IMG/VR virus record: IMGVR_UViG_3300028920_000023
Reading direction: 5' to 3' (one strand)
DNA: 64,000 bases
Origin: a virus
Lineage: Duplodnaviria > Caudoviricetes
Shown here: positions 1 to 64,000 of the stretch, one piece after another
How positions within the stretch are numbered: position 1 is the stretch's first letter
Layout of the letters: each line of letters begins with the position of its first letter
The notes under the pieces: model-generated
Database searches by the model: none
Told to the model about the DNA's origin: nothing
What the model saw: the letters and a program-made list of their open reading frames with translations, nothing else
Translations under genes and position numbers: made by a program

Positions 1-1
1 C

Positions 2-175
2 GATATCATCATCGACGAAGTCCCTCAGACCAATAATTTTATGCCAATCCTCCTCAGTAAGAGAAAGATCGCTATTCGGACCCAACAAGTTCTGTAAACG
101 ACTGATTTCGGAAGACAGAACACCCAATTCACAGAATAAACTAATCTGTTGATCCTTAGTTAGATCAACTTTCAC
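2..175 (-). CDS. partial hypothetical protein, runs off the window edge
   Basis: Own translation from GTG at 175: MKVDLTKDQQISLFCELGVLSSEISRLQNLLGP..., open to base 2; start overlaps the stop of the upstream ORF. Confidence 0.5.
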   Translation of the reverse strand, partial: MKVDLTKDQQISLFCELGVLSSEISRLQNLLGPNSDLSLTEEDWHKIIGLRDFVDDDI

Positions 176-374
176 AATCCGATTGTGGCCTACGCAATCC
201 GAAGCATGAGCAGGCTCTGTCATTATGTGCTCTCCTCTTGTCTTTCACTTTGGAGTCAATGCATTCGCACATCTTGGAGTGATTGAATTCTTCGTCTGCT
301 TCGCCCCAAAATATACAGTCTCTGCATTTCTTGTTTCTAGGATTATAGTTAGATATTATTGTTATTATGGACAT
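165..374 (-). CDS. small Cys-rich hypothetical protein
   Basis: ATG at 374 with GGTGGGGG SD; CRDC, CEC and CSC motifs; the track start at 440 lies in the array trailer. Confidence 0.6.
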   Translation of the reverse strand: MSIITIISNYNPRNKKCRDCIFWGEADEEFNHSKMCECIDSKVKDKRRAHNDRACSCFGLRRPQSDCES

Positions 375-467
375 ATGTCCCCCACCAAGACAACCGTCGC
401 GGTCTTCCTTTTGCCGTCCGTTCCGCGTTGAACAGATCACCGGACTGAACGATAGAGCGTTGGCTTA

Positions 468-881
468 CCACGCGCCCGTACGCACGCGGAACGATTTGGC
501 CACTAGGAGTACAGCTCGCTGTACCACGCGCCCGTACGCACGCGGAACAAACCCTCCGGCAGTAGGCCAGTCAGGTTTGCCTTACCACGCGCCCGTACGC
601 ACGCAGAACAAACCCAACGTCCACAACAGGGATGAAGTGAACAGCCCACGCGCCCGTTGACGTCCACTTTTGGCCATTGCACGTTCCACGCGCCCGTACG
701 CACGCGGAACAGACCCTACCGCCGTTGCCTACGTCATTTGCCCAAACCACGCGCCCGTACGCACGCGGAACAGACGTTCTGTCCAGGGTCGGCACTACCC
801 CACGCGCCCGTACGCACGCGGAACTCGGCGTGCCTGCTCGCGTTGACGCTGTTGCTCCACGCGCCCGTACACACGCGGAAC
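468..881 (-). CRISPR. orphan CRISPR-like array, 25-bp repeat (minus strand GTTCCGCGTGCGTACGGGCGCGTGG), 8 copies, one truncated
   Basis: CCACGCGCCCGTACGCACGCGGAAC at 468, 524, 585 (1 mismatch), 646 (first 12 bp only), 686, 747, 800, 857 (1 mismatch); spacers 31, 36, 36, 28, 36, 28, 32 bp; degenerate remnants at 409-433 and 915-921; no cas gene in the window. Confidence 0.7.
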
Positions 882-1021
882 TCCGTAACGATTCCTGTGG
901 GCAAAGCGTGCTGGGCGGAACTCCATAGTTCGTCTTCGACTATCACTTCTGGATAGCCTCTAGGCGACCGTATAGCCTGAAAACCCACAGGACTGAATTG
1001 TCAAAGAACCACTGCGGACCG

Positions 1022-1049
1022 CTTGTATCGAAGCAGGAAAACACATAAA
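1022..1049 (-). promoter_or_regulatory. candidate promoter pointing into the array
   Basis: TTTATG-N16-TACAAG preceded by CGA; same layout as upstream of 20745, 27623, 52651 and 63398. Confidence 0.4.
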
Positions 1050-1101
1050 TTTAATCATCAATAGTATCATCATCTGATTTGAAAACACTAAGGATTGCGC
1101 C

Positions 1102-1128
1102 GATAATTATCACGAGTATAATTATCAC
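1102..1128. promoter_or_regulatory. palindrome GATAATTATC within a direct repeat ATAATTATCAC x2 (operator-like)
   Basis: ATAATTATCAC at 1103-1113 and 1118-1128; 1102-1111 is a perfect palindrome resembling half a Fur box. Confidence 0.35.
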
Positions 1129-1217
1129 CGCAGAAATAAGTAATCCAGAAGTCATAAAAGAGCCTCCAGCACACAACTTTCAACACCATAAAAAAGAGGT
1201 ACTATGCACATTGTGAG

Positions 1218-1277
1218 GTCGATACAAGGAGAAACACCATGCGCTGCGTCGATACAAGGAGAAACACCATGCGCTGC
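1218..1277 (+). repeat. perfect 30-bp tandem duplication containing SD and ATG
   Basis: GTCGATACAAGGAGAAACACCATGCGCTGC at 1218-1247 and 1248-1277. Confidence 0.97.
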
Positions 1278-4172
1278 ACCTATGCACTCCTCTTTTTTGC
1301 ACCCGTTCTATGTTTTGGCACAGAAGAAGCCCTACTCAACACAGACGCCACCACAGACACAGACAAACACGACTGGCGCATCCACGCAGACACCAACCAA
1401 CAAGGCCTCTGGCACGCCATCTGGTATCGCACCAAACCAGACAACACAATCAGCATCCTAAAAGCCAAAAGCACCGACAACGGATACACCTGGAACACAC
1501 CAACAGTCCTAAGCCAAAACAGCATCGCAGACGCCAAACACACATCACCCAAAATAGCCACAGACAAACAAGGCCTCTGGGTAGCCACCTGGATGACAAA
1601 CGACAACCAACAAGGACGCAAAACCTCCTACAACATAGCCATACGCACAAGCACAAACAACGGAGAAACCTGGACCAAAACCAAAATCATCGGAACAAAC
1701 TCCTGCAAAGACCCAGACATCAAAATACACAACGGAACAATACTAATAGCCTGGGACTACTGGGACGGCAACAAAACCAACATCGCATATAGAACCAGCA
1801 CAAACGGAAGCACCTGGAGCAACACAACAATCTTCAACCACGACGGAGACGACAGCAACGTCAACATAGAAGCACACAACAGCACCTGGGCCATAACCTG
1901 GAGCAAAACCTACACAATCGGATCATACAAACAATCAGACATCTTCCTAACCCACAGCACAGACCTACAAAACTGGACAACACCACAAAAAATCAACAAC
2001 GGCAAAACAGGACAACAAAGCTACGACATCTACCCAAAAATCGAAACAAACGGAAACAAGTGGGTAGTCATCTGGAACGGCAAAAACACACTCAACAACG
2101 CCGGAACAGACTACGACATCATCAGCACAACCAGCACAGACCTACAAAACTGGACAACACCAACCGTTGTCAACAGCAACGGCACAACAGACAACAGATC
2201 AGACGAAGACCAGCAAATCGTCTACAACCAAGGAATTTGGACAGCAGTATGGTCCGGCTCCAATAACGTAGACATCAACGACATGGACGTCTACTACGCC
2301 ACAAGCACAGACGGACAAAACTGGGGGCCAAGGCAAGCCCTCAAATCAAACACCTACACAGATCCAACCTGGGTCGACGACGAAGCACCAAACATCTTCA
2401 CAGACGGAACTGGCTGGCTAATTGCCTGGACCTCCGAAGACAACAGAGACAACTGCGAAGCAGACAGAGACCTCTTCTACACCGTCAGCACAGACGGACA
2501 AAACTGGAACACCACACCACCAGCACCCCTAATCGCACAAGACGACCAATACACAACACAAGAAGACCAAAGCATACACAACAGCGTACTAACCAACGAC
2601 AACCCAGAAATATCATCAAGATCATTAGTCGCAAAACGAACCACCCTAAACGCCACACTAAACTCGCCACCCTCACATGGAACACTAGACTTCCATGCCG
2701 ACGGAACATTCACATACCAGCCAGACACCGGATACAATGGACAAGACACCTTCACATACACCGCCACAGACGGGATAAGAATATCCAACGAAGCCACAGC
2801 GCACATCACCGTACAGCCCATCAACGCCATAATACCAACCGCCATAATACAAGCCAGCCTCTGGAATATCCAGGTCGGTGATGATGTAGGATTCGATGGT
2901 AGCCATTCAGAAGATATCGACGGGGAAATTATAGAACACCTGTGGGATTTCGGAGATGGAACCATCATGGTAGGTGAGATACTAACTCACAAGTATAACA
3001 ACCCAGGCAATTATGAAGTCACACTCACAGTAACAGACAACGAAGGACTAACCGATAACGATACAATCATTATTATAGTAGAAAAAACAGAAGAAGGCAA
3101 CGATAAATTCGATATCGACGACGGCAAAATAACACCAAAAGACACATATATCGTCACAGCCAAAGTACTTGGAGCAGCCATCGAGATACCAGGACAATAC
3201 GAACTCATGGTCACAACCAGAATCAAGATCGGGGACGAAATCTTCGAATGCTGGGGAGACTGGAACAATGCGACCGAATCCAACGTGAACGACCATCAAG
3301 TGCATACCTGGACATCCGATAGAGAATTCGACATGCTCCCAATCTCCGCACAGGGGAAATCCTGGAAGAAGTACGGACAGAGCTGGAGACCCTTTATAAC
3401 AGTAGACTCAGAAACAAAACCTCAAATGGTCAAAATACTCAAGAATGGAGACACAATCCCAAATCTCTTGCCCTGGAACAACCAGAGCAATATAGAGGAT
3501 TTCATACAAGGCTTTCTGGATCTAGAGACGAATACCATCACACTGAACGAGAACGAAGCGATTTTCCTTTTCGAACTGGGTACAACCGACCCACACAGCG
3601 CCGCAGCCGATTACCAAGACCTCGTTGTCCTAATCTCCCTCGGGGAACCAGAACCCACACCAGAACCCACACCAGAACCCACACCAGAACCCACACCAGA
3701 ACCCACACCAGAACCCACACCAGAACCCACACCAGAAGCCAGAAAACCAGGATTTAAGCAGCTAAAATACAGAACAGTCTGGGATAAAGACAATCAAGAC
3801 CAATTCATGCTTAAAATGATAGACTTCGACGGACAGAACGGAGACCAAATAACAATAACCGTAGGCAAAAACACCTGGACAATCGAACTAGGGAAAGGAA
3901 ACGCACACAAAGACAACAATATAAGAGCCAAAGTGACCTCAAGCAACATGCTAATGTTCAAATGCGTGAGAGGAAACTTTGAAGACAACCTAGACTACAG
4001 ATCAAAGAAACAAAAGAAAGGAACAATGACACTGCCCATCACTGTCAATATAAACGAATCAACATTCAATTATAAAATCGACGTCGATTACAAAGTAAAA
4101 TCCAGGAAGAAAGAAGAATTCTCAATCTTCGGAAAGGACCTACGCAAAAGAAGAAAAACTAACCGTTTCTAA
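1239..4172 (+). CDS. secreted/surface protein: BNR/sialidase-like propeller, Big/cadherin-like domain, PKD domain, PEPT linker
   Basis: Signal-like MRCTYALLFFAPVLCFG from the second ATG (1269); repeated STDGxxW/STNNGxTW Asp-boxes; HGTL..ADGTFTYxP..GYNGxDTFTY; FDGSxS.D.DG.I..YxWDFGDG PKD motif. Confidence 0.8.
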   Translation: MRCVDTRRNTMRCTYALLFFAPVLCFGTEEALLNTDATTDTDKHDWRIHADTNQQGLWHAIWYRTKPDNTISILKAKSTDNGYTWNTPTVLSQNSIADAKHTSPKIATDKQGLWVATWMTNDNQQGRKTSYNIAIRTSTNNGETWTKTKIIGTNSCKDPDIKIHNGTILIAWDYWDGNKTNIAYRTSTNGSTWSNTTIFNHDGDDSNVNIEAHNSTWAITWSKTYTIGSYKQSDIFLTHSTDLQNWTTPQKINNGKTGQQSYDIYPKIETNGNKWVVIWNGKNTLNNAGTDYDIISTTSTDLQNWTTPTVVNSNGTTDNRSDEDQQIVYNQGIWTAVWSGSNNVDINDMDVYYATSTDGQNWGPRQALKSNTYTDPTWVDDEAPNIFTDGTGWLIAWTSEDNRDNCEADRDLFYTVSTDGQNWNTTPPAPLIAQDDQYTTQEDQSIHNSVLTNDNPEISSRSLVAKRTTLNATLNSPPSHGTLDFHADGTFTYQPDTGYNGQDTFTYTATDGIRISNEATAHITVQPINAIIPTAIIQASLWNIQVGDDVGFDGSHSEDIDGEIIEHLWDFGDGTIMVGEILTHKYNNPGNYEVTLTVTDNEGLTDNDTIIIIVEKTEEGNDKFDIDDGKITPKDTYIVTAKVLGAAIEIPGQYELMVTTRIKIGDEIFECWGDWNNATESNVNDHQVHTWTSDREFDMLPISAQGKSWKKYGQSWRPFITVDSETKPQMVKILKNGDTIPNLLPWNNQSNIEDFIQGFLDLETNTITLNENEAIFLFELGTTDPHSAAADYQDLVVLISLGEPEPTPEPTPEPTPEPTPEPTPEPTPEPTPEARKPGFKQLKYRTVWDKDNQDQFMLKMIDFDGQNGDQITITVGKNTWTIELGKGNAHKDNNIRAKVTSSNMLMFKCVRGNFEDNLDYRSKKQKKGTMTLPITVNINESTFNYKIDVDYKVKSRKKEEFSIFGKDLRKRRKTNRF
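3648..3737 (+). repeat. 12-bp tandem repeat CCAGAACCCACA x7 encoding (PEPT)7
   Basis: Seven perfect copies plus a partial copy, read directly. Confidence 0.95.
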
Positions 4173-4509
4173 TCCTTTCACTCAAATACTCGACCTCCTG
4201 TCTAATCCGCTGATCCGTCTCAACAGCATGGCCCATCCTGCGAACAACATAATGGACCGAAGAATGATCACGATCACAAAAAAACTGACCAATCTCAGAC
4301 AAACTATGATCAGTCAACTCCCTACATAAATAAATCGCAAAATGCCTAGCCCTAACAGCCGTAACATGCCTCCGATGCGAACGAACGACATCCCTGTCGA
4401 TATTATATCTAGAAGCAACAACACCAACTATCTCCGACATCGACAAAATGCTACCAACCTCCCTATCTGGGGACCACCTACCGCACCAGGGGCATCTCAT
4501 CATGACCAC
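4159..4509 (-). CDS. stand-alone DnaA C-terminal (domain IV) DNA-binding protein
   Basis: EIVGVVASRYNI..RSHRR..VRARHFAIYLCRELTDHSLSEIGQFF.DRDHSSVHY matches DnaA domain IV; no AAA+ domain. Confidence 0.85.
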   Translation of the reverse strand: MVMMRCPWCGRWSPDREVGSILSMSEIVGVVASRYNIDRDVVRSHRRHVTAVRARHFAIYLCRELTDHSLSEIGQFFCDRDHSSVHYVVRRMGHAVETDQRIRQEVEYLSERIRNG

Positions 4510-4892
4510 CCATCAAAACCAACAGAACCGTATTCCACACGTGTACAAAAGACCGACAGGCTGTAGCTTGTGCTCTGCAAAACGAAGTCGATTCGGTAGT
4601 ACCTGTCCTGGTCCCGGATGATGTCCCCTCTGGTCGGTGGTATCGTCAGATTGATGAATTTCCTATCGTCATTCTTTCTGTTGCTGATCAGCAGATTCGC
4701 TCTAAGCCCCTTTAGACTTTCCTCTAGGCCGTCACAAATGTCCAGAATTCGGTCATGCTCGTAATCATCGAATTGTGTTACGACGATACTGCCGTCTCTG
4801 ATGTGTAGATCCGGTGCTGGTTCCCAACCGACATCACCTTTAAAGCTAAGGCATGATATTGCTCTTACTTCGTTGCTCTTGTGTATCTGCAC
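4500..4892 (-). CDS. hypothetical protein, weak head-tail-joining-like motif
   Basis: 130 aa with GGAG SD; PTRGDIIRDQDRYYRIDFV motif. Confidence 0.5.
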   Translation of the reverse strand: MQIHKSNEVRAISCLSFKGDVGWEPAPDLHIRDGSIVVTQFDDYEHDRILDICDGLEESLKGLRANLLISNRKNDDRKFINLTIPPTRGDIIRDQDRYYRIDFVLQSTSYSLSVFCTRVEYGSVGFDGWS

Positions 4893-4993
4893 TTTGTGTT
4901 CTCCCTTTTCCCCGTCCTATCGCTCCATATGCGATTAGGAAGTAGAGCGCCAAAAACATATATCTTCGATATCGCCTGCGTAAAGCTATCCAT

Positions 4994-5001
4994 CAAAGAT
5001 A
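4994..5001 (+). promoter_or_regulatory. candidate late promoter CAAAGATA
   Basis: TCAAAGATACCATAA (4993-5007) is 14/15 identical to the minus-strand motif at 20664-20678; 24 nt before the sigma ATG. Confidence 0.6.
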
Positions 5002-5025
5002 CCATAAGACAAGGAGACAATACTG

Positions 5026-7299
5026 ATGGAACTGAGTGAAAAACTAGATCGCGTGTTTGGTCTAAAGCAAGTATTCGTTGAAGAAAATCAAGTATTAGAC
5101 GCCAACAAATGGCAAGCAGCAGACCCAGACCACCTAAACAAATTAGCTTTCTCTAAAAGCACAGGAGCACGAATGAACGCGCTCCTGAGAATCTTACGCG
5201 ATCTAGGCGAATACGACCTATTAAACACAATCAAAAAATATGACTCAGAAAATCCAAATTCAAGAAATCTAGCTTATGAGCTATACAAGCAAGCACGCAA
5301 AGAAGCACGCAAAGAAGCCAACAAAAGAGCTGCCATAGACCCCACCAGACGCGGCAAAGTCTTACGCAGAAGAGAAGCAGAAGCGCCAGCAGCTGGTATA
5401 GAGAAATCCCCAGAATCCAAACTGGTGGACCTGGCCCAAGCACGAGAAAAACCAGACAGAGAAAGACCAGACGATTATCGTTGGGCAATCATGGATGTAG
5501 ACACCGGAGAATATGCCAAAGACGACCAAGGCCACGCCATAACCGCAGAAACAGAAGACGACGCCCAAGCCCTAATCGACGGCGAAGTCGATATGTTCCC
5601 AGACCCGGACCAGTACACACCTAAAAGAATTGAAAACCCCAAATCACTAAAAGCACTAAGTAAAATCGTTAAACCACTACAGAATGGTTGGACTATGGAC
5701 GAAGTAGTCAAAGCGCTCATGCCTTATATCAGAAGTTTATCATGGAAATTCAGAAATGAAAAAGCAGACTTCGACGACCTAACTCAGACAGGCGCATTAG
5801 CCGTACACAACGCTATAGAAACAGACAAAGGCATAGCGCCATTCGCATGGCACGCCTATCCGCATGTCAAAGGGGCAATCATGAACACCGCCCTACGTGG
5901 TGGCGTAGTGTCCGGAGGAGAAAGAACATTCCGGCAAAAAGGACCAATCTCCGGATATACCATACTCTGGCGAGAACCAGAAGACAACCCAGACGAAGAA
6001 CCTAGATCAATTCACTTCGGCAGTAAAGAAATGACCGGAGCTCAATATGGGGGAACAGCTAGAGCAGAAGCGGGAAAAGGCGGAAGATCCGACCCCGGTC
6101 TAGAAAAAGCAAAACAGATGCAAGACCGACTCCGCGAAAGAGGTATCATCTCAGCCATCCGACCAGAACGACAAAGACTGGCGTCAATGGCATCCAAACT
6201 AAAAGGATCAGAAGGACAAACCGAACTTGGCGATACAGTCAAAGCAACCAAAGTAGCATCCCCAGAATTCATAACCCAACAGCAAGAATTATTCAATATG
6301 CTTATGGATAAAGCAGAATTGAATGATAAAGAAAAAGAAGTAATGAGAATGGCCTATGGACTCGATGTACCAGAAGCAGGACTTAGAGGCCCCTCCTACA
6401 GCGGAAGAGACCAAGGCGTCTTCGGTCCACCCGAATCAGGTGAAAAAGAAAGAAAACCGGGAGAACAATGGGGCATACCCTCGCCAACTGCCCAAGGCAA
6501 GCTCCTCAGACGCCATGCAGGCGAACTCGAAGGAGAACCCGAAGCAAGAGGGCCAGTAGAAATATCCGATATCCTGGGAATGCCGCGTAGCACCGTAAAA
6601 CGAAATTTCCAATCCGGTAGTAAGAAGCTGTACAAAGCAAGAGACGAACTATACAAACAATACCCGCATCTGCGACCCTTCATGAACAAAGCCTTTGGGA
6701 AGAAAAAAGCAGAAGAACCAGTAGGGAAGCCAACAAAGAAAGCCGCAAGGAAACCAAAGCCCGCAACAGTACCGGCTGCAGCGCCAGGGCAATACGACCA
6801 AGAAACGCTAGACTGGGCTCAAAAACACGGCTTCCCGCCAGAACAAGCCGCAATAATGATGCAAGCATTACGTAGCGCAGGAAAATTAGATGATAGCTTA
6901 GACAGAATCTTCGATGGGGAACTAGATCAACTGGACGAGCGATTTGGGCGAAAAGAAGTACCAAACATCAAAGCAACAAACTATTATTGCGCACGATGTG
7001 GGGAAACTACAAGACACTCCCTCAGAGGAGATAAATCGACCTGCGAAAAATGTGGAGCCATAAAAAGCAAAGTAACAGAAAGCCAAGCAGTATACGAAGC
7101 CAACATCATGTACCGTACATTCCTTAAAGCAACAAGGAAAATACGTAAAGCAGCCATAGAAGAAATAGACGAAAGATCAAAGCACATCCTAGAAGGAATA
7201 GACGAGCAAGAAATCAAAAACCTCTTAGAAATAGAAGACATCTGCAGACAACACCTGATAAAAGCAATCGTCTCCGGAGATTACAACGACATCGTCTAA
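5026..7299 (+). CDS. very large sigma70-family factor with N-terminal, internal and C-terminal extensions and a Zn ribbon
   Basis: Region 2 (ALMPYIRSLSWKF..DFDDLTQTGALAVHNAIE..FAWHAY..VKGAI); region 4 (LNDKEKEVMRMAYGL ... EISDILGMPRSTVKRNFQSGSKKL); CARC..CEKC. Confidence 0.75.
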   Translation: MELSEKLDRVFGLKQVFVEENQVLDANKWQAADPDHLNKLAFSKSTGARMNALLRILRDLGEYDLLNTIKKYDSENPNSRNLAYELYKQARKEARKEANKRAAIDPTRRGKVLRRREAEAPAAGIEKSPESKLVDLAQAREKPDRERPDDYRWAIMDVDTGEYAKDDQGHAITAETEDDAQALIDGEVDMFPDPDQYTPKRIENPKSLKALSKIVKPLQNGWTMDEVVKALMPYIRSLSWKFRNEKADFDDLTQTGALAVHNAIETDKGIAPFAWHAYPHVKGAIMNTALRGGVVSGGERTFRQKGPISGYTILWREPEDNPDEEPRSIHFGSKEMTGAQYGGTARAEAGKGGRSDPGLEKAKQMQDRLRERGIISAIRPERQRLASMASKLKGSEGQTELGDTVKATKVASPEFITQQQELFNMLMDKAELNDKEKEVMRMAYGLDVPEAGLRGPSYSGRDQGVFGPPESGEKERKPGEQWGIPSPTAQGKLLRRHAGELEGEPEARGPVEISDILGMPRSTVKRNFQSGSKKLYKARDELYKQYPHLRPFMNKAFGKKKAEEPVGKPTKKAARKPKPATVPAAAPGQYDQETLDWAQKHGFPPEQAAIMMQALRSAGKLDDSLDRIFDGELDQLDERFGRKEVPNIKATNYYCARCGETTRHSLRGDKSTCEKCGAIKSKVTESQAVYEANIMYRTFLKATRKIRKAAIEEIDERSKHILEGIDEQEIKNLLEIEDICRQHLIKAIVSGDYNDIV

Positions 7300-7613
7300 G
7301 TTTCCTCGGAGGAAACCTCATCATCAAACTCGACAGAACGACGCTGCAACTCTAAAATATCAGGCTCTTTTTCGGCCAGTCTCTCATTACCAAGAGACTG
7401 GCCTTTCTCTATCCACTCGTCTTTCTCAAGTATGGACTCCACACGGTTCTCGTCTAGAAATATCCACTCCACTTCACTAAATGTTCCACAGACCCTCTCG
7501 TGGACATTCTTGAAGAAACCCTGGAATGATGGTATCTGCCGGCCTTTGTTATCGCGAACCACAACGATCCCAGAGTGATAAAGAACGACCTTTACGACGT
7601 TTCGATATGACAT
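7296..7613 (-). CDS. hypothetical protein
   Basis: ATG at 7613 (MSYRNVVKVVLYHSG) with GAGGAG SD. Confidence 0.6.
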   Translation of the reverse strand: MSYRNVVKVVLYHSGIVVVRDNKGRQIPSFQGFFKNVHERVCGTFSEVEWIFLDENRVESILEKDEWIEKGQSLGNERLAEKEPDILELQRRSVEFDDEVSSEET

Positions 7614-8805
7614 TATGAACACACTCCTCAGATATCGGCCTAAACGAATCATCCGAATGGTAAATACCCTCACCGAGATCTAGAGCAATATCGCTGACAT
7701 CCATATCCTCAACCTCGGACCCAGCAGCATCCTCAATCTCTTCATCATCTGGAAATTCATCATCAACGTCAATATCTGTATCTTCTATCTCATCCTCAGG
7801 CTGAGTACCGTAGTCCTGAGCAGGTTCCTCGATAGGTTCTTGTTGTTTATACCTATTCGAATTACCATCGAGCATATAATCTGCCATTTTCTGGATGAAA
7901 CTAGCTGCATCTTCGCCTTCTGGCACATCTAGACGACCTTTGTCCAAAATCTTGTCATCCCTCCACAACTGCGCCATATAACGCCCCGGAACCATATTGA
8001 CCGGACGAAATCTCAACTTAAAACCATCTGACCTCTCGAAACCAATATCCTTCTTGTTCGGCAATTCCAAAGACGACCAAGAAGGAATCTCCGGACCAGT
8101 CTCTTCATCACCCAGACCACCCAGATCATCCTCCAGACCACCCAGATCATCCTCCAAATCACCTAGATCATCATCCAATTCATCATCCAATTCATCATCC
8201 ATACCTAATTCCTCATCATCGGCCTCTGTAGGGTCCTGCGAAGGAGGAGGATCACCAGCACTAGGCAGATCCTCTCCCTTGCCCCAACGATCCGGAGAAG
8301 AATAAGGATCAGAAGAAGACGGAAGGCCCTCTATAGCCTCCCTAATACCCAAGAAATCCCTCTGTAATACACCAGAAATCTCTCTGAGGCGCTCCCCAAT
8401 CTCAAGGAAATCATGGCGTTTCTCACCATCAGGATAATATCCAGCAAGCTCCATCCACTTATCAACAATACCATCCAACTGATTCTTAGCATTCTCAAGG
8501 GTATAACCACTACCTCCTGGGGTAGAACCACCATAATTCTCAGCTTCTTTGGACTGATCAGGATCTTTGATGCTTACGTCGATTTCCTCTTCTTCTCTTA
8601 TAATACCATCACTTAATCTGACCTTATCTCTTTGTAGGTTGGTATTGACCTGCTGTACGGCAACAGGCTGGTCAGGCAATGGTTCCATTCTCTGTAACCT
8701 AGAACTGGCCTTAGACATCCTGGTGTCCGAAGACAACCTCGGGTCTAAATCTTCAAGATTATCTATTTCAAGTCGCTTATCGAGTATTTTCTCTAGATTT
8801 TCCAT
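7549..8805 (-). CDS. acidic low-complexity protein, possibly head-associated
   Basis: 418 aa, D/E-rich, DDELDDELDDDLGDLEDDLGGLEDDLGG repeats; GGGAG SD. Confidence 0.75.
   Translation of the reverse strand: MENLEKILDKRLEIDNLEDLDPRLSSDTRMSKASSRLQRMEPLPDQPVAVQQVNTNLQRDKVRLSDGIIREEEEIDVSIKDPDQSKEAENYGGSTPGGSGYTLENAKNQLDGIVDKWMELAGYYPDGEKRHDFLEIGERLREISGVLQRDFLGIREAIEGLPSSSDPYSSPDRWGKGEDLPSAGDPPPSQDPTEADDEELGMDDELDDELDDDLGDLEDDLGGLEDDLGGLGDEETGPEIPSWSSLELPNKKDIGFERSDGFKLRFRPVNMVPGRYMAQLWRDDKILDKGRLDVPEGEDAASFIQKMADYMLDGNSNRYKQQEPIEEPAQDYGTQPEDEIEDTDIDVDDEFPDDEEIEDAAGSEVEDMDVSDIALDLGEGIYHSDDSFRPISEECVHNVISKRRKGRSLSLWDRCGSR
8112..8200. repeat. 21-bp and 12-bp tandem repeats encoding an acidic linker
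   Basis: CCAGACCACCCAGATCATCCT x2 plus a variant, then TCCAATTCATCA x2. Confidence 0.8.
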
Positions 8806-8809
8806 TTAC

Positions 8810-8841
8810 ACGCTCCCGTTTCTTTATCTTTTCAGGAGCAC
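8810..8841 (-). promoter_or_regulatory. RBS-sequestering hairpin with AAAAGATA in the loop
   Basis: GUGCUCCUG/CGGGAGCGU 9-bp stem (3 G-U) covering the SD; 14-nt loop. Confidence 0.65.
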
Positions 8842-8844
8842 CAC

Positions 8845-9108
8845 CTAGAGATCCAGAATACGAATATCATATTGCCCAAACCTACGAGGTTCAACCTTTG
8901 GCGTCTTCTCCTCGGTCCTAACATCCCCCTGCCCCAACCTACGCATCTCATCTAGAGCATCAGACTTAGAATAAAGCCTACCAAAGCCAGACCATCTACG
9001 CCCATCCCAATATTCCACAAAAATTGACGAACCTATCTTACGAGTTATACAAAAATGGCCCTCGACACCATCAGCGCGATCCGTAAGGAACATATCAGTC
9101 ACTTCCAT
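8845..9108 (-). CDS. hypothetical protein
   Basis: 87-aa ORF coupled to thyX. Confidence 0.6.
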   Translation of the reverse strand: MEVTDMFLTDRADGVEGHFCITRKIGSSIFVEYWDGRRWSGFGRLYSKSDALDEMRRLGQGDVRTEEKTPKVEPRRFGQYDIRILDL

Positions 9109-9989
9109 GGGGCTCTCATACCTAATGCTTCAAGCTTCTCCTCAATCTCAACACGTTCTCTATTCTTGCGTGGTTTATGATCTGGATCAATAAGCTTAGC
9201 TCCGATAGCTATAGAATATACCCCATCAATATCTCCGACAGCAAGACTATTAATAATCCTGGATTCCAGGGAGGATAATGTTATACTATTTAAAGAATAA
9301 TCTTCGAAAGCTTCCCAAGCCAACGGACACCATTTCTGGACAATCTTACCAATAACATTAGCATAGGCCCTGATTTCACATTGTGCATGGCTATCCATGC
9401 GCAACCTAAGAAAATGCAACAAATTATGCAGATCAATTTTCCAATACGCCTCAGTATAAGTCGAGAGGGGCAAATCCTTCCTAGCCTGCTCACGTGCTAC
9501 ACCCTGCTCAATCCTATACTTATAAACAGACCCAGCCTCCTCCAACAACTTCTTCTCCTGCTCAGACAAAATAGTGCCAACCCGAGCATCAAGATAATCG
9601 CCACTCCCCTGCTTATTGTCCTTGTTCTGGAAACGCCACTGACAGACTTCCGTAGCATAGGCAGAACCAATGGCGAACGAATACCTCGTAGAATATTCGT
9701 TAACAGAAGCAGTCCGATGCCGAATCCACTGTCTCCAACAATCCATAGGCACACGAACATGCAATTTGATCTCGCACATCTCAAAGGGCGTAGTATGCCT
9801 ATGCCTCATCAAATATCGAATCAAACCACGATCTTCACTAATCTTCTTGGTTCCACTGCCGTAAGAAACACGAGCAGCCTGAACAATAGAAGCATCATTG
9901 CCCATATAATCCACAACGCGAACGAAACCATTATCAAGAACATCAAAGTTATGATCAATAATCTCTTCCAAACCCTCAGAAATAATCAC
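9099..9989 (-). CDS. thyX: FAD-dependent thymidylate synthase
   Basis: VLDNGFVRVVDYMG, AARVSYG, LMRHRHTTPFEM, RQWIRHRTASVNEYSTRY, EQARKDLP, HAQCEIR. Confidence 0.97.
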   Translation of the reverse strand: MIISEGLEEIIDHNFDVLDNGFVRVVDYMGNDASIVQAARVSYGSGTKKISEDRGLIRYLMRHRHTTPFEMCEIKLHVRVPMDCWRQWIRHRTASVNEYSTRYSFAIGSAYATEVCQWRFQNKDNKQGSGDYLDARVGTILSEQEKKLLEEAGSVYKYRIEQGVAREQARKDLPLSTYTEAYWKIDLHNLLHFLRLRMDSHAQCEIRAYANVIGKIVQKWCPLAWEAFEDYSLNSITLSSLESRIINSLAVGDIDGVYSIAIGAKLIDPDHKPRKNRERVEIEEKLEALGMRAPWK

Positions 9990-10642
9990 CTCTTAATCCT
10001 CTCCTTAACTGGTAGTTTCATACGTCTCTTGAACGTCTTATCGTCCTTGCCACCAGCTGCCATCCCTGGCTTATCATGAGCATCCGTATTTCGTTTACCA
10101 CATGCCCAATGACGGTGCTCAAAAAGAGGAGAAGATTTCCTGACATTCCTTAATAATCCAAGATCTTGTAGATTATGATACAATTCAGCATCCGAAAACT
10201 GCCAAACATACGCAGGATGATAAATGAACCTATTCAATTTAAGTAGACAAGAATAGGTCATAATAGGAATAGTAACACAACCACCCTGCTGATAACCATC
10301 CTTAACCATCAAACAACCATCAAAATTCTCGAACTCCTTAAGGAGATACTCATCCCAACCCTTCGGAGCATAAAAATCATCAGAAATCAGAATAACAACA
10401 TCACCATCATTAGCAATCACACGCTTCGATAACACATTGGTAGCATGTACAGGACCTTTCTTTTGGTCCCCAACAACAAAAACATCCTTGAAATTAGGTA
10501 ACCTATCTCTCTGTTCTTGGGTGTTGACAGCTACAATAGTTCTTATCTTAGCTTTTGAGGTCTTATTAGTTATCCAGTGTTTATATGTTTCTTTCATAAC
10601 TTCTGGACGTACTGTTGGCCATAGGAAAATTATTTCCCTCAT
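9986..10642 (-). CDS. GT2/GT-A fold glycosyltransferase
   Basis: IFLWPTVRP start; VILISDDFYAPKGWD (DxD-like); YHPAYVWQFSDAEL. Confidence 0.7.
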   Translation of the reverse strand: MREIIFLWPTVRPEVMKETYKHWITNKTSKAKIRTIVAVNTQEQRDRLPNFKDVFVVGDQKKGPVHATNVLSKRVIANDGDVVILISDDFYAPKGWDEYLLKEFENFDGCLMVKDGYQQGGCVTIPIMTYSCLLKLNRFIYHPAYVWQFSDAELYHNLQDLGLLRNVRKSSPLFEHRHWACGKRNTDAHDKPGMAAGGKDDKTFKRRMKLPVKERIKR

Positions 10643-10655
10643 TAGAATCCTCCAA

Positions 10656-11378
10656 CTAGAATTTATAATTAGCCATTAAGAACTCTTTGTCCCTCTTCAC
10701 ACAAGCGTCAAAGTTAGTCAATAATTCCTGATATAAAGGACCATTCTGAGCCTGCCGGCCCATCTGATAATTAGTTTCATGAGGAAGGTGCATAGTAAGT
10801 TTCTTCAGGTTTTTCTGTTTAGTCAATTTTTTCACCTTAGTACGCATATAACAATCTTCCCAACCATAAACCTTAAACAATTCACAATGACCACCAATAC
10901 GAACAAAAGCCTCTCTAGTAAGAGCAATACAAGCACCAGGAGCATCGCGAAGACAAGATTTAAAATCAGTATTAACAACCTTCTGTACATGTCCAGGGTC
11001 GATACCAATACGCCGAATATGGTTCATACCAAGATTCACACAATTCTCACCGACCCTAACAGACTCATTGCCCTGTTTGATAGCTTCGATTATCATATCA
11101 TAATATGCAAGTCTAAATACGATATCAGCATCTTGGAAAATGAAAATATTGGTCTTAGCCATAGAAGCACCAATATTATTAGCCTTAGCCGACTCAAACG
11201 GCTCAGGGACAAATTTTTTACGAACACCCTTAATATCAGCTAAATTTATATCCTTCTCCATAGCAACCACAATACATTCCAAATTACTCCTCTTCAAAGC
11301 ATGCCTCAATACTATCTTAAGATTTTCCGCTCTTCTATGTGATCTATTAGAGAATCTGAAAATCACAGATGCTGTCAT
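10656..11378 (-). CDS. GT2/GT7C (galactosyltransferase-like) glycosyltransferase
   Basis: ANNIGA..AKTNIFIFQDADIV; FVRIGGHCELFKVYGWED. Confidence 0.8.
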   Translation of the reverse strand: MTASVIFRFSNRSHRRAENLKIVLRHALKRSNLECIVVAMEKDINLADIKGVRKKFVPEPFESAKANNIGASMAKTNIFIFQDADIVFRLAYYDMIIEAIKQGNESVRVGENCVNLGMNHIRRIGIDPGHVQKVVNTDFKSCLRDAPGACIALTREAFVRIGGHCELFKVYGWEDCYMRTKVKKLTKQKNLKKLTMHLPHETNYQMGRQAQNGPLYQELLTNFDACVKRDKEFLMANYKF

Positions 11379-12319
11379 CCGAACACCCTCTTAATCGCAT
11401 TATCTAGTTGGGAGAACCTACTCTCGCAACTATACTGACGACCAGGACCACCCAACCATTCCTCGATGCGATCTAGATAGCCCTGATATTCGCTATCCGG
11501 CATCTTCTCGCAAAAATCAAAAGCTCTGCTAAAATCAGAAATATACTTCCTGAGATCTATAAAGGTGCCTGGGGGAAGCAAACTCTCAACATTATAACAC
11601 CCAAAATAAATCGGCACAGAATAAGAAAAGAAAGCATGCCAAATCTTCTCAGTCAAATAATTGATACTATATACAGGATGATAAGTATTCTCAACAGCAA
11701 AAACAAACTTAGCACCAGCCATCAACTTCCTAGCATCATTAAACTTAACAGGAGAACCCCTATGACCCTGTATATAAGCCTCGCCACCATAATTCGGATC
11801 ATCCTTAGGCCAGGCCGTACCAAAATACCTAAAAGAACGTCCCCTACCAGCATTCACAATTCTCTTTCTAAGATAACCTACATTACACTCCTCATTACCC
11901 GGTTTCTTATCACCCTTATTACCCAAAACCATACCAAAAGTATGATCTATTTTCTTGCTCTTCTTAATCTCCTCATAATCATTATATTCACAATTCCAGT
12001 GAGTACCAATCTGAATCTTAGTGCAATTTTTATCATTAGCATATTTGTCATTAAAATGAAACCTATGGCTCCATTTAGTGAAATTTTTCTTCCAATTCAC
12101 ATACTCATTTCTAAGATAAGTATAACTCTCCCAGAACAAGCTAGCCTTGTGAAAATTACCACCTCTCCAATTATATCCATTGGTCGTAAGCCACAAATCG
12201 CCCTTTCTTGGCATATTCTTATGGCCATTTAACCAAGTATTCTGAAAAGGAAGACCAGCCAGTTTAGACAACTCAAACTCGGCCTCTAACGGACTCCAAG
12301 AAGTATACAGCACCCTCAT
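11375..12319 (-). CDS. GT10 alpha-1,3/4-fucosyltransferase-like protein
   Basis: KFVFAVENTY..NYLTEKIWHAFFSYSVPIYFG alpha-1,3-FucT motif; adjacent to fcl. Confidence 0.8.
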   Translation of the reverse strand: MRVLYTSWSPLEAEFELSKLAGLPFQNTWLNGHKNMPRKGDLWLTTNGYNWRGGNFHKASLFWESYTYLRNEYVNWKKNFTKWSHRFHFNDKYANDKNCTKIQIGTHWNCEYNDYEEIKKSKKIDHTFGMVLGNKGDKKPGNEECNVGYLRKRIVNAGRGRSFRYFGTAWPKDDPNYGGEAYIQGHRGSPVKFNDARKLMAGAKFVFAVENTYHPVYSINYLTEKIWHAFFSYSVPIYFGCYNVESLLPPGTFIDLRKYISDFSRAFDFCEKMPDSEYQGYLDRIEEWLGGPGRQYSCESRFSQLDNAIKRVFG

Positions 12320-13323
12320 CTGTCATCCCCCGCAGTCTCGTACCAAGAAATCGTATCCCTAAGACCCTGTTCAAGAGAAACCTCACTAGACCAACCCGCA
12401 ACCTCACGAAAATTCGAAGAATCGACATTCCGCCTAGGCTGACCATCGGGTTTAAGATTATTATAGACAAAATCACCCTCATAACCAATAAGATTAGCTA
12501 TGAGATCAACCAAATCCCTAATTTTAATCTCCTCACCAGAACCAATACAAAATGGACCTATATCCGGTAAGCCTATTGACTTGATTATAGCATTGGCACA
12601 ATCATCAACATATAGAAATTCTCTGGTGGCCTCACCAGTGCCCCAAATCTCGACTGAATCTTTGTTCAAGGCTTTGGCTTCGAAACATTTTCGAATTAGA
12701 GCTGGTATAACGTGGCTAGTATTGAGGTCGAAATTATCTCTAGGACCATATAGATTAGTGGGGATCAGATATACGGATCTGAATGAGTATTGTTGTTGAT
12801 ACGCCATGAGCATAGTCAGAAGTGCTTTTTTGGCGATACCGTAGGGTGCATTGGTTTCTTCTGGAAAGCCATTCCAGAGGTCCTCAATTTGGAATGGGCA
12901 TTTTGTGAATTTTGGAAAACTGCACACTGTGCCTATCTGTATAAATTTCTCTACACCTGCTTTCATACTCTCATGAATAAGATTCAGACCCATAGCCATA
13001 TTATTATAGAAAAAATCACCAGGCATATCCCTATTCGCTCCAATACCACCAACATTCGCAGCTAAATGAATAACCACATCTGGTCTATGGATTCTCAATA
13101 ATTGTCTAATATCTTCTACAATAGTCAGATCATAAGGACCAACATATTGCGTCCTATCTGGTGAATAATTACCATGAGTTCTAGATGGTACTATGATTGC
13201 TTCTACGGGGTAGGTTCCAATTAGTGAGGTCAGACGGGATCCCAAAAAGCCAGTTCCGCCTGTGATTAGAATTCTTGCTCCTGATAAGTGCGATATTAGG
13301 ATTCTTGCTTGCGGTATGCTCAT
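12316..13323 (-). CDS. fcl: GDP-L-fucose synthase
   Basis: ILITGGTGFLG, HLAANVGGIGAN, PEETNAPYGIAKK, PTNLYGPRDNF, SHVIPALIRK, GTGEATREFLYVDD, PDGQPRR; ATG at 13323 with GGAGAG SD. Confidence 0.95.
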   Translation of the reverse strand: MSIPQARILISHLSGARILITGGTGFLGSRLTSLIGTYPVEAIIVPSRTHGNYSPDRTQYVGPYDLTIVEDIRQLLRIHRPDVVIHLAANVGGIGANRDMPGDFFYNNMAMGLNLIHESMKAGVEKFIQIGTVCSFPKFTKCPFQIEDLWNGFPEETNAPYGIAKKALLTMLMAYQQQYSFRSVYLIPTNLYGPRDNFDLNTSHVIPALIRKCFEAKALNKDSVEIWGTGEATREFLYVDDCANAIIKSIGLPDIGPFCIGSGEEIKIRDLVDLIANLIGYEGDFVYNNLKPDGQPRRNVDSSNFREVAGWSSEVSLEQGLRDTISWYETAGDDR

Positions 13324-13367
13324 TATTGGCTCTCCAAGGTTCATACCTATATATCATGAGCCAATAA
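13323..13367 (-). promoter_or_regulatory. hairpin covering the fcl SD and the A of ATG
   Basis: Perfect 10-bp inverted repeat TTATTGGCTC (13323-32)/GAGCCAATAA (13358-67); GATATATA in the loop. Confidence 0.7.
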
Positions 13368-13376
13368 CATCAGGAA

Positions 13377-13721
13377 TTATAACTGTCTAAGAGCAGAGTC
13401 CAACCTATCATCTAGACTTTGGGGTTTATAATTAATAGTCGCTAACGGTTTCTGATCTTTAATACTAAGAACTTGCTCGTTACAATTATCCTTGTTCCTC
13501 GACCATTCATGATTACAATCTGCACAGTGATTCGGTTCTTCTTTATTCCCAAGAAGAACATCTTCGGAATCACATTTTGGACATCTAATTTTATTCTCTA
13601 ATAGGTTCTTAGCGGAACTAATTCTAGCCGCAGTAGTATTAAGATTGCCTTTCTGGAGATGCAGAAGACCCTCTCTCAGGCATCGGATAGCGCTATTTAG
13701 TCTCTTTCTTGAAATATTCAT
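13377..13721 (-). CDS. hypothetical Zn-ribbon protein
   Basis: CPKC..CADC; GGAGG SD; CAAAAATA at 13736-13743. Confidence 0.65.
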   Translation of the reverse strand: MNISRKRLNSAIRCLREGLLHLQKGNLNTTAARISSAKNLLENKIRCPKCDSEDVLLGNKEEPNHCADCNHEWSRNKDNCNEQVLSIKDQKPLATINYKPQSLDDRLDSALRQL

Positions 13722-13730
13722 AATTCCTCC

Positions 13731-14306
13731 CTAGATATTTTTGCTGTTAATATTAATTCCTTTACGTCTTCTATACATCACGATTTCCCTCATCTTATCC
13801 GGCACTTTCTCCATCTCCTCCTTGTATCGCTGATGAAAATACTCTATATAAGCGAAATGTCCAACTATAATATAATCACAACCCACCTTGTCCCTACAAA
13901 AACGAAGAGCATCCCTACGCAATACCTTATAATCCTTATTATACAAAACCATCCTATGTGGAAACGTCAACCTATTAGGATTATAAGTCTTAAACATTAC
14001 AAAATCAGGCAAAGGCCTAAACAACTTCTTAGTAGCATTACTAGATATCTGCTTATGGACCCTCTTTACATCCTGAAGCACATGTGGAAAAACCAATTTC
14101 AAGAACTCTACAAGATCATCCCTAAGCCCCTTCTTAAAAAGTGCTTTCTCAATCTGAATCATCTTATCACGGTTTTTACTACAGGTCTCATTCTTAGCAA
14201 GATGATTCATCAAATCCCTATGAAGATCCTTCTCACGTTTCAACAGCCAATCATGAAAGGCTTTCTCATGGGATAATGCACAAAATTGACTAGTTCTTAT
14301 GTTCAT
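13731..14306 (-). CDS. hypothetical protein
   Basis: 191 aa, translationally coupled to the upstream gene. Confidence 0.6.
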   Translation of the reverse strand: MNIRTSQFCALSHEKAFHDWLLKREKDLHRDLMNHLAKNETCSKNRDKMIQIEKALFKKGLRDDLVEFLKLVFPHVLQDVKRVHKQISSNATKKLFRPLPDFVMFKTYNPNRLTFPHRMVLYNKDYKVLRRDALRFCRDKVGCDYIIVGHFAYIEYFHQRYKEEMEKVPDKMREIVMYRRRKGININSKNI

Positions 14307-17300
14307 GCTTCTATATATGGAAAAACAATCATCTCGAATTCATTGGAGAAGGTTCTAGCTTCTTCTAATAATTGTTCATATGCATCAGGACTAGACTCCC
14401 TCAAGGCATCAATAATTGTCCTAGAAACAACACCAGTCTGACTCCGCACTACCGAAGATGGTCTAGCAGTAAAATACGCATCCACATCCAAAGCAGCCAA
14501 CTTACTCAAAAGAATATCCTGTAAATCCGGATCGCTTATCATTCTAGTAGTCGTAGTCCCACTAAATCCAGCAAAATTCTTTCCATCTAAAGTGGGGAAA
14601 CCCCAAGCCGTAACCAAACCTACCTGATCTAGACTCTCCCTAATACATTCCGTATCTCTAGAGAAAGAAGCTTTACACTCGAACTCATCCGAAATAATAT
14701 TCCTACCATCATCACTAACGCTCCCACGCACAACCACATACTTCAATCCTTCTGACTCCGCTATAAAATAACACATGGAATTATTCTTAAAGAACTGATT
14801 CAAACTACGAATAAACGCCGGGCCAAGATCACAAGAGAAATCAGCCAACGGATTATAAGGATCTATCGGGGCCGAACCTATTGTATCATCACCAGTATCA
14901 ACTGGTATATTCGGATCTTCTGGTTCCTGCGTATTGAAACATTCAGATCTGAATATCCTAACAGTCAGTTTTCCATTTCTCTGATTGTATTTGCTTAAGT
15001 CTGTAGAACCATAATCGACCCATAACCTGATCTCACCACCCGCATGAGAGAAACCTATGGTAGATTTCTCATATACCGAGAAAGCTTCCTCGATAGTCTC
15101 AAATTGTCCTAGATCTACATTGGTTTTAGTTCCTATAGATGATAATGGTGTACCTGTCGGCAAATTCTGGAATCTATTATATTGCATATGGAAAAAGCCA
15201 GTATACCCATAAGGAATCAGATCCTCCTGGCCCAACCGGTAGGACCTATAGCCACAGCAACAATCAACAAGCTGAGCTACATAAGATCCAACTTCCAATT
15301 CTGCCCTAGCTTGTACTGTACCTCCGCCAGTCTGAAAACAATCCACCTCAATATCCATAACCCCATTTACACAATCTGGGGTATCATCGATACAAGACAC
15401 CTTGACAGATATATTGCCCGTATTAAGAGTTGGTACGGTCTGAATACCGTCAGTGAAGGCCTGCGAACTATCAACATCATCAAAGAATATAGCGACTTGT
15501 CCACCAACGGCATTGATCTGGAATTGCCTACCAATATAGGCTGCTCTAGCTTCATCATTAGTCTTGAAACCTTCAACAGGTAAAATAGGTTCTTCTCTAG
15601 CTTCCCAGTCATCATTTATAATATAATAATTTTTTGTATCATCATCCTTAAGGGTCTTAATAGCAACCCAAGAAGAACCAGCAAAACCCAACTGAGGCTC
15701 AACACCCCTATAGACGATAGTAACGACACCAGAATAAGGACGGAACGACCCACCAGCTTTCAGAAATAAGCTTGTTGTATCTAAAACGAAACCTGGCAAC
15801 TGGCCAGCAATAGCCTGTCTCTCTATTTCACCAAGATCATTCAGATACCCTTCGGCTTTACCCGACCTAGCATCGTACGTAAATGGATAAACATCTAGGA
15901 GATGCTGAGTTTCAATCTTGCTTGTACGCCATCTCTCTACGAACTCATCCTCGTTGCCAGCAACCGCAGCAGAATGCATAGCCTGGGTTATTATAAGCGC
16001 ACCACCACTGCCCGTATTATTTAGAGTAGCAAAATTATCGAATATACAACAAGCATCGGTAATCTCAATAAGATGCTTCCCAGAACCAAGCTCTAAAATA
16101 ATCGGCTGTAAAGGATCTGTAGAATCTATTTCAAAGGGATTAAGAACCTTGTTAGGATTATTAGGGTCTTTGGGGAACGGCGTAAACTGTAAAGTATTCT
16201 CCTCGCCAGTCACCTCAATCTCAGCAGCAGCACCAGGAGTACAGGGCTCAGCCTCGTCCGTAATATCCGTTACAGGAGGTTCCTCGGATTCTTGTGGGAT
16301 GAGTGTGATAACAATCTCACCCTCACGAGCCGAGGGAGGATCCAAAGACTCATTAAATGGATTAGAATTAAACAAACCAGAATACCAAGCCCTAACCTCG
16401 CCGCTCGTAGTGAAATCTAATGGATTCGTAGTTACGTCACCTTCGCCAATTATTCGCTCAGTCTGTTCATCGAGACCTATAAAATACTCCTCAGAATCCG
16501 CCGATGTCCTAAAGGCACTGGGTATTGAACTGACCTTCTTATCATTAAACTTACTAGGATCACTCTGATCAGAAAATTTGAAAGTAACCTCGCCAGAATA
16601 AGGCCGATTATCCAAAGCAGCCTTCTTCAGATCTGGGCCAAAATTACTCAGATCCCCAGAATCAACTTTATCCTCAAGTTCACCCCAAGCATACCTACTC
16701 AAAGCAATCTTATCATTAGGAGCCCGCAACAAAGGCTGCCTAGGAATCTCATAACAACAACAATTCGTATACGTAATCCGATAAGTACCAGCAGGAACCT
16801 CAATGTTAGCAGCATTCTCCTCAGAATCGTTATAACGACAATTAATAGTCAGAACATACTCTACAGGGGCTGTACCACCACTTCCCGTACCCCCGGTACC
16901 GCCCGTACCATCCTGCGGAATATCAGCCTGATTATCCTCTTCTGGACAATCCTTATCAACATTCGTCTCCACATTCTGCCGAGCATTCTGACCATCAATA
17001 CGAATACCAAGACCATCCCTAGCAGCATGAACATTAATATCCTCAATACGCCTACGCTCCCTAGCATTCTCCCTCTTGGACTCACAATTCTCAATAGCAC
17101 AACACAAAGACTGCTTCTGCTCATTATACACACGAATCAAAGTACCCAAATACTCATTAACAACAGCCTCCTTAGTCTCCTTCATCTGCAAAAGTAATTC
17201 CATAAACCTATTAAAAATACGATCCTCTATAACCGTCATATCAATATAAAACAGACGAGAAGAACAAAAAACCTGACTAATCCTAGTAGTAGTAATATCC

Positions 17301-18133
17301 CTAGTACAATTCCTAACCCCGCAAATCTCTTTCTCACACTCAGTTAAAATCTGTCTAGAAGCCGGAGTATCATCAATAGCAACAACCCATTTAGAAGACA
17401 AATTCTCAGACTCAACGAACTTCGGACAAAAATCAGGATCACCAAGATTACCACGAGTAGCAACTAAATAATTCTCAGACGGGCTAATCCTCTGAATACG
17501 AAGATCCACCACACCACGATTATCCTCAGCAGTCACAAAATCACGAGGCTCACGAGATAAGGAACCAGGGAAAGGCGCATTAACACCACTCTCCCCAATC
17601 TCACCCTTGGGACCACTCTCAATGCGATCTTCACCATCTTCGCCATCATCACCACGCTCACCCTGCGGACCAATAGACTTCCGATAAGTAAGCTGTCCGA
17701 GACCTTCCAATTGTTCAATCAAATCATCAACATTCACCCTAAAATCAATACCATAAGTATTCTCATGGATCTTCCAAACAGCCCTCCTCTCAACAGGAAA
17801 ACCTTGCTCATCCTTATCAACCAAAGTCCTCTCATACTGAATATCAAGATCCCCAGTGCTAGACCTAAACCCATAAATGCCACGCTCGAATTTGATCTTA
17901 CAATCATCTGTAGTTAGACTAGTCCTAGGAGGAGGTATCAACAAACCCTGTAATTTTTCGAAATCACCAGACGACATCAAACCGCTCTTAAGAGGAGTAG
18001 CCAACTCAAACTGCTTATCTAAGCCGGGAACGTGCACCCAAGACTTAGTCCTACCATCATACTGGTAATAATCACCTTGTGTTCTCTCAAATAACATCCC
18101 ATCACTAGGATTCTTTGGGAACGACACGCTCAT
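14303..18133 (-). CDS. Cys-rich tail-fibre/virion-like protein with a short collagen segment and repeated beta modules
   Basis: FPKNPSDG..YQYDG..W and LATPLKSGLMS..DFEKL N-terminal motifs typical of phage fibres; GPQGERGDDGEDG; three CC(C)-containing modules. Confidence 0.65.
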   Translation of the reverse strand: MSVSFPKNPSDGMLFERTQGDYYQYDGRTKSWVHVPGLDKQFELATPLKSGLMSSGDFEKLQGLLIPPPRTSLTTDDCKIKFERGIYGFRSSTGDLDIQYERTLVDKDEQGFPVERRAVWKIHENTYGIDFRVNVDDLIEQLEGLGQLTYRKSIGPQGERGDDGEDGEDRIESGPKGEIGESGVNAPFPGSLSREPRDFVTAEDNRGVVDLRIQRISPSENYLVATRGNLGDPDFCPKFVESENLSSKWVVAIDDTPASRQILTECEKEICGVRNCTRDITTTRISQVFCSSRLFYIDMTVIEDRIFNRFMELLLQMKETKEAVVNEYLGTLIRVYNEQKQSLCCAIENCESKRENARERRRIEDINVHAARDGLGIRIDGQNARQNVETNVDKDCPEEDNQADIPQDGTGGTGGTGSGGTAPVEYVLTINCRYNDSEENAANIEVPAGTYRITYTNCCCYEIPRQPLLRAPNDKIALSRYAWGELEDKVDSGDLSNFGPDLKKAALDNRPYSGEVTFKFSDQSDPSKFNDKKVSSIPSAFRTSADSEEYFIGLDEQTERIIGEGDVTTNPLDFTTSGEVRAWYSGLFNSNPFNESLDPPSAREGEIVITLIPQESEEPPVTDITDEAEPCTPGAAAEIEVTGEENTLQFTPFPKDPNNPNKVLNPFEIDSTDPLQPIILELGSGKHLIEITDACCIFDNFATLNNTGSGGALIITQAMHSAAVAGNEDEFVERWRTSKIETQHLLDVYPFTYDARSGKAEGYLNDLGEIERQAIAGQLPGFVLDTTSLFLKAGGSFRPYSGVVTIVYRGVEPQLGFAGSSWVAIKTLKDDDTKNYYIINDDWEAREEPILPVEGFKTNDEARAAYIGRQFQINAVGGQVAIFFDDVDSSQAFTDGIQTVPTLNTGNISVKVSCIDDTPDCVNGVMDIEVDCFQTGGGTVQARAELEVGSYVAQLVDCCCGYRSYRLGQEDLIPYGYTGFFHMQYNRFQNLPTGTPLSSIGTKTNVDLGQFETIEEAFSVYEKSTIGFSHAGGEIRLWVDYGSTDLSKYNQRNGKLTVRIFRSECFNTQEPEDPNIPVDTGDDTIGSAPIDPYNPLADFSCDLGPAFIRSLNQFFKNNSMCYFIAESEGLKYVVVRGSVSDDGRNIISDEFECKASFSRDTECIRESLDQVGLVTAWGFPTLDGKNFAGFSGTTTTRMISDPDLQDILLSKLAALDVDAYFTARPSSVVRSQTGVVSRTIIDALRESSPDAYEQLLEEARTFSNEFEMIVFPYIEA

Positions 18134-20649
18134 GCTTCGGCTCCTGTGATCTGGTCCACAGCCGGAGCAGTACCATCAACCTCCGGAACAGATTGCTCAG
18201 TAGGACAACTAATCCTCATCACCTTAATATTAATCTGACCATCCGCTACAGGAAAAGCATTCACCATAGGAATAAGAGGAGAAGGTCTATTCGCCTCACT
18301 AACAAAACCAAGACCAGCTATGTTTGTAGATATGGGTCTAGTACCCCCAGTCTTCTCAGGAGGCATAACAACATCACCCAAATAATTCACAATCGAATAA
18401 GCAGTCCTAATCCTAGCAAAAAAGAAACCGGGCTCAGAAGTAGTGAAATAAACCATCCTATTCTGAATAGGACCAGACAAATAAGCCTGCTCTACAGAAC
18501 TAGCATCATTCTTATCAGCATTATCATCAACACCATCAAAAGCCTTCCAAGTAATCTTACGCTCCTCCGCAGCAGCCTCGCTACTCGGAGTAGTACCACT
18601 AAAATCCGTAGTCGACAAAGGACGCTCAACAAAAGCATTCCCAGAAAACCTCAGAGGATCAAACTTATATCGCTCAAACAAAGAATCCGGCAAAAGATTC
18701 CTGTAACTAGCAGGAGCAAAACCAACCTGTAAACCCATAATACTCTGAGCAACAAGAGACCTAAACGGCACAACACTACCACCATACTGAGATTCACCAT
18801 TAATAATGTAATAAGGACCAGAATAAGCTATACCACCCTCATTGCCAACATAATACTGCTGAAAACCACCATTAATAAGCCTAGACTCATCTAGATCATT
18901 CGGAATAGACGGAGAACGTTGTTGACGAACAGCACCACCAGTATACAAGAAAGCGTACGTACCAGCCGGAAAACTAGTCTGGTTCGGACCTGACTTCAGT
19001 TGTGTCTTGTGATAAATCAACCCAGCACGGCTAATCGCAGAACGAAACTCCGAAGCCCACTCCGAAATAGCCTCCAACTGGGTATTACCACCACCGCCGC
19101 CAACACCAGATGGACAGCGAATCTCCTGATTTCGACGATCAACACAAATAGTTTCAGTCCTAATCTTACGATTACTCGTAAGAGAAGCAGTAGTTGGGAT
19201 ACGACCACCCTTCGGAACAAATCCCGAACCACCACCAATATTAATAGGACAACCAGCATCATCATCACAAACCCGAATGGTCCTAGTACTCACACCAGGA
19301 GGTAGAGAACCACCAGCACCACCACCGAAATCAGGAGGCCCAGGACTATCAAAAGAGAAAATAGGAGCAACATCAGCCTTCAGAACAGGAGTAGACAACA
19401 CCTGACAACTACCACCAGGACAGCCGGCAACAATAGCAACCGACTCACACTCAGGACGATCAGAAGGAACATCCACCACAGGAGGCTCAGAAGGCTGCCC
19501 TGGCAAAGTAGACTCACCACGGCAATCCGTAGGAGCCAAACAATACTCCAAATACGTAATATTCTCACATTCAGCTAACCTATCCCCAAGAACATCAAGC
19601 TGCTTCCTAGCCTCAGCATCCTTCTCAATCAAAAACTCACGAATCTGCTTATCATAACTCTCAGCAATCTCATCCAACTTATCCTTATAATACCCAGTAA
19701 TATCATTAACAAGATCACTTAATCTTCGCTGAAGAAGAATATACTTCCTAGGACCCTCTCTCTTATCCAAATTACTCGGATCATAATGTTCCGGATAATA
19801 GGCAATAACAGGATTCACCTCATCGAAACCAGGATCATCCTCATTACAAGGAGGGGCCAAAAGCTCATATTCAAAACAATCATCAACAGTAAAACTAACA
19901 TCCCTAGAAATCTGTTGAGCAATTAACTGCTGAGCAGCCGCATCCTCGTCATCAGGTAAATTCATACGAGCCTTAGTAACAAACAACTTACCAGCATCCT
20001 GATCCAACTCCAATTTCACAATAGCTGTATCGAAAATATCATCAACATCAACAACCCTAACACCAGACAAAGTATGATGCTCCAAAGCATCCTCGCCAGG
20101 ATCACCCTGCTCACCCTGCGGACCGTCACCATAACCATCCTCACCCGGATCGCCTTTCTCACCCTTTCTGCCAGGCAAACCAGGCCCACCGGGAACCTCC
20201 ACACAAAGAGTATTTAATAAACTTTCCTTAAAAGACAAATCAAACCCAGGGGGATCATCATCTGTCTCACAGAACGCCAACATATTCAGATCACTGCACT
20301 CTGTGCTTACCGGACGGCCATCAGAAAACACACACTTAATATCAAGACTATCACTACGGAGCGTAACATCACCAAACAACAAACCATCCGGGTTGCTCTG
20401 GCTCCGCAAAGACAGAAAGGGTCTGGTTATGATCGCATAGCCGCCAGCTTTATTTGGGATCTGGTCTAGAGCTGACTTCAATCCCCTATCAAGAAGACCA
20501 GTCGTTACCTGGTCTGCCAGAGGAATAGAGTCGATTCTTCCTGTCCTAACCCAGAATCCTGTTTCTGCGCTATAGACCCATTTGATTCTAAATGCATCTA
20601 TAAATTCCTGACCATCGAACATGCCAGGCGGTAGTGGACACTTATTCAT
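18130..20649 (-). CDS. paralogous Cys-rich fibre/virion-like protein
   Basis: Same order of motifs as 14303..18133: N-terminal fibre motif, GLL..GLKS, short collagen, coiled coil, PAGTY module. Confidence 0.65.
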   Translation of the reverse strand: MNKCPLPPGMFDGQEFIDAFRIKWVYSAETGFWVRTGRIDSIPLADQVTTGLLDRGLKSALDQIPNKAGGYAIITRPFLSLRSQSNPDGLLFGDVTLRSDSLDIKCVFSDGRPVSTECSDLNMLAFCETDDDPPGFDLSFKESLLNTLCVEVPGGPGLPGRKGEKGDPGEDGYGDGPQGEQGDPGEDALEHHTLSGVRVVDVDDIFDTAIVKLELDQDAGKLFVTKARMNLPDDEDAAAQQLIAQQISRDVSFTVDDCFEYELLAPPCNEDDPGFDEVNPVIAYYPEHYDPSNLDKREGPRKYILLQRRLSDLVNDITGYYKDKLDEIAESYDKQIREFLIEKDAEARKQLDVLGDRLAECENITYLEYCLAPTDCRGESTLPGQPSEPPVVDVPSDRPECESVAIVAGCPGGSCQVLSTPVLKADVAPIFSFDSPGPPDFGGGAGGSLPPGVSTRTIRVCDDDAGCPINIGGGSGFVPKGGRIPTTASLTSNRKIRTETICVDRRNQEIRCPSGVGGGGGNTQLEAISEWASEFRSAISRAGLIYHKTQLKSGPNQTSFPAGTYAFLYTGGAVRQQRSPSIPNDLDESRLINGGFQQYYVGNEGGIAYSGPYYIINGESQYGGSVVPFRSLVAQSIMGLQVGFAPASYRNLLPDSLFERYKFDPLRFSGNAFVERPLSTTDFSGTTPSSEAAAEERKITWKAFDGVDDNADKNDASSVEQAYLSGPIQNRMVYFTTSEPGFFFARIRTAYSIVNYLGDVVMPPEKTGGTRPISTNIAGLGFVSEANRPSPLIPMVNAFPVADGQINIKVMRISCPTEQSVPEVDGTAPAVDQITGAEA

Positions 20650-20663
20650 GAAAATTCCCCACT

Positions 20664-20678
20664 TTATGGTATTTTTGA
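20664..20678 (-). promoter_or_regulatory. candidate late promoter TCAAAAATACCATAA
   Basis: Near-identical to 4993-5007; core motif 20 nt upstream of the 20649 ATG. Confidence 0.6.
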
Positions 20679-20698
20679 TATTTTCTCTAACCTACCAT

Positions 20699-20726
20699 TT
20701 TACGTAAAATATCTACGCGATACAAT
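20699..20726 (+). promoter_or_regulatory. candidate sigma70-like early promoter
   Basis: TTTACG-N16-TACAAT with GCGA immediately before the -10. Confidence 0.5.
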
Positions 20727-20744
20727 GATACAAAGGAGACAAAC

Positions 20745-21719
20745 ATGTACGAACCTTATTTCGGTGTAGCACAAAGCATGCGCCTAGAAGCCAAACTAAG
20801 CAGACAAAAAATGAAAAGAGACGAACTAGCAACAGCCCTAGATGGATTATTCATCACATCGTGCATGTCTAAACCAGGAATAATCTCAACAGCATCAATA
20901 ACAATAATATTAGAAAGCATACACTATCTACTAGACCACAGAACATACTACGTCAGCAGCAATCTAGCAAGAAAATTAGCTGAAACCGATGTAGAATTAG
21001 ATATAGAAGCATTTAAACAAATGCACCTACCAAGTAGAGTATTCGAAGTTTGCTTCAACGACCTAAAGATCAACGGACACAAAATACCATCAGCTCTCGT
21101 AACAGCCGGACTAGACGACACATATAGAAACATGATGAACGAATTCATAGAAAGAAACACCGCAATAATAAACGAAGAACTAAACAGAAGCCGCAAAGAA
21201 ATAGGAATGAAATCCGTACCATATACGCCACCGAAAATAACATCAGACAGATTCAAAATAGATTACTCACTAGGAACCGACGCCCTATACCATTGTGTAA
21301 TACCCCTCGATGATGACAATTTTACAGGTAAAAACATTACAGAAATCATAGAATCATTGGGAGTTATTTGCGACACAGCAAAACTGAGCCCAGAAGAAGT
21401 AGAAACACAGAAATACCTAGCTAGAATAATATTCGGTCTAATCTGCTATATAAACCTGCCAGAGCCCGATATGCAGAAACACAAAGACCACAGCAGAGCA
21501 GCTATCGGACCAAATAGACCACAAATCTTTATGCTAGGCAAAAAAGAAACAGAATGCTCATGGCATCTAAGAAAAGGACACTGGAGAATACTCAAACACG
21601 AAAGATATAAAAGAAATGAAGACGGAACAATCAAAACCATCTGGGTACGGCCCACAGAAGTCAACAAAGGACATGCCCCAGCAATGCCAGATAACAAAAT
21701 CGAGATACTCGATGGCTAA
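20745..21719 (+). CDS. hypothetical phage protein with HLRKGHWR motif
   Basis: AAAGGAG SD; C-terminal WHLRKGHWR..IWVRPTEV motif of a common uncharacterised phage family. Confidence 0.75.
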   Translation: MYEPYFGVAQSMRLEAKLSRQKMKRDELATALDGLFITSCMSKPGIISTASITIILESIHYLLDHRTYYVSSNLARKLAETDVELDIEAFKQMHLPSRVFEVCFNDLKINGHKIPSALVTAGLDDTYRNMMNEFIERNTAIINEELNRSRKEIGMKSVPYTPPKITSDRFKIDYSLGTDALYHCVIPLDDDNFTGKNITEIIESLGVICDTAKLSPEEVETQKYLARIIFGLICYINLPEPDMQKHKDHSRAAIGPNRPQIFMLGKKETECSWHLRKGHWRILKHERYKRNEDGTIKTIWVRPTEVNKGHAPAMPDNKIEILDG

Positions 21720-21918
21720 AGTCCACGAAATAGAACAAAAACTAAAACGTGAAAGAAGAAATATCTGGAGCGGCTATCTCACATGTATAGAAATATCAAA
21801 ACTGATATGGAACGGATATAAATTAGTACTCCAATCCGACATGGGTTGGATAAGAGAATATAAAAAGAAAGGCAACATGAAACCCAGATGGGTATCCCTC
21901 ATAAAGGCCAAAAAATGA
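21712..21918 (+). CDS. small hypothetical protein
   Basis: ATG overlaps the upstream stop region; MAKVHEIEQKL. Confidence 0.55.
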   Translation: MAKVHEIEQKLKRERRNIWSGYLTCIEISKLIWNGYKLVLQSDMGWIREYKKKGNMKPRWVSLIKAKK

Positions 21919-22091
21919 ACATAGACAAACTCATCAAACAAACACTCAAAGAAGAAATGATAAGATATAGAGACAAAATCCTGGTTATAGGACCCAAAGA
22001 CAAACAAGGAAACAAAACCCTATACCACAAAGACAAACCCGTAGGATATATGAGGCCAGACTACAGCATAGAGATCACAGAGGAAATATAA
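21915..22091 (+). CDS. small hypothetical protein
   Basis: ATGA overlap; MNIDKLIKQTLKEE. Confidence 0.55.
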   Translation: MNIDKLIKQTLKEEMIRYRDKILVIGPKDKQGNKTLYHKDKPVGYMRPDYSIEITEEI

Positions 22092-22307
22092 ATGGGAAGA
22101 TGTGAATGCTGTAAAGAACAAACAGCAGAAATAATCAAAGTCGGAATAATGAGAATCTGTAAAGATTGCTTAGAATATTCCGGGGAAATAGCAAAACCAA
22201 TAGGACAAGCAGATGCCAACAAAAACCCTAAAATCAATGGCCAAGAAAAGCAACAAAAGCAGCAAAGACCTAGAACGATACTGGGGACAAGCCAAAAAAC
22301 AAGCTAA
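22092..22307 (+). CDS. small Zn-finger-like protein
   Basis: CECC..CKDC; GAGG SD; 3' end overlaps the next ORF by 95 bp. Confidence 0.45.
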   Translation: MGRCECCKEQTAEIIKVGIMRICKDCLEYSGEIAKPIGQADANKNPKINGQEKQQKQQRPRTILGTSQKTS

Positions 22308-22641
22308 GAAAAAAGGCGTAAAAAACAAATACGCCTACATGATGGGAATCGTAAAGAAAAGAGCCGGACTAGGAGAAAACACAGAACCAGAAGGAGAACT
22401 AACAAAAGAAGAAGCATTCAATAAAATAATGACCGGGTTAGCCCAAGCTATAGGACAATGCATAGAAAGATTCGGACCCAAGCTAGATATCCAATTAGCC
22501 ATCAAACCCCAAATAGATAATCTACCACAACTATTATCATCAGATGTAGAAAGACTTAAAAACAAAATAGTCAGAGAATATATGCTGATGAACAAAATAA
22601 CGATTAACGAATCAATCCGGCCTTCCTCATACAGTCCTTAA
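22213..22641 (+). CDS. basic hypothetical jumbo-phage protein
   Basis: MPTKTLKSMAKK..LERYWGQAKKQA..YAYMMGIVKKRAG pattern. Confidence 0.7.
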   Translation: MPTKTLKSMAKKSNKSSKDLERYWGQAKKQAKKKGVKNKYAYMMGIVKKRAGLGENTEPEGELTKEEAFNKIMTGLAQAIGQCIERFGPKLDIQLAIKPQIDNLPQLLSSDVERLKNKIVREYMLMNKITINESIRPSSYSP

Positions 22642-22846
22642 TCTTACTAACCGCAGGAACATCTCCTGCGCCCGGTACAGATTTAAATTCGGGTTCTCTC
22701 TCCTCAAGAATAGCCAAAGCCATCTCTAAACCATTATAAAGACCATACGAGTAAACATCGCCACAATCACAGAACTTGCTAGTAGCATCCCTCAAAAACC
22801 TAATGCTTTCGGTCTTTGTCACGTCGTAAACCCCTAAACTCAGCAA
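22604..22846 (-). CDS. hypothetical protein
   Basis: YSYGLYNGLEMALAILEEREPEF; operon-coupled. Confidence 0.55.
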   Translation of the reverse strand: MLSLGVYDVTKTESIRFLRDATSKFCDCGDVYSYGLYNGLEMALAILEEREPEFKSVPGAGDVPAVSKIKDCMRKAGLIR

Positions 22847-23033
22847 TCAAACTAGACTGCTCCTGCATCTCATTCCACAGATTCACCACGGATCGTATCG
22901 CCTTATTCCTATTCCCGCAAATTGGTTCCTTGACTTCTTCACCACAATCAAAACACCTAACAGCAACATACTCGTCAGTCTCAACAGTCTCGACGCCAGT
23001 CTTACATTTAAAACACTCAAGAATCTTGCTCAT
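22800..23033 (-). CDS. Lar-like (restriction alleviation family) Zn-finger protein
   Basis: CFKC..VAVRCFDCG..AIRSVVNLWN; GAGGGTGG SD. Confidence 0.5.
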   Translation of the reverse strand: MSKILECFKCKTGVETVETDEYVAVRCFDCGEEVKEPICGNRNKAIRSVVNLWNEMQEQSSLIAEFRGLRRDKDRKH

Positions 23034-24195
23034 TATCCCACCTCTCATGATCAACAAACCTCATATCAACCCCAACATAAGCATCCTGATTAGAACCATC
23101 AGCATAAGCGCCATGGCCAAGCTCACCAGCGCCCCTATAATGACAATCCCTCATCATCTTAGGAACTACAACATCCAATCCCTTGCGTATAGCATTCACC
23201 GCACTATGAACAGCAACGCAAGCCGTCTTATCCCTTCTGCTCTCCGCAATCAATATCACAGCCTGGGCCATAATAATATCACACTCAGGCCTTCCGATTT
23301 CCTTGGCAGAAACATAAGCCGCATGCGCAACCGCAGTACAAATAGGATTAGAAAAAGCATCCTCAGCAGCAGAAACCATCAAGCGCCTAGCAATATACCT
23401 CGGATCCTCTCCGCTCTCCAACCATTTAGCCAACCAATAAATAGCAGAATCAGCATCACTAGCCTGGATACTCCCCTGGAAAGCAGAAGCCAAATCATAC
23501 TTCATATCCTTATTATGAATAACATACTTAAAAGGACATACGACCTTAGCAGTATCCAAATCAATATTATCACCAAGGCCCTCCGTGAAATTCGCAAGAG
23601 ACTCCAAAATTGTCAAGACCTTACGACCATCCCCACAAGCCATATGCACGATATGCAGGACAGCATCATCATCGAAAGACAAATCCCTCCCAGAAGACCT
23701 GATACTATCCAAACCAGAACTGAAAATCTCCAAAAGATCCCTAATAGACAAAGACTCAAACTCATAAACCGTACATCTAGAAACCAAAGCAGACTGAAGA
23801 TTCAAATAGGGATTCTCAGTAGTAGCACCAATCAATATCAGATGCCCATCCTCCACATAAGGAAGAAGAACATCTTGCTGATTCTTAGCCCAACGATGAA
23901 CCTCATCCACAAACAGAATGATCGTGCCATTCTTCTTGGCAGATTCCCCAACCTTACGTACAGCAGACACAGTAGCGCTAGTAGCATTCAGAGATACAAC
24001 CTCAATATCACTCATACTGCCTATGATATTAGCCAAGGTGGTCTTGCCGGTGCCAGCAGGCCCGTAGAAAAGCATCGAAGACAGATTATCTTCCTCAATA
24101 GCCTTCCTGAGGCGATTTATAATATGCTCCTGGCCGAAAAACTCATCAAGTTTCTTCGGTCTCATCATACTTGCTAATGGTCTTCTTACAGGCAT
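23017..24195 (-). CDS. rarA: replication-associated recombination AAA+ ATPase RarA/MgsA
   Basis: PLASMMRPKKLDEFFGQEH, FYGPAGTGKTTLA, ILFVDEVHRW, QQDVLLP, IGATTENPY, SAFQGSIQASD, GEDPRYIARRL. Confidence 0.93.
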   Translation of the reverse strand: MPVRRPLASMMRPKKLDEFFGQEHIINRLRKAIEEDNLSSMLFYGPAGTGKTTLANIIGSMSDIEVVSLNATSATVSAVRKVGESAKKNGTIILFVDEVHRWAKNQQDVLLPYVEDGHLILIGATTENPYLNLQSALVSRCTVYEFESLSIRDLLEIFSSGLDSIRSSGRDLSFDDDAVLHIVHMACGDGRKVLTILESLANFTEGLGDNIDLDTAKVVCPFKYVIHNKDMKYDLASAFQGSIQASDADSAIYWLAKWLESGEDPRYIARRLMVSAAEDAFSNPICTAVAHAAYVSAKEIGRPECDIIMAQAVILIAESRRDKTACVAVHSAVNAIRKGLDVVVPKMMRDCHYRGAGELGHGAYADGSNQDAYVGVDMRFVDHERWDNEQDS

Positions 24196-25039
24196 TCACC
24201 AACTCCCTATATGAATTCGTGTAATCGAAGTATCTGTCATCTTCTAATATCTGAGGACACTTCTCAACCAAATCCATAGCATCTTTAATTTCCACCTCAG
24301 CATAAATATCCAACTCAGGAGCGAATTGCATCCCCGGAAGCAAAAACGTCTTAGCAACCAAATTATCATCTTCTATCATGCAAGGACAATACCCAAAAAT
24401 CTTATCACCCAAAAGCAAAGGCACCCTGTGCACATCCCCAGAAGATGTAGGCTCACCCAAACCAATAAACCTAAGCAAAAAGCTAAAGACCGTCAACCGA
24501 GTAATACCCAAACATGGAGACATCCTCTCATACAACCTCTCCATAGCATGCGTAGAAAAACCAAAGCGGTACGTAATACCATCAACAACAATATCTTCCT
24601 CATAAATATTGCAATAGATCGAACCTGCCTTGCCATTCCGTTTCTTCGGAGTAACATGCTCAATGCGCATGCCATGGGAACTAACACTCACTATCGGAAT
24701 ATAAAAAGGAGGATCCGAATACAGACTCTGGGCTGCAGCCGTGAAGACATCATTCAGATTATACATCTCTTTTTTGGTCTGAACGCAACCAAAGCCATAT
24801 TTTCTGAATTCTCGGAGGATCTTCTCTTTTGGGTATAATTCGAAAGCCCTTTTGATGATGGCTTTCGCATCTCTCATTTTACTGAGTCTGGACCATGCCT
24901 TTCTATCGTTCTTATCAGGCATATACTCTGGCATCGAAGTATTGAATTCAAAATCTGGGTAGGATATTTTTTGGTTTTGTTTTTTCTTTCTCTCTTCTCT
25001 TTTCTTTCTCTTTCTTTGTTTTTTCTGTTCCTTATTCAT
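24146..25039 (-). CDS. hypothetical protein with basic N-terminus and HAMERLYER motif
   Basis: ATG at 25039 with GGGGA SD; FSTHAMERLYERM. Confidence 0.65.
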   Translation of the reverse strand: MNKEQKKQRKRKKREERKKKQNQKISYPDFEFNTSMPEYMPDKNDRKAWSRLSKMRDAKAIIKRAFELYPKEKILREFRKYGFGCVQTKKEMYNLNDVFTAAAQSLYSDPPFYIPIVSVSSHGMRIEHVTPKKRNGKAGSIYCNIYEEDIVVDGITYRFGFSTHAMERLYERMSPCLGITRLTVFSFLLRFIGLGEPTSSGDVHRVPLLLGDKIFGYCPCMIEDDNLVAKTFLLPGMQFAPELDIYAEVEIKDAMDLVEKCPQILEDDRYFDYTNSYRELVNACKKTISKYDETEET

Positions 25040-25046
25040 AAATACA

Positions 25047-25085
25047 CAATATCCCCTGAATACCATCTAGACAATTAGGATATTG
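25047..25085 (-). promoter_or_regulatory. hairpin overlapping the SD of the 25039 gene
   Basis: CAATATCC (25047-54)/GGATATTG (25078-85); no late motif in the loop. Confidence 0.45.
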
Positions 25086-25088
25086 AGG

Positions 25089-26813
25089 TTAACTTACCCA
25101 GGTATCGCCCGTGTATCGCTTGAATACAACGCCGTCAAACCAAGTATCGCCAAAAACAGGATCCCTGCCTAAAAGACAACGCAACCTAGGCAGAATATCA
25201 TCCTCATAATCCAAAGAATCATCACTAGCATCAACACACAAACGCACAGCCCTATGGACCAACCCGCCTACATTGCCAATAGGATCAATAGCAGAATGAT
25301 CCGTATAACCCAAAGTACGGAAATCAACCTCATCGCCCAAACCCTGATCACCCTCAGTAACAAACCTATTGCTAACTGAAGGAGGAACAGGCGTAGAACG
25401 ACTGGAGGTAGTCCCAGCCAAAGCCTCAAACTGACCCTTCGTAGGCTGATATCGAGGATTGCGACTAAGAGCAAAGCTGCTAATAACAGAACTGACCTTA
25501 ACAAACGGAGCCGAAGCAGGAACATCCGTAATAGACAAGAAAGAATCAAAGAAATCAGCAATCTCGTCCGAAGTACCACCCCACAGACTACTCAGAACAA
25601 CATGACCATTACCGAATCCCTGCTGAAAATTCTCCTGATCTGATTCCTCATTTTTCTGCAGATCATCAATCGGAACTATATTAACAACCTGCCCAGCAGT
25701 CATACTTCTATTCAATAACAAACTAGCAAACTCAACAACATCCGGGGTCTCCCCATCCATCTTAATACTATGTGTAGAAAAAATAAACTTGATATTATTA
25801 GCTAGATCATCCTGACGCTCAATAGAACTCACCCACACCGGAGAATTTTCTCTGGAAGTATCCCCAGACTCCTCATCTGGAGACGGAGCTACAATATCAA
25901 ACTCTCTGAAGATACCAGAAGGAATCTCAACATTATTAGTAGAAGTTCTCGTAGCACCAACTCTAAACGGATAATTCGAAGATTGAATCCAGCTCTCAAA
26001 ATTCGAATCCTGGTCAGGAACAGCATTACTAGCACTATTAGTCAACAAACCAGTACCATGACTTCCTGTACTACCCTGATAATCACTGCTGGACGTAGAA
26101 GATGCAATCTCGTAAACGGCAGGACTATCGAACTCACCATCAGAATCGCTATCCGTAGCATCTGCTGGTGGCGCTAATGCCTCCAAGAATGTTCTGTATT
26201 CTGGTAAACTAGTATCTAGAGTGCGGAAAGTTAAATACCCATCTATGGTATTTGCTTCGGCTGGGTCTACAACTACAGTTTCTTCGGTGCTGGTAATAAC
26301 CTGTATTCTTTTATATTGATATGTGAATGTATTGTCTATTTGGTAATCTACGTAGAATAATGCGACTTCGATTGCTGAACCTTGTTGGTTGGCTGTGAAT
26401 ATGAGTCTTAGTTTGCCAGTTATTTCGTCGCTATCTGATCCGCCTGTGTTGGTCCCACTTATTCTTTTTATTTTGGCTAGCCGGATTTTCTCCCATTTTC
26501 CTGGCATAGAGACATGCATGTCCCATACCCAGCTTCCTGGGAGGCTGTAGGTGTTTGTTCCGGTTTCTACTTTGGCTGTTATTAGGAATGGGAATAGGTT
26601 CTGGTGACTTAGTCTGAGCTGTAGGTTGTCTAGGGCTTTGGCGATGATGAGCTGCCGCACGGTTATGTCGGCTGATGGACGGTTCAGGACGTCTGCTTGA
26701 ACAGGGTCGCTAGGGATAAACCATCTGATATTCAGAGAGTCTTCTTCAGTCAAAGTTGTGAAAAGGTTTCCTGGCGATACAGTCGGTATCAAAGCCGGGT
26801 TAATCGTAGGCAT
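25089..26813 (-). CDS. probable virion structural protein
   Basis: 574 aa, beta-rich and acidic; preceded by CATAAATA inside an SD hairpin. Confidence 0.7.
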   Translation of the reverse strand: MPTINPALIPTVSPGNLFTTLTEEDSLNIRWFIPSDPVQADVLNRPSADITVRQLIIAKALDNLQLRLSHQNLFPFLITAKVETGTNTYSLPGSWVWDMHVSMPGKWEKIRLAKIKRISGTNTGGSDSDEITGKLRLIFTANQQGSAIEVALFYVDYQIDNTFTYQYKRIQVITSTEETVVVDPAEANTIDGYLTFRTLDTSLPEYRTFLEALAPPADATDSDSDGEFDSPAVYEIASSTSSSDYQGSTGSHGTGLLTNSASNAVPDQDSNFESWIQSSNYPFRVGATRTSTNNVEIPSGIFREFDIVAPSPDEESGDTSRENSPVWVSSIERQDDLANNIKFIFSTHSIKMDGETPDVVEFASLLLNRSMTAGQVVNIVPIDDLQKNEESDQENFQQGFGNGHVVLSSLWGGTSDEIADFFDSFLSITDVPASAPFVKVSSVISSFALSRNPRYQPTKGQFEALAGTTSSRSTPVPPSVSNRFVTEGDQGLGDEVDFRTLGYTDHSAIDPIGNVGGLVHRAVRLCVDASDDSLDYEDDILPRLRCLLGRDPVFGDTWFDGVVFKRYTGDTWVS

Positions 26814-26822
26814 AATCTGTCC

Positions 26823-26860
26823 CCTAATTTATCTCTATTTATGTTTGGTTATAAATTAGG
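26823..26860 (-). promoter_or_regulatory. RBS hairpin with CATAAATA/CAAACATA in the loop
   Basis: Perfect 10-bp CCTAATTTAT/ATAAATTAGG, extendable to 12 bp over AGGGG with G-U; 18-nt loop. Confidence 0.7.
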
Positions 26861-26873
26861 AGTTTAGTAGTAA

Positions 26874-27125
26874 TCATTTTCTCACATATTTGCCGTGAAA
26901 ATTAAGATAATGGTACTCTTTGCACTTGGGGCAGATATAGACATCAACCCTAGCTGTCTCCCTTAGATAGGCCCTACAATCAAGACATATTGGTAACCTT
27001 ACGGTCGGGCTTCGGAGAGAATTATTTGACTTTTGTGGGGAACCCTGCGGGGATTTCCCTGGTGCCAGACAGGGAGGATTGTCCTTCGGTAGGTAAGAAG
27101 CCCGAACCAACTTATGTTTTATCAT
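26874..27125 (-). CDS. small Zn-ribbon protein
   Basis: CLDC..CPKC. Confidence 0.55.
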   Translation of the reverse strand: MIKHKLVRASYLPKDNPPCLAPGKSPQGSPQKSNNSLRSPTVRLPICLDCRAYLRETARVDVYICPKCKEYHYLNFHGKYVRK

Positions 27126-27143
27126 TAAGCAAAAAACCCGTAA

Positions 27144-27623
27144 TTACTTCCTATAGTATTCCATTAGAATTCTACGAATGTCCGAAGGAAGATCTAGTTT
27201 CCTGACACCACGCATTTGCTCCTCAGTTAACTTTTTCTTCCTTACAAGCTCATTTAGATGCTTACGCAAATGAGCAAACTTAGCAGCACCATTCGGAGGT
27301 GATTTCTCGCCACACCACTCGCACCTATCACCTGTCTCTAGAGGGCTTTCGACGTCTTTCTTCACAGCATCAAAAACCCTCTTGAGATTAACGTCTGTAG
27401 GTTTATCCGGAACCTGGAAAGCAAAAACTCCGATTTCTTTGAGCCCAGGCAGATAACGGTCTAAACTCTGTGTAGAGAGAAGGCTAGCGAAGGCCTTTTC
27501 CTTTGTTTCCCCTTCCTTGACCCCCAGATATAGTGATGCGCCTCCAAAAGACACTTCCTTGCCATCGGGAGTTAAAGAAACGAACTCTCCTGCCATATTT
27601 GTGCAGAAAGCCCACCTTGCCAT
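27144..27623 (-). CDS. hypothetical protein with a C2H2-like finger
   Basis: CEWCGEKSPPNGAAKFAHLRKH; GGAGGT SD. Confidence 0.7.
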   Translation of the reverse strand: MARWAFCTNMAGEFVSLTPDGKEVSFGGASLYLGVKEGETKEKAFASLLSTQSLDRYLPGLKEIGVFAFQVPDKPTDVNLKRVFDAVKKDVESPLETGDRCEWCGEKSPPNGAAKFAHLRKHLNELVRKKKLTEEQMRGVRKLDLPSDIRRILMEYYRK

Positions 27624-27663
27624 ACGACCTCCGAATACAGAAACAGGACGGTTTAACCGTCCT

Positions 27664-27691
27664 GTTGTATCACATTGTGAATTGTTTGGAA
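27664..27691 (-). promoter_or_regulatory. candidate early promoter
   Basis: TTCCAA-N16-TACAAC with TCACAATGTGA directly upstream of the -10. Confidence 0.35.
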
Positions 27692-27692
27692 G

Positions 27693-28694
27693 TTAGAGAG
27701 ACTCAGATATCAGCCTGGAGATCTCATCCTCATCTGGCATAACCTGACGAGAAGAAGGAACAAAATTACGATAAGCCTTACCCGTACCAAACATCTCATA
27801 AAAAGCTTCCTTCTCCTCCAGAAACCTCTTATGGGACTTCACTGCGTTTCCAACCGATTCCTTCATATAAGGGTCAAACGAACTAGAATGTTTACGTCTG
27901 TTCATACCCTTTAGAGCCTGTAAAGTGGCTTCGTAAGAATTTTCCAGTATTTGGGTAGCAATATATAATTCCTTGATATGTGCAATACTAAGACCGTTAG
28001 TATCCTTAACCCACCTTTCTATCATTGTGCCATCTGCCTCAGGCAATTTCGATCTAATATAGATCCTTCGGGACTCTGCACAGGGCATACCGATTTCGAT
28101 AACTCGATCGAACCTACTCGGCCTAGACATAATATTGGATCTTATTTTCTCAGGATAATTCGTAGTTGCCAAGAAAACAACTTTATTAAGATCGAACATC
28201 CCATCTAGCATATTCAATATCTCAGATTCACAACTTCTTGCTAAAATGGAATCAACATCCTCCATAAGATAAATCAGAGGCATATTCGGATGTATCTTAC
28301 GTATTAAGGTATAACTTTCCTTAACAAGATGTACACCTGGCCAATCTAATACTACACCACTACGATTTTTGATAAGATCCTCAACAGCGAGTCTAATACA
28401 GCAAGACTTGCCACTTCCAGGAGGACCCATCATCATAATCCCGCGTCTATAGGGGACCTCGGCTCTTTTGAACCTATCTTCTAAAGCCCAAAAACTCTTG
28501 ATTTCATTGAGTACCTTATCTGAGGCAGTATCCGGAAAACGATACAAAGCTTCCGTCTTGATTTTCTTATCAACAAAATATGTTCCCTGCATATTTCTCT
28601 CAACATCATAATAACCAGGAGGAAGTTGTTTGACCACCTGGCCAGCAGGAAGAAACACACCATCATCCACTTCCGTCCACTGGATATACTTCAT
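27693..28694 (-). CDS. classical-clade AAA+ ATPase (BCS1/FtsH-like module, no protease domain)
   Basis: YRRGIMMMGPPGSGKS, YLMEDVD, LNMLDG, FLATTNYPE, RPSRFDR. Confidence 0.88.
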   Translation of the reverse strand: MKYIQWTEVDDGVFLPAGQVVKQLPPGYYDVERNMQGTYFVDKKIKTEALYRFPDTASDKVLNEIKSFWALEDRFKRAEVPYRRGIMMMGPPGSGKSCCIRLAVEDLIKNRSGVVLDWPGVHLVKESYTLIRKIHPNMPLIYLMEDVDSILARSCESEILNMLDGMFDLNKVVFLATTNYPEKIRSNIMSRPSRFDRVIEIGMPCAESRRIYIRSKLPEADGTMIERWVKDTNGLSIAHIKELYIATQILENSYEATLQALKGMNRRKHSSSFDPYMKESVGNAVKSHKRFLEEKEAFYEMFGTGKAYRNFVPSSRQVMPDEDEISRLISESL

Positions 28695-28700
28695 CTGAAA

Positions 28701-28736
28701 TCTCCTTTGTGGTATCTTTGTCTATGTGCAGGGAGA
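28701..28736 (-). promoter_or_regulatory. CAAAGATA motif (28713-20) between anti-SD TCTCC and SD GGAGA
   Basis: 5-bp stem with a 26-nt loop (weak). Confidence 0.45.
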
Positions 28737-31700
28737 AACACATGGATCAAGAATACCAGAATCACCACAAACAGTACCATCAAGAAGGGTCACACTACGG
28801 GCCTCAACCTGGATATCAAAAGAAGCTTTAGGATTATCACAACACCCCGAAATAGAGTCCATATGATACTGTATCGTAGAAGAAACAATCTTATTATTAG
28901 GACACAAACAAATAAAATTCGTAGCGCCACCATAACCAGACGGAGACAAAGTCAAATCACCACAACCCAACTCCGTACCACCATCAGAAGGACTATCCCT
29001 AAGCAAAGGACAATCACCATTAACATCAGCACCAACCGTATCCGTACCAGGCTCAACATGCCGCATCAAAACCTGAACACACTTACTAGTCAGATTAATG
29101 AAATTATATTTAATAATCTTAGAACTCTTATTAGGACCGTCAGTACCATCAAGACACTGACGCCCAGTAGTTGGACTAACAGAAATCTGTTCCAACCTAG
29201 TCGTGTAATCAGTACCCTCAGGAGACACAGTCAAATCTGAAGAATCTATGAAGATATCATAAATCTCATCAGGATCAGAATCACAAGACTTCAAGAAATC
29301 CTCACCCTGACAACATTCAATTTCAAGAGAAATATCCCCAACAATATCACAACAAGGAAATTCACCCACAAACGGGAAAGAGAAATCCAAAAGATCCTCA
29401 CAACCAGCATCTAAAGAATAATACTCGGCACTAAGAACATCACCAGACACAACACAACGCCCGCCAGTAACAGAGAACTTCGCTCTAACCTGCATAGCCG
29501 TATTGCTATTATTCAAAACCCGAACGCTAGTCTGTGGAGCAGGATCAATAAACTTTCTCTCAAAAACAATATTAACATTCTCTTTAACAAGCACCTCGCG
29601 ACCACAATCAGTAGTACCCTCCGAAGTCCACTCATTAGGAGTCTGATACAACACAATATCCGGAATTTCTGTCTTAAAGATATCTGGGCCATCAAAACTG
29701 ACAGATAAACCCTTAGGACCAACAAGCTGAAAATAAGTAACAACCAACTCATGAAAACCAGGAGAAAGATCTACAGAACCAGACTTCTCAATTAAACCAT
29801 GCGTACCATCATTATCAACAACCAAAGCACCATCAACAAACAACTGACTACCATCATCAGATTCCGTATAGAAAGTATACGTACCAGACTTAGAAATATT
29901 AATATAGCAAGTCCACCTGAAAGCATAGAAATCAGAAGGAGCACCTATCTGATCAAAATTGTTAGACACACCAGAAGCATCAGGAACCAACGAATCAAAA
30001 TCAGGTAAAGTAAAGAAAAATCCCGTATACCTCTCCCAATTAACACCATTCACAGCAGTACTAGCCCGAACAGGAGGCGTCCGGCTAGCATCTATCACAG
30101 TATAAGGGAGCTGCCCCAAAGGAATATCACCAGACGTAGAATCAGCCTCAACACAACGTATCGTCGGAAGCGGAGCCTCATCATTATTCCAAACATCCAT
30201 AAAAATAAACGGCTGAACCTTACCAGGATTAGACAAATAACCATTAACACCACTAGAATCCAAAGAAAGCTCAGGCCATTCTACCTGCGTATCCCCAACT
30301 TCAGTCCAGCGCGTGCCACAAAGAACAAAAGAATCAACCTCATCAGTAATATTACAATCTAAATGGAAACAGAAATTATCAACATACCTATCCTCGCCAC
30401 ACAACAAATTAGTTTGGAAGAACCCAATCTTCTGTTCACAAACCTCATAAGTAACCTCATAACTACCATCCAAATAAACCCTAATCACCTTACGAGTATT
30501 AGTGATAATACCCTTACGAAATACAGCCAAACCATCCAAATAACCATCCGGATCTTCACCCCAAACCCCAGGAGACTTAATACTATACGAAATATCCAAA
30601 GTGCGATATAATCCAGAGATATCTAACTTGTAATTCCATATACCCTCATAGATAACACCATACTGGTCCTTGTAATAATAAGAGCCATTAGGCAAAATAC
30701 CAAATTCATCCGGAAACTCGCCCTCATCCAAAATACACAACATATTCGGTATCGTACCGTCGAGGACATAAGAACAAGATCCAAATCTCTCCTCCAAAAT
30801 AACCCTTGGAGTATACAATAGCTGGTCACAATTAAAATCATAATTTCCAGAAGGAAGAAGATACTCATTTGTAGGACAAGTATTGACATTCAAATAAGAT
30901 TCTAAATCAACCCTCTGAGTGACATCAGTAGTCTCGCACTCATACTTCAAACAATCACAATCTAGACGATACGGAACATAATAACGGTATTGAGCCTCAT
31001 CCTCAGTCACAAGAATCTGAGAACCCAAAGTATACAACAATTCAGTTCCGGATGTAACACTCGTAACATCCGAGGCAGGAAGACCTAGAAGCTCATACAG
31101 GCTGTCTGTCTGATCATCACGAACATAATCATATTCAGTAAGATCCACAATATATCTGCCATACTGTGCAGGATAACCAGACCTATAATCCTGACTACAA
31201 TCCTCATTAGCAGATCTGAAAATAGGACCATATGGCAAAGAAGAACCAAAAGTTAAAACCTCTTCCTGCGTAATAACAATTCTAGAATCTTCCTCTATCG
31301 CCGGATGGCCCTCCTCAGACACCATCCAAATCTTATGCGTAACCAAGAAATCCCTATCATCATGACCACCTAAACTAGAAATGTCAGAAAGAAGACCATT
31401 ACCATAATAAACCAGATCCTCATCATCAAAAACAAGATATTCATCACCAGCGGAATTCACCCCTAGCCTAGCATTAAGATCATTATCTGAATAATCCCAA
31501 GGTCTAGCCCTATACTCTCCACTCGTATAATCTTCAAGTAAATTACTCATAGAAGGAAGGCGATGTGATGGGAAATTAAGATTATCCTTCTCAATACACA
31601 AAGAAGGCCTCTCATAAGCCAACATCCTATCACTACGGCTCATAAAAGACTCAAAATTAGGTCTATTGCTAAAATGTAAACTCTTAGGCTCTGGGTGATT

Positions 31701-34007
31701 ATACCAGAAAATCCTACGTCCAAGATAGCTAGTCTTGTTCTGACCCTTGTAAGACCCAAAACCATTCCGCAAATTGCTAATAGCATCGGCAGGGTGGGTC
31801 CAGTACGTGCCGATACCCATCCCAAGAACACAAGGCTTACATTTAACACATTCTTCTAAGACCACATCTGGAGTTACATCTAATTCTTGTTCTACTCTGC
31901 CCTTGAAGCAATTCTCAGCAGTCTCAGTAGTTGTCGAGCAATATTTGGGTCTAAGATCCGGATTATGGTCAAAGTCCGCATCCGGTTGAAACCTTACCCT
32001 CTCCTGACCATAAGAGGTAAATTGGCATTCTGATCCTATTGGTTTATTAACCGGTACGTTTAGATATTTCTCTGTCTCAGAGGAACTCTTGTGAGTGCCA
32101 TCCAGCTGCTTCCAATCACCGAACTCACGCAATAAACCATTATAGATAGCATCTCTAAGGAAAATATCTTCGTCTTTGAGATTAGAATCGGATAAATCTG
32201 GGGAACATACATCTCCTTTGCTTTCATCAACAGGAGGAGGAACTTGAACACCAGGATTCGTTATACAATAATCAATTACGTTATAAACTTCATAATTATT
32301 AAGATCATAAACAATCTTCCTTAACAAAGAATGGAACGCCTTCAATTTGAAAATAAACTGCATAAGAAATTCTAATAATTCAGAAGGTATCTCTTGACCA
32401 GTCTTTAATAATATCCTAACATCAAAACGATTAGAACGAAGATTCTCCAAACTATCCGGAATAATCAACTTCTCACGAGGATAAGTTGCAAATACGTATA
32501 AAGAAGCCTGAGAGAAATCAAAATACCTATCAAAAACAATAGAGACAGTATTCCTAATATTATTATACGAGATTCCGTTCTGATTTATCAATATAGGAGA
32601 ATCAGAATTAACTACACTGGTCGGAACCCCTGTCTCGTTATCTAAAGTTATCTCAGTAGTGCTAATGAGTGTAGAATCACCAGTCGGAAGACTGTCATAT
32701 AATTTAGAAGCAGAAATAGCCCCACCTGGCAAAATACATTGCTCTTGTAAAGCATCTGGGTCCGCAGTTATTTGCTCCACAAGGCCATCTAGAGCATCTT
32801 TCGTAGGTCCTGCTTCTACGAAGAAAGCTGTTATTGTTATGTCTGATGTTGGGGTATAAACTAGCGGTATCTCAAGCTGTCCAAAACCAGGCTCTGAATA
32901 GTCGGAGACCATCGGTTCGTTTTGGCAGACGGTCTGTACTTCTATTTGCTCATCGAGTATTGTATCTGGCAGTTTCTCGTTTGGAGCTACGAGCATAGTG
33001 CCATCTGTCGAGTACCACAAATTTACTAATTCGATGGCGAACCCGAATATATCGAACAATTCTACTAATACTCTTTTAGAGCCTTTTAATTTCTGTAGAT
33101 AGACAGCTTGTCTTAGGATGGATCTTCTTACATTATCGGTTACACCTGGGAAGTTTGGTAAGTCCCATCCGATCAAGAACGCTAGATATGGTATTAGCTG
33201 GGCTGGTATTTTGTTTATGTGGTTTATGCCGTTGATGAAGGTTTGTTCATCGAAGGCATCTTGCAGGATGTCTGCGAATGGTCTGTAGAATTCCAGTACT
33301 CTGTCGTCTGCTCGTCTTTCTGATTCCTGCTCGAAGTATAGCGGTGGTGTTTTTCTGAACATCTCATGGTGCACTTCGCCGGGGTGCGCTATGAGGAATT
33401 TGCTTTGGGTGGTCTTTATTTCAGATTCGTCGATGCATCCTGGGCCTTGGGCGGATGCTACTTGCGGGTTGAATATTACTCGGCTGTAGTATTTGGCTTC
33501 CCATACGAAGTAATATCTTTCTGGCCTGGGTAGGTCTTCGACGTCTATTATAAACAGGGACATGTCGTGATAATCAGCGTCTGGGTAGTAGGGCAGTTCG
33601 CTGGTTATGTTCCCGCGTATTGTGGTGTATTCGAAGGTATCTCCTTCTTGGACGTCTTCGTAGGTTCTTAGTTCTCCGGTTGGGCTTTTGAATATTCTTC
33701 CTTCTGGGTCTATTTTGACGTCTTGTAGTTGCAGGGTATTGACTGGTATTGTGTATATGTCTGTTGTTGGTACGAGTAATCCGGTGTTGAAGGGTCCTGC
33801 TACTTTGGCTTGTTCTGGGGCGTCTGCTATGAAGAATTTTACGTCAAATACTTCGGTTTTGCCTAAGGTGGTTCCGTTTGCGTTCCTTCTTCTGGGAACG
33901 ATTAGGATCATGGGCAGATAGACCGGTTTAAACCCGGTTCTATTGTTGTTTATGGGAAATCTGTAGAAGCTAGGGTTATTTCTATCTGGAGGTGTCGCTG
34001 CTGGCAT
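28722..34007 (-). CDS. large baseplate-wedge-like protein (P2 gpI/tail-I-like region) with a C-terminal PA14 domain and Cys-rich tail
   Basis: LIPYLAFLIGWDL..RRSILRQAVYLQKLKGSKRVLVELFDIFGF; PA14 motif FAFRW..SGTYTFYTESDDGSQLFVDGALVVDNDGTHG..GFHELVVTYFQ. Confidence 0.8.
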   Translation of the reverse strand: MPAATPPDRNNPSFYRFPINNNRTGFKPVYLPMILIVPRRRNANGTTLGKTEVFDVKFFIADAPEQAKVAGPFNTGLLVPTTDIYTIPVNTLQLQDVKIDPEGRIFKSPTGELRTYEDVQEGDTFEYTTIRGNITSELPYYPDADYHDMSLFIIDVEDLPRPERYYFVWEAKYYSRVIFNPQVASAQGPGCIDESEIKTTQSKFLIAHPGEVHHEMFRKTPPLYFEQESERRADDRVLEFYRPFADILQDAFDEQTFINGINHINKIPAQLIPYLAFLIGWDLPNFPGVTDNVRRSILRQAVYLQKLKGSKRVLVELFDIFGFAIELVNLWYSTDGTMLVAPNEKLPDTILDEQIEVQTVCQNEPMVSDYSEPGFGQLEIPLVYTPTSDITITAFFVEAGPTKDALDGLVEQITADPDALQEQCILPGGAISASKLYDSLPTGDSTLISTTEITLDNETGVPTSVVNSDSPILINQNGISYNNIRNTVSIVFDRYFDFSQASLYVFATYPREKLIIPDSLENLRSNRFDVRILLKTGQEIPSELLEFLMQFIFKLKAFHSLLRKIVYDLNNYEVYNVIDYCITNPGVQVPPPVDESKGDVCSPDLSDSNLKDEDIFLRDAIYNGLLREFGDWKQLDGTHKSSSETEKYLNVPVNKPIGSECQFTSYGQERVRFQPDADFDHNPDLRPKYCSTTTETAENCFKGRVEQELDVTPDVVLEECVKCKPCVLGMGIGTYWTHPADAISNLRNGFGSYKGQNKTSYLGRRIFWYNHPEPKSLHFSNRPNFESFMSRSDRMLAYERPSLCIEKDNLNFPSHRLPSMSNLLEDYTSGEYRARPWDYSDNDLNARLGVNSAGDEYLVFDDEDLVYYGNGLLSDISSLGGHDDRDFLVTHKIWMVSEEGHPAIEEDSRIVITQEEVLTFGSSLPYGPIFRSANEDCSQDYRSGYPAQYGRYIVDLTEYDYVRDDQTDSLYELLGLPASDVTSVTSGTELLYTLGSQILVTEDEAQYRYYVPYRLDCDCLKYECETTDVTQRVDLESYLNVNTCPTNEYLLPSGNYDFNCDQLLYTPRVILEERFGSCSYVLDGTIPNMLCILDEGEFPDEFGILPNGSYYYKDQYGVIYEGIWNYKLDISGLYRTLDISYSIKSPGVWGEDPDGYLDGLAVFRKGIITNTRKVIRVYLDGSYEVTYEVCEQKIGFFQTNLLCGEDRYVDNFCFHLDCNITDEVDSFVLCGTRWTEVGDTQVEWPELSLDSSGVNGYLSNPGKVQPFIFMDVWNNDEAPLPTIRCVEADSTSGDIPLGQLPYTVIDASRTPPVRASTAVNGVNWERYTGFFFTLPDFDSLVPDASGVSNNFDQIGAPSDFYAFRWTCYINISKSGTYTFYTESDDGSQLFVDGALVVDNDGTHGLIEKSGSVDLSPGFHELVVTYFQLVGPKGLSVSFDGPDIFKTEIPDIVLYQTPNEWTSEGTTDCGREVLVKENVNIVFERKFIDPAPQTSVRVLNNSNTAMQVRAKFSVTGGRCVVSGDVLSAEYYSLDAGCEDLLDFSFPFVGEFPCCDIVGDISLEIECCQGEDFLKSCDSDPDEIYDIFIDSSDLTVSPEGTDYTTRLEQISVSPTTGRQCLDGTDGPNKSSKIIKYNFINLTSKCVQVLMRHVEPGTDTVGADVNGDCPLLRDSPSDGGTELGCGDLTLSPSGYGGATNFICLCPNNKIVSSTIQYHMDSISGCCDNPKASFDIQVEARSVTLLDGTVCGDSGILDPCVSPCT

Positions 34008-34012
34008 ATAAG

Positions 34013-34048
34013 TCCCCTTACTTCTTATTTTTGGTTAGTTTTTGGGGA
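34013..34048 (-). promoter_or_regulatory. CAAAAATA (34026-33) inside an anti-SD/SD stem
   Basis: UCCCC/GGGGA 5-bp stem, 26-nt loop. Confidence 0.5.
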
Positions 34049-34363
34049 TGGGAGCACGTCTACGATATCTCCATCAATATGCACTTTAACCATTTTCTTT
34101 AATACTACGATTTCGTAATGTTTGTTTTTAGAGGCTGCTATTATCACACCTTGTGCTTTGAAATTCATTGGATTTATGAACCTGTGCATTAAATCTGCTA
34201 TGGGGTTCTCCAGACAGGTACATTCTGTACCGTCCCATTGTATTGCTCTGCCGTCTTTGCTGATTTCTAGGTTTATTTGGTGTTTTTGGATATGGTCTTG
34301 TATTGCTTTGGCTTGGCTAAATGTTAGTTCTTTGCCTAGTTCTATTCTACCGTTATAACGCAT
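34025..34363 (-). CDS. hypothetical protein of a widespread viral family
   Basis: YNGRIELGKELT..ISKDGRAIQWDG.E..LMHRFINP..KAQGVI. Confidence 0.65.
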   Translation of the reverse strand: MRYNGRIELGKELTFSQAKAIQDHIQKHQINLEISKDGRAIQWDGTECTCLENPIADLMHRFINPMNFKAQGVIIAASKNKHYEIVVLKKMVKVHIDGDIVDVLPSPKTNQK

Positions 34364-34407
34364 ATTTTACTCCGTTTTTTATATGTACATATTATTGGAG
34401 GTACGAG

Positions 34408-34899
34408 ATGAGCAAAGAATATTCTTTTAAGAGAATGAGATGCACAATATGTGGAGAGGAAATAAGCAAAGCCGGAGCTGCTTATACATCGCACATGAGA
34501 ATGCACGTCAGAAGAGACGAAGTAATAGAACTCAAAAGAGGCAAAAAATGCGTCTTCATAAGCAAAGACGCCCTGGTGAGCCTACTCGATAAAGAACCCT
34601 ACGCCCTTCTGGGGGAAGAACCATTACCCCGACAACCAAAGGACGTTTGGGACATTACCTCCGCTTTAAAAGAACTAAAAGCAGTAAATCCAAATGAATA
34701 TTATATAACCAGTGGGGAAGCAGTCAAAAAAGCAGAAAAATTAGTCAAGGATGCTTATTCTTTAGCTGTTAAGAGCAAAGCATTCCTTAAGAAATTACAA
34801 AACGCAAGAGGAAAAAAGAAGTTTCTTGAGACATCTAGAGAAGAAAACAGATTACTAGTCAAAAGCAAGAACCCTCGAAGCATAAAGAAAGCACGATAA
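34408..34899 (+). CDS. C2H2-like finger protein
   Basis: ATG at 34408 with GGAGGT SD; CTICGEEISKAGAAYTSHMRMH. Confidence 0.7.
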   Translation: MSKEYSFKRMRCTICGEEISKAGAAYTSHMRMHVRRDEVIELKRGKKCVFISKDALVSLLDKEPYALLGEEPLPRQPKDVWDITSALKELKAVNPNEYYITSGEAVKKAEKLVKDAYSLAVKSKAFLKKLQNARGKKKFLETSREENRLLVKSKNPRSIKKAR

Positions 34900-35120
34900 T
34901 GGCAGACTACACAATCACATTGAACTTAGAGAGCGCCAAGCTATTATACGACGGCTTAGATAATCTGCCTGCAGATAAGAAGAGAACCATATTATATAAC
35001 AATCTTAGGAAAAATCTCAAGGTTATAATAACATTACGAGAACGACAAATCAAGAATGAACAAATCATACAAGATGAACGCAGAAAATTGAAAAGCCAGA
35101 AAGGCTCTAGGAAGAAATGA
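34899..35120 (+). CDS. small hypothetical protein
   Basis: Coupled TAATG junction. Confidence 0.6.
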   Translation: MADYTITLNLESAKLLYDGLDNLPADKKRTILYNNLRKNLKVIITLRERQIKNEQIIQDERRKLKSQKGSRKK

Positions 35121-35671
35121 AGATATTTGGTATAGGCGCAAATAGGACAGGAACAGGGAGTTTAGCAGAAGCATTAAGAAAGTTAGGATACAATATATCT
35201 CATTGGGATCATCATGAACAAATATGCCAGAACTTAGTCAAAAACAAACTCAAGCATGAATTTCTAAATACTTACGACGGTGCTGCTGATCTACCGATAC
35301 CGTCTATCTACAGAGAATTAGATAGGGCGTACCCCGGCAGCAAATTCATCTTGACCATAAGAGATGAAAAAGACTGGATAAGAAGCCAAGAATTACATCA
35401 TAAAAGAATTGGTGTCGATAAACCTTATTTCGAGTGTTTTTTGTTGTATGGGTCTTTCTTTTTTGACAGAAAGAAATATCTAGAGGCTTATAGACGTCAC
35501 AACATAGAAGTAGTAAATTACTTCTATGGACGTAAGGATCTCCTAGTCGTAAATATCACAATAGAAGATGCATGGGATAAAATATGTTCCTTTCTTGGTA
35601 AGTCAAAGCCAGAACTACCATTCCCACAAATTAACAGAAGACCAGAAAAATCCCCAAAGAAAATCATATAG
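35117..35671 (+). CDS. sulfotransferase-family P-loop protein
   Basis: KIFGIGANRTGTGSLAEALRKLGY, DGAADLP, ELDRAYPGSKFILTIRD..WIRS, DAWDKICSFLG. Confidence 0.85.
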   Translation: MKIFGIGANRTGTGSLAEALRKLGYNISHWDHHEQICQNLVKNKLKHEFLNTYDGAADLPIPSIYRELDRAYPGSKFILTIRDEKDWIRSQELHHKRIGVDKPYFECFLLYGSFFFDRKKYLEAYRRHNIEVVNYFYGRKDLLVVNITIEDAWDKICSFLGKSKPELPFPQINRRPEKSPKKII

Positions 35672-35681
35672 TGAATTGCAC

Positions 35682-35732
35682 AGAAAAATCGCAGATTTTT
35701 CTACTTCGGTAATAGACGAATTCTACGAAGTA
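35682..35732. terminator. two hairpins between convergent genes, possible bidirectional terminator
   Basis: AGAAAAATC/GATTTTTCT (35682-35702) and TACTTCG/CGAAGTA. Confidence 0.35.
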
Positions 35733-35742
35733 CTAAAAAGAA

Positions 35743-36372
35743 CTAAGAAATCCCCTGAAAAATCCTAAAAACATTCTCAGCAACCACACCAGGATCATCA
35801 TTAGCATCCACAGAATGTAGACTCTCTAAGAATCTAGACATATTAGAAAAACAACCGCTAGTATCCCCAGAAGCGAGCCTATTATACAAATCCAAAACAT
35901 TCCTCTGATACTCTACATCATTCTCTTCAAAATAATCACGAACATTATTAGAACCTCTTCTCTTTAAGGCCGTAATCAAATCAGTACACAAAACGACAAG
36001 ATGAAACTTGGAATTAGACAAATTCTGCATATTCCATAACGTCTCACGATCACAACCACCACAAACACCATAAATCAATCCAGAAACAATATTACACCTA
36101 TCACTAATACTCCAAACACCCTCCGAGATATTAACATTCAACTCAGAATGAACAAACTCATTATAATCAGCAGCCATCAGAATCTGTCTAGTAAAACCAT
36201 TCGCTTTTATGCTAGGGTCCTTAACTATCTCTCTAACTTTCATGCCCAACGAAGTCGCACCTGGATGAATATAATATCTAGCCGGTATCCCCTGCTTTTT
36301 AAGCAACGACATAAGATTAGAACAGACTGTAGTCTTACCGGAACCATCCGGGCCTTCGATAACTAGATGCAT
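35743..36372 (-). CDS. tmk: thymidylate (dNMP) kinase
   Basis: LVIEGPDGSGKTT P-loop, HPGAT.LG..VRE, ISDR..SGLIYG, YFEENDVEYQRNV. Confidence 0.85.
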   Translation of the reverse strand: MHLVIEGPDGSGKTTVCSNLMSLLKKQGIPARYYIHPGATSLGMKVREIVKDPSIKANGFTRQILMAADYNEFVHSELNVNISEGVWSISDRCNIVSGLIYGVCGGCDRETLWNMQNLSNSKFHLVVLCTDLITALKRRGSNNVRDYFEENDVEYQRNVLDLYNRLASGDTSGCFSNMSRFLESLHSVDANDDPGVVAENVFRIFQGIS

Positions 36373-36382
36373 AATAACCTCC

Positions 36383-37480
36383 CTAAGGCATAAGTAAACA
36401 GAAAAAACCCATCACCGGTATCATGCAACCGCCTTCAACTGGGATGCTTATTTCCGGTTTCCAGAACGACCTAATATCACCAAAGATGCTCTTCGGAATA
36501 TATACCAGCAAGAAATCTGTTTTCTCCTTCCAGACCTCTAAATCTTTCCAAATACTTTCGGAAGGCTTGAAACTATAATCCAGAAATACAGCATCATAAT
36601 AATCTTCATCAAGCGGATGTACATCCGCATTTAGAAATTCAGCCAGTCTAGAATGTTGTTTAGAACAATGATAAGTGCAACCTTCTAATATACAACCAAT
36701 CATTTTGCTTCCATAATCAGTCCTAGGGTCGGCTATAGATTTACCGCTCAGACCGAATTCCCTAATAATCTTCCGGTATACAGTCGGACTAATGTAATTT
36801 ATATGTACAGACAAGGCTGAAAGCAACGACCCCCTAGTGACATCCTTACCCCTTCTCAATAGCTTATTAATGGCAGTCATAATCCTCATGCCGCCACTCA
36901 TTCTTTTATCGAACCTACTGACCCAATTGGTCAATGAAGCCATAACATACTTTCCTGGAACACCACGATTATCATAACAAGTTAAAATCCCCAAATAATT
37001 CCTATAAAGATGCTTATCTATATCGAATTCCAATATTCTTTTATAATCTTCTACTAGGATATCATGGGGATATTCTAAGTGCCTCCAGTTCTCCTTAATA
37101 TTATGAACTAATTCATTACAAATTATCCTCTGAGATGCAAAATTAGAACGTTTATAATCAGAACCAGATACCAGGAAAAATTCCTCGTATGTCTCAGCAT
37201 TTCCACCCAGAGGATCATATGGGAATTCATTCCTTAATATAAGATCCTCACCATCATAAGGATCATCCGGCAAATAATGCCTAACGATGGGCATAATATG
37301 ATCAGAGATATCGCAATCATGCCAGATCTCATAGACACCAGTCGTAAAGATCACCGACCAGTACCTATGGCGTAATCTGATGTTTCTTACAAGTGGATGT
37401 TCACGCAGACATGACAATAGGCGACGCGTATTGTTTCTTCTTCTCAGCAGTCTTAGGAGTCTTGGTTGCTCCAATGTCAT
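36383..37480 (-). CDS. degenerate DNA-methyltransferase-like protein (start uncertain)
   Basis: SPTVYRKIIREFG..SIADPRTDYGSKMIG resembles phage MTase xRPT.AK..DPxxGWGGRLxG, with the glycines lost. Confidence 0.45.
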   Translation of the reverse strand: MTLEQPRLLRLLRRRNNTRRLLSCLREHPLVRNIRLRHRYWSVIFTTGVYEIWHDCDISDHIMPIVRHYLPDDPYDGEDLILRNEFPYDPLGGNAETYEEFFLVSGSDYKRSNFASQRIICNELVHNIKENWRHLEYPHDILVEDYKRILEFDIDKHLYRNYLGILTCYDNRGVPGKYVMASLTNWVSRFDKRMSGGMRIMTAINKLLRRGKDVTRGSLLSALSVHINYISPTVYRKIIREFGLSGKSIADPRTDYGSKMIGCILEGCTYHCSKQHSRLAEFLNADVHPLDEDYYDAVFLDYSFKPSESIWKDLEVWKEKTDFLLVYIPKSIFGDIRSFWKPEISIPVEGGCMIPVMGFFCLLMP

Positions 37481-38048
37481 CTACGCCCCAGTTTTCATGT
37501 CTTTCTCGTATAGGTATCTGGAAACGCACCAACCAATAATAGAATCCGATATGACTAATGTTAGCCAATTTAGCACACTCGATAATAGAGAGTCCCATGG
37601 TAACATAATGATCTACGATCCATTCCTTATTACAACAAGGGTTCCTAGATTTAGTTACCTCGGGACCCCTCTTCGGGATATTGAACTGCTTGAGATAATA
37701 ATCCACACGCCAACAAGATCTCTTGATAATACGAGCAATCATATTCCTACTAATACCCTCCACAACATATTTCTGATAAAGCCATTCCCGCGTATGCCAT
37801 ACGCTCCTATCTTCCTCATGTATAATAGGCTTCGGCGGGTTTTTAGGACGTTTCTTAAATGGGCACTCTTCAAGGCCAACAGACCACCCCTTACAGGGAC
37901 GAGGTATCCCAGCAATTCTTTTCCATTTCCTAATCGTCCAGGCACTGCGACCAACAAGCTGAGCCTGTTCCATAGTCGTCAAATTTTCATATTCCTTAAA
38001 AAATTTTTTAAGGCTTCTAGGATCTGATGGTTGTGGCAACGGGATCAT
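37401..38048 (-). CDS. protein with three tandem HTH repeats
   Basis: LTTMEQAQLVGRSAWTIRKW; EWLYQKYVVEGISRNMIARII; EWIVDHYVTMGLSIIECAKLA. Confidence 0.7.
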   Translation of the reverse strand: MIPLPQPSDPRSLKKFFKEYENLTTMEQAQLVGRSAWTIRKWKRIAGIPRPCKGWSVGLEECPFKKRPKNPPKPIIHEEDRSVWHTREWLYQKYVVEGISRNMIARIIKRSCWRVDYYLKQFNIPKRGPEVTKSRNPCCNKEWIVDHYVTMGLSIIECAKLANISHIGFYYWLVRFQIPIRERHENWGVDDIGATKTPKTAEKKKQYASPIVMSA

Positions 38049-38848
38049 CTCGGCTCCTCCTCTTCGCCCTCTGGTTCCTCAAGTTCCTCAGGCTGCTCAG
38101 GTTCTAAGTCCATCTCCTCTGGTTCTTCCGGTTCTTCTTCCGGTCCCGGTTCAGCACCAGAAGCGAGATCAGCACGCTCCTCATCTCCCAAATCTGCGAT
38201 CTCTTTCTCAACACGCTTCTGATCAACCTCATCCTTCGCCTTCTCAGCAGTAGTATCGGGCTGGTCAGCCGGACCCTCTATAGAAGGCTCCTGTTCAGGC
38301 TCCTGCTCAGGCTCCGGGAATTCCAACTCAGCTTCTGGCTCTAATTCCGTAGGTGGTTTCTCTCTCGGCGAAATACCGCTAGGTGCCTTGGGTTTCTTCT
38401 TAAGCTCAGTCCTTCTCTGATCCAAACGATCAGCTCTCTCTGTGTCCCCAATATCACGCAATTCCTTCGGAGTCATAGTACGTAAAGTACCTGGGCTTAT
38501 AGCCTGAATTCTATCCAGTCTGTAGGTCCTATAAGCGCCCTTACCAGGAGGTTCCCCAAAAACATCCGGTAATAATCTACGTCCAGTCCAATACCTCCTC
38601 CTGAGATTTCTATCCTTCAGGATCTCAGGTAGATAATAACGCAGTTTCTTAATCTGATTATCGTTCAAATAATTTAGATTTATACCAGCCACTAGTACAT
38701 TTCTGGTATTAGGGTGGATCCAAGTACCAAGTTTTAGTACTTTAGGTTTAGGGTCCACATTAAAGTGCGTATAATCGAATTCATTTGTTCGACCATACCC
38801 TTCGGTGATGGGCAATATTTCAGCCTCGTGCAATAATGTTAACTTCAT
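38045..38848 (-). CDS. T4 gp2-like DNA end-protector with an acidic tail
   Basis: DPKPKVLKLG..LVAGINLNYL..AYRTYRLDRI; MKLTLLHE leader. Confidence 0.55.
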   Translation of the reverse strand: MKLTLLHEAEILPITEGYGRTNEFDYTHFNVDPKPKVLKLGTWIHPNTRNVLVAGINLNYLNDNQIKKLRYYLPEILKDRNLRRRYWTGRRLLPDVFGEPPGKGAYRTYRLDRIQAISPGTLRTMTPKELRDIGDTERADRLDQRRTELKKKPKAPSGISPREKPPTELEPEAELEFPEPEQEPEQEPSIEGPADQPDTTAEKAKDEVDQKRVEKEIADLGDEERADLASGAEPGPEEEPEEPEEMDLEPEQPEELEEPEGEEEEPR

Positions 38849-39189
38849 GTGGTAATTTCCGCCCAAGACGTATTGAAATCTGGGTTGTTGGTTGTTGGGG
38901 CTGAGGATAACAGTGCCTCCACATATTCGCCCTCATTTAAAACCAGAACCTCCCCAGCTTCACCAAATATGAAAGTGCTACCTGCATTAAGAGTTCCAGA
39001 CCATATTATGTACGAGGAAGAACCAGAAGCCACTCTAACTGTTAAAGTAACGGTAGCTGTATCCTTGTTATAGACACCCATGTACCTCACGGCACTTCGT
39101 GAAGTACCAGTCCCCGTAGGAGAAGGGACAATCGTCACAGGTGTACTACCGTTTAGTACACCCCTATCACCAAATTCTTCAAAGGCCAT
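38845..39189 (-). CDS. small beta-sandwich virion protein downstream of the fibre gene
   Basis: VYNKDTATVTLTV..LVLNEGEYVEAL pattern. Confidence 0.6.
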   Translation of the reverse strand: MAFEEFGDRGVLNGSTPVTIVPSPTGTGTSRSAVRYMGVYNKDTATVTLTVRVASGSSSYIIWSGTLNAGSTFIFGEAGEVLVLNEGEYVEALLSSAPTTNNPDFNTSWAEITT

Positions 39190-39204
39190 AACTTCTCTCC
39201 ATGA

Positions 39205-51287
<12,083 letters not shown>

Positions 51288-51301
<14 letters not shown>

Positions 51302-52292
51302 TCTCTCTTACATCAGCATTCAACAAAATACGTTCCCTCTCAGCGAGCCTAAGATCCCCATTAATCATCTCAGTAACAAGATCATTAAAAGAAAACTCCG
51401 GAACCCACCCAAGAACCCGTTTAATCTTAGAAGCATCACCACGCAACTCAGGAACCTCAGTAGGTCTCAAATATCGCTCATCAAATCTCACATAATCCCG
51501 CCAATCATAAATACCAACCCTCTCAAAAGCAGCAGTAAGAAAATCCCTAACAGAATAACAAGTACCAGTAGCAACAACATAATCATCAGGAACATCATGC
51601 TGTAACATCAAATGCATCGCACGAACATAATCACCAGCATGGCCCCAGTCTCTCTTAGCATCTAAATTACCCAAAGTAATATGATCCTGTAAACCATACT
51701 TAATCCTAGTAACAGCACGCGTAATCTTACGCGTTACAAAAGTCTCACCGCGCCTTTGCGACTCATGATTAAACAAAATACCATTGCAAGCAAACATTCC
51801 ATACGCTTCACGATAATTGACCACCTGATTAAAAGCACAGGCCTTAGCACAAGCATAAGGACTCCTAGGCCTAAACGGAGTATCCTCATTCTGAGGAACA
51901 GGCATATCCCCATACATCTCACTAGAACTAGCTTGATAAATCTTAGACTTAAGACCCAACCGCCTAACCGCTTCCAAAATATTCAAAGTACCAACAGCAA
52001 TAGTCTCATGACAATACACAGGCTGATCGAAAGAAATCCTCACATGTGATAAAGCACCCAGATTATAAATCTCATCTGGTCTACAAGAATTAATAATACT
52101 AATTATACTACTAGAGTCTGTTAGATCACCATAATGCAGCTGTAATTTATCAAGAATATGATCAATACGGTCAGTGTTAAAAGAGGAACTTCTCCTCTTT
52201 AGGCCATGAACTTCATAACCCTTCTCAAGCAGATATTCACTCAAATAAGAACCATCTTGACCAGTAATTCCAGTAATAAGAGCAATCTTCAT
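51288..52292 (-). CDS. gmd: GDP-mannose 4,6-dehydratase
   Basis: [82 protein letters not shown]. Confidence 0.97.
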
Positions 52293-52297
52293 AGTAT

Positions 52298-52330
52298 TCT
52301 CCAAGAGTTTATAATACTTACTCTTGGAGA
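52298..52330 (-). promoter_or_regulatory. perfect 11-bp hairpin covering the gmd SD
   Basis: TCTCCAAGAGT/ACTCTTGGAGA; minus-strand loop AAGTATTATAA. Confidence 0.75.
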
Positions 52331-52339
52331 TGACTGACC

Positions 52340-52651
52340 TTAAGGGTTGGCAACAGTTACAGCGACCCTTAAGTTAGGGCCAGCTCTCTTTAAGCGATCC
52401 GCAATAAGCTCTGCTCTCTCCAGATGACATTCCGCAACCACGGTTATGTCGTCCATTACCTCTCGTGCCACATCCAGAGCGAAGTCGGGTTTAAAACCAA
52501 TATCGGTTAGTGCTTTAAAGACATATTCTGGATCTTTATACTTACCTAGGATAACGTATGCTATCTTGACTTTCACGTTCTTATACTTCTCATCGTGCTT
52601 TCTGATGATCTTCTCCACTTCGTCTATTTTCTGTATCTTTTTGCGTCTCAT
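52340..52651 (-). CDS. ClpS-like adaptor-fold protein lacking the NDD pocket
   Basis: [32 protein letters not shown]; GGAGG SD. Confidence 0.5.
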
Positions 52652-52663
52652 GATGTCGTTCCT

Positions 52664-52704
52664 CCTTTTTCTGTTATATCGCATAGATAAATAACAGAAA
52701 ATGG
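52664..52704. promoter_or_regulatory. divergent control region: 11-bp inverted repeat containing GATAAATA (+) and TTTCTG-N16-TATAAC (-)
   Basis: TTTTCTGTTAT (52667-77)/ATAACAGAAAA (52691-701). Confidence 0.6.
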
Positions 52705-52712
52705 GAATAATA

Positions 52713-53753
52713 ATGAAACTACCCAAGAAAATATTATTCACCAATTATCAAGCCCCTGGCGACGTTCTGGTACTCACAGCTACCATCAGAGACCTCCATA
52801 GAAAGTATCCAAACAAATATCTAACCGACGTAGACACCACAGCAATGCAGATCTGGGAAAACAACCCCCACATAACCAAACTGGACTGGACCAAAGAAAA
52901 CGAAACAATCAAAACACACGAAAATATCAAAATCATAAACTGTAAATACCCACTCATAGACCAATCCAACACCGCACCATACCACTTCCTACACGCATTT
53001 GCACAATACATCGAAACCAAACTCAGAATCAAAATACCCCTAACAGAAGCAAAAGGGGACATCCACCTATCCGAAGAAGAAAAGAACTGGATCTCACAAG
53101 CAAAAGAAAAAGGCATCGAGAACAACTTCTGGATCGTAATAGCAGGCGGAAAATATGACTTCACCGCAAAATGGTATCCACCAGAACGACACCAACATAT
53201 CATCAACTATTTCAAAGACAAAATAACATTCATACAATGTGGAGAAAGCCACGGACCGCCACTAGACCAAAACGGAAACAAAACAAACAACCACTTCCAC
53301 CCACAACTCAAAAACGTAGTAGATCTAAGAGGGCAAACAGATATACGACAATTCATACGACTAATGTACCACGCCTCCGGAGTCCTCTGCCCAGTCACTT
53401 TCGCAATGCATCTAGCGGCCGCCGTAGAGACCAAAACAGGACCAAAAAACAGACCCTGTGTCGTAATAGCAGGCGGAAGAGAACCAATGCAATGGGAAGC
53501 CTACCCACACCACCAATACATACACAAAAACGGCTGTCTCCCATGCTGCGAACAAGGCGGATGCTGGAAATCAAGATGCCAACTAATTGGCGATAAAGAC
53601 GAAAAAGACACCGAGAACGTCTGCGAAAACTACACACAAATAACACCAAACTTCAGAATACCAAGGTGTATGGACATGATCCACACCGGCGAAGTAATAC
53701 GTAGAATAGAATCATACTACGAGGGAGGAGCACTACGATATGATCAACACTGA
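52713..53753 (+). CDS. GT9 ADP-heptose:LPS heptosyltransferase-like protein
   Basis: QAPGDVLVLTATIRDLH, AGGKYDFTAKW, DLRGQTDIRQFIRLMYHA..VTFAMHLAAA. Confidence 0.82.
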   Translation: MKLPKKILFTNYQAPGDVLVLTATIRDLHRKYPNKYLTDVDTTAMQIWENNPHITKLDWTKENETIKTHENIKIINCKYPLIDQSNTAPYHFLHAFAQYIETKLRIKIPLTEAKGDIHLSEEEKNWISQAKEKGIENNFWIVIAGGKYDFTAKWYPPERHQHIINYFKDKITFIQCGESHGPPLDQNGNKTNNHFHPQLKNVVDLRGQTDIRQFIRLMYHASGVLCPVTFAMHLAAAVETKTGPKNRPCVVIAGGREPMQWEAYPHHQYIHKNGCLPCCEQGGCWKSRCQLIGDKDEKDTENVCENYTQITPNFRIPRCMDMIHTGEVIRRIESYYEGGALRYDQH

Positions 53754-54165
53754 AGAATTATACAAAAAACTGTCCAGCAATGACCCAATAATCAAATCAA
53801 AAGCTGTAGAAGAATTCAAAAACCTCAGCATAAGAGAAAGGAACATATTCATCGCAGAAGTAGACGGAGGACTAACCAAAATATCCGAGCTAATCGCTGA
53901 ACGAAAACCACCAGACACAAGCAACATACAATTGAAAAAACAGAGAATCGTCAAAAGACGCCAACCACCACCCCCACCAACAGTAGAAAAGACCATAGAG
54001 AGAGGCACTTTCTATAAGTTCCTAAAGAGCAAACAATGGGAACCTACAATAAATAATTGCTCTAAACATCCCAAAGATCTCGCCTTAGTCATAGAACAAA
54101 AAACACAATTCTGCTTAGGATGCGCAGTAGAAGCCAACAAACTCTGGAAAGAAATGAACCAATAA
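53740..54165 (+). CDS. hypothetical basic/Pro-rich protein with a C-terminal Cys cluster
   Basis: RQPPPPPT; CSKH..FCLGC; coupled in the operon. Confidence 0.6.
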   Translation: MINTEELYKKLSSNDPIIKSKAVEEFKNLSIRERNIFIAEVDGGLTKISELIAERKPPDTSNIQLKKQRIVKRRQPPPPPTVEKTIERGTFYKFLKSKQWEPTINNCSKHPKDLALVIEQKTQFCLGCAVEANKLWKEMNQ

Positions 54166-55256
54166 TGCACATCGGAATATTCTCAAAATTAGGCGCAGCT
54201 GGAGGATCGGAACACAGATGCGCAGAAATGGCCAACTCGATAGTACGATACACAGGACATACCGTAACCCTATTATGCGAAAAAGAATTAAACGAAAGAA
54301 TAAAGAACCTGCTAGACAACAAAGTCAACATAGCACTCCACGTCCTAGGAGAATACGGACACAACCGAAACCTCCTACACGAAGTAGACTCCCTACTAAT
54401 AGTAAACAGCGACAGCTACTCATTCAGTAAACCAGAATACTGGCATGGCAAAGCCATGAACAAAGACAAACCACACCACACCTTCGACATAGACCCAGCC
54501 AAAATCCGACAGATGGTCTTCCTATACAACTTCGTAGTAAGCCCAGCACAAAATCTCAAAAAATTATACCAAGAATGTCCAGATGTAAGAATCATATGCG
54601 CCAACAAACGTTTCTTCGATGAAATAAGCACCAAAGACAAATTCAAAGGAATGAGACACCTACCAAGAACAACACTAGACTCTCCCATATGCCCACAAAG
54701 CGTATCGACAGCCAAATACCCATCGGAACAAATCAGAATAGGCAAACATTCCCTAGCACATGGATATAAATTCAACAAAGAACACCAAAAATTAATCGAG
54801 AGGATAAACGAAAAGTATAGTCATAAGGTCATCTGGGACTTCATGGGAGTGCCAAAAGACCGCATTAAAGAATTATCCAGAATACCAAACGTCATAATTC
54901 GTGAAGCATTCTCAAAATCTGTAAAAGAATACCTAATGGGTATAGATATCTTTCTCTTTTTCATAGATTGGGGAAGAACAGAACCATGGTCTAGGGCAGT
55001 AGCAGAGGCCATGATGAGCGGCACACCAGTAATAGCCACAGACAAAGCCGGCAATAGAGACCAAGTCATCAGCGGGAATAACGGGTTCCTATGCAACACC
55101 GTAGACCAAATGTTCGACAGTATAAGCTTTTTAATAGAAAACCCAGAAATACGCAAAACCATGGGTCTAAACAACCACATCTATTCCCAGAGATTCACAA
55201 GCCAAAAAATAATCAACAACTACCTAGACTTCATAACCACCAAAAAACATACATAA
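54165..55256 (+). CDS. GT4 (group 1) glycosyltransferase
   Basis: GAAGGSEHRC; IDIFLF..EPWSRAVAEAMMSGTPVIATDKAGNRDQV..NGFLC. Confidence 0.85.
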   Translation: MHIGIFSKLGAAGGSEHRCAEMANSIVRYTGHTVTLLCEKELNERIKNLLDNKVNIALHVLGEYGHNRNLLHEVDSLLIVNSDSYSFSKPEYWHGKAMNKDKPHHTFDIDPAKIRQMVFLYNFVVSPAQNLKKLYQECPDVRIICANKRFFDEISTKDKFKGMRHLPRTTLDSPICPQSVSTAKYPSEQIRIGKHSLAHGYKFNKEHQKLIERINEKYSHKVIWDFMGVPKDRIKELSRIPNVIIREAFSKSVKEYLMGIDIFLFFIDWGRTEPWSRAVAEAMMSGTPVIATDKAGNRDQVISGNNGFLCNTVDQMFDSISFLIENPEIRKTMGLNNHIYSQRFTSQKIINNYLDFITTKKHT

Positions 55257-56011
55257 TCACCGCATGCGGAGAAAAACACACCGCACGAATCAACCCATGT
55301 ATACAAGCACTCAAAAAATACACCACAGCCGATATCATAATAATCACCTCAAGATCAACCCAACATATCAACCACGACCAAATAATTCGACATACAATCC
55401 CGGACAAATATGACGATGCACAAGCCAGTAGAATCCTAAAAACCGGAATACAGAAAATCATATCACTAACAGAAACATACTGCTATATGGATACAGACAT
55501 ATTCGCAGTAGACCAGGAAGCAGACGAAATATTCACACACAGAAAAGGAATCATAAACTTCGCCAAAGACCCAGGAAAAACAGTCAAAAAATTCTCCAAA
55601 TATGCCACCAAAATACCCCTAACACAAGCAATAAAAGAAAAATTCAACCTAGATATACCAGAAAAATGGCAAATATGGAACGGAGGACTATTCCTATTTG
55701 ACAAACACTCAATACCATTCCTCAATACCTGGCACCAATTCACCCTAGACACATTCCAAGACCCCATCTGGAAAACAAGAGACCAAGGAGCACTAATAGC
55801 AGCAGTATGGAAACACGGACTACAAAACAACGACACAATACCCAGAGAATACAACTGGCTACATAAACTACAAAGCGGACTAAAAAACCTACCAAACGGA
55901 TTCAGAACCAAAAAAGGCCAAAAAATCAAATTCCTACACTTCCCAGTATCCTATGGAGACACCAAATCAGAAACCTGGAATAATCTACAAAAAATACTTA
56001 ATCAAGCCTAA
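55091..56011 (+). CDS. GT8-like glycosyltransferase; the domain begins at ~55247 without a nearby start codon
   Basis: CYMDTDIF (DxD), WNGGLFLF, DQGAL, YNW, FLHF. Confidence 0.7.
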   Translation: MQHRRPNVRQYKLFNRKPRNTQNHGSKQPHLFPEIHKPKNNQQLPRLHNHQKTYIITACGEKHTARINPCIQALKKYTTADIIIITSRSTQHINHDQIIRHTIPDKYDDAQASRILKTGIQKIISLTETYCYMDTDIFAVDQEADEIFTHRKGIINFAKDPGKTVKKFSKYATKIPLTQAIKEKFNLDIPEKWQIWNGGLFLFDKHSIPFLNTWHQFTLDTFQDPIWKTRDQGALIAAVWKHGLQNNDTIPREYNWLHKLQSGLKNLPNGFRTKKGQKIKFLHFPVSYGDTKSETWNNLQKILNQA

Positions 56012-56879
56012 TATTTCATGCCATGTACATATATTCATGATCACATTATACCACAATCTTAAAAATGACGGATGGCATGTCAGATTATTCAGCGAGATAC
56101 TCGGCTTAGTTGAAACATCCAAAGAAATAATTACGCCTACTCTCAAGATCGGCGAAGACATAATAAAGATCAAGAGATTTGTAATTTTTCAGAAAGACGA
56201 AGAATATTATATAATAGAATTCCAAGATCAAGTCAATCCAAAGAAATTATCAGTTAGACACTTCATAAAAAATGAAGCTATCAAGATCGTGCTCAAATGC
56301 ATGTATCGAGATAACTTATATCAATGGGACAAAATCAGACCATTCTTGTACTTTGAAAAAGACCCACATATTTGGCAGAAGCACCTAGGATACCTCAGAT
56401 CAGGCCCAAGGAATGTACCAAAATTATACTTCCGTGGTACCTCGGGATTTGGAAATAGGAAAAACGTCCTCAAAAAATTAAGAATACTAAACCCAAGCCA
56501 AAAGAAAATAGGACTAAACCAATACATAGAAGAATGTAGACAACATATTATGGCCTTATCCCTGCCAGGAGTAGCCAATACCTGTCATAGAGAAATAGAA
56601 ATGTTCGGGGCCGGAATCCCGGTCCTAATGCCCAGACAAAAAACCGCATTCTACGACCCACTAATACCAAATTACCATTACATCTCAGTAGATGTTGACG
56701 CCAAACAGGACGCTACTGACACAATCGTATCTAAAATAACCAAAAGATTTTTGGAAACATATAAAAACGAGGCCTTGCTGCACGACATCAGAAAAAACGC
56801 TCTGGAATGGTACGATAGGAATATACTAGTTGGGAACAGAAGCAAAATAACTTTACGATTACTGGGTTTAAATGGATAA
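55953..56879 (+). CDS. GT-B (exostosin/GT47- or GT90-like) glycosyltransferase, start uncertain
   Basis: LYFRGT..NRK; YIEE..ALSLPGVANTCHREIEMFGAGIPVL. Confidence 0.65.
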   Translation: METPNQKPGIIYKKYLIKPNISCHVHIFMITLYHNLKNDGWHVRLFSEILGLVETSKEIITPTLKIGEDIIKIKRFVIFQKDEEYYIIEFQDQVNPKKLSVRHFIKNEAIKIVLKCMYRDNLYQWDKIRPFLYFEKDPHIWQKHLGYLRSGPRNVPKLYFRGTSGFGNRKNVLKKLRILNPSQKKIGLNQYIEECRQHIMALSLPGVANTCHREIEMFGAGIPVLMPRQKTAFYDPLIPNYHYISVDVDAKQDATDTIVSKITKRFLETYKNEALLHDIRKNALEWYDRNILVGNRSKITLRLLGLNG

Positions 56880-58245
56880 ATTCAGAAGAAAACTCCAAAT
56901 ATTACAACATAAAAAACAGGGGGCACCACTTCCGCCAACCAAAAAAGAATATATACCACCAGTACAACAGCAGCTGAGCATTTCCTTATGCTGCACATGT
57001 AAGGGAAGAAAAGAACAACTAGGATATACGGTACCTAGCAATCTTGAGATCATCAAAGATGACCAAGATATAGAATATATCCTGTTAGATTATGATAGCC
57101 CAGATAACCTCAAAGAGTTCGCCCAGAGATATCCACAACTGAAATATTATAGAATAAATGATAGACCATACTTCCACCATAGCGAAGCCAAAAATTTTGC
57201 ACATGCGCAGGCATCAAATGCAATTGTAATTAATATAGATTCCGAGACATATTTCACTAAAAAATTCATTGATAAAGTAAGAACAGAATTCACTAAGAAT
57301 ATAAACATTATATTACATTGCGACCGCCATGGGGTTATCGCGTTAAGCAGAGAAAACTTCCAGAAACTAAATGGATATGATACAAGATTCATAGGATGGG
57401 GCTCAGAGGATAATGATTTAGTCAACAGAGCCAGGAATCTAGGATTAAGACATAAAAAATTAAGAGGAAAAGAATATACCAGCTACCATGATCACAAAGA
57501 CAAAGTAAGAAACAGATTCACCATAATACCAAAACACCTTTCCTATCCGGCAAACAAAGAAATCCTTAAACAAAACGAAAGAAATAAAATAACAAGAGTA
57601 GAAAATAAACCAATATTCAGAAACAATAACCCAATGAGGTTCGTAATCGTTGTAGGCCTACCAAGATCCGGAACCAGCTGCGTAGCAGGGACCATCGAAA
57701 AACTTGGTATAGCTTTCAGCCCAAGCATGTATGGACCCAAACAAAACAACCAAAAAGGATTCTACGAGTGCGTAGTTCTGGCCAATGTTTGCCATAGGTG
57801 CGTAGCACAACCAAGTTTGGAATATAGAGTAAGTATCGAAAGCCGCAAAAAGAACTTGTTAGAATTGTATAAGTATTATAGATTCGGTATCGATAATAAC
57901 AGGACAGTGGGTATGAAGCATCCTCTTCTTACGATGATGCTCCCGGAAGCTGAGTATATCTTCGGGAATATCATATGGGTTAATGTGATAAGGCCGCTGG
58001 ATAAGATCAAACAGTCAGCTATCAGCGTGGGTTATTTTGGGAGCAAATCAGAGACTATAGCTATGCTGGATAATATGAATGCGGAACGGAATCACCAGAT
58101 GGATAAGAGGGAACATTTGGATGTATATTATGAGAGGTTGTTGCGGAGGCCAGAAGAGGAAATAGAGCGTATTGCTAATTATCTTGGAACAAATATGAAT
58201 ATGAGAGCGTTAGAATTTGTGGATGATAAATTAAGGCATTTCTAA
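56872..58245 (+). CDS. GT2/GT7C glycosyltransferase fused to a sulfotransferase domain
   Basis: NIDSE..LNGYDTRFIGWGSEDNDL; VVGLPRSGTS..KGFYE..MKHP..YYERLL..ERIANYLG. Confidence 0.85.
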   Translation: MDKFRRKLQILQHKKQGAPLPPTKKEYIPPVQQQLSISLCCTCKGRKEQLGYTVPSNLEIIKDDQDIEYILLDYDSPDNLKEFAQRYPQLKYYRINDRPYFHHSEAKNFAHAQASNAIVINIDSETYFTKKFIDKVRTEFTKNINIILHCDRHGVIALSRENFQKLNGYDTRFIGWGSEDNDLVNRARNLGLRHKKLRGKEYTSYHDHKDKVRNRFTIIPKHLSYPANKEILKQNERNKITRVENKPIFRNNNPMRFVIVVGLPRSGTSCVAGTIEKLGIAFSPSMYGPKQNNQKGFYECVVLANVCHRCVAQPSLEYRVSIESRKKNLLELYKYYRFGIDNNRTVGMKHPLLTMMLPEAEYIFGNIIWVNVIRPLDKIKQSAISVGYFGSKSETIAMLDNMNAERNHQMDKREHLDVYYERLLRRPEEEIERIANYLGTNMNMRALEFVDDKLRHF

Positions 58246-58964
58246 TGATTAGCTTCTGCACCACTTGTATGAACAGAACATGTCATTTGGCTAGGACTTT
58301 ACCGATCAATTTGGTAAACACAAGAGATTGTGATGTGGAGTTTGTTGTTTTAAATTATGGCAGCAGGGATGATTTGGATCATTTTATGGGGATGTTTTAT
58401 CATTTAATAATGACTTCTAGAGTCAGGTATTTCAAGACACAACAGGATGTCTTCCGGATGAGTCATGCTAAGAATGTTGTGCACAAGTTGGGCGATGGAG
58501 ATATTTTGTGCAATTTGGATGCGGATTGTATTATTGATGAGAATTTCGTTAAGGAGGTCAAGGAACGTGTGCTGGGCTCTGTGGTTAGGGGATGGTATGG
58601 TGGTCTTATTGCGATAGAGAAGAAGAATTTTATGGAATTGAGGGGATATGATGAGAGATTTAGGGGATGGGGTCGAGAGGATGATGATTTTGTTAACAGA
58701 GCTGGGCGTCTGGGGTTAGAGTTCGTGAGGTTAAATAGGGATGTTTATAAACAGATTAAGCATAAGCCTGATGATTCTAACCTGGATATGAAGGCTGAGG
58801 AATCTATTCCTCTAAACAGTGAATTGATGCATAATAATACTAAGCTAGGTATTATTACGGTCAATCAAGTTTCTTTTGGGGAGTGTATGATTGAATCTGG
58901 TAAAGTTGAGTTGACGAAGCCAAACAGTATGGTAAGGAGAGCTGTATCTAGATTCTCTAAATAA
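58245..58964 (+). CDS. GT2/GT7C glycosyltransferase
   Basis: ISFCTTCMNR, CNLDAD, LRGYDERFRGWGREDDDF. Confidence 0.85.
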   Translation: MISFCTTCMNRTCHLARTLPINLVNTRDCDVEFVVLNYGSRDDLDHFMGMFYHLIMTSRVRYFKTQQDVFRMSHAKNVVHKLGDGDILCNLDADCIIDENFVKEVKERVLGSVVRGWYGGLIAIEKKNFMELRGYDERFRGWGREDDDFVNRAGRLGLEFVRLNRDVYKQIKHKPDDSNLDMKAEESIPLNSELMHNNTKLGIITVNQVSFGECMIESGKVELTKPNSMVRRAVSRFSK

Positions 58965-58971
58965 AGTCTGA

Positions 58972-59000
58972 CCTCCCAAACATAATATGGACAAGGGAGG
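58972..59000 (+). promoter_or_regulatory. anti-SD/SD hairpin with CAAACATA
   Basis: CCTCCC/GGGAGG 6-bp stem; motif at 58977-58984, 21 nt before the ATG. Confidence 0.65.
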
Positions 59001-59005
59001 ACAAG

Positions 59006-59791
59006 ATGAAACAGAAAAATGTGGTTACCCTCTACAGAGAGACATGGAATCTGGGCGATGCAGTACAGACTCTAGCTTTGTCTAGGCTGATTGATGTCCA
59101 TGCTGGGATTTTCCGTGGAGAGAAGATTTATCTTGCCAATGATTATCTACATGTGAATAATGGTTATATCAGCGAGAAAGATTTTATTCCGCATCATGAT
59201 GCTTTGTTTGCTGGTGTGCATATTGATGTCTCATCTGGCGATGATAATATTTTGGTGTGGTTAGAGAATTCTTCTAGGCCTATTGGATCTAGGGACCCTT
59301 GGACGCATGAATATTTGTTGAAGAAGGGGATAAATTCTGAACTTGTTGGATGCGCGACAGTCACTTTCCCTACAATCGGTATGTGCGGTAAGGATGTTAT
59401 TAATGTTGAAAGCAGTTTGGAATTGGATGGTTGTATTAAGATGGACCATTTGATCCATAGGGAGATGTCGTGGGGTATGCAGTGGAATAGGGCTCAGAGT
59501 TATGTTACTAGGTATTCTATGGCGAAGTTTGTTGCGACATGTCGTTTGCATGTGGCGTTGGTTTGTATTGCGTATGGTATCCCGTTCTTTGTAGATAGGC
59601 CTAGGAATGAGAGTATGGAGAGAAGATTTAGTATTTTGTCTGAGATGGGTGTAAGATTTGGTGAAATCAATCAAATTTCTAATGAGGTTGTTGATGAGTG
59701 GAGGTTGAGGTATAAGGGGTTTTTGGAGAGGTTTGTTGATGTTGAGGAACATTCGCCAGGATTTGTTAAGCCGATATGGGATGTGGTCTGA
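59006..59791 (+). CDS. polysaccharide pyruvyltransferase-like protein
   Basis: NLGDAVQ, IGSRDPWT..VGCAT, VATCRLHVAL..AYGIP. Confidence 0.8.
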   Translation: MKQKNVVTLYRETWNLGDAVQTLALSRLIDVHAGIFRGEKIYLANDYLHVNNGYISEKDFIPHHDALFAGVHIDVSSGDDNILVWLENSSRPIGSRDPWTHEYLLKKGINSELVGCATVTFPTIGMCGKDVINVESSLELDGCIKMDHLIHREMSWGMQWNRAQSYVTRYSMAKFVATCRLHVALVCIAYGIPFFVDRPRNESMERRFSILSEMGVRFGEINQISNEVVDEWRLRYKGFLERFVDVEEHSPGFVKPIWDVV

Positions 59792-60300
59792 GGATTGTTT
59801 CTCCGTATTTTGATTTTACCCCTCCGGTTTTAGTGGAGAAGCAGAGGGAGGTTTTCGAGCGTTTTGATCTTCCTTTAGAACAGTGCAGAACGCGTGCTTC
59901 CGAGGGGAGCTTTTTGGATGAGGTAGTTCGTTCTGATTTTTCTTTGTTATTGTATTTCAGTCCTTATTGTGTTCCGTTGTTTGGTGATTTTATTAGGGTG
60001 GTTTGTTGTTTGGATCCGTTTGAGCGGTTGGTTGGTTTAAGGAGTCCTGGGTTTGGTGAGTGGGTTGTTGGTGGTTTTTTCGCTTTGAGTAGGGATGTTT
60101 ATGAGAGAGCTGGTCGTCCTTCGTTTTTGCCTTATGGTGGTGGTGTTTTGGGTCAGAGATTAATCAGAGGTTGTAGGGTAAATAGGATTGATGTCAGGTT
60201 TTTGGTGGATGATCAGTTGGTTTATCGTGGTGTGGTGAATGGTTTTAGGAGAAGGTGCGATAGGATTCTTTCTGAGGTTCCTGTATTGAGTTATGGATAA
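59776..60300 (+). CDS. degenerate GT-A-like protein
   Basis: GEWVVGGFFALSRDVYERAGRPSF; start uncertain. Confidence 0.5.
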   Translation: MGCGLRIVSPYFDFTPPVLVEKQREVFERFDLPLEQCRTRASEGSFLDEVVRSDFSLLLYFSPYCVPLFGDFIRVVCCLDPFERLVGLRSPGFGEWVVGGFFALSRDVYERAGRPSFLPYGGGVLGQRLIRGCRVNRIDVRFLVDDQLVYRGVVNGFRRRCDRILSEVPVLSYG

Positions 60301-60973
60301 ATTTCGGATTAGATTAAAGAATCGTGTTAAACCTAGAAAAATTAATAAGCATAATTCTGATAAATTATTTCTAAGGAATGTTACACTTATATGTATTGAT
60401 TGTGTGAATATTGTTGGGGCGTTACGTAGTCTTGCGATATGCTTACATTATTGCGATTTTCAAGATATCAAGTTTTTAACATCGGAAAATATGAACTTTA
60501 GATATAGGGTAGAGATACCTAAAATTCACAGCAAAAGAGAATATTCGTTTTTTGTTGTTAGAGAATTATACAAGTATGTCGATACTAGCCATTTACTCAT
60601 TGTACAACACGATGGATGGATTTGTAATCCCAAGGCATGGGATGATGAGTGGTACAAATATGATTATATTGGATCGAATGTTACGTGGATGGATAATAAA
60701 GGAGGGAATGGCGGTTTTTCTTTTAGGTCTAAAAGGTTATTAGAATATGGTTTGAATATTATTCCGGAGGGGAAAGAACATCCGGAAGATGCTGCGTACT
60801 CGTCTGTAAAGAAAAAGAATACTGGATTTAGGAAACAATTTGAAGATGCTGGTTTAAGATTTGCGGATAGGGAATTACAAGCAAAATTCGGATGTAAGAA
60901 TAGGAAGAAATGGGAAGGTTCTTTCGGCCATCATACGTCTAAATTGGATGATTGGAGAAATCCAATTGGATAA
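60293..60973 (+). CDS. DUF5672-like glycosyltransferase
   Basis: LLIVQHDGWICNPKAWDDEWYKYDYIG..GGNGGFSFRSK..PED. Confidence 0.8.
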   Translation: MDKFRIRLKNRVKPRKINKHNSDKLFLRNVTLICIDCVNIVGALRSLAICLHYCDFQDIKFLTSENMNFRYRVEIPKIHSKREYSFFVVRELYKYVDTSHLLIVQHDGWICNPKAWDDEWYKYDYIGSNVTWMDNKGGNGGFSFRSKRLLEYGLNIIPEGKEHPEDAAYSSVKKKNTGFRKQFEDAGLRFADRELQAKFGCKNRKKWEGSFGHHTSKLDDWRNPIG

Positions 60974-62456
60974 ATTCAGAAAAAGACTTATAAATCGTAT
61001 AAAACCAAAGAAAACTAATAAAATTGAGATACGAAATAAGGCAAATAAGATTATATCCCGTAATCATCTAGGAGGACATGAGAACATAACACATATAGAT
61101 GAAGCTGTCCTAGATTATTTAATAAGGCGATTTAGACCACATTCTTTTTTGGACGTCGGTTGCGGTCCAGGCGGCATGGTTTCTATAGCTAAATCAAGAG
61201 GATTATATTCAAAAGGAATAGATGGAGATGATAATATCAAATTTGAAGATTTGATATTGCATGATTTTCAAAATGGAAAAATAGACATCAAAAGAAAATT
61301 CGATATAATTTGGTCCACTGAATTTTTGGAACATATACCCGAGGAACTATTAGGAAACGTATTTTATACTCTAAAGAATTGTAGTAAAGAAGGAACAATT
61401 TTAATTATAACTGCGGCCCCGCCAAAATCAAAAGGACATTATCACGTTAATTTACAGAATTCAGATTATTGGATAGAAGTTTTCGAATCCAATGGATTTC
61501 AATATAGTAAGAGTCTCACTACATCAATACGAAGGTTATCTTCTATGAGACGCGAATTTATGAGAAAAACAGGTCTAGTATTTCAATTCAGGAGTAAATC
61601 AGAGAATAAAAAATCAGAACATCAAAAAACAAAAAAGATATGCTTTTATAGTTATTATGGCGGAGGCAAAAGACACGCAGAATTACTTAGGAAATATTAT
61701 GAATGTCGAAATTCAGAATTTTCAATAATAAAGCCTTGTAGTAAATGGTGTGAAGACGTATTTTCGGTAGTTACAGATATAATTTCGTCAGATATTATTT
61801 TCATCTGGAATGGGCAGGATCCGGGGTGTGATTGGATCAAATCTGTTTGCAAAGCTCATAACATCAAATATTTATACGCAGAATTGGGTCTTCTACCTCA
61901 GAAGAATAACTGGCATATCGACCCAAACGGTATAATCGGAAAGTCCTCTTTATGCAAAGAACTCAGTTGGGTTGATGACGAAATGATAAGAAAATACGAA
62001 CAATATAAGGAAACCTATATTCGAAAAAATAAATTATATTATAATCCTGGTGAATATATCTTGATTCCTTTACAATTGGAATTCGATAGTGCATTCTATC
62101 TCTATTCTGGTTATGCAAGAATATCTGATTTTATAGCGGATATGGAATCAAAATATGACAAAATCATCATCAGCCCACATCCTGTTAGGAAAGATATCAG
62201 ATTATATCCCAAAAAAGCTAAAATAATCAGAGATACCCCAACAATTAAGCTAGCTTTGAAATCAAAACAGGTAATAGGTCTGACCTCTACTATATTATAC
62301 GAGACATCCATGTTGGGCATCCCAACAGAAGCCATAGGGGATTGTCCTATGAAATACCATAAAGATGATCAAATACGTCTATTAGCAGCAGTATACCACA
62401 GACAAATACCAGAAGAAACAACAGATTTAACTAGATGGATAAACGATTTACTTTAG
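60966..62456 (+). CDS. SAM methyltransferase fused to a capsule-synthesis (KpsS-like) domain
   Basis: TTG start at 60966 with GGAG SD; FLDVGCGPG, FDIIWSTEFLEH; IFIWNG, YAELG, IPLQL, SPHP, TSTILYETSMLGIP. Confidence 0.78.
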   Translation: MDKFRKRLINRIKPKKTNKIEIRNKANKIISRNHLGGHENITHIDEAVLDYLIRRFRPHSFLDVGCGPGGMVSIAKSRGLYSKGIDGDDNIKFEDLILHDFQNGKIDIKRKFDIIWSTEFLEHIPEELLGNVFYTLKNCSKEGTILIITAAPPKSKGHYHVNLQNSDYWIEVFESNGFQYSKSLTTSIRRLSSMRREFMRKTGLVFQFRSKSENKKSEHQKTKKICFYSYYGGGKRHAELLRKYYECRNSEFSIIKPCSKWCEDVFSVVTDIISSDIIFIWNGQDPGCDWIKSVCKAHNIKYLYAELGLLPQKNNWHIDPNGIIGKSSLCKELSWVDDEMIRKYEQYKETYIRKNKLYYNPGEYILIPLQLEFDSAFYLYSGYARISDFIADMESKYDKIIISPHPVRKDIRLYPKKAKIIRDTPTIKLALKSKQVIGLTSTILYETSMLGIPTEAIGDCPMKYHKDDQIRLLAAVYHRQIPEETTDLTRWINDLL

Positions 62457-63398
62457 AATCATGTTAGCTGTTGCAATACAGGCACCAGTATGTCCTAATT
62501 CTGGAAAAGTTAACATAACATCAGAATCAGCTACAAGACCAAAAACGATAAAATAACCCTGAGCCTTATCCGTAACCCTCAATTCAGTTATCTTTCTCCA
62601 ACCAGATTTCAACATGGTCTCGCGATATTCGGATGTACCTCTCGGGTCTATGAACGAATATAACCTGGTTCCTTTTGGCACAGATAATTCGACAGACGAT
62701 CTATTGTTCATAGATAATCTTAAAAAGGATAAACCTATGAGTTCCTTGGGTATATCTTTTATGATATAATTCCTATCTACTAGATAGACAAAATTAGAAG
62801 ATATCGTAACAATATCTTTTTTACCATTGTGTTTAATAATAACGTTATTTCCAATCGAAACATTTGGTTTTTTACTCAAAACACTCATACCCTTCCTAGG
62901 CTCTTCCTTGAAATTAACCTCCTCAATATCATCACCAGCCTTAATCTGAAAAGTCTGATCACGATACCCCTCCTTCGCAATAGAAACGCTCCTGGTCTGC
63001 GGAGTATAGACCACAGTACAAGGAGTCACAGCATCCTTACCAAAAACATCCTTAACAGGCTTACCATCCACAAACACCCGCCAACCATCCTCAGCACTCA
63101 AAACATCAGCCTTCAACTGTACCGGCTTTAGCTTAACAACATCCAAACGCTTAATACCCCTATTCTCCACCTTCAGAGCAAGAACAAAATCCTCGTAACC
63201 AGCCTTCTTGAACAAAAGCTTCTGATCCCCAACCGGAACACGCACCAGACACTTCGTCATGCCCAAAGGAGCATTCATCTCCTCCTTGACCAAGAAAACA
63301 GCAGCCTTCGAAGGAGAAGAATCCACATAAAGCTTGCCCTCTTCTCCAAACACCACACCAACCAAAAGGAACAAACAAACCAAATATCGCATAATCAA
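62448..63398 (-). CDS. secreted PEGA-domain protein
   Basis: Signal MRYLVCLFLLVGVVFG; LYVDSSPSKAAVFL..KKAGYEDF; VFVDGKP..AKEGY. Confidence 0.75.
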   Translation of the reverse strand: MIMRYLVCLFLLVGVVFGEEGKLYVDSSPSKAAVFLVKEEMNAPLGMTKCLVRVPVGDQKLLFKKAGYEDFVLALKVENRGIKRLDVVKLKPVQLKADVLSAEDGWRVFVDGKPVKDVFGKDAVTPCTVVYTPQTRSVSIAKEGYRDQTFQIKAGDDIEEVNFKEEPRKGMSVLSKKPNVSIGNNVIIKHNGKKDIVTISSNFVYLVDRNYIIKDIPKELIGLSFLRLSMNNRSSVELSVPKGTRLYSFIDPRGTSEYRETMLKSGWRKITELRVTDKAQGYFIVFGLVADSDVMLTFPELGHTGACIATANMILK

Positions 63399-63414
63399 TC
63401 TCCTTTCTAACCTC

Positions 63415-63442
63415 TTTGTATCGCGCCCCGTCTAATACGCAA
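63415..63442 (-). promoter_or_regulatory. candidate early promoter
   Basis: TTGCGT-N16-TACAAA with GCGA before the -10. Confidence 0.5.
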
Positions 63443-63467
63443 CCCGTATATCTTAATCACAAAAACT

Positions 63468-63992
63468 TCAGTACGGAACCTCCCCAACAATACTCGTTAC
63501 AATCTTTTGGTGCTCCGGATCCATCTTCTCATGATCAACAGCCTTATCGACAACCACACCACGAGCTGCAAGATGAGAAAGATTAAACCGACTCATAATC
63601 TTACCAAGCTGACCACTCTTCGTACCACTCGGAAAATCATCACCATGCAACAAAAAGAACTTAGGACCACCCTCAGCCCTCAGACCCATCTCCAGATCAG
63701 TAGTAACATCAACACGACCACGAGGAACACCCCTATAAGCATCCTCCAAATCGTCAATATTATCCTCAATATCATAATGATCAATCAGCTTAGGAACAAT
63801 ATACTTCATCCAAGCCTCATAATGCGAAAGAGCACCATATTCGGCATCCGAAAAAGTCATCAAAACCCACTTCGGCTTCAAATACACATAATACCAAATG
63901 CCAGTAGAAGGCTTCCTAGACTCCTCGAGCTTCCTCACATCCTCAGCGCTAATCCCAAGAACCTCATCCAACTCGCTAGACAAATCAGACAT
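63468..63992 (-). CDS. hypothetical protein with a head-protein-like leader
   Basis: MSDLSSELDEVLGISAEDVRKLEES; YRGVPRGRV. Confidence 0.7.
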   Translation of the reverse strand: MSDLSSELDEVLGISAEDVRKLEESRKPSTGIWYYVYLKPKWVLMTFSDAEYGALSHYEAWMKYIVPKLIDHYDIEDNIDDLEDAYRGVPRGRVDVTTDLEMGLRAEGGPKFFLLHGDDFPSGTKSGQLGKIMSRFNLSHLAARGVVVDKAVDHEKMDPEHQKIVTSIVGEVPY

Positions 63993-64000
63993 GTCATTCC

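What the first reader, a model, noticed from the sequence alone, without database searches (positions are those of the whole stretch)
1300..64000. Extreme A+C versus G+T strand skew that flips in blocks, inside ORFs and regardless of gene direction
Counted: plus-strand line 1441-1500 is 47/60 A+C, while 60001-60060 is 49/60 G+T, both in plus-strand genes. Within the single gene 28722..34007, 29401-29460 is 46/60 A+C and 33301-33360 is 39/60 G+T. By eye, G+T blocks lie at about 26.2-26.8, 32.8-34.3, 48.66-50.26 and 57.8-60.9 kb. Three of them cover the first 0.6-1.6 kb of minus-strand genes that carry the late motif. A two-replichore model cannot explain this. Inference: many local replication starts (R-loop primed, as in T4), promoter-proximal strand-specific mutation, or asymmetric base modification.
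Basis: partly seen in the sequence, partly recalled or inferred. Interest (0 to 1): 0.62.

Follow-up and report, generated by a model that had tools for sequence, protein, structure and literature searches.

The report
Gene-start-anchored extreme strand skew, giant phage
In this giant marine-sediment phage, silent DNA positions are about 70% (locally 95-100%) A or C on one strand whichever way genes point, and the bias flips sharply in four blocks; the flips end at gene starts and recur in distant relatives, so this is a live, locally polarised mutation process of unknown cause, not an artefact.

Summary
At fourfold-degenerate sites the + strand is 70% A+C for both + and - genes, with patches at 0.95-1.00. 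Four blocks drop to 0.1-0.36: 26163-26700, 32808-34349, 48661-50275 and 57867-60297. Codon positions 1+2 change far less, so amino-acid content is not the cause. Contigs from three runs match the 50.35-64 kb stretch (block 4). The blocks are not repeats.

New here:
- Across the window and eight relatives, G+T-to-A+C switches sit at gene starts (14 of 18 within 120 nt, p=4e-6). A+C-to-G+T switches lie inside genes (1 of 17).
- Orthologues of the baseplate gene, saturated at silent sites, show a similar 5'-to-3' decline, in steps in most, with continuous protein homology. Imported or inverted DNA is therefore unlikely.
- The closest pair of relatives differs in opposite directions in the two parts of that gene (p=2e-4).
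- T4 shows none of this.

Best reading (about 0.4): a genome-wide, replication-type transition bias, plus a second layer anchored at gene or operon starts. That layer pushes the coding strand to A+C at the 5' end and to G+T further downstream.

Transcript-primed local replication remains a rival (about 0.25). Closest known are GRINS and the fungal 5'C/3'G gene skews. This scan has already noted the same skew elsewhere in this genome and in other giant phages.

The parts
1322..2855 (.). Most extreme A+C-rich stretch of the + strand, inside + gene 1239-4172 (PKD/Ig-domain protein)
   Evidence: AC3 0.91. Fourfold sites 0.95-1.00 in 400-nt windows. Pfam PKD hit E=2e-20 shows the + ORF is real.
26163..26700 (.). 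Block 1: + strand G+T-rich. It covers about the first 650 nt of - gene 25089-26813.
   Evidence: AC3(+) 0.26 against 0.84 to the left and 0.62 to the right. The left switch is sharp, with a 6-nt support interval. Positional counterparts in L004 and L006 flip the same way.
32808..34349 (.). Block 2: + strand G+T-rich. It covers the first 400 codons of the P2_I-like baseplate gene plus the small - gene 34025-34363, and ends at the divergent gene-start pair 34363/34408.
   Evidence: AC3(+) 0.23, n=512. Switch positions. Similar 5'-to-3' decline in most of the eight relatives.
28722..34007 (-). P2_I-like baseplate/tail gene (1761 aa, P0002) that carries the intragenic flip. Coding-strand AC3 steps 0.95 > 0.74 > 0.34 > 0.15.
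   Evidence: Pfam Tail_P2_I and PA14. 92 family homologues with E of about 1e-75 or better. Step-down profile.
48661..50275 (.). Block 3: + strand G+T-rich. It covers the first 551 codons of the collagen-like gene.
   Evidence: AC3(+) 0.36 against 0.73 and 0.83 in the flanks. A+C share in codons 1-551 versus the rest: Pro CCN 0.73 vs 0.11, Thr ACN 0.57 vs 0.06, Ala GCN 0.86 vs 0.07. The right switch falls at the start codon, 50295.
39205..50295 (-). Collagen-like (Gly-Pro-Thr)n giant gene, 3696 aa, GC about 0.60
   Evidence: Translation. 9-nt periodic repeats.
57867..60297 (.). Block 4: + strand G+T-rich inside + genes. It covers the last third of 56872-58245 and then 58245-58964, 59006-59791 and 59776-60300. 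It is the distal part of a run of glycosyltransferase genes that starts at 52701. A weaker tail extends to 60872.
   Evidence: AC3(+) 0.26. Fourfold sites fall to 0.09-0.10 at 59.8-60.2 kb. The left switch is at codon 332, inside the sulfotransferase domain (residues 258-441), not at the domain border. Contigs of three runs bridge both borders.
20386..20768 (.). Example of a partial reversal at the 5' end of a - gene (18130-20649), next to the divergent + gene 20745. Similar dips occur at 4563-5079, 12565-12946, 13189-13386, 24734-25137 and 52346-52823.
   Evidence: AC3(+) 0.41-0.54 against 0.76-0.87 in the flanks. Bins around the switches.
60874..62877 (.). Nearly unskewed, low-GC stretch (AC3 0.55, GC 0.32-0.36) holding DUF5672 and methyltransferase genes

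Best explanation
SHOWN. The skew is a real property of freely variable sites. On one strand both C and A are depleted and both T and G are enriched, which is the footprint of strand-asymmetric transitions (C>T plus A>G on the G+T-rich strand). It has two layers.

Layer 1 is genome-wide. The - strand of the window is G+T-rich whatever the gene direction. In eight syntenic relatives the corresponding strand is too, and a gene that is inverted in one relative adopts it.

Layer 2 is anchored at gene (or operon) starts. Just after a start the coding strand jumps toward A+C. Further downstream it steps, sharply, toward G+T. The four blocks are the places where layer 2 outweighs layer 1:
- The 5' parts of three - genes, where layer 1 favours G+T on the coding strand.
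- The far 3' part of a run of + genes about 7.6 kb long, where layer 1 favours A+C.

The pattern is maintained independently in lineages whose silent sites are saturated, and it is still diverging between the closest pair, so the process is ongoing.

INFERRED.
- Layer 1 is a replication-type asymmetry: forks moving mainly one way, co-oriented with about 70% of the coding sequence.
- Layer 2 is most likely tied to transcription. The mutational regime on the two strands would differ between the promoter-proximal and distal phases of a transcription unit, as proposed for the 5' C-biased / 3' G-biased genes of unicellular fungi, but here it is about an order of magnitude stronger.
- The enzyme or lesion responsible is unknown.
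For: Independence from gene direction:
- Fourfold sites are 0.69 (+ genes) and 0.71 (- genes) A+C on the + strand.
- Both orientations are real genes (PKD, ThyX, thymidylate kinase, clamp loader, glycosyltransferases).

Not amino-acid content:
- Positions 1+2 change far less.
- The same Gly/Pro/Thr/Ala repeats are recoded within one gene.

Both transition types, little sequence context:
- On the G+T-rich strand T/(T+C) is 0.73-0.94 and G/(G+A) is 0.52-0.84 across neighbour contexts.

Anchoring at gene starts (9 loci, 256 kb):
- Large G+T>A+C switches lie within 120 nt of a gene start in 14 of 18 cases (random 25%, p=4e-6). A+C>G+T switches do so in 1 of 17.
- Coding-strand AC3 jumps by +0.095 at gene starts in 74% of 218 genes (p=3e-16).
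- First third minus last third of genes is +0.10 (167 genes, p=3e-13). C and A fall, G and T rise, and GC3 changes only slightly.
- A coding-strand 5' term improves a logistic model by 250-370 lnL units and beats simple attenuation of the global skew.

Conservation without inheritance:
- Baseplate-gene orthologues are at 24-42% identity at fourfold sites, which is saturated. Most still start A+C-rich and step down: window 0.95>0.74>0.34>0.15; L004 0.93>0.71>0.34>0.12. Steps cluster near alignment columns 370-445 and 780-960.
- L001 and L002 (86% aa identity) differ toward A/C in the 5' interval (34:16) and toward G/T in the rest (48:81), Fisher p=2e-4.

Layer 1 is strand-tied:
- The 611-aa gene inverted in L007 is A+C-rich on its coding strand throughout. 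Its co-oriented counterparts flip to 0.02-0.2.

Other support:
- A sign precedent exists in fungi: coding strand C-biased at 5' ends and G-biased at 3' ends, also at fourfold sites (PMC3315797).
- T4 control: no global skew (0.48), no gradient (0.009, p=0.45), range 0.35-0.65.
Against: - No expression data and no promoter motif link the switches to transcription.
- The 5' effect is strong in majority-orientation genes (+0.12) but weak on average in minority-orientation genes (+0.045). A purely transcription-tied process should act on both.
- Both kinds of switch are sharp, with 6-112 nt support intervals for seven of the eight and 199 nt for the eighth, and the decline is stepwise. That suits discrete sites such as origins, termini or RNA ends better than a smooth transcription gradient.
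- Both polarities reach the same extreme (0.04 and 0.96 in L004). This suggests one process with a switchable strand rather than two different processes.
- The classical transcription-associated bias in bacteria enriches G+T, not A+C, on the coding strand (my knowledge).
- The gene-distance models explain only a small part of the patchiness.
Confidence: 0.4

Rival explanations
1. One replication-linked process whose polarity is set locally. DNA synthesis starts at many discrete sites inside genes, for example at the 3' ends of persistent transcripts (R-loops) as at T4 oriF/oriE. The main fork runs on with transcription. A short counter-directional synthesis runs back to the gene start and stops there. 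Each block is then the stretch between a promoter and an RNA-to-DNA switch point, and the step-down profile reflects several alternative switch points.
For: - Both polarities reach equal extremes, and both borders are sharp and stepwise, as at origins and termini.
- The borders that are fixed across relatives are gene starts, while the other border varies.
- With the classical rule (the lagging-strand template becomes G+T-rich), counter-directional synthesis across the promoter-proximal stretch gives the observed sign (inference).
- The majority of genes are co-oriented with the inferred main fork direction in all 9 loci.
- T4 is annotated with transcript-primed origins at gene 5' regions.
- The effect is mostly seen in genes co-oriented with the global polarity.
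Against: - It would need initiation sites in a large share of genes, including tightly packed tandem genes.
- No sequence or structure feature is found at the intragenic switch points.
- T4's own oriE and oriF leave no compositional footprint (AC3 0.39-0.61).
- Some minority-orientation genes also start A+C-rich (L006).
- The displaced strand of an R-loop would be expected to gain G+T, which is the opposite sign (inference).
Confidence: 0.25
2. Footprint of recurrent strand-polar recombination or repair tracts that start at fixed sites. Candidates are break or nick resection, one-sided error-prone fill-in, or mismatch-biased gene conversion. This is the class of process suspected for GRINS and for skews around break hotspots.
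For: - It has the same G+T versus A+C signature, strongest at third positions, abrupt and of both signs on one strand, as described for GRINS (PMC8256042).
- Window-wide mean |GC skew| is 0.21 and |TA skew| 0.23, positively correlated.
- Resection of a break at a fixed site predicts G+T-rich to the left and A+C-rich to the right with ordinary deamination chemistry, which matches the switches at gene starts (inference).
- T4-like phages recombine heavily (my knowledge).
Against: - Blocks 1, 2 and 4 have no second copy in the window. Block 3 matches other collagen repeats at only 64-75%. Gene conversion between repeats, the defining GRINS setting, is therefore absent.
- Tracts of variable length should give graded borders, not 6-25-nt-sharp ones.
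- Skew is not highest next to the fixed border.
- No reason is known for breaks at gene starts.
Confidence: 0.15
3. Selection rather than mutation. One version is for unstructured or R-loop-resistant 5' mRNA regions (A+C-rich RNA cannot pair with itself). Another is for two codon 'dialects' matched to different tRNA pools.
For: - A+C-rich coding stretches fold weakly as RNA (-0.136 kcal/mol per nt) compared with G+T-rich ones (-0.231) and T4 late genes (-0.193).
- The 5' effect is seen mainly in genes whose mRNA would otherwise be G+U-rich.
Against: - The G+T-rich majority folds more strongly than a control, so structure avoidance cannot explain the skew as a whole.
- Polarity follows the DNA strand, not the gene, when a gene is inverted.
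- Unannotated stretches between the called genes are skewed as well (0.54-0.71).
- Positions 1+2, and hence amino-acid use, drift the same way.
- The blocks extend 0.5-3 kb, far beyond any known initiation effect.
- A and C change together, as expected from transitions, not from hybrid stability.
Confidence: 0.07
4. History rather than process. The blocks are recently inverted or imported segments (phage mosaicism), or assembly chimeras, that still carry the skew of their former orientation.
For: - Phage genomes are mosaic.
- The borders are sharp.
- Nearly unskewed, compositionally odd stretches (60.9-62.9 kb, 12.6-13.4 kb, 0.4-1.3 kb) do look like recent arrivals.
Against: - The flip lies at the same gene start in relatives whose silent sites are saturated, so it cannot be a relic.
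- Protein identity is continuous across the switch.
- One border type sits at gene starts and the other avoids gene borders, whereas mosaic joints should treat both alike.
- In-frame ORFs run through all intragenic switches.
- Contigs of three runs are identical over 50350-64000 and bridge both borders of block 4, although these runs may be the source samples.
Confidence: 0.03

Closest known systems
[quoted passage not shown] 2021, PMC8256042)
   Same: Intense, correlated GC and TA skews (G+T versus C+A). They are strongest at third codon positions, change abruptly, show both signs on one strand within 1 kb, sit inside functional genes and spill over into amino-acid use. The mechanism is unknown.
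   Different: GRINS are defined as repeats longer than 500 bp with over 80% identity inside polyketide synthase clusters, and are linked to gene conversion. Here three of four blocks are single-copy. The skew covers a whole genome of about 355 kb, has a genome-wide polarity, and resets at gene starts.
[quoted passage not shown]
   Same: The coding strand is C-biased at 5' ends and G-biased at 3' ends. The bias is also seen at fourfold sites and affects amino-acid use. Different mutational regimes along a transcription unit were proposed. The sign is the same as here.
   Different: That case concerns eukaryotic RNA polymerase II genes and a small effect, as far as I recall. Here both GC and AT axes move together, values reach 95% and above, steps are sharp, and a gene-direction-independent layer is superimposed.
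Replication-associated strand asymmetry (bacterial leading/lagging skew; vertebrate mitochondrial H/L strands)
   Same: One strand is G+T-rich and the other A+C-rich at silent sites, regardless of gene direction, with both C>T-type and A>G-type components. Fourfold composition in + genes (A 0.43, C 0.26, T 0.19, G 0.12) resembles the mammalian mtDNA light strand (my knowledge).
   Different: Those systems switch polarity only at origin and terminus. Here there are at least 9 pairs of switches in 64 kb, many inside genes, and one class of them is tied to gene starts.
Transcript-primed (R-loop) origins of phage T4 (oriF/uvsY, oriE/gene 5) and ColE1
   Same: Initiation is tied to a promoter, with an RNA-to-DNA switch a short way downstream. 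That would give a fixed border at a gene start and a second border inside the gene (annotation; my knowledge).
   Different: T4 shows no compositional footprint at these origins. Nothing here demonstrates RNA priming.

Membership tests
Classical two-replichore replication skew | Skew at silent sites has the same sign on a given strand for genes of both orientations | tested here: met
   Fourfold A+C on the + strand is 0.69 (+ genes) and 0.71 (- genes). An inverted gene in L007 adopts the strand's polarity.
Classical two-replichore replication skew | Polarity switches only at one origin and one terminus | tested here: not met
   Change-point analysis finds 22 switches of at least 0.25 in 64 kb, many inside ORFs.
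GRINS | Mean absolute GC and TA skews above 0.15, positively correlated, strongest at third codon positions | tested here: met
   |GC| 0.21, |TA| 0.23, r=0.33 in 150-nt windows. AC3 is far more extreme than AC1 and AC2.
GRINS | Region over 500 bp with over 80% identity to another region of the same cluster (gene conversion) | tested here: not met
   Self-BLAST finds no hit of 100 nt or more outside the collagen gene. Block 3 matches other repeats at 64-75%.
Gene-anchored 5'C / 3'G skew (fungal type) | Coding strand C-biased at the 5' end and G-biased at the 3' end, also at fourfold sites | tested here: met
   (C-G)/(C+G) at fourfold sites runs from +0.16 to +0.19 (codons 10-50) to -0.16 (codons 500-1000) in majority-orientation genes. 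It is flat in minority-orientation genes.
Gene-anchored 5'C / 3'G skew (fungal type) | Association with transcription (start sites, expression level) | not testable with these tools
   Only DNA contigs of three runs were available. There are no RNA data and no promoter motif was found.
T4-type R-loop replication origin | Promoter plus a downstream unwinding element that gives a persistent RNA used as primer | not testable with these tools
   The geometry is compatible (fixed border at gene starts). No AT-rich or structured element is seen at the inner borders.
Mosaic or inverted segment | A break in homology or divergence at the borders, and absence of the feature in relatives | tested here: not met
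   Protein identity is continuous across the switch, and most of the eight relatives show the flip.

The most novel reading that the evidence does not exclude
The stepped skew profile is a permanent record of an undescribed, gene-start-anchored, strand-switching DNA process in giant phages. One possibility is replication primed from transcripts at dozens of genes, with each step marking an RNA-to-DNA switch point. Another is a new transcription-phase-dependent deamination or repair regime. Either way, silent-site composition alone could be used to map initiation sites or transcription units in uncultured phages.
Probability: 0.25. Interest if true: 0.8.

Novelty: new variant of a known kind. 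Interest (0 to 1): 0.62.

Why it matters
Strand skews are routinely used to find replication origins and to infer mutational mechanisms. This case breaks the usual rules.
- It is near-total (up to 100% A+C at free sites).
- It is independent of gene direction, yet resets at gene starts.
- It flips within 6-25 nt inside intact genes.
- It is rebuilt independently in relatives that share no silent-site identity.

If the cause is transcript-primed replication or a transcription-phase-specific mutation regime, composition alone would map those events in uncultured giant phages. It might also explain the unexplained GRINS skews of bacteria.

There are practical consequences too. The A+C-rich strand is poor in stop codons and produces long false ORFs, for example 22816-24177 opposite the clamp-loader gene. 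Codon-usage-based gene finders, horizontal-transfer detectors and binning tools will also be misled by the two codon 'dialects'.

Tried and rejected
- Megablast of 12 kb against 50,697 phage records: no match.
- No whole genome is held for the window.
- A clamp-loader scan of viral contigs found no relative.
- Laying contigs of three sediment runs on 50350-64000 gave zero variants.
- Shared motif at the block-ending gene starts: TCTCGTACC (13 hits against 9.4 expected), AAATARRAG (4 against 4) and an unbiased k-mer comparison of 33 'jump' starts against 119 others (best p=0.02 uncorrected). No credible 'late motif' link emerged.
- Rfam scan of the whole window at E<=0.1: nothing.
- RNA folding of 101 nt around the four intragenic switch points gave z of -0.73, -0.45 and +0.05. 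It gave -2.25 only at the collagen junction, where A+C-coded and G+T-coded copies of the same repeat pair with each other.
- GC content around the switch points shows no consistent AT-rich element.
- Sequence context of the depleted bases gives no APOBEC-like TC/CC preference. C is retained somewhat better after G.
- The domain-fusion explanation for block 4 is rejected. The switch is at codon 332, inside the sulfotransferase domain.
- The repeat finder on the collagen gene returned only the trivial 9-nt periodicity.
- A model in which the global skew is merely attenuated near gene starts fits worse than a coding-strand 5' term.

Full report
**What the window is.** The window is part of a phage contig of about 355 kb from marine sediment, with no close relative among deposited phages.
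- Genes on both strands are real.
  - On the + strand: a PKD/Ig-domain protein and several glycosyltransferases.
  - On the - strand: ThyX, thymidylate kinase, a clamp loader, an AAA ATPase, two nucleotide-sugar epimerases, a 1761-aa P2_I-like baseplate protein and a 3696-aa collagen-like (Gly-Pro-Thr)n protein.
- About 70% of coding sequence is on the - strand.

**Check of the observation.** All four 60-nt counts are exact.
- The + strand is 57% A+C overall, 69% at third codon positions and 70% at 9,734 fourfold-degenerate sites. The fourfold value is the same for + genes (0.69) and - genes (0.71).
- In 400-nt windows the fourfold value reaches 0.95-1.00 (1.2-2.6 kb). It falls to 0.09-0.30 in four blocks.
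- Positions 1+2 move only between about 0.29 and 0.68.
- Optimal-partition change-point analysis and local likelihood refinement place the blocks at 26163-26700, 32808-34349, 48661-50275 and 57867-60297, with a weak tail to 60872.
- The dispersion of AC3 is 4.5 times the sampling expectation. The range (0.12-0.95) far exceeds that of a 50-kb T4 control (0.35-0.65). T4 has no global skew and no within-gene gradient.

**Artefact and composition explanations fail.**
- In the collagen-like gene the same amino-acid repeats use A/C-ending codons in codons 1-551 and G/T-ending ones afterwards. The A+C share is Pro 0.73 vs 0.11, Thr 0.57 vs 0.06 and Ala 0.86 vs 0.07.
- Contigs assembled from three sequencing runs cover 50350-64000 without a single difference and bridge both borders of block 4. 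The same runs hold 99-100% of the sampled words of 26000-35000. They may be the source samples, so this argues against a chimera only weakly.
- Blocks 1, 2 and 4 have no second copy in the window.
- The left border of block 4 lies inside a sulfotransferase domain, not at a fusion joint.

**Nature of the bias.**
- On the G+T-rich strand both pyrimidine and purine sites are shifted. T/(T+C) is 0.73-0.94 and G/(G+A) is 0.52-0.84, with little dependence on neighbouring bases.
- GC and TA skews both exceed 0.2 in absolute value and are positively correlated.
- Amino-acid-determining positions drift the same way. For example, gene 59776-60300 has AC1 0.32 and AC2 0.33, against 0.58 and 0.63 in gene 1239-4172.
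- Unannotated stretches between the called genes are skewed too (0.54-0.71).
- This is the signature of strand-asymmetric transitions, which points to mutation pressure rather than codon choice.

**Relatives.** The baseplate protein has 92 family homologues. I fetched 24 kb around eight of them. Gene order is conserved.
- Silent sites are saturated between all pairs (24-42% identity at fourfold sites) except L001/L002 (50%).
- Yet most orthologues begin A+C-rich on the coding strand and step down to G+T-rich; L005 is essentially flat and L002 is weak.
  - Window: 0.95 > 0.74 > 0.34 > 0.15.
  - L004: 0.93 > 0.71 > 0.34 > 0.12.
  - L006: 0.81 > 0.60 > 0.29.
  - L001, L003, L007 and L008 show weaker versions.
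  - Steps cluster near alignment columns 370-445 and 780-960 in five lineages each.
- Protein identity runs unbroken through the switch.
- The positional counterpart of the block-1 gene flips the same way in L004 and L006.
- A relic of an inversion or import would have been erased at this divergence, so the pattern is actively maintained at that place.
- In the one unsaturated pair, fourfold differences point toward A/C in the 5' interval (34:16) and toward G/T in the rest of the same gene (48:81; Fisher p=2e-4). This shows opposite substitution polarity in recent time.

**A rule for the borders.** An [A+C][G+T] junction and a [G+T][A+C] junction are each unchanged by reverse-complementing, so they can be pooled over strands.
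- In 256 kb (window plus eight loci), large G+T>A+C switches lie within 120 nt of a gene start in 14 of 18 cases (random expectation 25%, p=4e-6). A+C>G+T switches do so in 1 of 17 (looser thresholds).
- Equivalently, the coding strand jumps toward A+C at gene starts (+0.095, 74% of 218 genes, p=3e-16). It then declines along genes: first minus last third is +0.10 (167 genes, p=3e-13).
- Along genes C and A fall, G and T rise, and GC3 changes only slightly.
- Mosaic joints would not distinguish the two border types.
- Both border types are sharp: 6-, 21-, 24- and 75-nt support for the four intragenic switches.

**Two layers.**
- A logistic model needs a locus-wide strand term: +0.82 logit for the window's + strand, and -0.10 to -0.74 for the same physical strand in the relatives. 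It also needs a coding-strand 5' term (+0.55 to +0.7 logit, decay 0.3-3 kb). That term improves the fit by 250-370 lnL units and beats mere attenuation of the global term.
- There is no constant coding-strand effect.
- The strand term behaves like a replication-type asymmetry. It is independent of gene direction, co-oriented with the majority of genes in all nine loci, and adopted by a gene that is inverted in L007.
- Together the two layers account for all four blocks.
  - In - genes the 5' term overcomes the strand term for the first 0.65-1.65 kb.
  - In the + gene run 52701-60300 both terms agree at first (0.86-0.95). The distal G+T tendency wins only after about 5 kb, which is block 4.
- These simple distance models explain only a minor part of the patchiness.

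**Mechanism.** I rank a transcription-linked second layer first (about 0.4).
- For it:
  - The anchoring is at gene starts of both orientations.
  - The effect is tied to the coding strand.
  - Block 4 is explained without special pleading.
  - Fungal genes set a precedent for the same sign, also at fourfold sites (PMC3315797).
- Against it:
  - The effect is weak in minority-orientation genes (+0.045 against +0.12).
  - The steps are sharp.
  - Both polarities reach equal extremes.
  - There is no promoter motif and no RNA data.
  - With the classical rule, a short counter-directional synthesis from an RNA-to-DNA switch point back to the promoter gives the right sign and geometry.
  - It would also explain the discrete steps.
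  - However, it requires initiation in very many genes, and T4's own annotated R-loop origins show no footprint.
- Recombination or repair tracts of the kind suspected for GRINS (about 0.15) fit the signature. They do not fit the lack of repeats or the sharp borders.
- Selection for open mRNA (about 0.07) fails as a general cause, because G+T-rich messages fold more strongly than controls and polarity follows the DNA strand.
- Mosaicism or misassembly (about 0.03) is contradicted as above.
- Asymmetric base modification could not be tested.

**Relation to what is known.** The signature equals that of GRINS (PMC8256042), but the repeat criterion is not met. The global layer resembles mitochondrial or bacterial strand asymmetry but switches far too often. 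The gene-anchored layer resembles the fungal 5'C/3'G skew but is much stronger and stepwise. I found no paper describing such skews in phages.

This scan has already recorded the same skew in two other windows of this genome, and gene-start-anchored 'sawtooth' skews in other giant phages and a CPR bacterium. My border rule was derived before I saw those notes, and it agrees with them.

Noticed in passing
window 39205-50295 (-): A 3696-aa collagen-like protein made of (Gly-Pro-Thr)n tracts interrupted by about eight copies of a ~130-aa globular domain (…[12 protein letters not shown]…). GC is 0.60 in a genome of about 0.40.
   Followed up: partly
window 50339-51301 (-); also L003:3233-4186, L007:3018-4001, L006:1-116: An adenosine-deaminase-family gene (PF00962, E=7e-42) is conserved in this clade, here directly upstream of block 3. 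The family acts on free nucleosides, so a link to the A>G-type skew is only a curiosity.
   Followed up: no
window 22816-24177 (+): A 453-aa stop-free ORF lies on the A+C-rich strand, antisense to the real clamp-loader gene (23017-24195, -). Its skew peaks at codon position 1, which exposes it as spurious. The stop-poor A+C strand will mislead gene callers.
   Followed up: yes
window 367-956 and 60874-62877: Two stretches with nearly no skew and odd GC. The first has GC 0.61 and two small ORFs without family. The second has GC 0.32-0.36 and DUF5672 plus methyltransferase genes. They may be recent arrivals that are not yet recoded.
   Followed up: partly
window 9986-13344 and 51288-62456: Two glycosylation islands hold at least seven glycosyltransferase-type genes, two nucleotide-sugar epimerases, a glycosyltransferase-sulfotransferase fusion (56872-58245) and pyruvyl-transferase-like genes. 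Together with the collagen-like protein this recalls giant-virus fibre glycosylation.
   Followed up: no
L007:7035-7673 and L007:13885-16169: The thymidylate kinase gene and the 611-aa plus 146-aa genes are inverted relative to the other relatives. These are natural experiments for strand-bias studies.
   Followed up: partly
L005:19305-20828, L007:16215-17606 and 19379-20869; L006:2169-3110: Relatives carry Mom-like (PF25680) and radical-SAM genes near the baseplate module, which hints at DNA base modification in the clade.
   Followed up: no
window 5026-7299 (+): A 757-aa protein with a weak sigma-70 region-2 match (E=2e-4, below the Pfam cut-off). It is a possible phage sigma-like factor.
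   Followed up: no
window ~27630-27660 (-): A clear hairpin followed by a T run (caggacgg-ttaa-ccgtcctg-ttt) lies between genes 27693-28694 and 27144-27623. It is a likely intrinsic terminator that ends the baseplate operon.
   Followed up: no

Follow-up and report, generated by a model that had tools for sequence, protein, structure and literature searches.

Our analysis identifies a conserved, promoter-like motif, CAAANATA, that lies directly 5' of many genes in the window, the 64,000-nucleotide stretch of a marine-sediment giant phage analyzed here, and the same motif family precedes the orthologues of two conserved genes, encoding proteins of 574 and 839 aa, in many members of a large huge-phage clade. 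At some of these genes the ribosome site is enclosed in a hairpin, an arrangement that may act as a translational gate of the kind described in phage T4. This lock is an add-on that does not characterize the promoter class as such, since it is present at just 4-7 of the 11 motif sites in the window, being absent from 4-5 of these, and at about 12% of the motif-bearing starts in relatives. The observations behind the broad hairpin regulon proposed in a first-pass annotation of this DNA hold up, and the proposal itself is partly supported: its start-proximal motif is real and conserved in relatives. The statistics cover the window and ~0.72 Mb of related loci; the genome is ~355 kb.

The motif CAAANATA occurs 11 times in the window, and 8 of these 11 copies sit 8-32 nt before a start codon on the coding strand. 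Compared with 1000 shuffles of the upstream regions, the eight genes with a start-proximal copy stand against 0.24 expected (maximum 2), and the opposite strand of the same regions contains none. The commonest form is CAAA[A/G]ATA[C/A], and the specific, conserved positions are C1, A2, T7, and A8. An unsupervised EM search of the upstream regions, the motif discovery that the first-pass annotation had called for, returned CAAAGATAC as the top motif besides the Shine-Dalgarno (SD) sequence. These results support a real element that is strand-specific and located near starts. Motif-bearing genes are not confined to structural and sugar-pathway functions and also include a sigma-like factor and an AAA ATPase (Table 1).

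The element had been described as nA(A/T)AnATA, 14-28 nt 5' of a series of ATGs. That pattern is present at every site listed and a real motif underlies it, but the consensus is too loose, the true core being CAAANATA. The loose pattern AWANATA occurs 75 times in the window against 111 expected, and it marks 11 genes against 2.35 expected (maximum 9) in shuffled upstream regions. Because the loose consensus is unspecific, the motifs at 8805 and 13323 lack individual support; AAAAGATA and GATATATA, both outside the CAAANATA core, could be of chance origin. A second promoter class, CGATAYAA, is represented by 13 copies against 3.5 expected, with further copies preceding the starts at 1239, 52651, and 63392, and is a probable source of read-through RNA. 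A scan with the general sigma70 consensus gave counts near or moderately above those in shuffles, at sites that do not mark gene starts.

Table 1. Motif sites, hairpins, and reference elements in the window; z-scores are folding energies relative to 200 dinucleotide shuffles, with the number of shuffles in brackets where counted.
Gene start	Gene or element	Coordinates	Strand	Features	z
5026	757-aa sigma70-like protein (Pfam Sigma70_r2, E 1.7e-4, weak match)	4994..5001	+	CAAAGATA motif, 24 nt before ATG; no hairpin	-0.29
8805	418 aa, function unknown	8811..8840	-	8-bp stem (two G-U pairs), 14-nt loop; 3' arm over SD; loop AAAAGATA 8825-8832; duplex p 0.03; opening energy 10.8 kcal/mol	-1.39
13323	fcl-like epimerase/reductase (Pfam PF01370)	13323..13367	-	Perfect 10-bp stem, 25-nt loop; 3' arm over SD, adjoins ATG; loop with degenerate GATATATA only, 13348-13355; duplex p 0.012	-2.70 (3/200)
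13721	114 aa	13736..13743	-	CAAAAATA, 14 nt before ATG; no hairpin	+1.58
20649	839-aa protein conserved in clade	20670..20677	-	CAAAAATA, 20 nt before ATG; divergent start; no hairpin	-1.30
26813	Conserved 574-aa protein	26823..26860	-	Perfect 10-bp stem (12 pairs in fold), 18-nt loop; 3' arm over SD; loop with CAAACATAAATA 26836-26847; duplex p 0.004	-2.78 (2/200)
28694	AAA ATPase	28713..28720	-	CAAAGATA, 18 nt before ATG; stem at chance level	-0.11
34007	1761-aa protein, Tail_P2_I and PA14 domains	34026..34033	-	CAAAAATA, 18 nt before ATG; 5-bp anti-SD stem, folding energy at chance; opening energy 9.7 kcal/mol	+0.13
50295	3696-aa collagen-like protein, G-X-Y repeats	50296..50331	-	7-bp stem (50321-50327 with 50296-50302) and inner stem; 3' arm adjoins ATG; CAAAAATA 50324-50331 overlaps 5' arm; opening energy 12.5 kcal/mol	-1.39 (-3.5 when only upstream part shuffled)
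52292	gmd (Pfam GDP_Man_Dehyd, E 3e-133)	52298..52330	-	Perfect 11-bp stem, 11-nt loop; 3' arm over SD; loop contains TATTATAA, no CAAANATA; duplex p 0.004	-3.60 (0/200)
52651 (-), 52701 (+)	GT9 gene	52667..52701	.	Perfect 11-bp palindrome, 13-nt loop, between divergent starts; flanks abutting, opposed motifs CGATATAA 52674-52681 (-) and CATAGATA 52682-52689 (+)	-3.60
59006	Pyruvyl transferase (Pfam PF04230)	58972..59000	+	6-bp CCTCCC/GGGAGG anti-SD stem, 17-nt loop; loop CAAACATA 58977-58984; opening energy 11.1 kcal/mol	-1.61 (11/200)
	Intrinsic terminator (contrast)	27642..27666	-	11-bp GC-rich stem, 3-nt loop, T-rich tail	
	CGATAYAA, second promoter class	20718..20725	+	sigma70-like: TTTACG, 16-nt spacer, TACAAT	

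Folding against shuffles separates the hairpins into distinct grades. All of the stems named previously exist, but only those at 13323, 26813, gmd (52292), and 52701 are clearly non-random, while those at 8805, 50295, and 59006 are modest. The two stems called weak, at 28701 and 34013 (genes 28694 and 34007), fold no better than shuffles, although 34007 ranks sixth among 46 gene starts in ribosome-site opening energy despite this chance-level folding. No hairpin is present at 5026, 20649, or 13721, in keeping with the earlier description of the first two as divergent starts that carry the motif without one. The start at 52701/52713 is divergent too, yet has a hairpin, a point omitted from the first-pass annotation.

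Raw folding energy alone cannot single out the lock sites, because scanning the entire sequence for minimum free energy in 60-nt steps of length reveals many equally structured intragenic segments. Mean pairing probability of the SD zone was also dropped, as shuffles pair at 0.3-0.55, and duplex and opening-energy tests were used instead. The seven highest opening energies among the 46 starts all belong to sites listed in the first-pass annotation, and five of these seven most occluded ribosome sites fall in the objectively defined CAWANATA set (p 1.6e-3). Complementarity of the upstream segment to the ribosome site (-18..+5) gives a combined p of 3e-5 over the seven spacers of 39 nt or more that separate co-oriented genes. 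An annotation-free scan of the window found 16 perfect stems of 9 bp or longer, where shuffles yield 4.95 +/- 1.3, an enrichment of about threefold (Poisson 7e-5), and all four large-loop intergenic ones fall on an SD or AUG. Lock hairpins have stems of 6-12 bp and loops of 11-25 nt. Wherever a hairpin is present, the SD or AUG is covered by its 3' arm, and the loop or 5' arm holds the motif, with gmd as the exception already recognized. The placement of the motif in the loop is partly geometric, since a spacer of 40-60 nt forces the hairpin near the SD and leaves a motif 14-28 nt upstream inside it.

These features suggest that CAAANATA may be a -10-type promoter element without a -35 partner, specific to this huge-phage clade and probably read by the host RNA polymerase together with a phage-encoded sigma-like factor. 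It would drive virion genes among others, including those for the baseplate-like 1761-aa protein, the collagen-like fibre, and the conserved 574-aa and 839-aa proteins. Where a spacer of 39-60 nt separates such a gene from a co-oriented one before it, the spacer would be built as a hairpin, its 5' arm preceding or overlapping the motif while the SD or AUG pairs with the 3' arm. In read-through RNA, such as that from upstream CGATAYAA promoters, the ribosome site would then be closed. Given the position of the two arms and the motif, RNA begun a few nucleotides past the motif would be missing the 5' arm, and its ribosome site would be open. Such a T4-style gate, closed in read-through RNA and open in promoter-initiated RNA, is the reading that we favour, at about even odds.

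The computed energies follow this scheme, falling from 9-16 kcal/mol in the locked form to 0.2-7 in the predicted promoter-initiated RNAs, which open with 5-16 kcal/mol less, compared with 1.8 +/- 2.5 in controls. By geometry, a start ~7 nt past the motif would fall beyond the 5' arm at all hairpin sites. Six lock sites have a co-oriented upstream gene, with no terminator-like site in between and sigma70-like CGATAYAA promoters upstream. The gene upstream of fcl (13721) carries the motif too, so read-through RNA into fcl would not be an 'earlier' RNA. The gate scheme is a sequence-level prediction, in which we infer promoter activity, transcription start positions, late timing, read-through RNA, and an effect on translation.

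In related phages the motif is conserved, whereas the lock comes and goes. Megablast against phage genomes gave no match and a scan of viral_contigs none. Of 62 distinct related loci, 28 have CAAANNTA 5' of the 574-aa orthologue, compared with 2.4 for shuffled sequence and 2 for the other strand, and it is present in 8 of 8 closer relatives. Many 839-aa orthologues also have the motif upstream, as CAAACATA or CAAAAATA, and it is kept in relatives at roughly 50% protein identity. This conservation before orthologous genes in distant relatives is as expected of a promoter and supports that reading. The 574-aa protein itself has no Pfam, PHROG, or PDB sequence match, and Foldseek searches of PDB and BFVD with its AlphaFold model (pLDDT 73.5, pTM 0.41) gave nothing meaningful. 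Its identification as the major capsid protein was rejected because the relative L078 carries a separate T4-type Gp23 gene, together with one for a prohead protease (Peptidase_S77).

At the 574-aa gene the lock occurs sporadically, in 5 of 10 loci of the nearest subclade and with unrelated arms. In the window, L001, L006, and L007/L008, which form one well-supported subclade, the motif lies in the loop and the SD in the 3' arm, while the arm sequences are unrelated. Across the clade, 5 of 63 orthologous spacers have a lock at p<0.05; among closer relatives it is significant in none of the seven testable, with looser pairings in two. Covariation, proposed earlier as a check, amounts to a single compensatory change between L007 and L008, U-A to C-G, and RNAalifold found no consensus structure for five upstream regions, since their arms cannot be aligned at the sequence level. 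Strong locks (lowest p-value that the shuffles allow) occur at 12 of 435 starts in relatives against 2.2 expected, and the association between motif and lock there is marginal (Fisher 0.051).

The alternative that survives best, although we consider it unlikely, is that the hairpins are translational-coupling or dosage devices and not temporal gates: a ribosome ending the upstream gene would melt the 5' arm and open the next site, so that downstream translation on polycistronic RNA is tied to it or limited, and a promoter at the motif would give independent expression. Coupling would suit the 5' arms that start 4-11 nt past the upstream stop at 8805, 13323, 26813, 50295, 52292, and 59006, the upstream segments complementary to the ribosome site but without a motif at gmd, 10642, and 36372, and the position of fcl 3' of a gene carrying the same motif. 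In relatives, however, the strongest locks mostly begin 14-34 nt past the upstream stop, outside the reach of a terminating ribosome (taken as no more than ~12 nt past the stop), and large loops of 11-25 nt with a conserved motif are unnecessary for coupling.

A more remote alternative treats the inverted repeats as DNA operators for dimeric regulators flanking the promoter, chiefly at 52667-52701. As a general account it is quite improbable: arm sequences differ from site to site, which leaves no common operator, relatives' arms are unrelated yet still pair, and at every co-oriented site the SD itself forms the 3' arm, an indication that RNA is involved. For 52667-52701 alone, an operator is as likely as an RNA lock. 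The perfect palindrome there brackets two abutting, opposed promoter-like motifs, no read-through RNA is expected between the divergent starts and neither gene (52651, 52701) has an obvious source of it, and a comparable palindrome occupies 1102-1126, within the promoter region that precedes the start at 1239.

Slightly less probable again is that the motif is an A-rich translational enhancer or S1-binding element 5' of the SD. Its A/T-rich composition and its distance of 3-15 nt before the SD would allow this; the specificity of C1, A2, T7, and A8, maintained on one strand and in diverged relatives, and the resemblance to the T4 late promoter in our own comparison argue against it, and at 26813 and 59006 an enhancer would be buried in the loop of the locked RNA. 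Finally, it is very improbable that the hairpins are 3'-end or processing elements of the upstream mRNA (stabilizers, RNase III sites, weak terminators, or a shield for GGAG against a RegB-like nuclease) that overlap the next ribosome site because spacers are short; all do sit just 3' of a co-oriented gene, in spacers of 39-60 nt, and T4 secondary structure shields GGAG from RegB (PMC3014915), but the complementarity is significant specifically for the -18..+5 segment, the hairpins have neither a short loop nor a T-tract, and none is called as an intrinsic terminator (GC-rich stem with a loop of 3-8 nt and a T-tract), a class rejected for the locks, whereas 7374-7403 and 27642-27666 are called, and the latter, a true terminator, avoids the SD that serves the 27623 start.

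The placement of sugar-pathway genes in the morphogenesis programme, suggested previously, depends on which of them carry the motif. The strongest lock, that of gmd, has no motif and the motif of fcl is degenerate, so this claim is carried mainly by 59006 and 52701, and it is tentatively that we infer a glycosylation-morphogenesis regulon. Doubtful, in our view, is the further proposal that a phage-sigma-dependent CAAANNTA promoter and locking hairpins form a general grammar that, throughout a large uncultivated clade of huge phages with T4-type heads, co-phases virion and virion-glycosylation genes. If it were true, glycan synthesis would be part of the morphogenesis programme, covering fcl, GT9, and the pyruvyl transferase along with the collagen-like fibre that these may decorate.

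If the promoter and gate readings are correct, they would provide a usable promoter consensus for uncultivated huge phages, so that transcription units could be annotated and phage-controlled genes separated from those with host-type promoters. They would also extend the T4 trick of hiding the ribosome site in read-through RNA well beyond the classical T-even phages and to other kinds of gene, among them one for a giant collagen-like fibre and several of the sugar pathways.

Several known elements differ from those described here. N4-type hairpin promoters, which have a 5-7 bp stem and a 3-nt loop and are recognized in DNA, were rejected on the basis of the stems of 6-12 bp and loops of 11-25 nt. 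A Bacteroidetes-type -7 box, suggested by CAAANNTA being the reverse complement of TAnnTTTG, was rejected, since it would be wrongly oriented and strong SDs precede the genes. Hammerhead-like elements gave no Rfam match here, and the CTGATGA core is absent from the lock sites. Coupling hairpins have in common with the window spacers an SD-sequestering stem whose 5' arm begins just past the upstream stop; the loops here differ in holding a conserved promoter-like motif, and relatives' arms lie mostly beyond the terminating ribosome.

The closest parallel is found in T4, where e, soc, 49, and I-TevI combine a late promoter with a ribosome-site hairpin that delays translation, a precedent that the first-pass annotation cited correctly, and the same device occurs at I-TevII/III, segB, and Aeh1 mobE (PMC3014915, PMC2988022). 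In these gates the -10-only promoter adjoins the ribosome site, in or beside the 5' arm, and internal transcripts lack the arm (PMC3014915, PMC2988022). Read from the sequence, the geometry here is the same, whereas the loops are larger, the consensus is CAAANATA and not TATAAATA, and the candidates for gating are large virion and glycan genes in place of lysozyme and homing endonucleases. TATAAATA occurs once in the window, not before a gene, and TAWANATA nine times, none of them upstream of a start. The window yielded no gp55 homologue, and the only sigma-like protein seen there is the 757-aa sigma70-region-2 protein, which is not gp55-sized. The motif nevertheless resembles the T4 late promoters, which depend on gp55, gp33, and gp45: both are 8-bp, A/T-rich elements without a -35, here 14-28 nt before virion starts, and 6 of 8 positions are common, the first and third being C and A and not T and T. 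The clade further shares with T4 phages the T4-type head genes of L078 and a T4-like clamp loader.

The first-pass annotation had proposed late promoters of the form nA(A/T)AnATA lying 14-28 nt before a set of start codons, and this loose pattern was recovered at all 11 of the listed sites, at the distances claimed. It fails as a specific marker: AWANATA is rarer in the window than expected (75 copies vs 111), and the loose pattern preceded a mean of 2.35 genes, and up to 9, in shuffled upstream regions. The informative core is CAAANATA, with 11 copies over 128 kb (both strands of the window). Eight of these are placed 8-32 nt before a curated start, on the coding strand. Dinucleotide-shuffling those regions gave 0.24 on average, with no more than 2 in any of 1000 rounds; their opposite strand gave none. 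CAAARATA by itself occurs no more often in the window than expected (7 copies vs 8.2), and a start follows 6 of the 7; its signal is positional. Unsupervised motif discovery, which the annotation had suggested as a check, returned CAAAGATAC as the top motif after the Shine-Dalgarno sequence (SD) in an EM search of 46 upstream regions. The motifs claimed at 8805 (AAAAGATA) and 13323 (GATATATA), genes being named here by the window position of their start codon, fall outside the core and within chance expectation.

The same signal recurs beyond the window. Metagenomes are rich in orthologues of the 574-aa gene (422 hits; 74 loci). Of 62 distinct loci, 28 have CAAANNTA before the gene, at 15-52 nt from the start (mostly 15-42); shuffled sequence gave 2.4 such loci and the opposite strand gave 2. 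All eight further relatives (56-61% identity) carry a variant, namely CAAAATTA, CAAAACTA, CAAAAATA, CAAACTTA or CAAACCTA, and orthologues of the 839-aa gene are likewise preceded by CAAACATA or CAAAAATA. The best reading of this start-proximal, strand-specific octamer, which is retained at about 50% protein identity, is a putative promoter of the clade.

Two further features of the 574-aa orthologues were observed. In one large subclade the gene seems to start with ATT (ATT CCT ACT ATA...); a strong GGAGG SD lies upstream, and none of ATG, GTG and TTG occurs in frame where the first residue aligns. ATT may be a non-canonical start codon here. Genes with a Mom domain immediately adjoin the orthologue in several relatives.

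A second motif class, CGATAYAA, is enriched in the window (13 copies vs 3.5 expected) and lies upstream of four starts (1239, 20745, 52651 and 63392). At 20699-20726 it reads as a sigma70-like -10 element (TTTACG, 16-nt spacer, TACAAT), and this -10 with a TTnnnn -35 makes it plausible that CGATAYAA represents an earlier, host-type promoter class. The motif also points at the CRISPR-like array region.

Hairpins were sought in an annotation-free scan for perfect Watson-Crick stems, with a minimum length of 9 bp and a loop of 3-30 nt, which found 16 in the window against 4.95 ± 1.3 in block shuffles; half of them (8/16) are intergenic, where intergenic sequence makes up only 8% of the window. 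Four large-loop stems cover an SD or AUG, compared with about 0.2 expected near starts (p 7e-5). The operator-like palindrome found in the same scan sits in the promoter region of a 977-aa PKD/Ig-domain protein.

Among the stems that had been called strong, those at 13323 (z -2.70), 26813 (-2.78), gmd 52292 (-3.60) and 52667-52701 (-3.60) stood out from shuffles, those at 8805 (-1.39), 50295 (-1.39) and 59006 (-1.61) formed a weaker group, and the two stems described as weak folded no better than shuffles (z about 0). When the best pairing of positions -60 to -19 with -18 to +5 was compared with that of a shuffled upstream part, 7 of 46 starts reached p<0.05 (binomial 0.0075). Seven co-oriented spacers are 39 nt or longer; together they gave a Fisher-combined p of 3e-5, the only failure being the terminator spacer at 27623. 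At 10642 (a 218-aa protein) and 36372 (thymidylate kinase), the ribosome-binding site (RBS) is complementary to upstream coding sequence (p 0.036 and 0.024), which may reflect chance or a coupling hairpin.

The cost of freeing positions -14 to +3 within the -80 to +40 RNA was highest at 52701, 50295, 59006, 8805, 13323, 34007 and 26813 (9.5-16.4 kcal/mol; mean of the others, 5.8). All seven are among the sites that the annotation had listed (6e-6), and five belong to an objectively defined CAWANATA set (1.6e-3). For RNAs begun 7 nt past the motif, the computed cost is only 0.2-6.9 kcal/mol. None of these locks, that is, hairpins with the 3' arm on the SD or AUG, received a terminator-like call or matched an Rfam family. 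Just upstream of the gmd lock, another perfect 9-bp stem with a 17-nt loop (52339-52373) overlaps the 3' end of the 52651 ORF, so that gmd is preceded by two tandem hairpins.

As a clade-wide feature of the 574-aa gene the lock was not sustained, reaching p<0.05 in only 5 of 63 upstream regions; none of the 7 testable closer relatives did so, with looser pairings in 2 of 8. The positives cluster in the window's own well-supported subclade (5 of 10: the window and the related loci L001, L006, L007 and L008), where the arm sequences are unrelated and the plan is constant, with the motif in the loop and the SD in the 3' arm. Covariation, which the annotation had also proposed to look for, was seen between L007 and L008 as a single compensatory change from U-A to C-G. 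Across 435 SD-led starts in the relatives (about 0.72 Mb), 12 locks reached the lowest p that the shuffles allow, vs 2.2 expected (3e-6); the strongest have z as low as -7.5, and CAAANNTA-like or TATATAAA-like sequences are present in several of the loops. Motif-bearing starts in the relatives were locked about twice as often as others (8/65 vs 21/370), a marginal difference (Fisher 0.051).

In one relative, L076, a complete type I-E-like cas operon (12983-19742; Cas3, Cse1, Cse2, Cas7, Cas5 and Cas6e by Pfam) lies only a few genes away from the 574-aa gene, with a strong RBS-sequestering hairpin directly 5' of cas3.

The window belongs to a huge marine-sediment phage, and megablast against phage genomes found no close relative of it among deposited phages. 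The collagen-like protein contains 27 G-X-Y runs covering 2430 residues (the protein is 28% Gly, 25% Thr and 16% Pro), and the GC content of its DNA is 60%, against about 41% for the genome. The + strand of 1-64000 is rich in A and C nearly regardless of gene orientation (AT skew as high as +0.45, GC skew as low as -0.32), with reversal in only a few 2-kb blocks around 26-28, 32-34, 48-50 and 58-62 kb.

Features of the window and of related loci (L numbers) carrying an orthologue of the 574-aa gene
Feature	Position	Detail
Terminators	7374, 27642, 35682	short-loop stems (n=3)
Operator-like palindrome	1102-1126	perfect 9 bp, GATAATTAT-N7-ATAATTATC
Stems on SD/AUG	13323, 26813, gmd 52292, 52667-52701	11-25 nt loops (n=4)
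CGATAYAA copies	1023-1030, 1220-1227, 20718-20725, 52674-52681, 63416-63423	plus 8 intragenic
Sigma70-like protein	start 5026	757 aa
fcl-like epimerase	start 13323	
Conserved protein	start 26813	574 aa
AAA ATPase	start 28694	
Tail_P2_I + PA14 protein	start 34007	1761 aa
Collagen-like protein	39205-50295, start 50295	3696 aa
gmd	start 52292	
thyX	window	
Fucosylation cassette	window	
Large unknown proteins	window	1276 and 839 aa
Clamp loader	window	
Adenosine deaminase gene	window	
Glycosyltransferase row + pyruvyl transferase	window	
Mom-domain genes	L076:8433-10013, L077:8621-9952, L082:1370-2896, L081:1848-3425	PF25680
Apparent ATT-start loci	L010, L011, L013, L014, L020, L022, L023, L026, L028, L035 and others	

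On the view that the motif is a promoter, RNA begun there cannot include the 5' arm, and the hairpin would have only longer RNA to act on. The 3' arm invariably falls on the SD or AUG, so the simplest function of the hairpin would be to block translation of read-through RNA. Around gmd and the collagen gene, the putative promoter CGATATAA (52674-52681, minus strand) would transcribe the 52651 ORF and, after it, gmd (locked), the adenosine deaminase gene and the collagen gene (locked), and CAAAAATA at 50324-50331 would yield open collagen mRNA, an arrangement that, judged from sequence, fits well with such a gate.

Individual sites sit less easily with this reading: gmd has a lock and no motif, and fcl lies downstream of a gene bearing the same motif. 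The palindrome at 52667-52701, situated between divergent genes and enclosing a pair of abutting motifs in opposite orientation, is explained at least as well by a DNA operator as by an RNA lock. Ribosome-driven translational coupling is possible in the window, since the 5' arms start 4-11 nt past the upstream stop, but as a general explanation it is at odds with the relatives, where most strong locks start 14-34 nt past the stop.

The hairpin/motif observation is real. The regulon is narrower than originally envisaged: breadth holds for the promoter class, the lock is only an occasional add-on, and just two or three sites tie sugar genes to morphogenesis. In the relative L078, genes for a T4-type Gp23 and prohead protease adjoin the 574-aa orthologue, which makes the clade distantly T4-like in its head module. 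T4-type TATAAATA was not found at gene fronts in the window; by our own comparison, the clade octamer matches it at 6 of 8 positions. In T4, an RBS hairpin that blocks translation of read-through RNA has been shown for e and I-TevI and is listed for soc and 49 (PMC3014915; PMC2988022), and the hairpins described here would keep read-through RNA untranslated as in e and I-TevI. It is reasonable, but unproven, to regard them as this known T4 mechanism extended to a new clade of phages whose promoter consensus differs.

Follow-up and report, generated by a model that had tools for sequence, protein, structure and literature searches.

A probable addressing or docking tag: the basic N-terminal leader shared by three glycan enzymes in a giant uncultured phage

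Results

A shared leader on three unrelated enzymes

Three enzymes encoded in one plus-strand glycan operon of a giant uncultured phage begin with the same type of basic peptide, an add-on of 24 to 36 residues that precedes unrelated domains and probably serves for addressing or docking. We verified N-termini of the form M-D-K-F-R-x-(R/K)-L, each followed by a basic tract, at 56872, 60293, and 60966 of the window, by which we mean the whole 64-kb stretch of DNA analyzed. The initial annotation had described an MDKFRxxL leader on three glycan enzymes at these positions, and all three N-termini are indeed present there. The features considered below are the following:

56872..56979, plus strand: leader 1, 36 aa, with an M-D-K-F-R-R-K-L basic head (residues 1–15) that gives way to a Pro-rich linker; net charge +6
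56872..58245, plus strand: enzyme 1, 457 aa, with GT2/Glyco_transf_7C glycosyltransferase and sulfotransferase domains, assigned by Pfam
60293..60364, plus strand: leader 2, about 24 aa, resembling leader 3 as far as residue 29; the first 29 aa carry a net charge of +9
60293..60973, plus strand: enzyme 2, 226 aa, DUF5672 with a GT-A-like fold
60966..61064, plus strand: leader 3, 33 aa, initiated at a TTG and carrying a net charge of +11
60966..62456, plus strand: enzyme 3, 496 aa, a class I methyltransferase with a C-terminal domain weakly resembling Capsule_synth (KpsS/KpsC)
60954-60957, plus strand: GGAG Shine–Dalgarno (SD) site, 8 nt upstream of the TTG at 60966
56872..56879, plus strand: start/stop overlap ATGGATAA, 8 nt, with the upstream ORF 55953..56879
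60293..60300, plus strand: start/stop overlap ATGGATAA, 8 nt, with the upstream ORF 59776..60300
60966..60973, plus strand: start/stop overlap TTGGATAA, 8 nt, with the upstream ORF 60293..60973
39205..50295, minus strand: collagen-like Gly-x-Thr fiber protein, 3696 aa, very acidic; a candidate docking target

A motif search of the window, suggested by the initial annotation, found three copies, all at these starts: the TGGATAAATTYMGR DNA core matches exactly three times when at most one mismatch is allowed, at 56873, 60294, and 60967, and shuffled sequences contained 0.25 matches on average, with three copies reached in 0 of 100 shuffles. A six-frame scan of the window for DKFR gave four occurrences, the three N-termini and an internal one in an adenosine-deaminase-like gene, which is a chance match. 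As a possible fourth copy we considered the Zn-ribbon protein at 13377-13721, which starts with M-N-I-S-R-K-R-L and is identical to leader 3 at 6 of 13 positions; it was rejected and the likeness judged to be due to chance because the helix there runs on into the protein body. The 7–8 other enzymes of the same operon carry no such tag, and the three copies are known from this single genome only, in which the search covered the window, 64 kb of a 354,787-bp contig.

The bodies behind the leaders are mutually unrelated. The sole significant BLASTP match between any two of the proteins is the leader itself, between 60293 and 60966, where residues 1–29 align with residues 1–33 (17/33 identical, E 7e-6); the likeness of leader 1 is confined to its first 8 residues (6/8 with 60966), after which the Pro-rich linker begins. 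The Pfam domains differ as well, with PF02709 (4.5e-14), PF00535 (2.4e-7), and PF13469 (5.9e-8) in enzyme 1, PF18922 (1.3e-14) in enzyme 2, and PF13489 (3.1e-8) in enzyme 3. The AF2 model of enzyme 2 (pLDDT 83.5) matched EXT/EXTL2, CHSY3, B3GalT6, the PBCV-1 capsid glycosyltransferase, and GtrB in Foldseek (TM 0.4–0.54), and the model of enzyme 3 is poor (pLDDT 56). The C-terminal domain of enzyme 3 scored below the cut-off of 20 against PF05159 (E 0.025, 14.5 bits) and gave no PDB match by sequence search; in a homologue of this enzyme (P0023), the two domains appear by eye to be in reverse order, only the methyltransferase part being alignable. The tagged enzymes have pI values of 9.2–9.5.

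The leader is a separable peptide

Homologues and a paralogue begin past the leader, as expected if it is a separable peptide placed ahead of unrelated domains. The glycosyltransferase domain of enzyme 1 starts at residue 37, the position that corresponds to residue 2 in the neighboring paralogue at 58245, which has no leader, and the alignment to its best phage match likewise begins at query residue 37, the leader being absent. All 20 DUF5672 homologues start around residue 22–27 of enzyme 2 and lack the leader, and the closest of the homologues (P0002, 63% identity) has a different N-terminal start. Homologues of the methyltransferase domain begin, again leaderless, at the H-L-G-G-H motif, residue 34 of enzyme 3. 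The initial annotation had taken leaderless homologues in related phages to weigh against its reading; the nearest homologues do lack the leader, but they are not from related phages and therefore show lineage specificity, not lack of function.

Searches for further copies were broad. No relatives of the phage or the operon were found by blastn of the operon against GenBank phages, by tblastn with a 574-aa window protein of unknown function and with the leader, or in IMG/VR scans with enzymes 1 and 2. A strict leader DNA pattern had no matches in viral, metagenome, and genome collections; a relaxed pattern had six, none of them an N-terminal leader, as they lay inside longer frames or headed ORFs of 5–32 codons. 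Both a profile of the three leaders, run against 1.84 billion protein representatives, and a word search with the region 1–40, run against 5.8 billion proteins, returned only the query's own protein, and ESM Atlas gave nothing above 0.78 for the leader. A survey of 80 DUF5672-bearing loci in IMG/VR (1.33 Mb) revealed no MDKFR-like starts, and the N-termini shared within them belonged to full-length paralogues only. All matches in Pfam, NCBIfam, and PHROGs begin past the leader, and no family described there covers it. That all three copies come from a single genome for which these searches gave no relatives leaves a docking tag without comparative support.

Conservation of the peptide

When leaders 2 and 3 are compared, silent sites approach saturation (pS 0.88, a value that the patchy strand-skew process of the genome may inflate, so that the copies may be younger than it suggests) and replacement sites are little changed (pN 0.25), from which it follows that selection acts on the peptide. 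This supports the protein-level conservation claimed by the initial annotation, whose example of differing codons, TTC AGA versus TTT CGG, is correct. The proportion of A+C at third positions is 0.71, 0.32, and 0.50 in the three leaders and tracks the local skew regime of each gene; together with the contrast between pS and pN, this indicates that the peptide has been kept against strong and divergent mutation pressure. Shared descent without function is an improbable explanation of the leader. The operon is a compositional mosaic, the apparent domain swap between enzyme 3 and its homologue suggests shuffling, and leader 1 has already diverged past residue 8, all of which would suit an ancestral 5′ gene segment spread by duplication or recombination during the modular assembly of the operon. 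However, pN is far below pS, the start and the reading frame have been retained in all three genes, and a useless extension of 24–36 aa would be expected to decay under the strong mutation bias of the genome.

Each of the three genes begins within the last 8 nt of the upstream ORF, (A/T)TGGATAA, and the invariance of the first 10 nt is partly due to this shared overlap. For the third gene, the public gene call (P0022, 502 aa) uses an in-frame ATG at 60948, which adds 6 residues. The initial annotation had chosen the TTG at 60966 with a GGAG SD; the SD is confirmed, and the TTG is the probable start, favored by this SD, by the homology beginning exactly at the TTG, and by an overlap of the same length as in the other two genes. 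Sites of the GGAGG type are found at other operon genes (53740, 59006). A frameshift fusion of 60293 and 60966 was rejected, as there is no slippery context at GGA-TAA.

The overlaps raise the question of whether the conserved 5′ end serves termination–reinitiation coupling or provides favorable early codons, the peptide being a by-product. The recurrence of the same overlap at three A/T-rich starts, the constancy of the first 10 nt, silent sites included, and local hairpins touching the start or the SD (significant at 60293 only, z -3.4) are in its favor, but we give this explanation little credence: the conservation reaches 16–30 codons past the overlap, a stretch in which F, R, L, P, and K codons have changed silently, and the upstream TAA alone accounts for three of the invariant silent bases. 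Moreover, other coupled genes of the operon have overlaps of 1, 14, and 16 nt without the peptide, and no RNA structure is common to the three junctions.

Physical properties of the leader and its possible binding partners

The leaders have net charges of +6 to +11, with 8–13 Lys and Arg in 29–36 aa. The models suggest, at low confidence, that they are flexible: in leader 2, residues 1–24 are predicted as coil, with pLDDT <50 for residues 1–18, and in leader 3, a helix at residues 2–12 (pLDDT about 46) is followed by coil to residue 45, low values that may simply stem from a lack of alignment depth over the leader. None of the leaders has a transmembrane segment or a hydrophobic core after the basic N-region, as in Sec/Tat signals or a type II anchor of the kind that gives Golgi-type glycosyltransferases their topology; the basic region is followed directly by a polar or Pro-rich linker and then by the catalytic domain.

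The main rival to a docking tag is a peripheral membrane tether, which we consider unlikely. The cationic N-terminus, with its weakly amphipathic first turn, would then bind anionic phospholipids and keep the enzymes at the inner membrane, the site at which lipid-linked glycans are assembled. Capsule_synth-type (KpsS/KpsC) enzymes act at the membrane; WbdD, which terminates O-antigen chains, and KpsS-type enzymes tailor chain ends, and these chain-terminating and capsule enzymes, together with the N-terminal helices of MreB and PmtA, are bacterial precedents for inner-membrane tethers. The leaders resemble such targeting helices (the MreB N-terminus, the MinD and FtsA C-termini, PmtA, and WbdD) in being short, terminal, basic, and partly hydrophobic peptides on a soluble catalytic body, and a basic N-terminal amphipathic helix has a precedent in PmtA (PMC5312082). 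The strong positive charge, the conserved hydrophobic stripe at positions 1, 4, 8, and 11/12, the helix predicted for residues 2–12 of leader 3, and the weak Capsule_synth likeness of the enzyme 3 C-terminal domain are all consistent with a tether. On the other hand, the hydrophobic moment (0.30–0.59) is no higher than in shuffles, 17–50% of same-residue shuffles matching it, and the mean hydrophobicity is very low (-0.4 to -0.8). Furthermore, Pro14 truncates the helix of leaders 2 and 3, the model of leader 2 is coil, the invariant Asp2 is unexpected for lipid binding, and direct cytoplasmic O-glycosylation of a Gly-x-Thr fiber needs no membrane step.

The leaders also carry the short Lys/Arg cluster typical of molecular sleds and nucleic-acid-binding tails. 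It is very unlikely, however, that the leader is such a tail, in the manner of a sled or an arginine-rich motif, and ties the enzymes to the DNA or RNA of the phage so that they are, for instance, co-packaged or can act on DNA. The composition is similar to that of basic peptides with DNA-binding and sliding activity (PMC4740752, PMC4797294), and the leaders contain K-P-x-K and K-R clusters; yet the enzyme domains are of polysaccharide and glycoprotein types and adjoin the fiber gene, no DNA-modification signature was found, and the conserved non-basic D2, F4, and L8 would be superfluous for sliding.

Capsid or virion targeting of the T4 type, in which the peptide would direct its enzymes to the prohead interior or the particle surface before being cleaved off, has the lowest probability that we assign. 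The leaders share with the T4 capsid targeting sequence of IPI-III and Alt the defining likeness of a short N-terminal address peptide common to unrelated proteins of one phage. The T4 sequence terminates at a prohead-protease site and is carried by small virion cargo proteins whose genes lie near those of the head, whereas the leaders have no common (L/I)-x-E site, are strongly basic and followed by a linker, and precede glycan enzymes encoded in a glycan operon, not in the head block. Leader 2 lacks Glu altogether, and the Glu residues of leaders 1 and 3 occur only in K-K-E and K-I-E contexts at positions that do not align. Putative head-type leaders in the window (5026, 7549) are acidic and of the M-E-x-x-E-K type, unlike the basic leader.

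Discussion

The addressing or docking function proposed by the initial annotation, which had left the target open, is reasonable. Our own reading, held tentatively and at less than even confidence, is that the leader is a lineage-specific docking tag that brings three tailoring enzymes to one site, most likely the acidic collagen-like fiber or its glycosylation assembly. The head, with its hydrophobic positions 1, 4, 8, and 11/12, would act as a short linear recognition motif and possibly fold as a helix of one to three turns, and the flexible Lys/Arg-rich tract behind it (+6 to +11) would contribute electrostatic affinity and reach. The glycosyltransferase–sulfotransferase, the DUF5672 transferase, and the methyltransferase/KpsS-like enzyme could thereby meet at a common site, which may be the nascent, strongly acidic fiber (783 G-x-T triplets, net charge -119, pI 4.05) or a glycosylation assembly on it. 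We infer both the docking as such and the fiber as the partner. That D2, K3, F4, and R5 are strictly conserved fits specific recognition more readily than an effect of bulk charge. Against a docking tag stand the likeness of leader 1, limited to 8 residues, and the 7–8 untagged enzymes of the operon noted above. The small neighbor protein at 53740 is also basic (pI 9.47), which likewise counts against docking.

A similar arrangement is known from Bacillus, in which a short N-terminal exosporium-targeting motif directs several proteins, BclA, BclB, and BetA, to one collagen-fiber-bearing layer and Gly-Pro-Thr collagen is paired with adjacent glycan genes. The parallel lies in an N-terminal motif common to several proteins and in the adjacency of collagen and glycan genes; in Bacillus, however, the tag is on structural proteins, not on modifying enzymes, and has no sequence similarity to the leader.

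It is a rather unlikely but specific idea that the leader is a cationic sled, with which chain-end tailoring enzymes (for sulfation, methylation, and capping sugars) would scan the polyanionic 3696-residue fiber and decorate its ~780 Gly-x-Thr sites processively. The adenovirus pVIc sled is likewise short and cationic and holds its enzyme on a linear polyanion, so that enzyme and substrate meet by one-dimensional search, a function that the leader may share. It differs in that the polyanion of pVIc is DNA and the peptide, once cleaved from its precursor, becomes attached to the protease (PMC4740752, PMC4797294), whereas the leader is encoded on each enzyme and its polyanion, if any, is only a candidate.

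With three copies in a single uncultured genome, docking by the leader is a well-defined hypothesis, not a system. If the sled were true, the adenovirus pVIc–DNA sled would have a counterpart on a protein filament, and a targeting code for phage virion-glycosylation machinery would be described for the first time. The organization of cytoplasmic fiber glycosylation in phages and giant viruses is very poorly understood, and a short transferable tag that collects tailoring enzymes would, if true, be a simple organizing principle as well as an experimental handle.

A Common Leader on Three Glycan Enzymes

Three ORFs, opening at 56872, 60293 and 60966, share the N-terminus M-D-K-F-R-x-(R/K)-L. The initial annotation had described an MDKFRxxL leader on three glycan enzymes, and we found it at all three starts on bodies that are unrelated by BLASTP: in pairwise comparisons of the proteins (enzymes 1, 2 and 3, with leaders 1, 2 and 3), similarity was confined to the leader. 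All three ORFs lie in one glycan operon of about eleven genes.

Genes of the glycan operon, in order, and its opposite-strand neighbours
52701-62456 (+): glycan operon
Genes 1-3 (+): GT9-like; 141-aa protein; GT4
Genes 4-5 (+): ORF with faint Stealth_CR2 match; 308-aa ORF
Genes 6-8 (+): GT2/GT7C + sulfotransferase (enzyme 1, 56872-58245); second GT7C-type transferase; pyruvyltransferase
Genes 9-11 (+): 174-aa ORF; DUF5672 (enzyme 2, 60293-60973); methyltransferase + C-domain (enzyme 3, 60966-62456)
Neighbours (-): GDP-mannose dehydratase; adenosine-deaminase-like gene; 3696-aa Gly-x-Thr collagen-like protein (the fibre, 39205-50295)

The window belongs to a 354,787-bp contig. Its phage features include a 1761-aa protein carrying a Tail_P2_I baseplate domain, as well as ThyX and an AAA ATPase; its genes overlap tightly, and their ribosome sites are of the GGAG type. 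Among GenBank phages, nothing similar to it was found by blastn of the operon or tblastn of one window protein. Within the operon, ORF 55256-56011 (+), between GT4 and the 308-aa ORF, matched Stealth_CR2 only faintly, with an E of 0.031, far short of the cut-off; its start is tentative, as its longest form opens at 55091, inside the GT4 gene.

A motif search of the window gave the same three sites. Allowing at most one mismatch, the nucleotide core TGGATAAATTYMGR occurs three times in 64 kb, always at a leader start, while shuffled sequences contained 0.25 copies on average and never reached three. In a six-frame scan, D-K-F-R appeared at the three leader N-termini and at one internal position, a chance occurrence. 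BLASTP aligned residues 1-29 of leader 2 with residues 1-33 of leader 3, 17/33 positions being identical (E 7e-6). Leader 1 matches leader 3 at six of its first eight residues, beyond which it diverges to form a Pro-rich linker. The kept positions are M1, D2, K3, F4, R5, (R/K)7 and L8; a hydrophobic residue is also kept at 11/12, and leaders 2 and 3 additionally have N10, R11, K13, P14 and K16 in common.

Two further look-alikes were noted. Enzyme 1 ends in D-D-K-L-R-H-F just ahead of 58245, where the leaderless GT7C paralogue starts, and the DNA there (GAT GAT AAA TTA AGG, 58222-58236) matches the leader start at 11/15 bases; the match could be accidental or mark a decayed junction. A fourth copy was considered in a 114-aa protein (13377-13721, -), whose N-terminus M-N-I-S-R-K-R-L-N-S-A-I-R is 6/13 identical to leader 3, and was judged a chance look-alike. 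That protein has a strong SD and a CxxC...CxxC zinc ribbon, and its gene adjoins a second glycan cluster (epimerase, GT10-like, GT2).

Enzyme 3 had been annotated from the TTG at 60966, which has GGAG 8 nt upstream, whereas the public gene call P0022 uses an ATG six codons upstream. We favour the TTG because the leader homology begins exactly there and because it gives the 8-nt overlap with the upstream stop that is identical in all three tagged genes; with either start, the motif lies at most 7 residues from the N-terminus. The first 10 nt are invariant in part by constraint, since the TAA stop of the upstream gene falls inside codons 2-3 (GA-TAA-A). Translation coupling as the reason for the leader seems to us highly improbable. 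Around the 60293 start, the RNA at 60253-60342 (+) folds into a hairpin of -24.3 kcal/mol (z -3.4, 0/200 shuffles as stable) with the AUG inside the stem; folding at the other two leader junctions gave nothing significant.

Selection on the Peptide

The claim that conservation acts at the protein level was borne out by the codons: between leaders 2 and 3, pS was 0.88 and pN 0.25 (Nei-Gojobori); for codons 1-19 the values were 0.87 and 0.16. The silent differences between leaders include multistep ones, CGG/AGA and TTA/CTT. The tagged genes sit in different patches of an extreme strand-skew mosaic, and the third-position A+C of leaders 1, 2 and 3 (0.71, 0.32 and 0.50) tracks that of their own genes. 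Read on the + strand, this proportion is 57-91% in 28/33 window genes irrespective of gene direction, and only 15-37% in four successive + strand genes (GT7C, pyruvyltransferase, 174-aa ORF and DUF5672). The codon comparison indicates that the amino acids of the leader are kept under strong, opposing mutation pressures and that selection acts on the peptide; that the leader is a relic we find very hard to credit.

The region 58245-60973 forms a sharp patch of reversed skew within a single operon. Our first reading of this G+T-rich island was a recent inversion or import, on which we do not insist.

A Leader Added to Catalytic Bodies

Alignments of homologues show the leader to be an add-on to the catalytic bodies. 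Relative to enzyme 2, all of 20 DUF5672 homologues (36-63% identity) start near residue 22-27, without a basic extension; at 80 IMG/VR DUF5672 loci, most matches begin near residue 24-30 and a few at residues 2-16. In enzyme 1, the GT domain opens at residue 37, which aligns with residue 2 of the leaderless paralogue, and the best phage match likewise aligns from residue 37. In enzyme 3, the methyltransferase domain opens at residue 34 with H-L-G-G-H, a motif preceded by other N-terminal domains in the homologues P0023, P0025 and P0026. The homologues searched lack the leader; in related phages, that outcome would by the initial annotation have spoken against its reading, but it does not refute a lineage-specific tag.

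This methyltransferase domain looks like a mobile tailoring module. In P0025 it is fused to a PF04488 domain, and in the metagenomic P0023 the methyltransferase/KpsS/KpsC-like order of enzyme 3 looks reversed by eye, only the methyltransferase aligning.

Searches with a three-leader profile (1.84 billion representative proteins), with words from residues 1-40 (5.8 billion proteins), with tblastn of the leader (phages) and with back-translated patterns, both strict and relaxed (IMG/VR, 241 million metagenome records, GTDB genomes), found no other copy. Where other viral contigs carry DUF5672 genes, the surrounding 1.33 Mb contained no N-terminus common to unrelated neighbours. DUF5672 itself is very common in viral contigs, occurring in at least 568 IMG/VR stretches. 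So far, the leader appears to be unique.

Possible Role of the Leader

The leaders are 24-36 residues long with net charges of +6, +9 and +11, and the enzymes that carry them are basic as whole proteins (pI 9.2-9.5). AF2 modelled the DUF5672 body of enzyme 2 with a GT-A-like fold (pLDDT 83.5), for which Foldseek matched EXT/EXTL2, CHSY3, B3GalT6 and the PBCV-1 capsid glycosyltransferase. Residues 1-24 of leader 2 were modelled as coil, with pLDDT <50 for residues 1-18, and leader 3 as a short helix (residues 2-12) followed by coil to residue 45, at low confidence throughout. Elsewhere in the window, only ORF 24146-25066 (-) matches leaders 2 and 3 in N-terminal basicity, with a K/R-rich start (+11 over the first 30 residues) of unrelated sequence.

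The Asp-Lys-Phe-Arg head is invariant, which speaks for specific recognition and against bulk electrostatics. A nucleic-acid-binding peptide is, in our judgement, a most improbable explanation of the leader. No Glu-containing cleavage site is common to the leaders, leader 2 being devoid of Glu, and capsid targeting has very little probability in our view. The main rival is a membrane tether, which we consider unlikely: enzyme 3 has a weak KpsS/KpsC-like signal that speaks for it, and bacterial chain terminators are precedents for membrane tethering; the leader sequences showed no hydrophobic core or transmembrane segment, and their hydrophobic moment is moderate, not higher than in shuffles.

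We tentatively prefer a docking tag that would gather the three tailoring enzymes at one site, a reading close to the addressing or docking peptide first proposed. The flexible basic tract would be suited to act as a tether, and the most attractive candidate target would be the adjacent, extremely acidic fibre (net charge -119, pI 4.05, 783 G-x-T triplets, 920 Thr), whose acidity is clustered in periodic segments; its acidic module of roughly 110 aa is flanked by G-A-D repeats. Further candidate partners would be the operon proteins that lack known domains (53740, 55953 and 59776) and the other tagged enzymes. Whatever its partner, the leader, as judged from three copies in one genome, is a real N-terminal tag, selected and specific to this genome, on three glycan enzymes that are otherwise unrelated. 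Terminal address peptides common to several phage proteins are known already, and the leader would be a variant of that idea.
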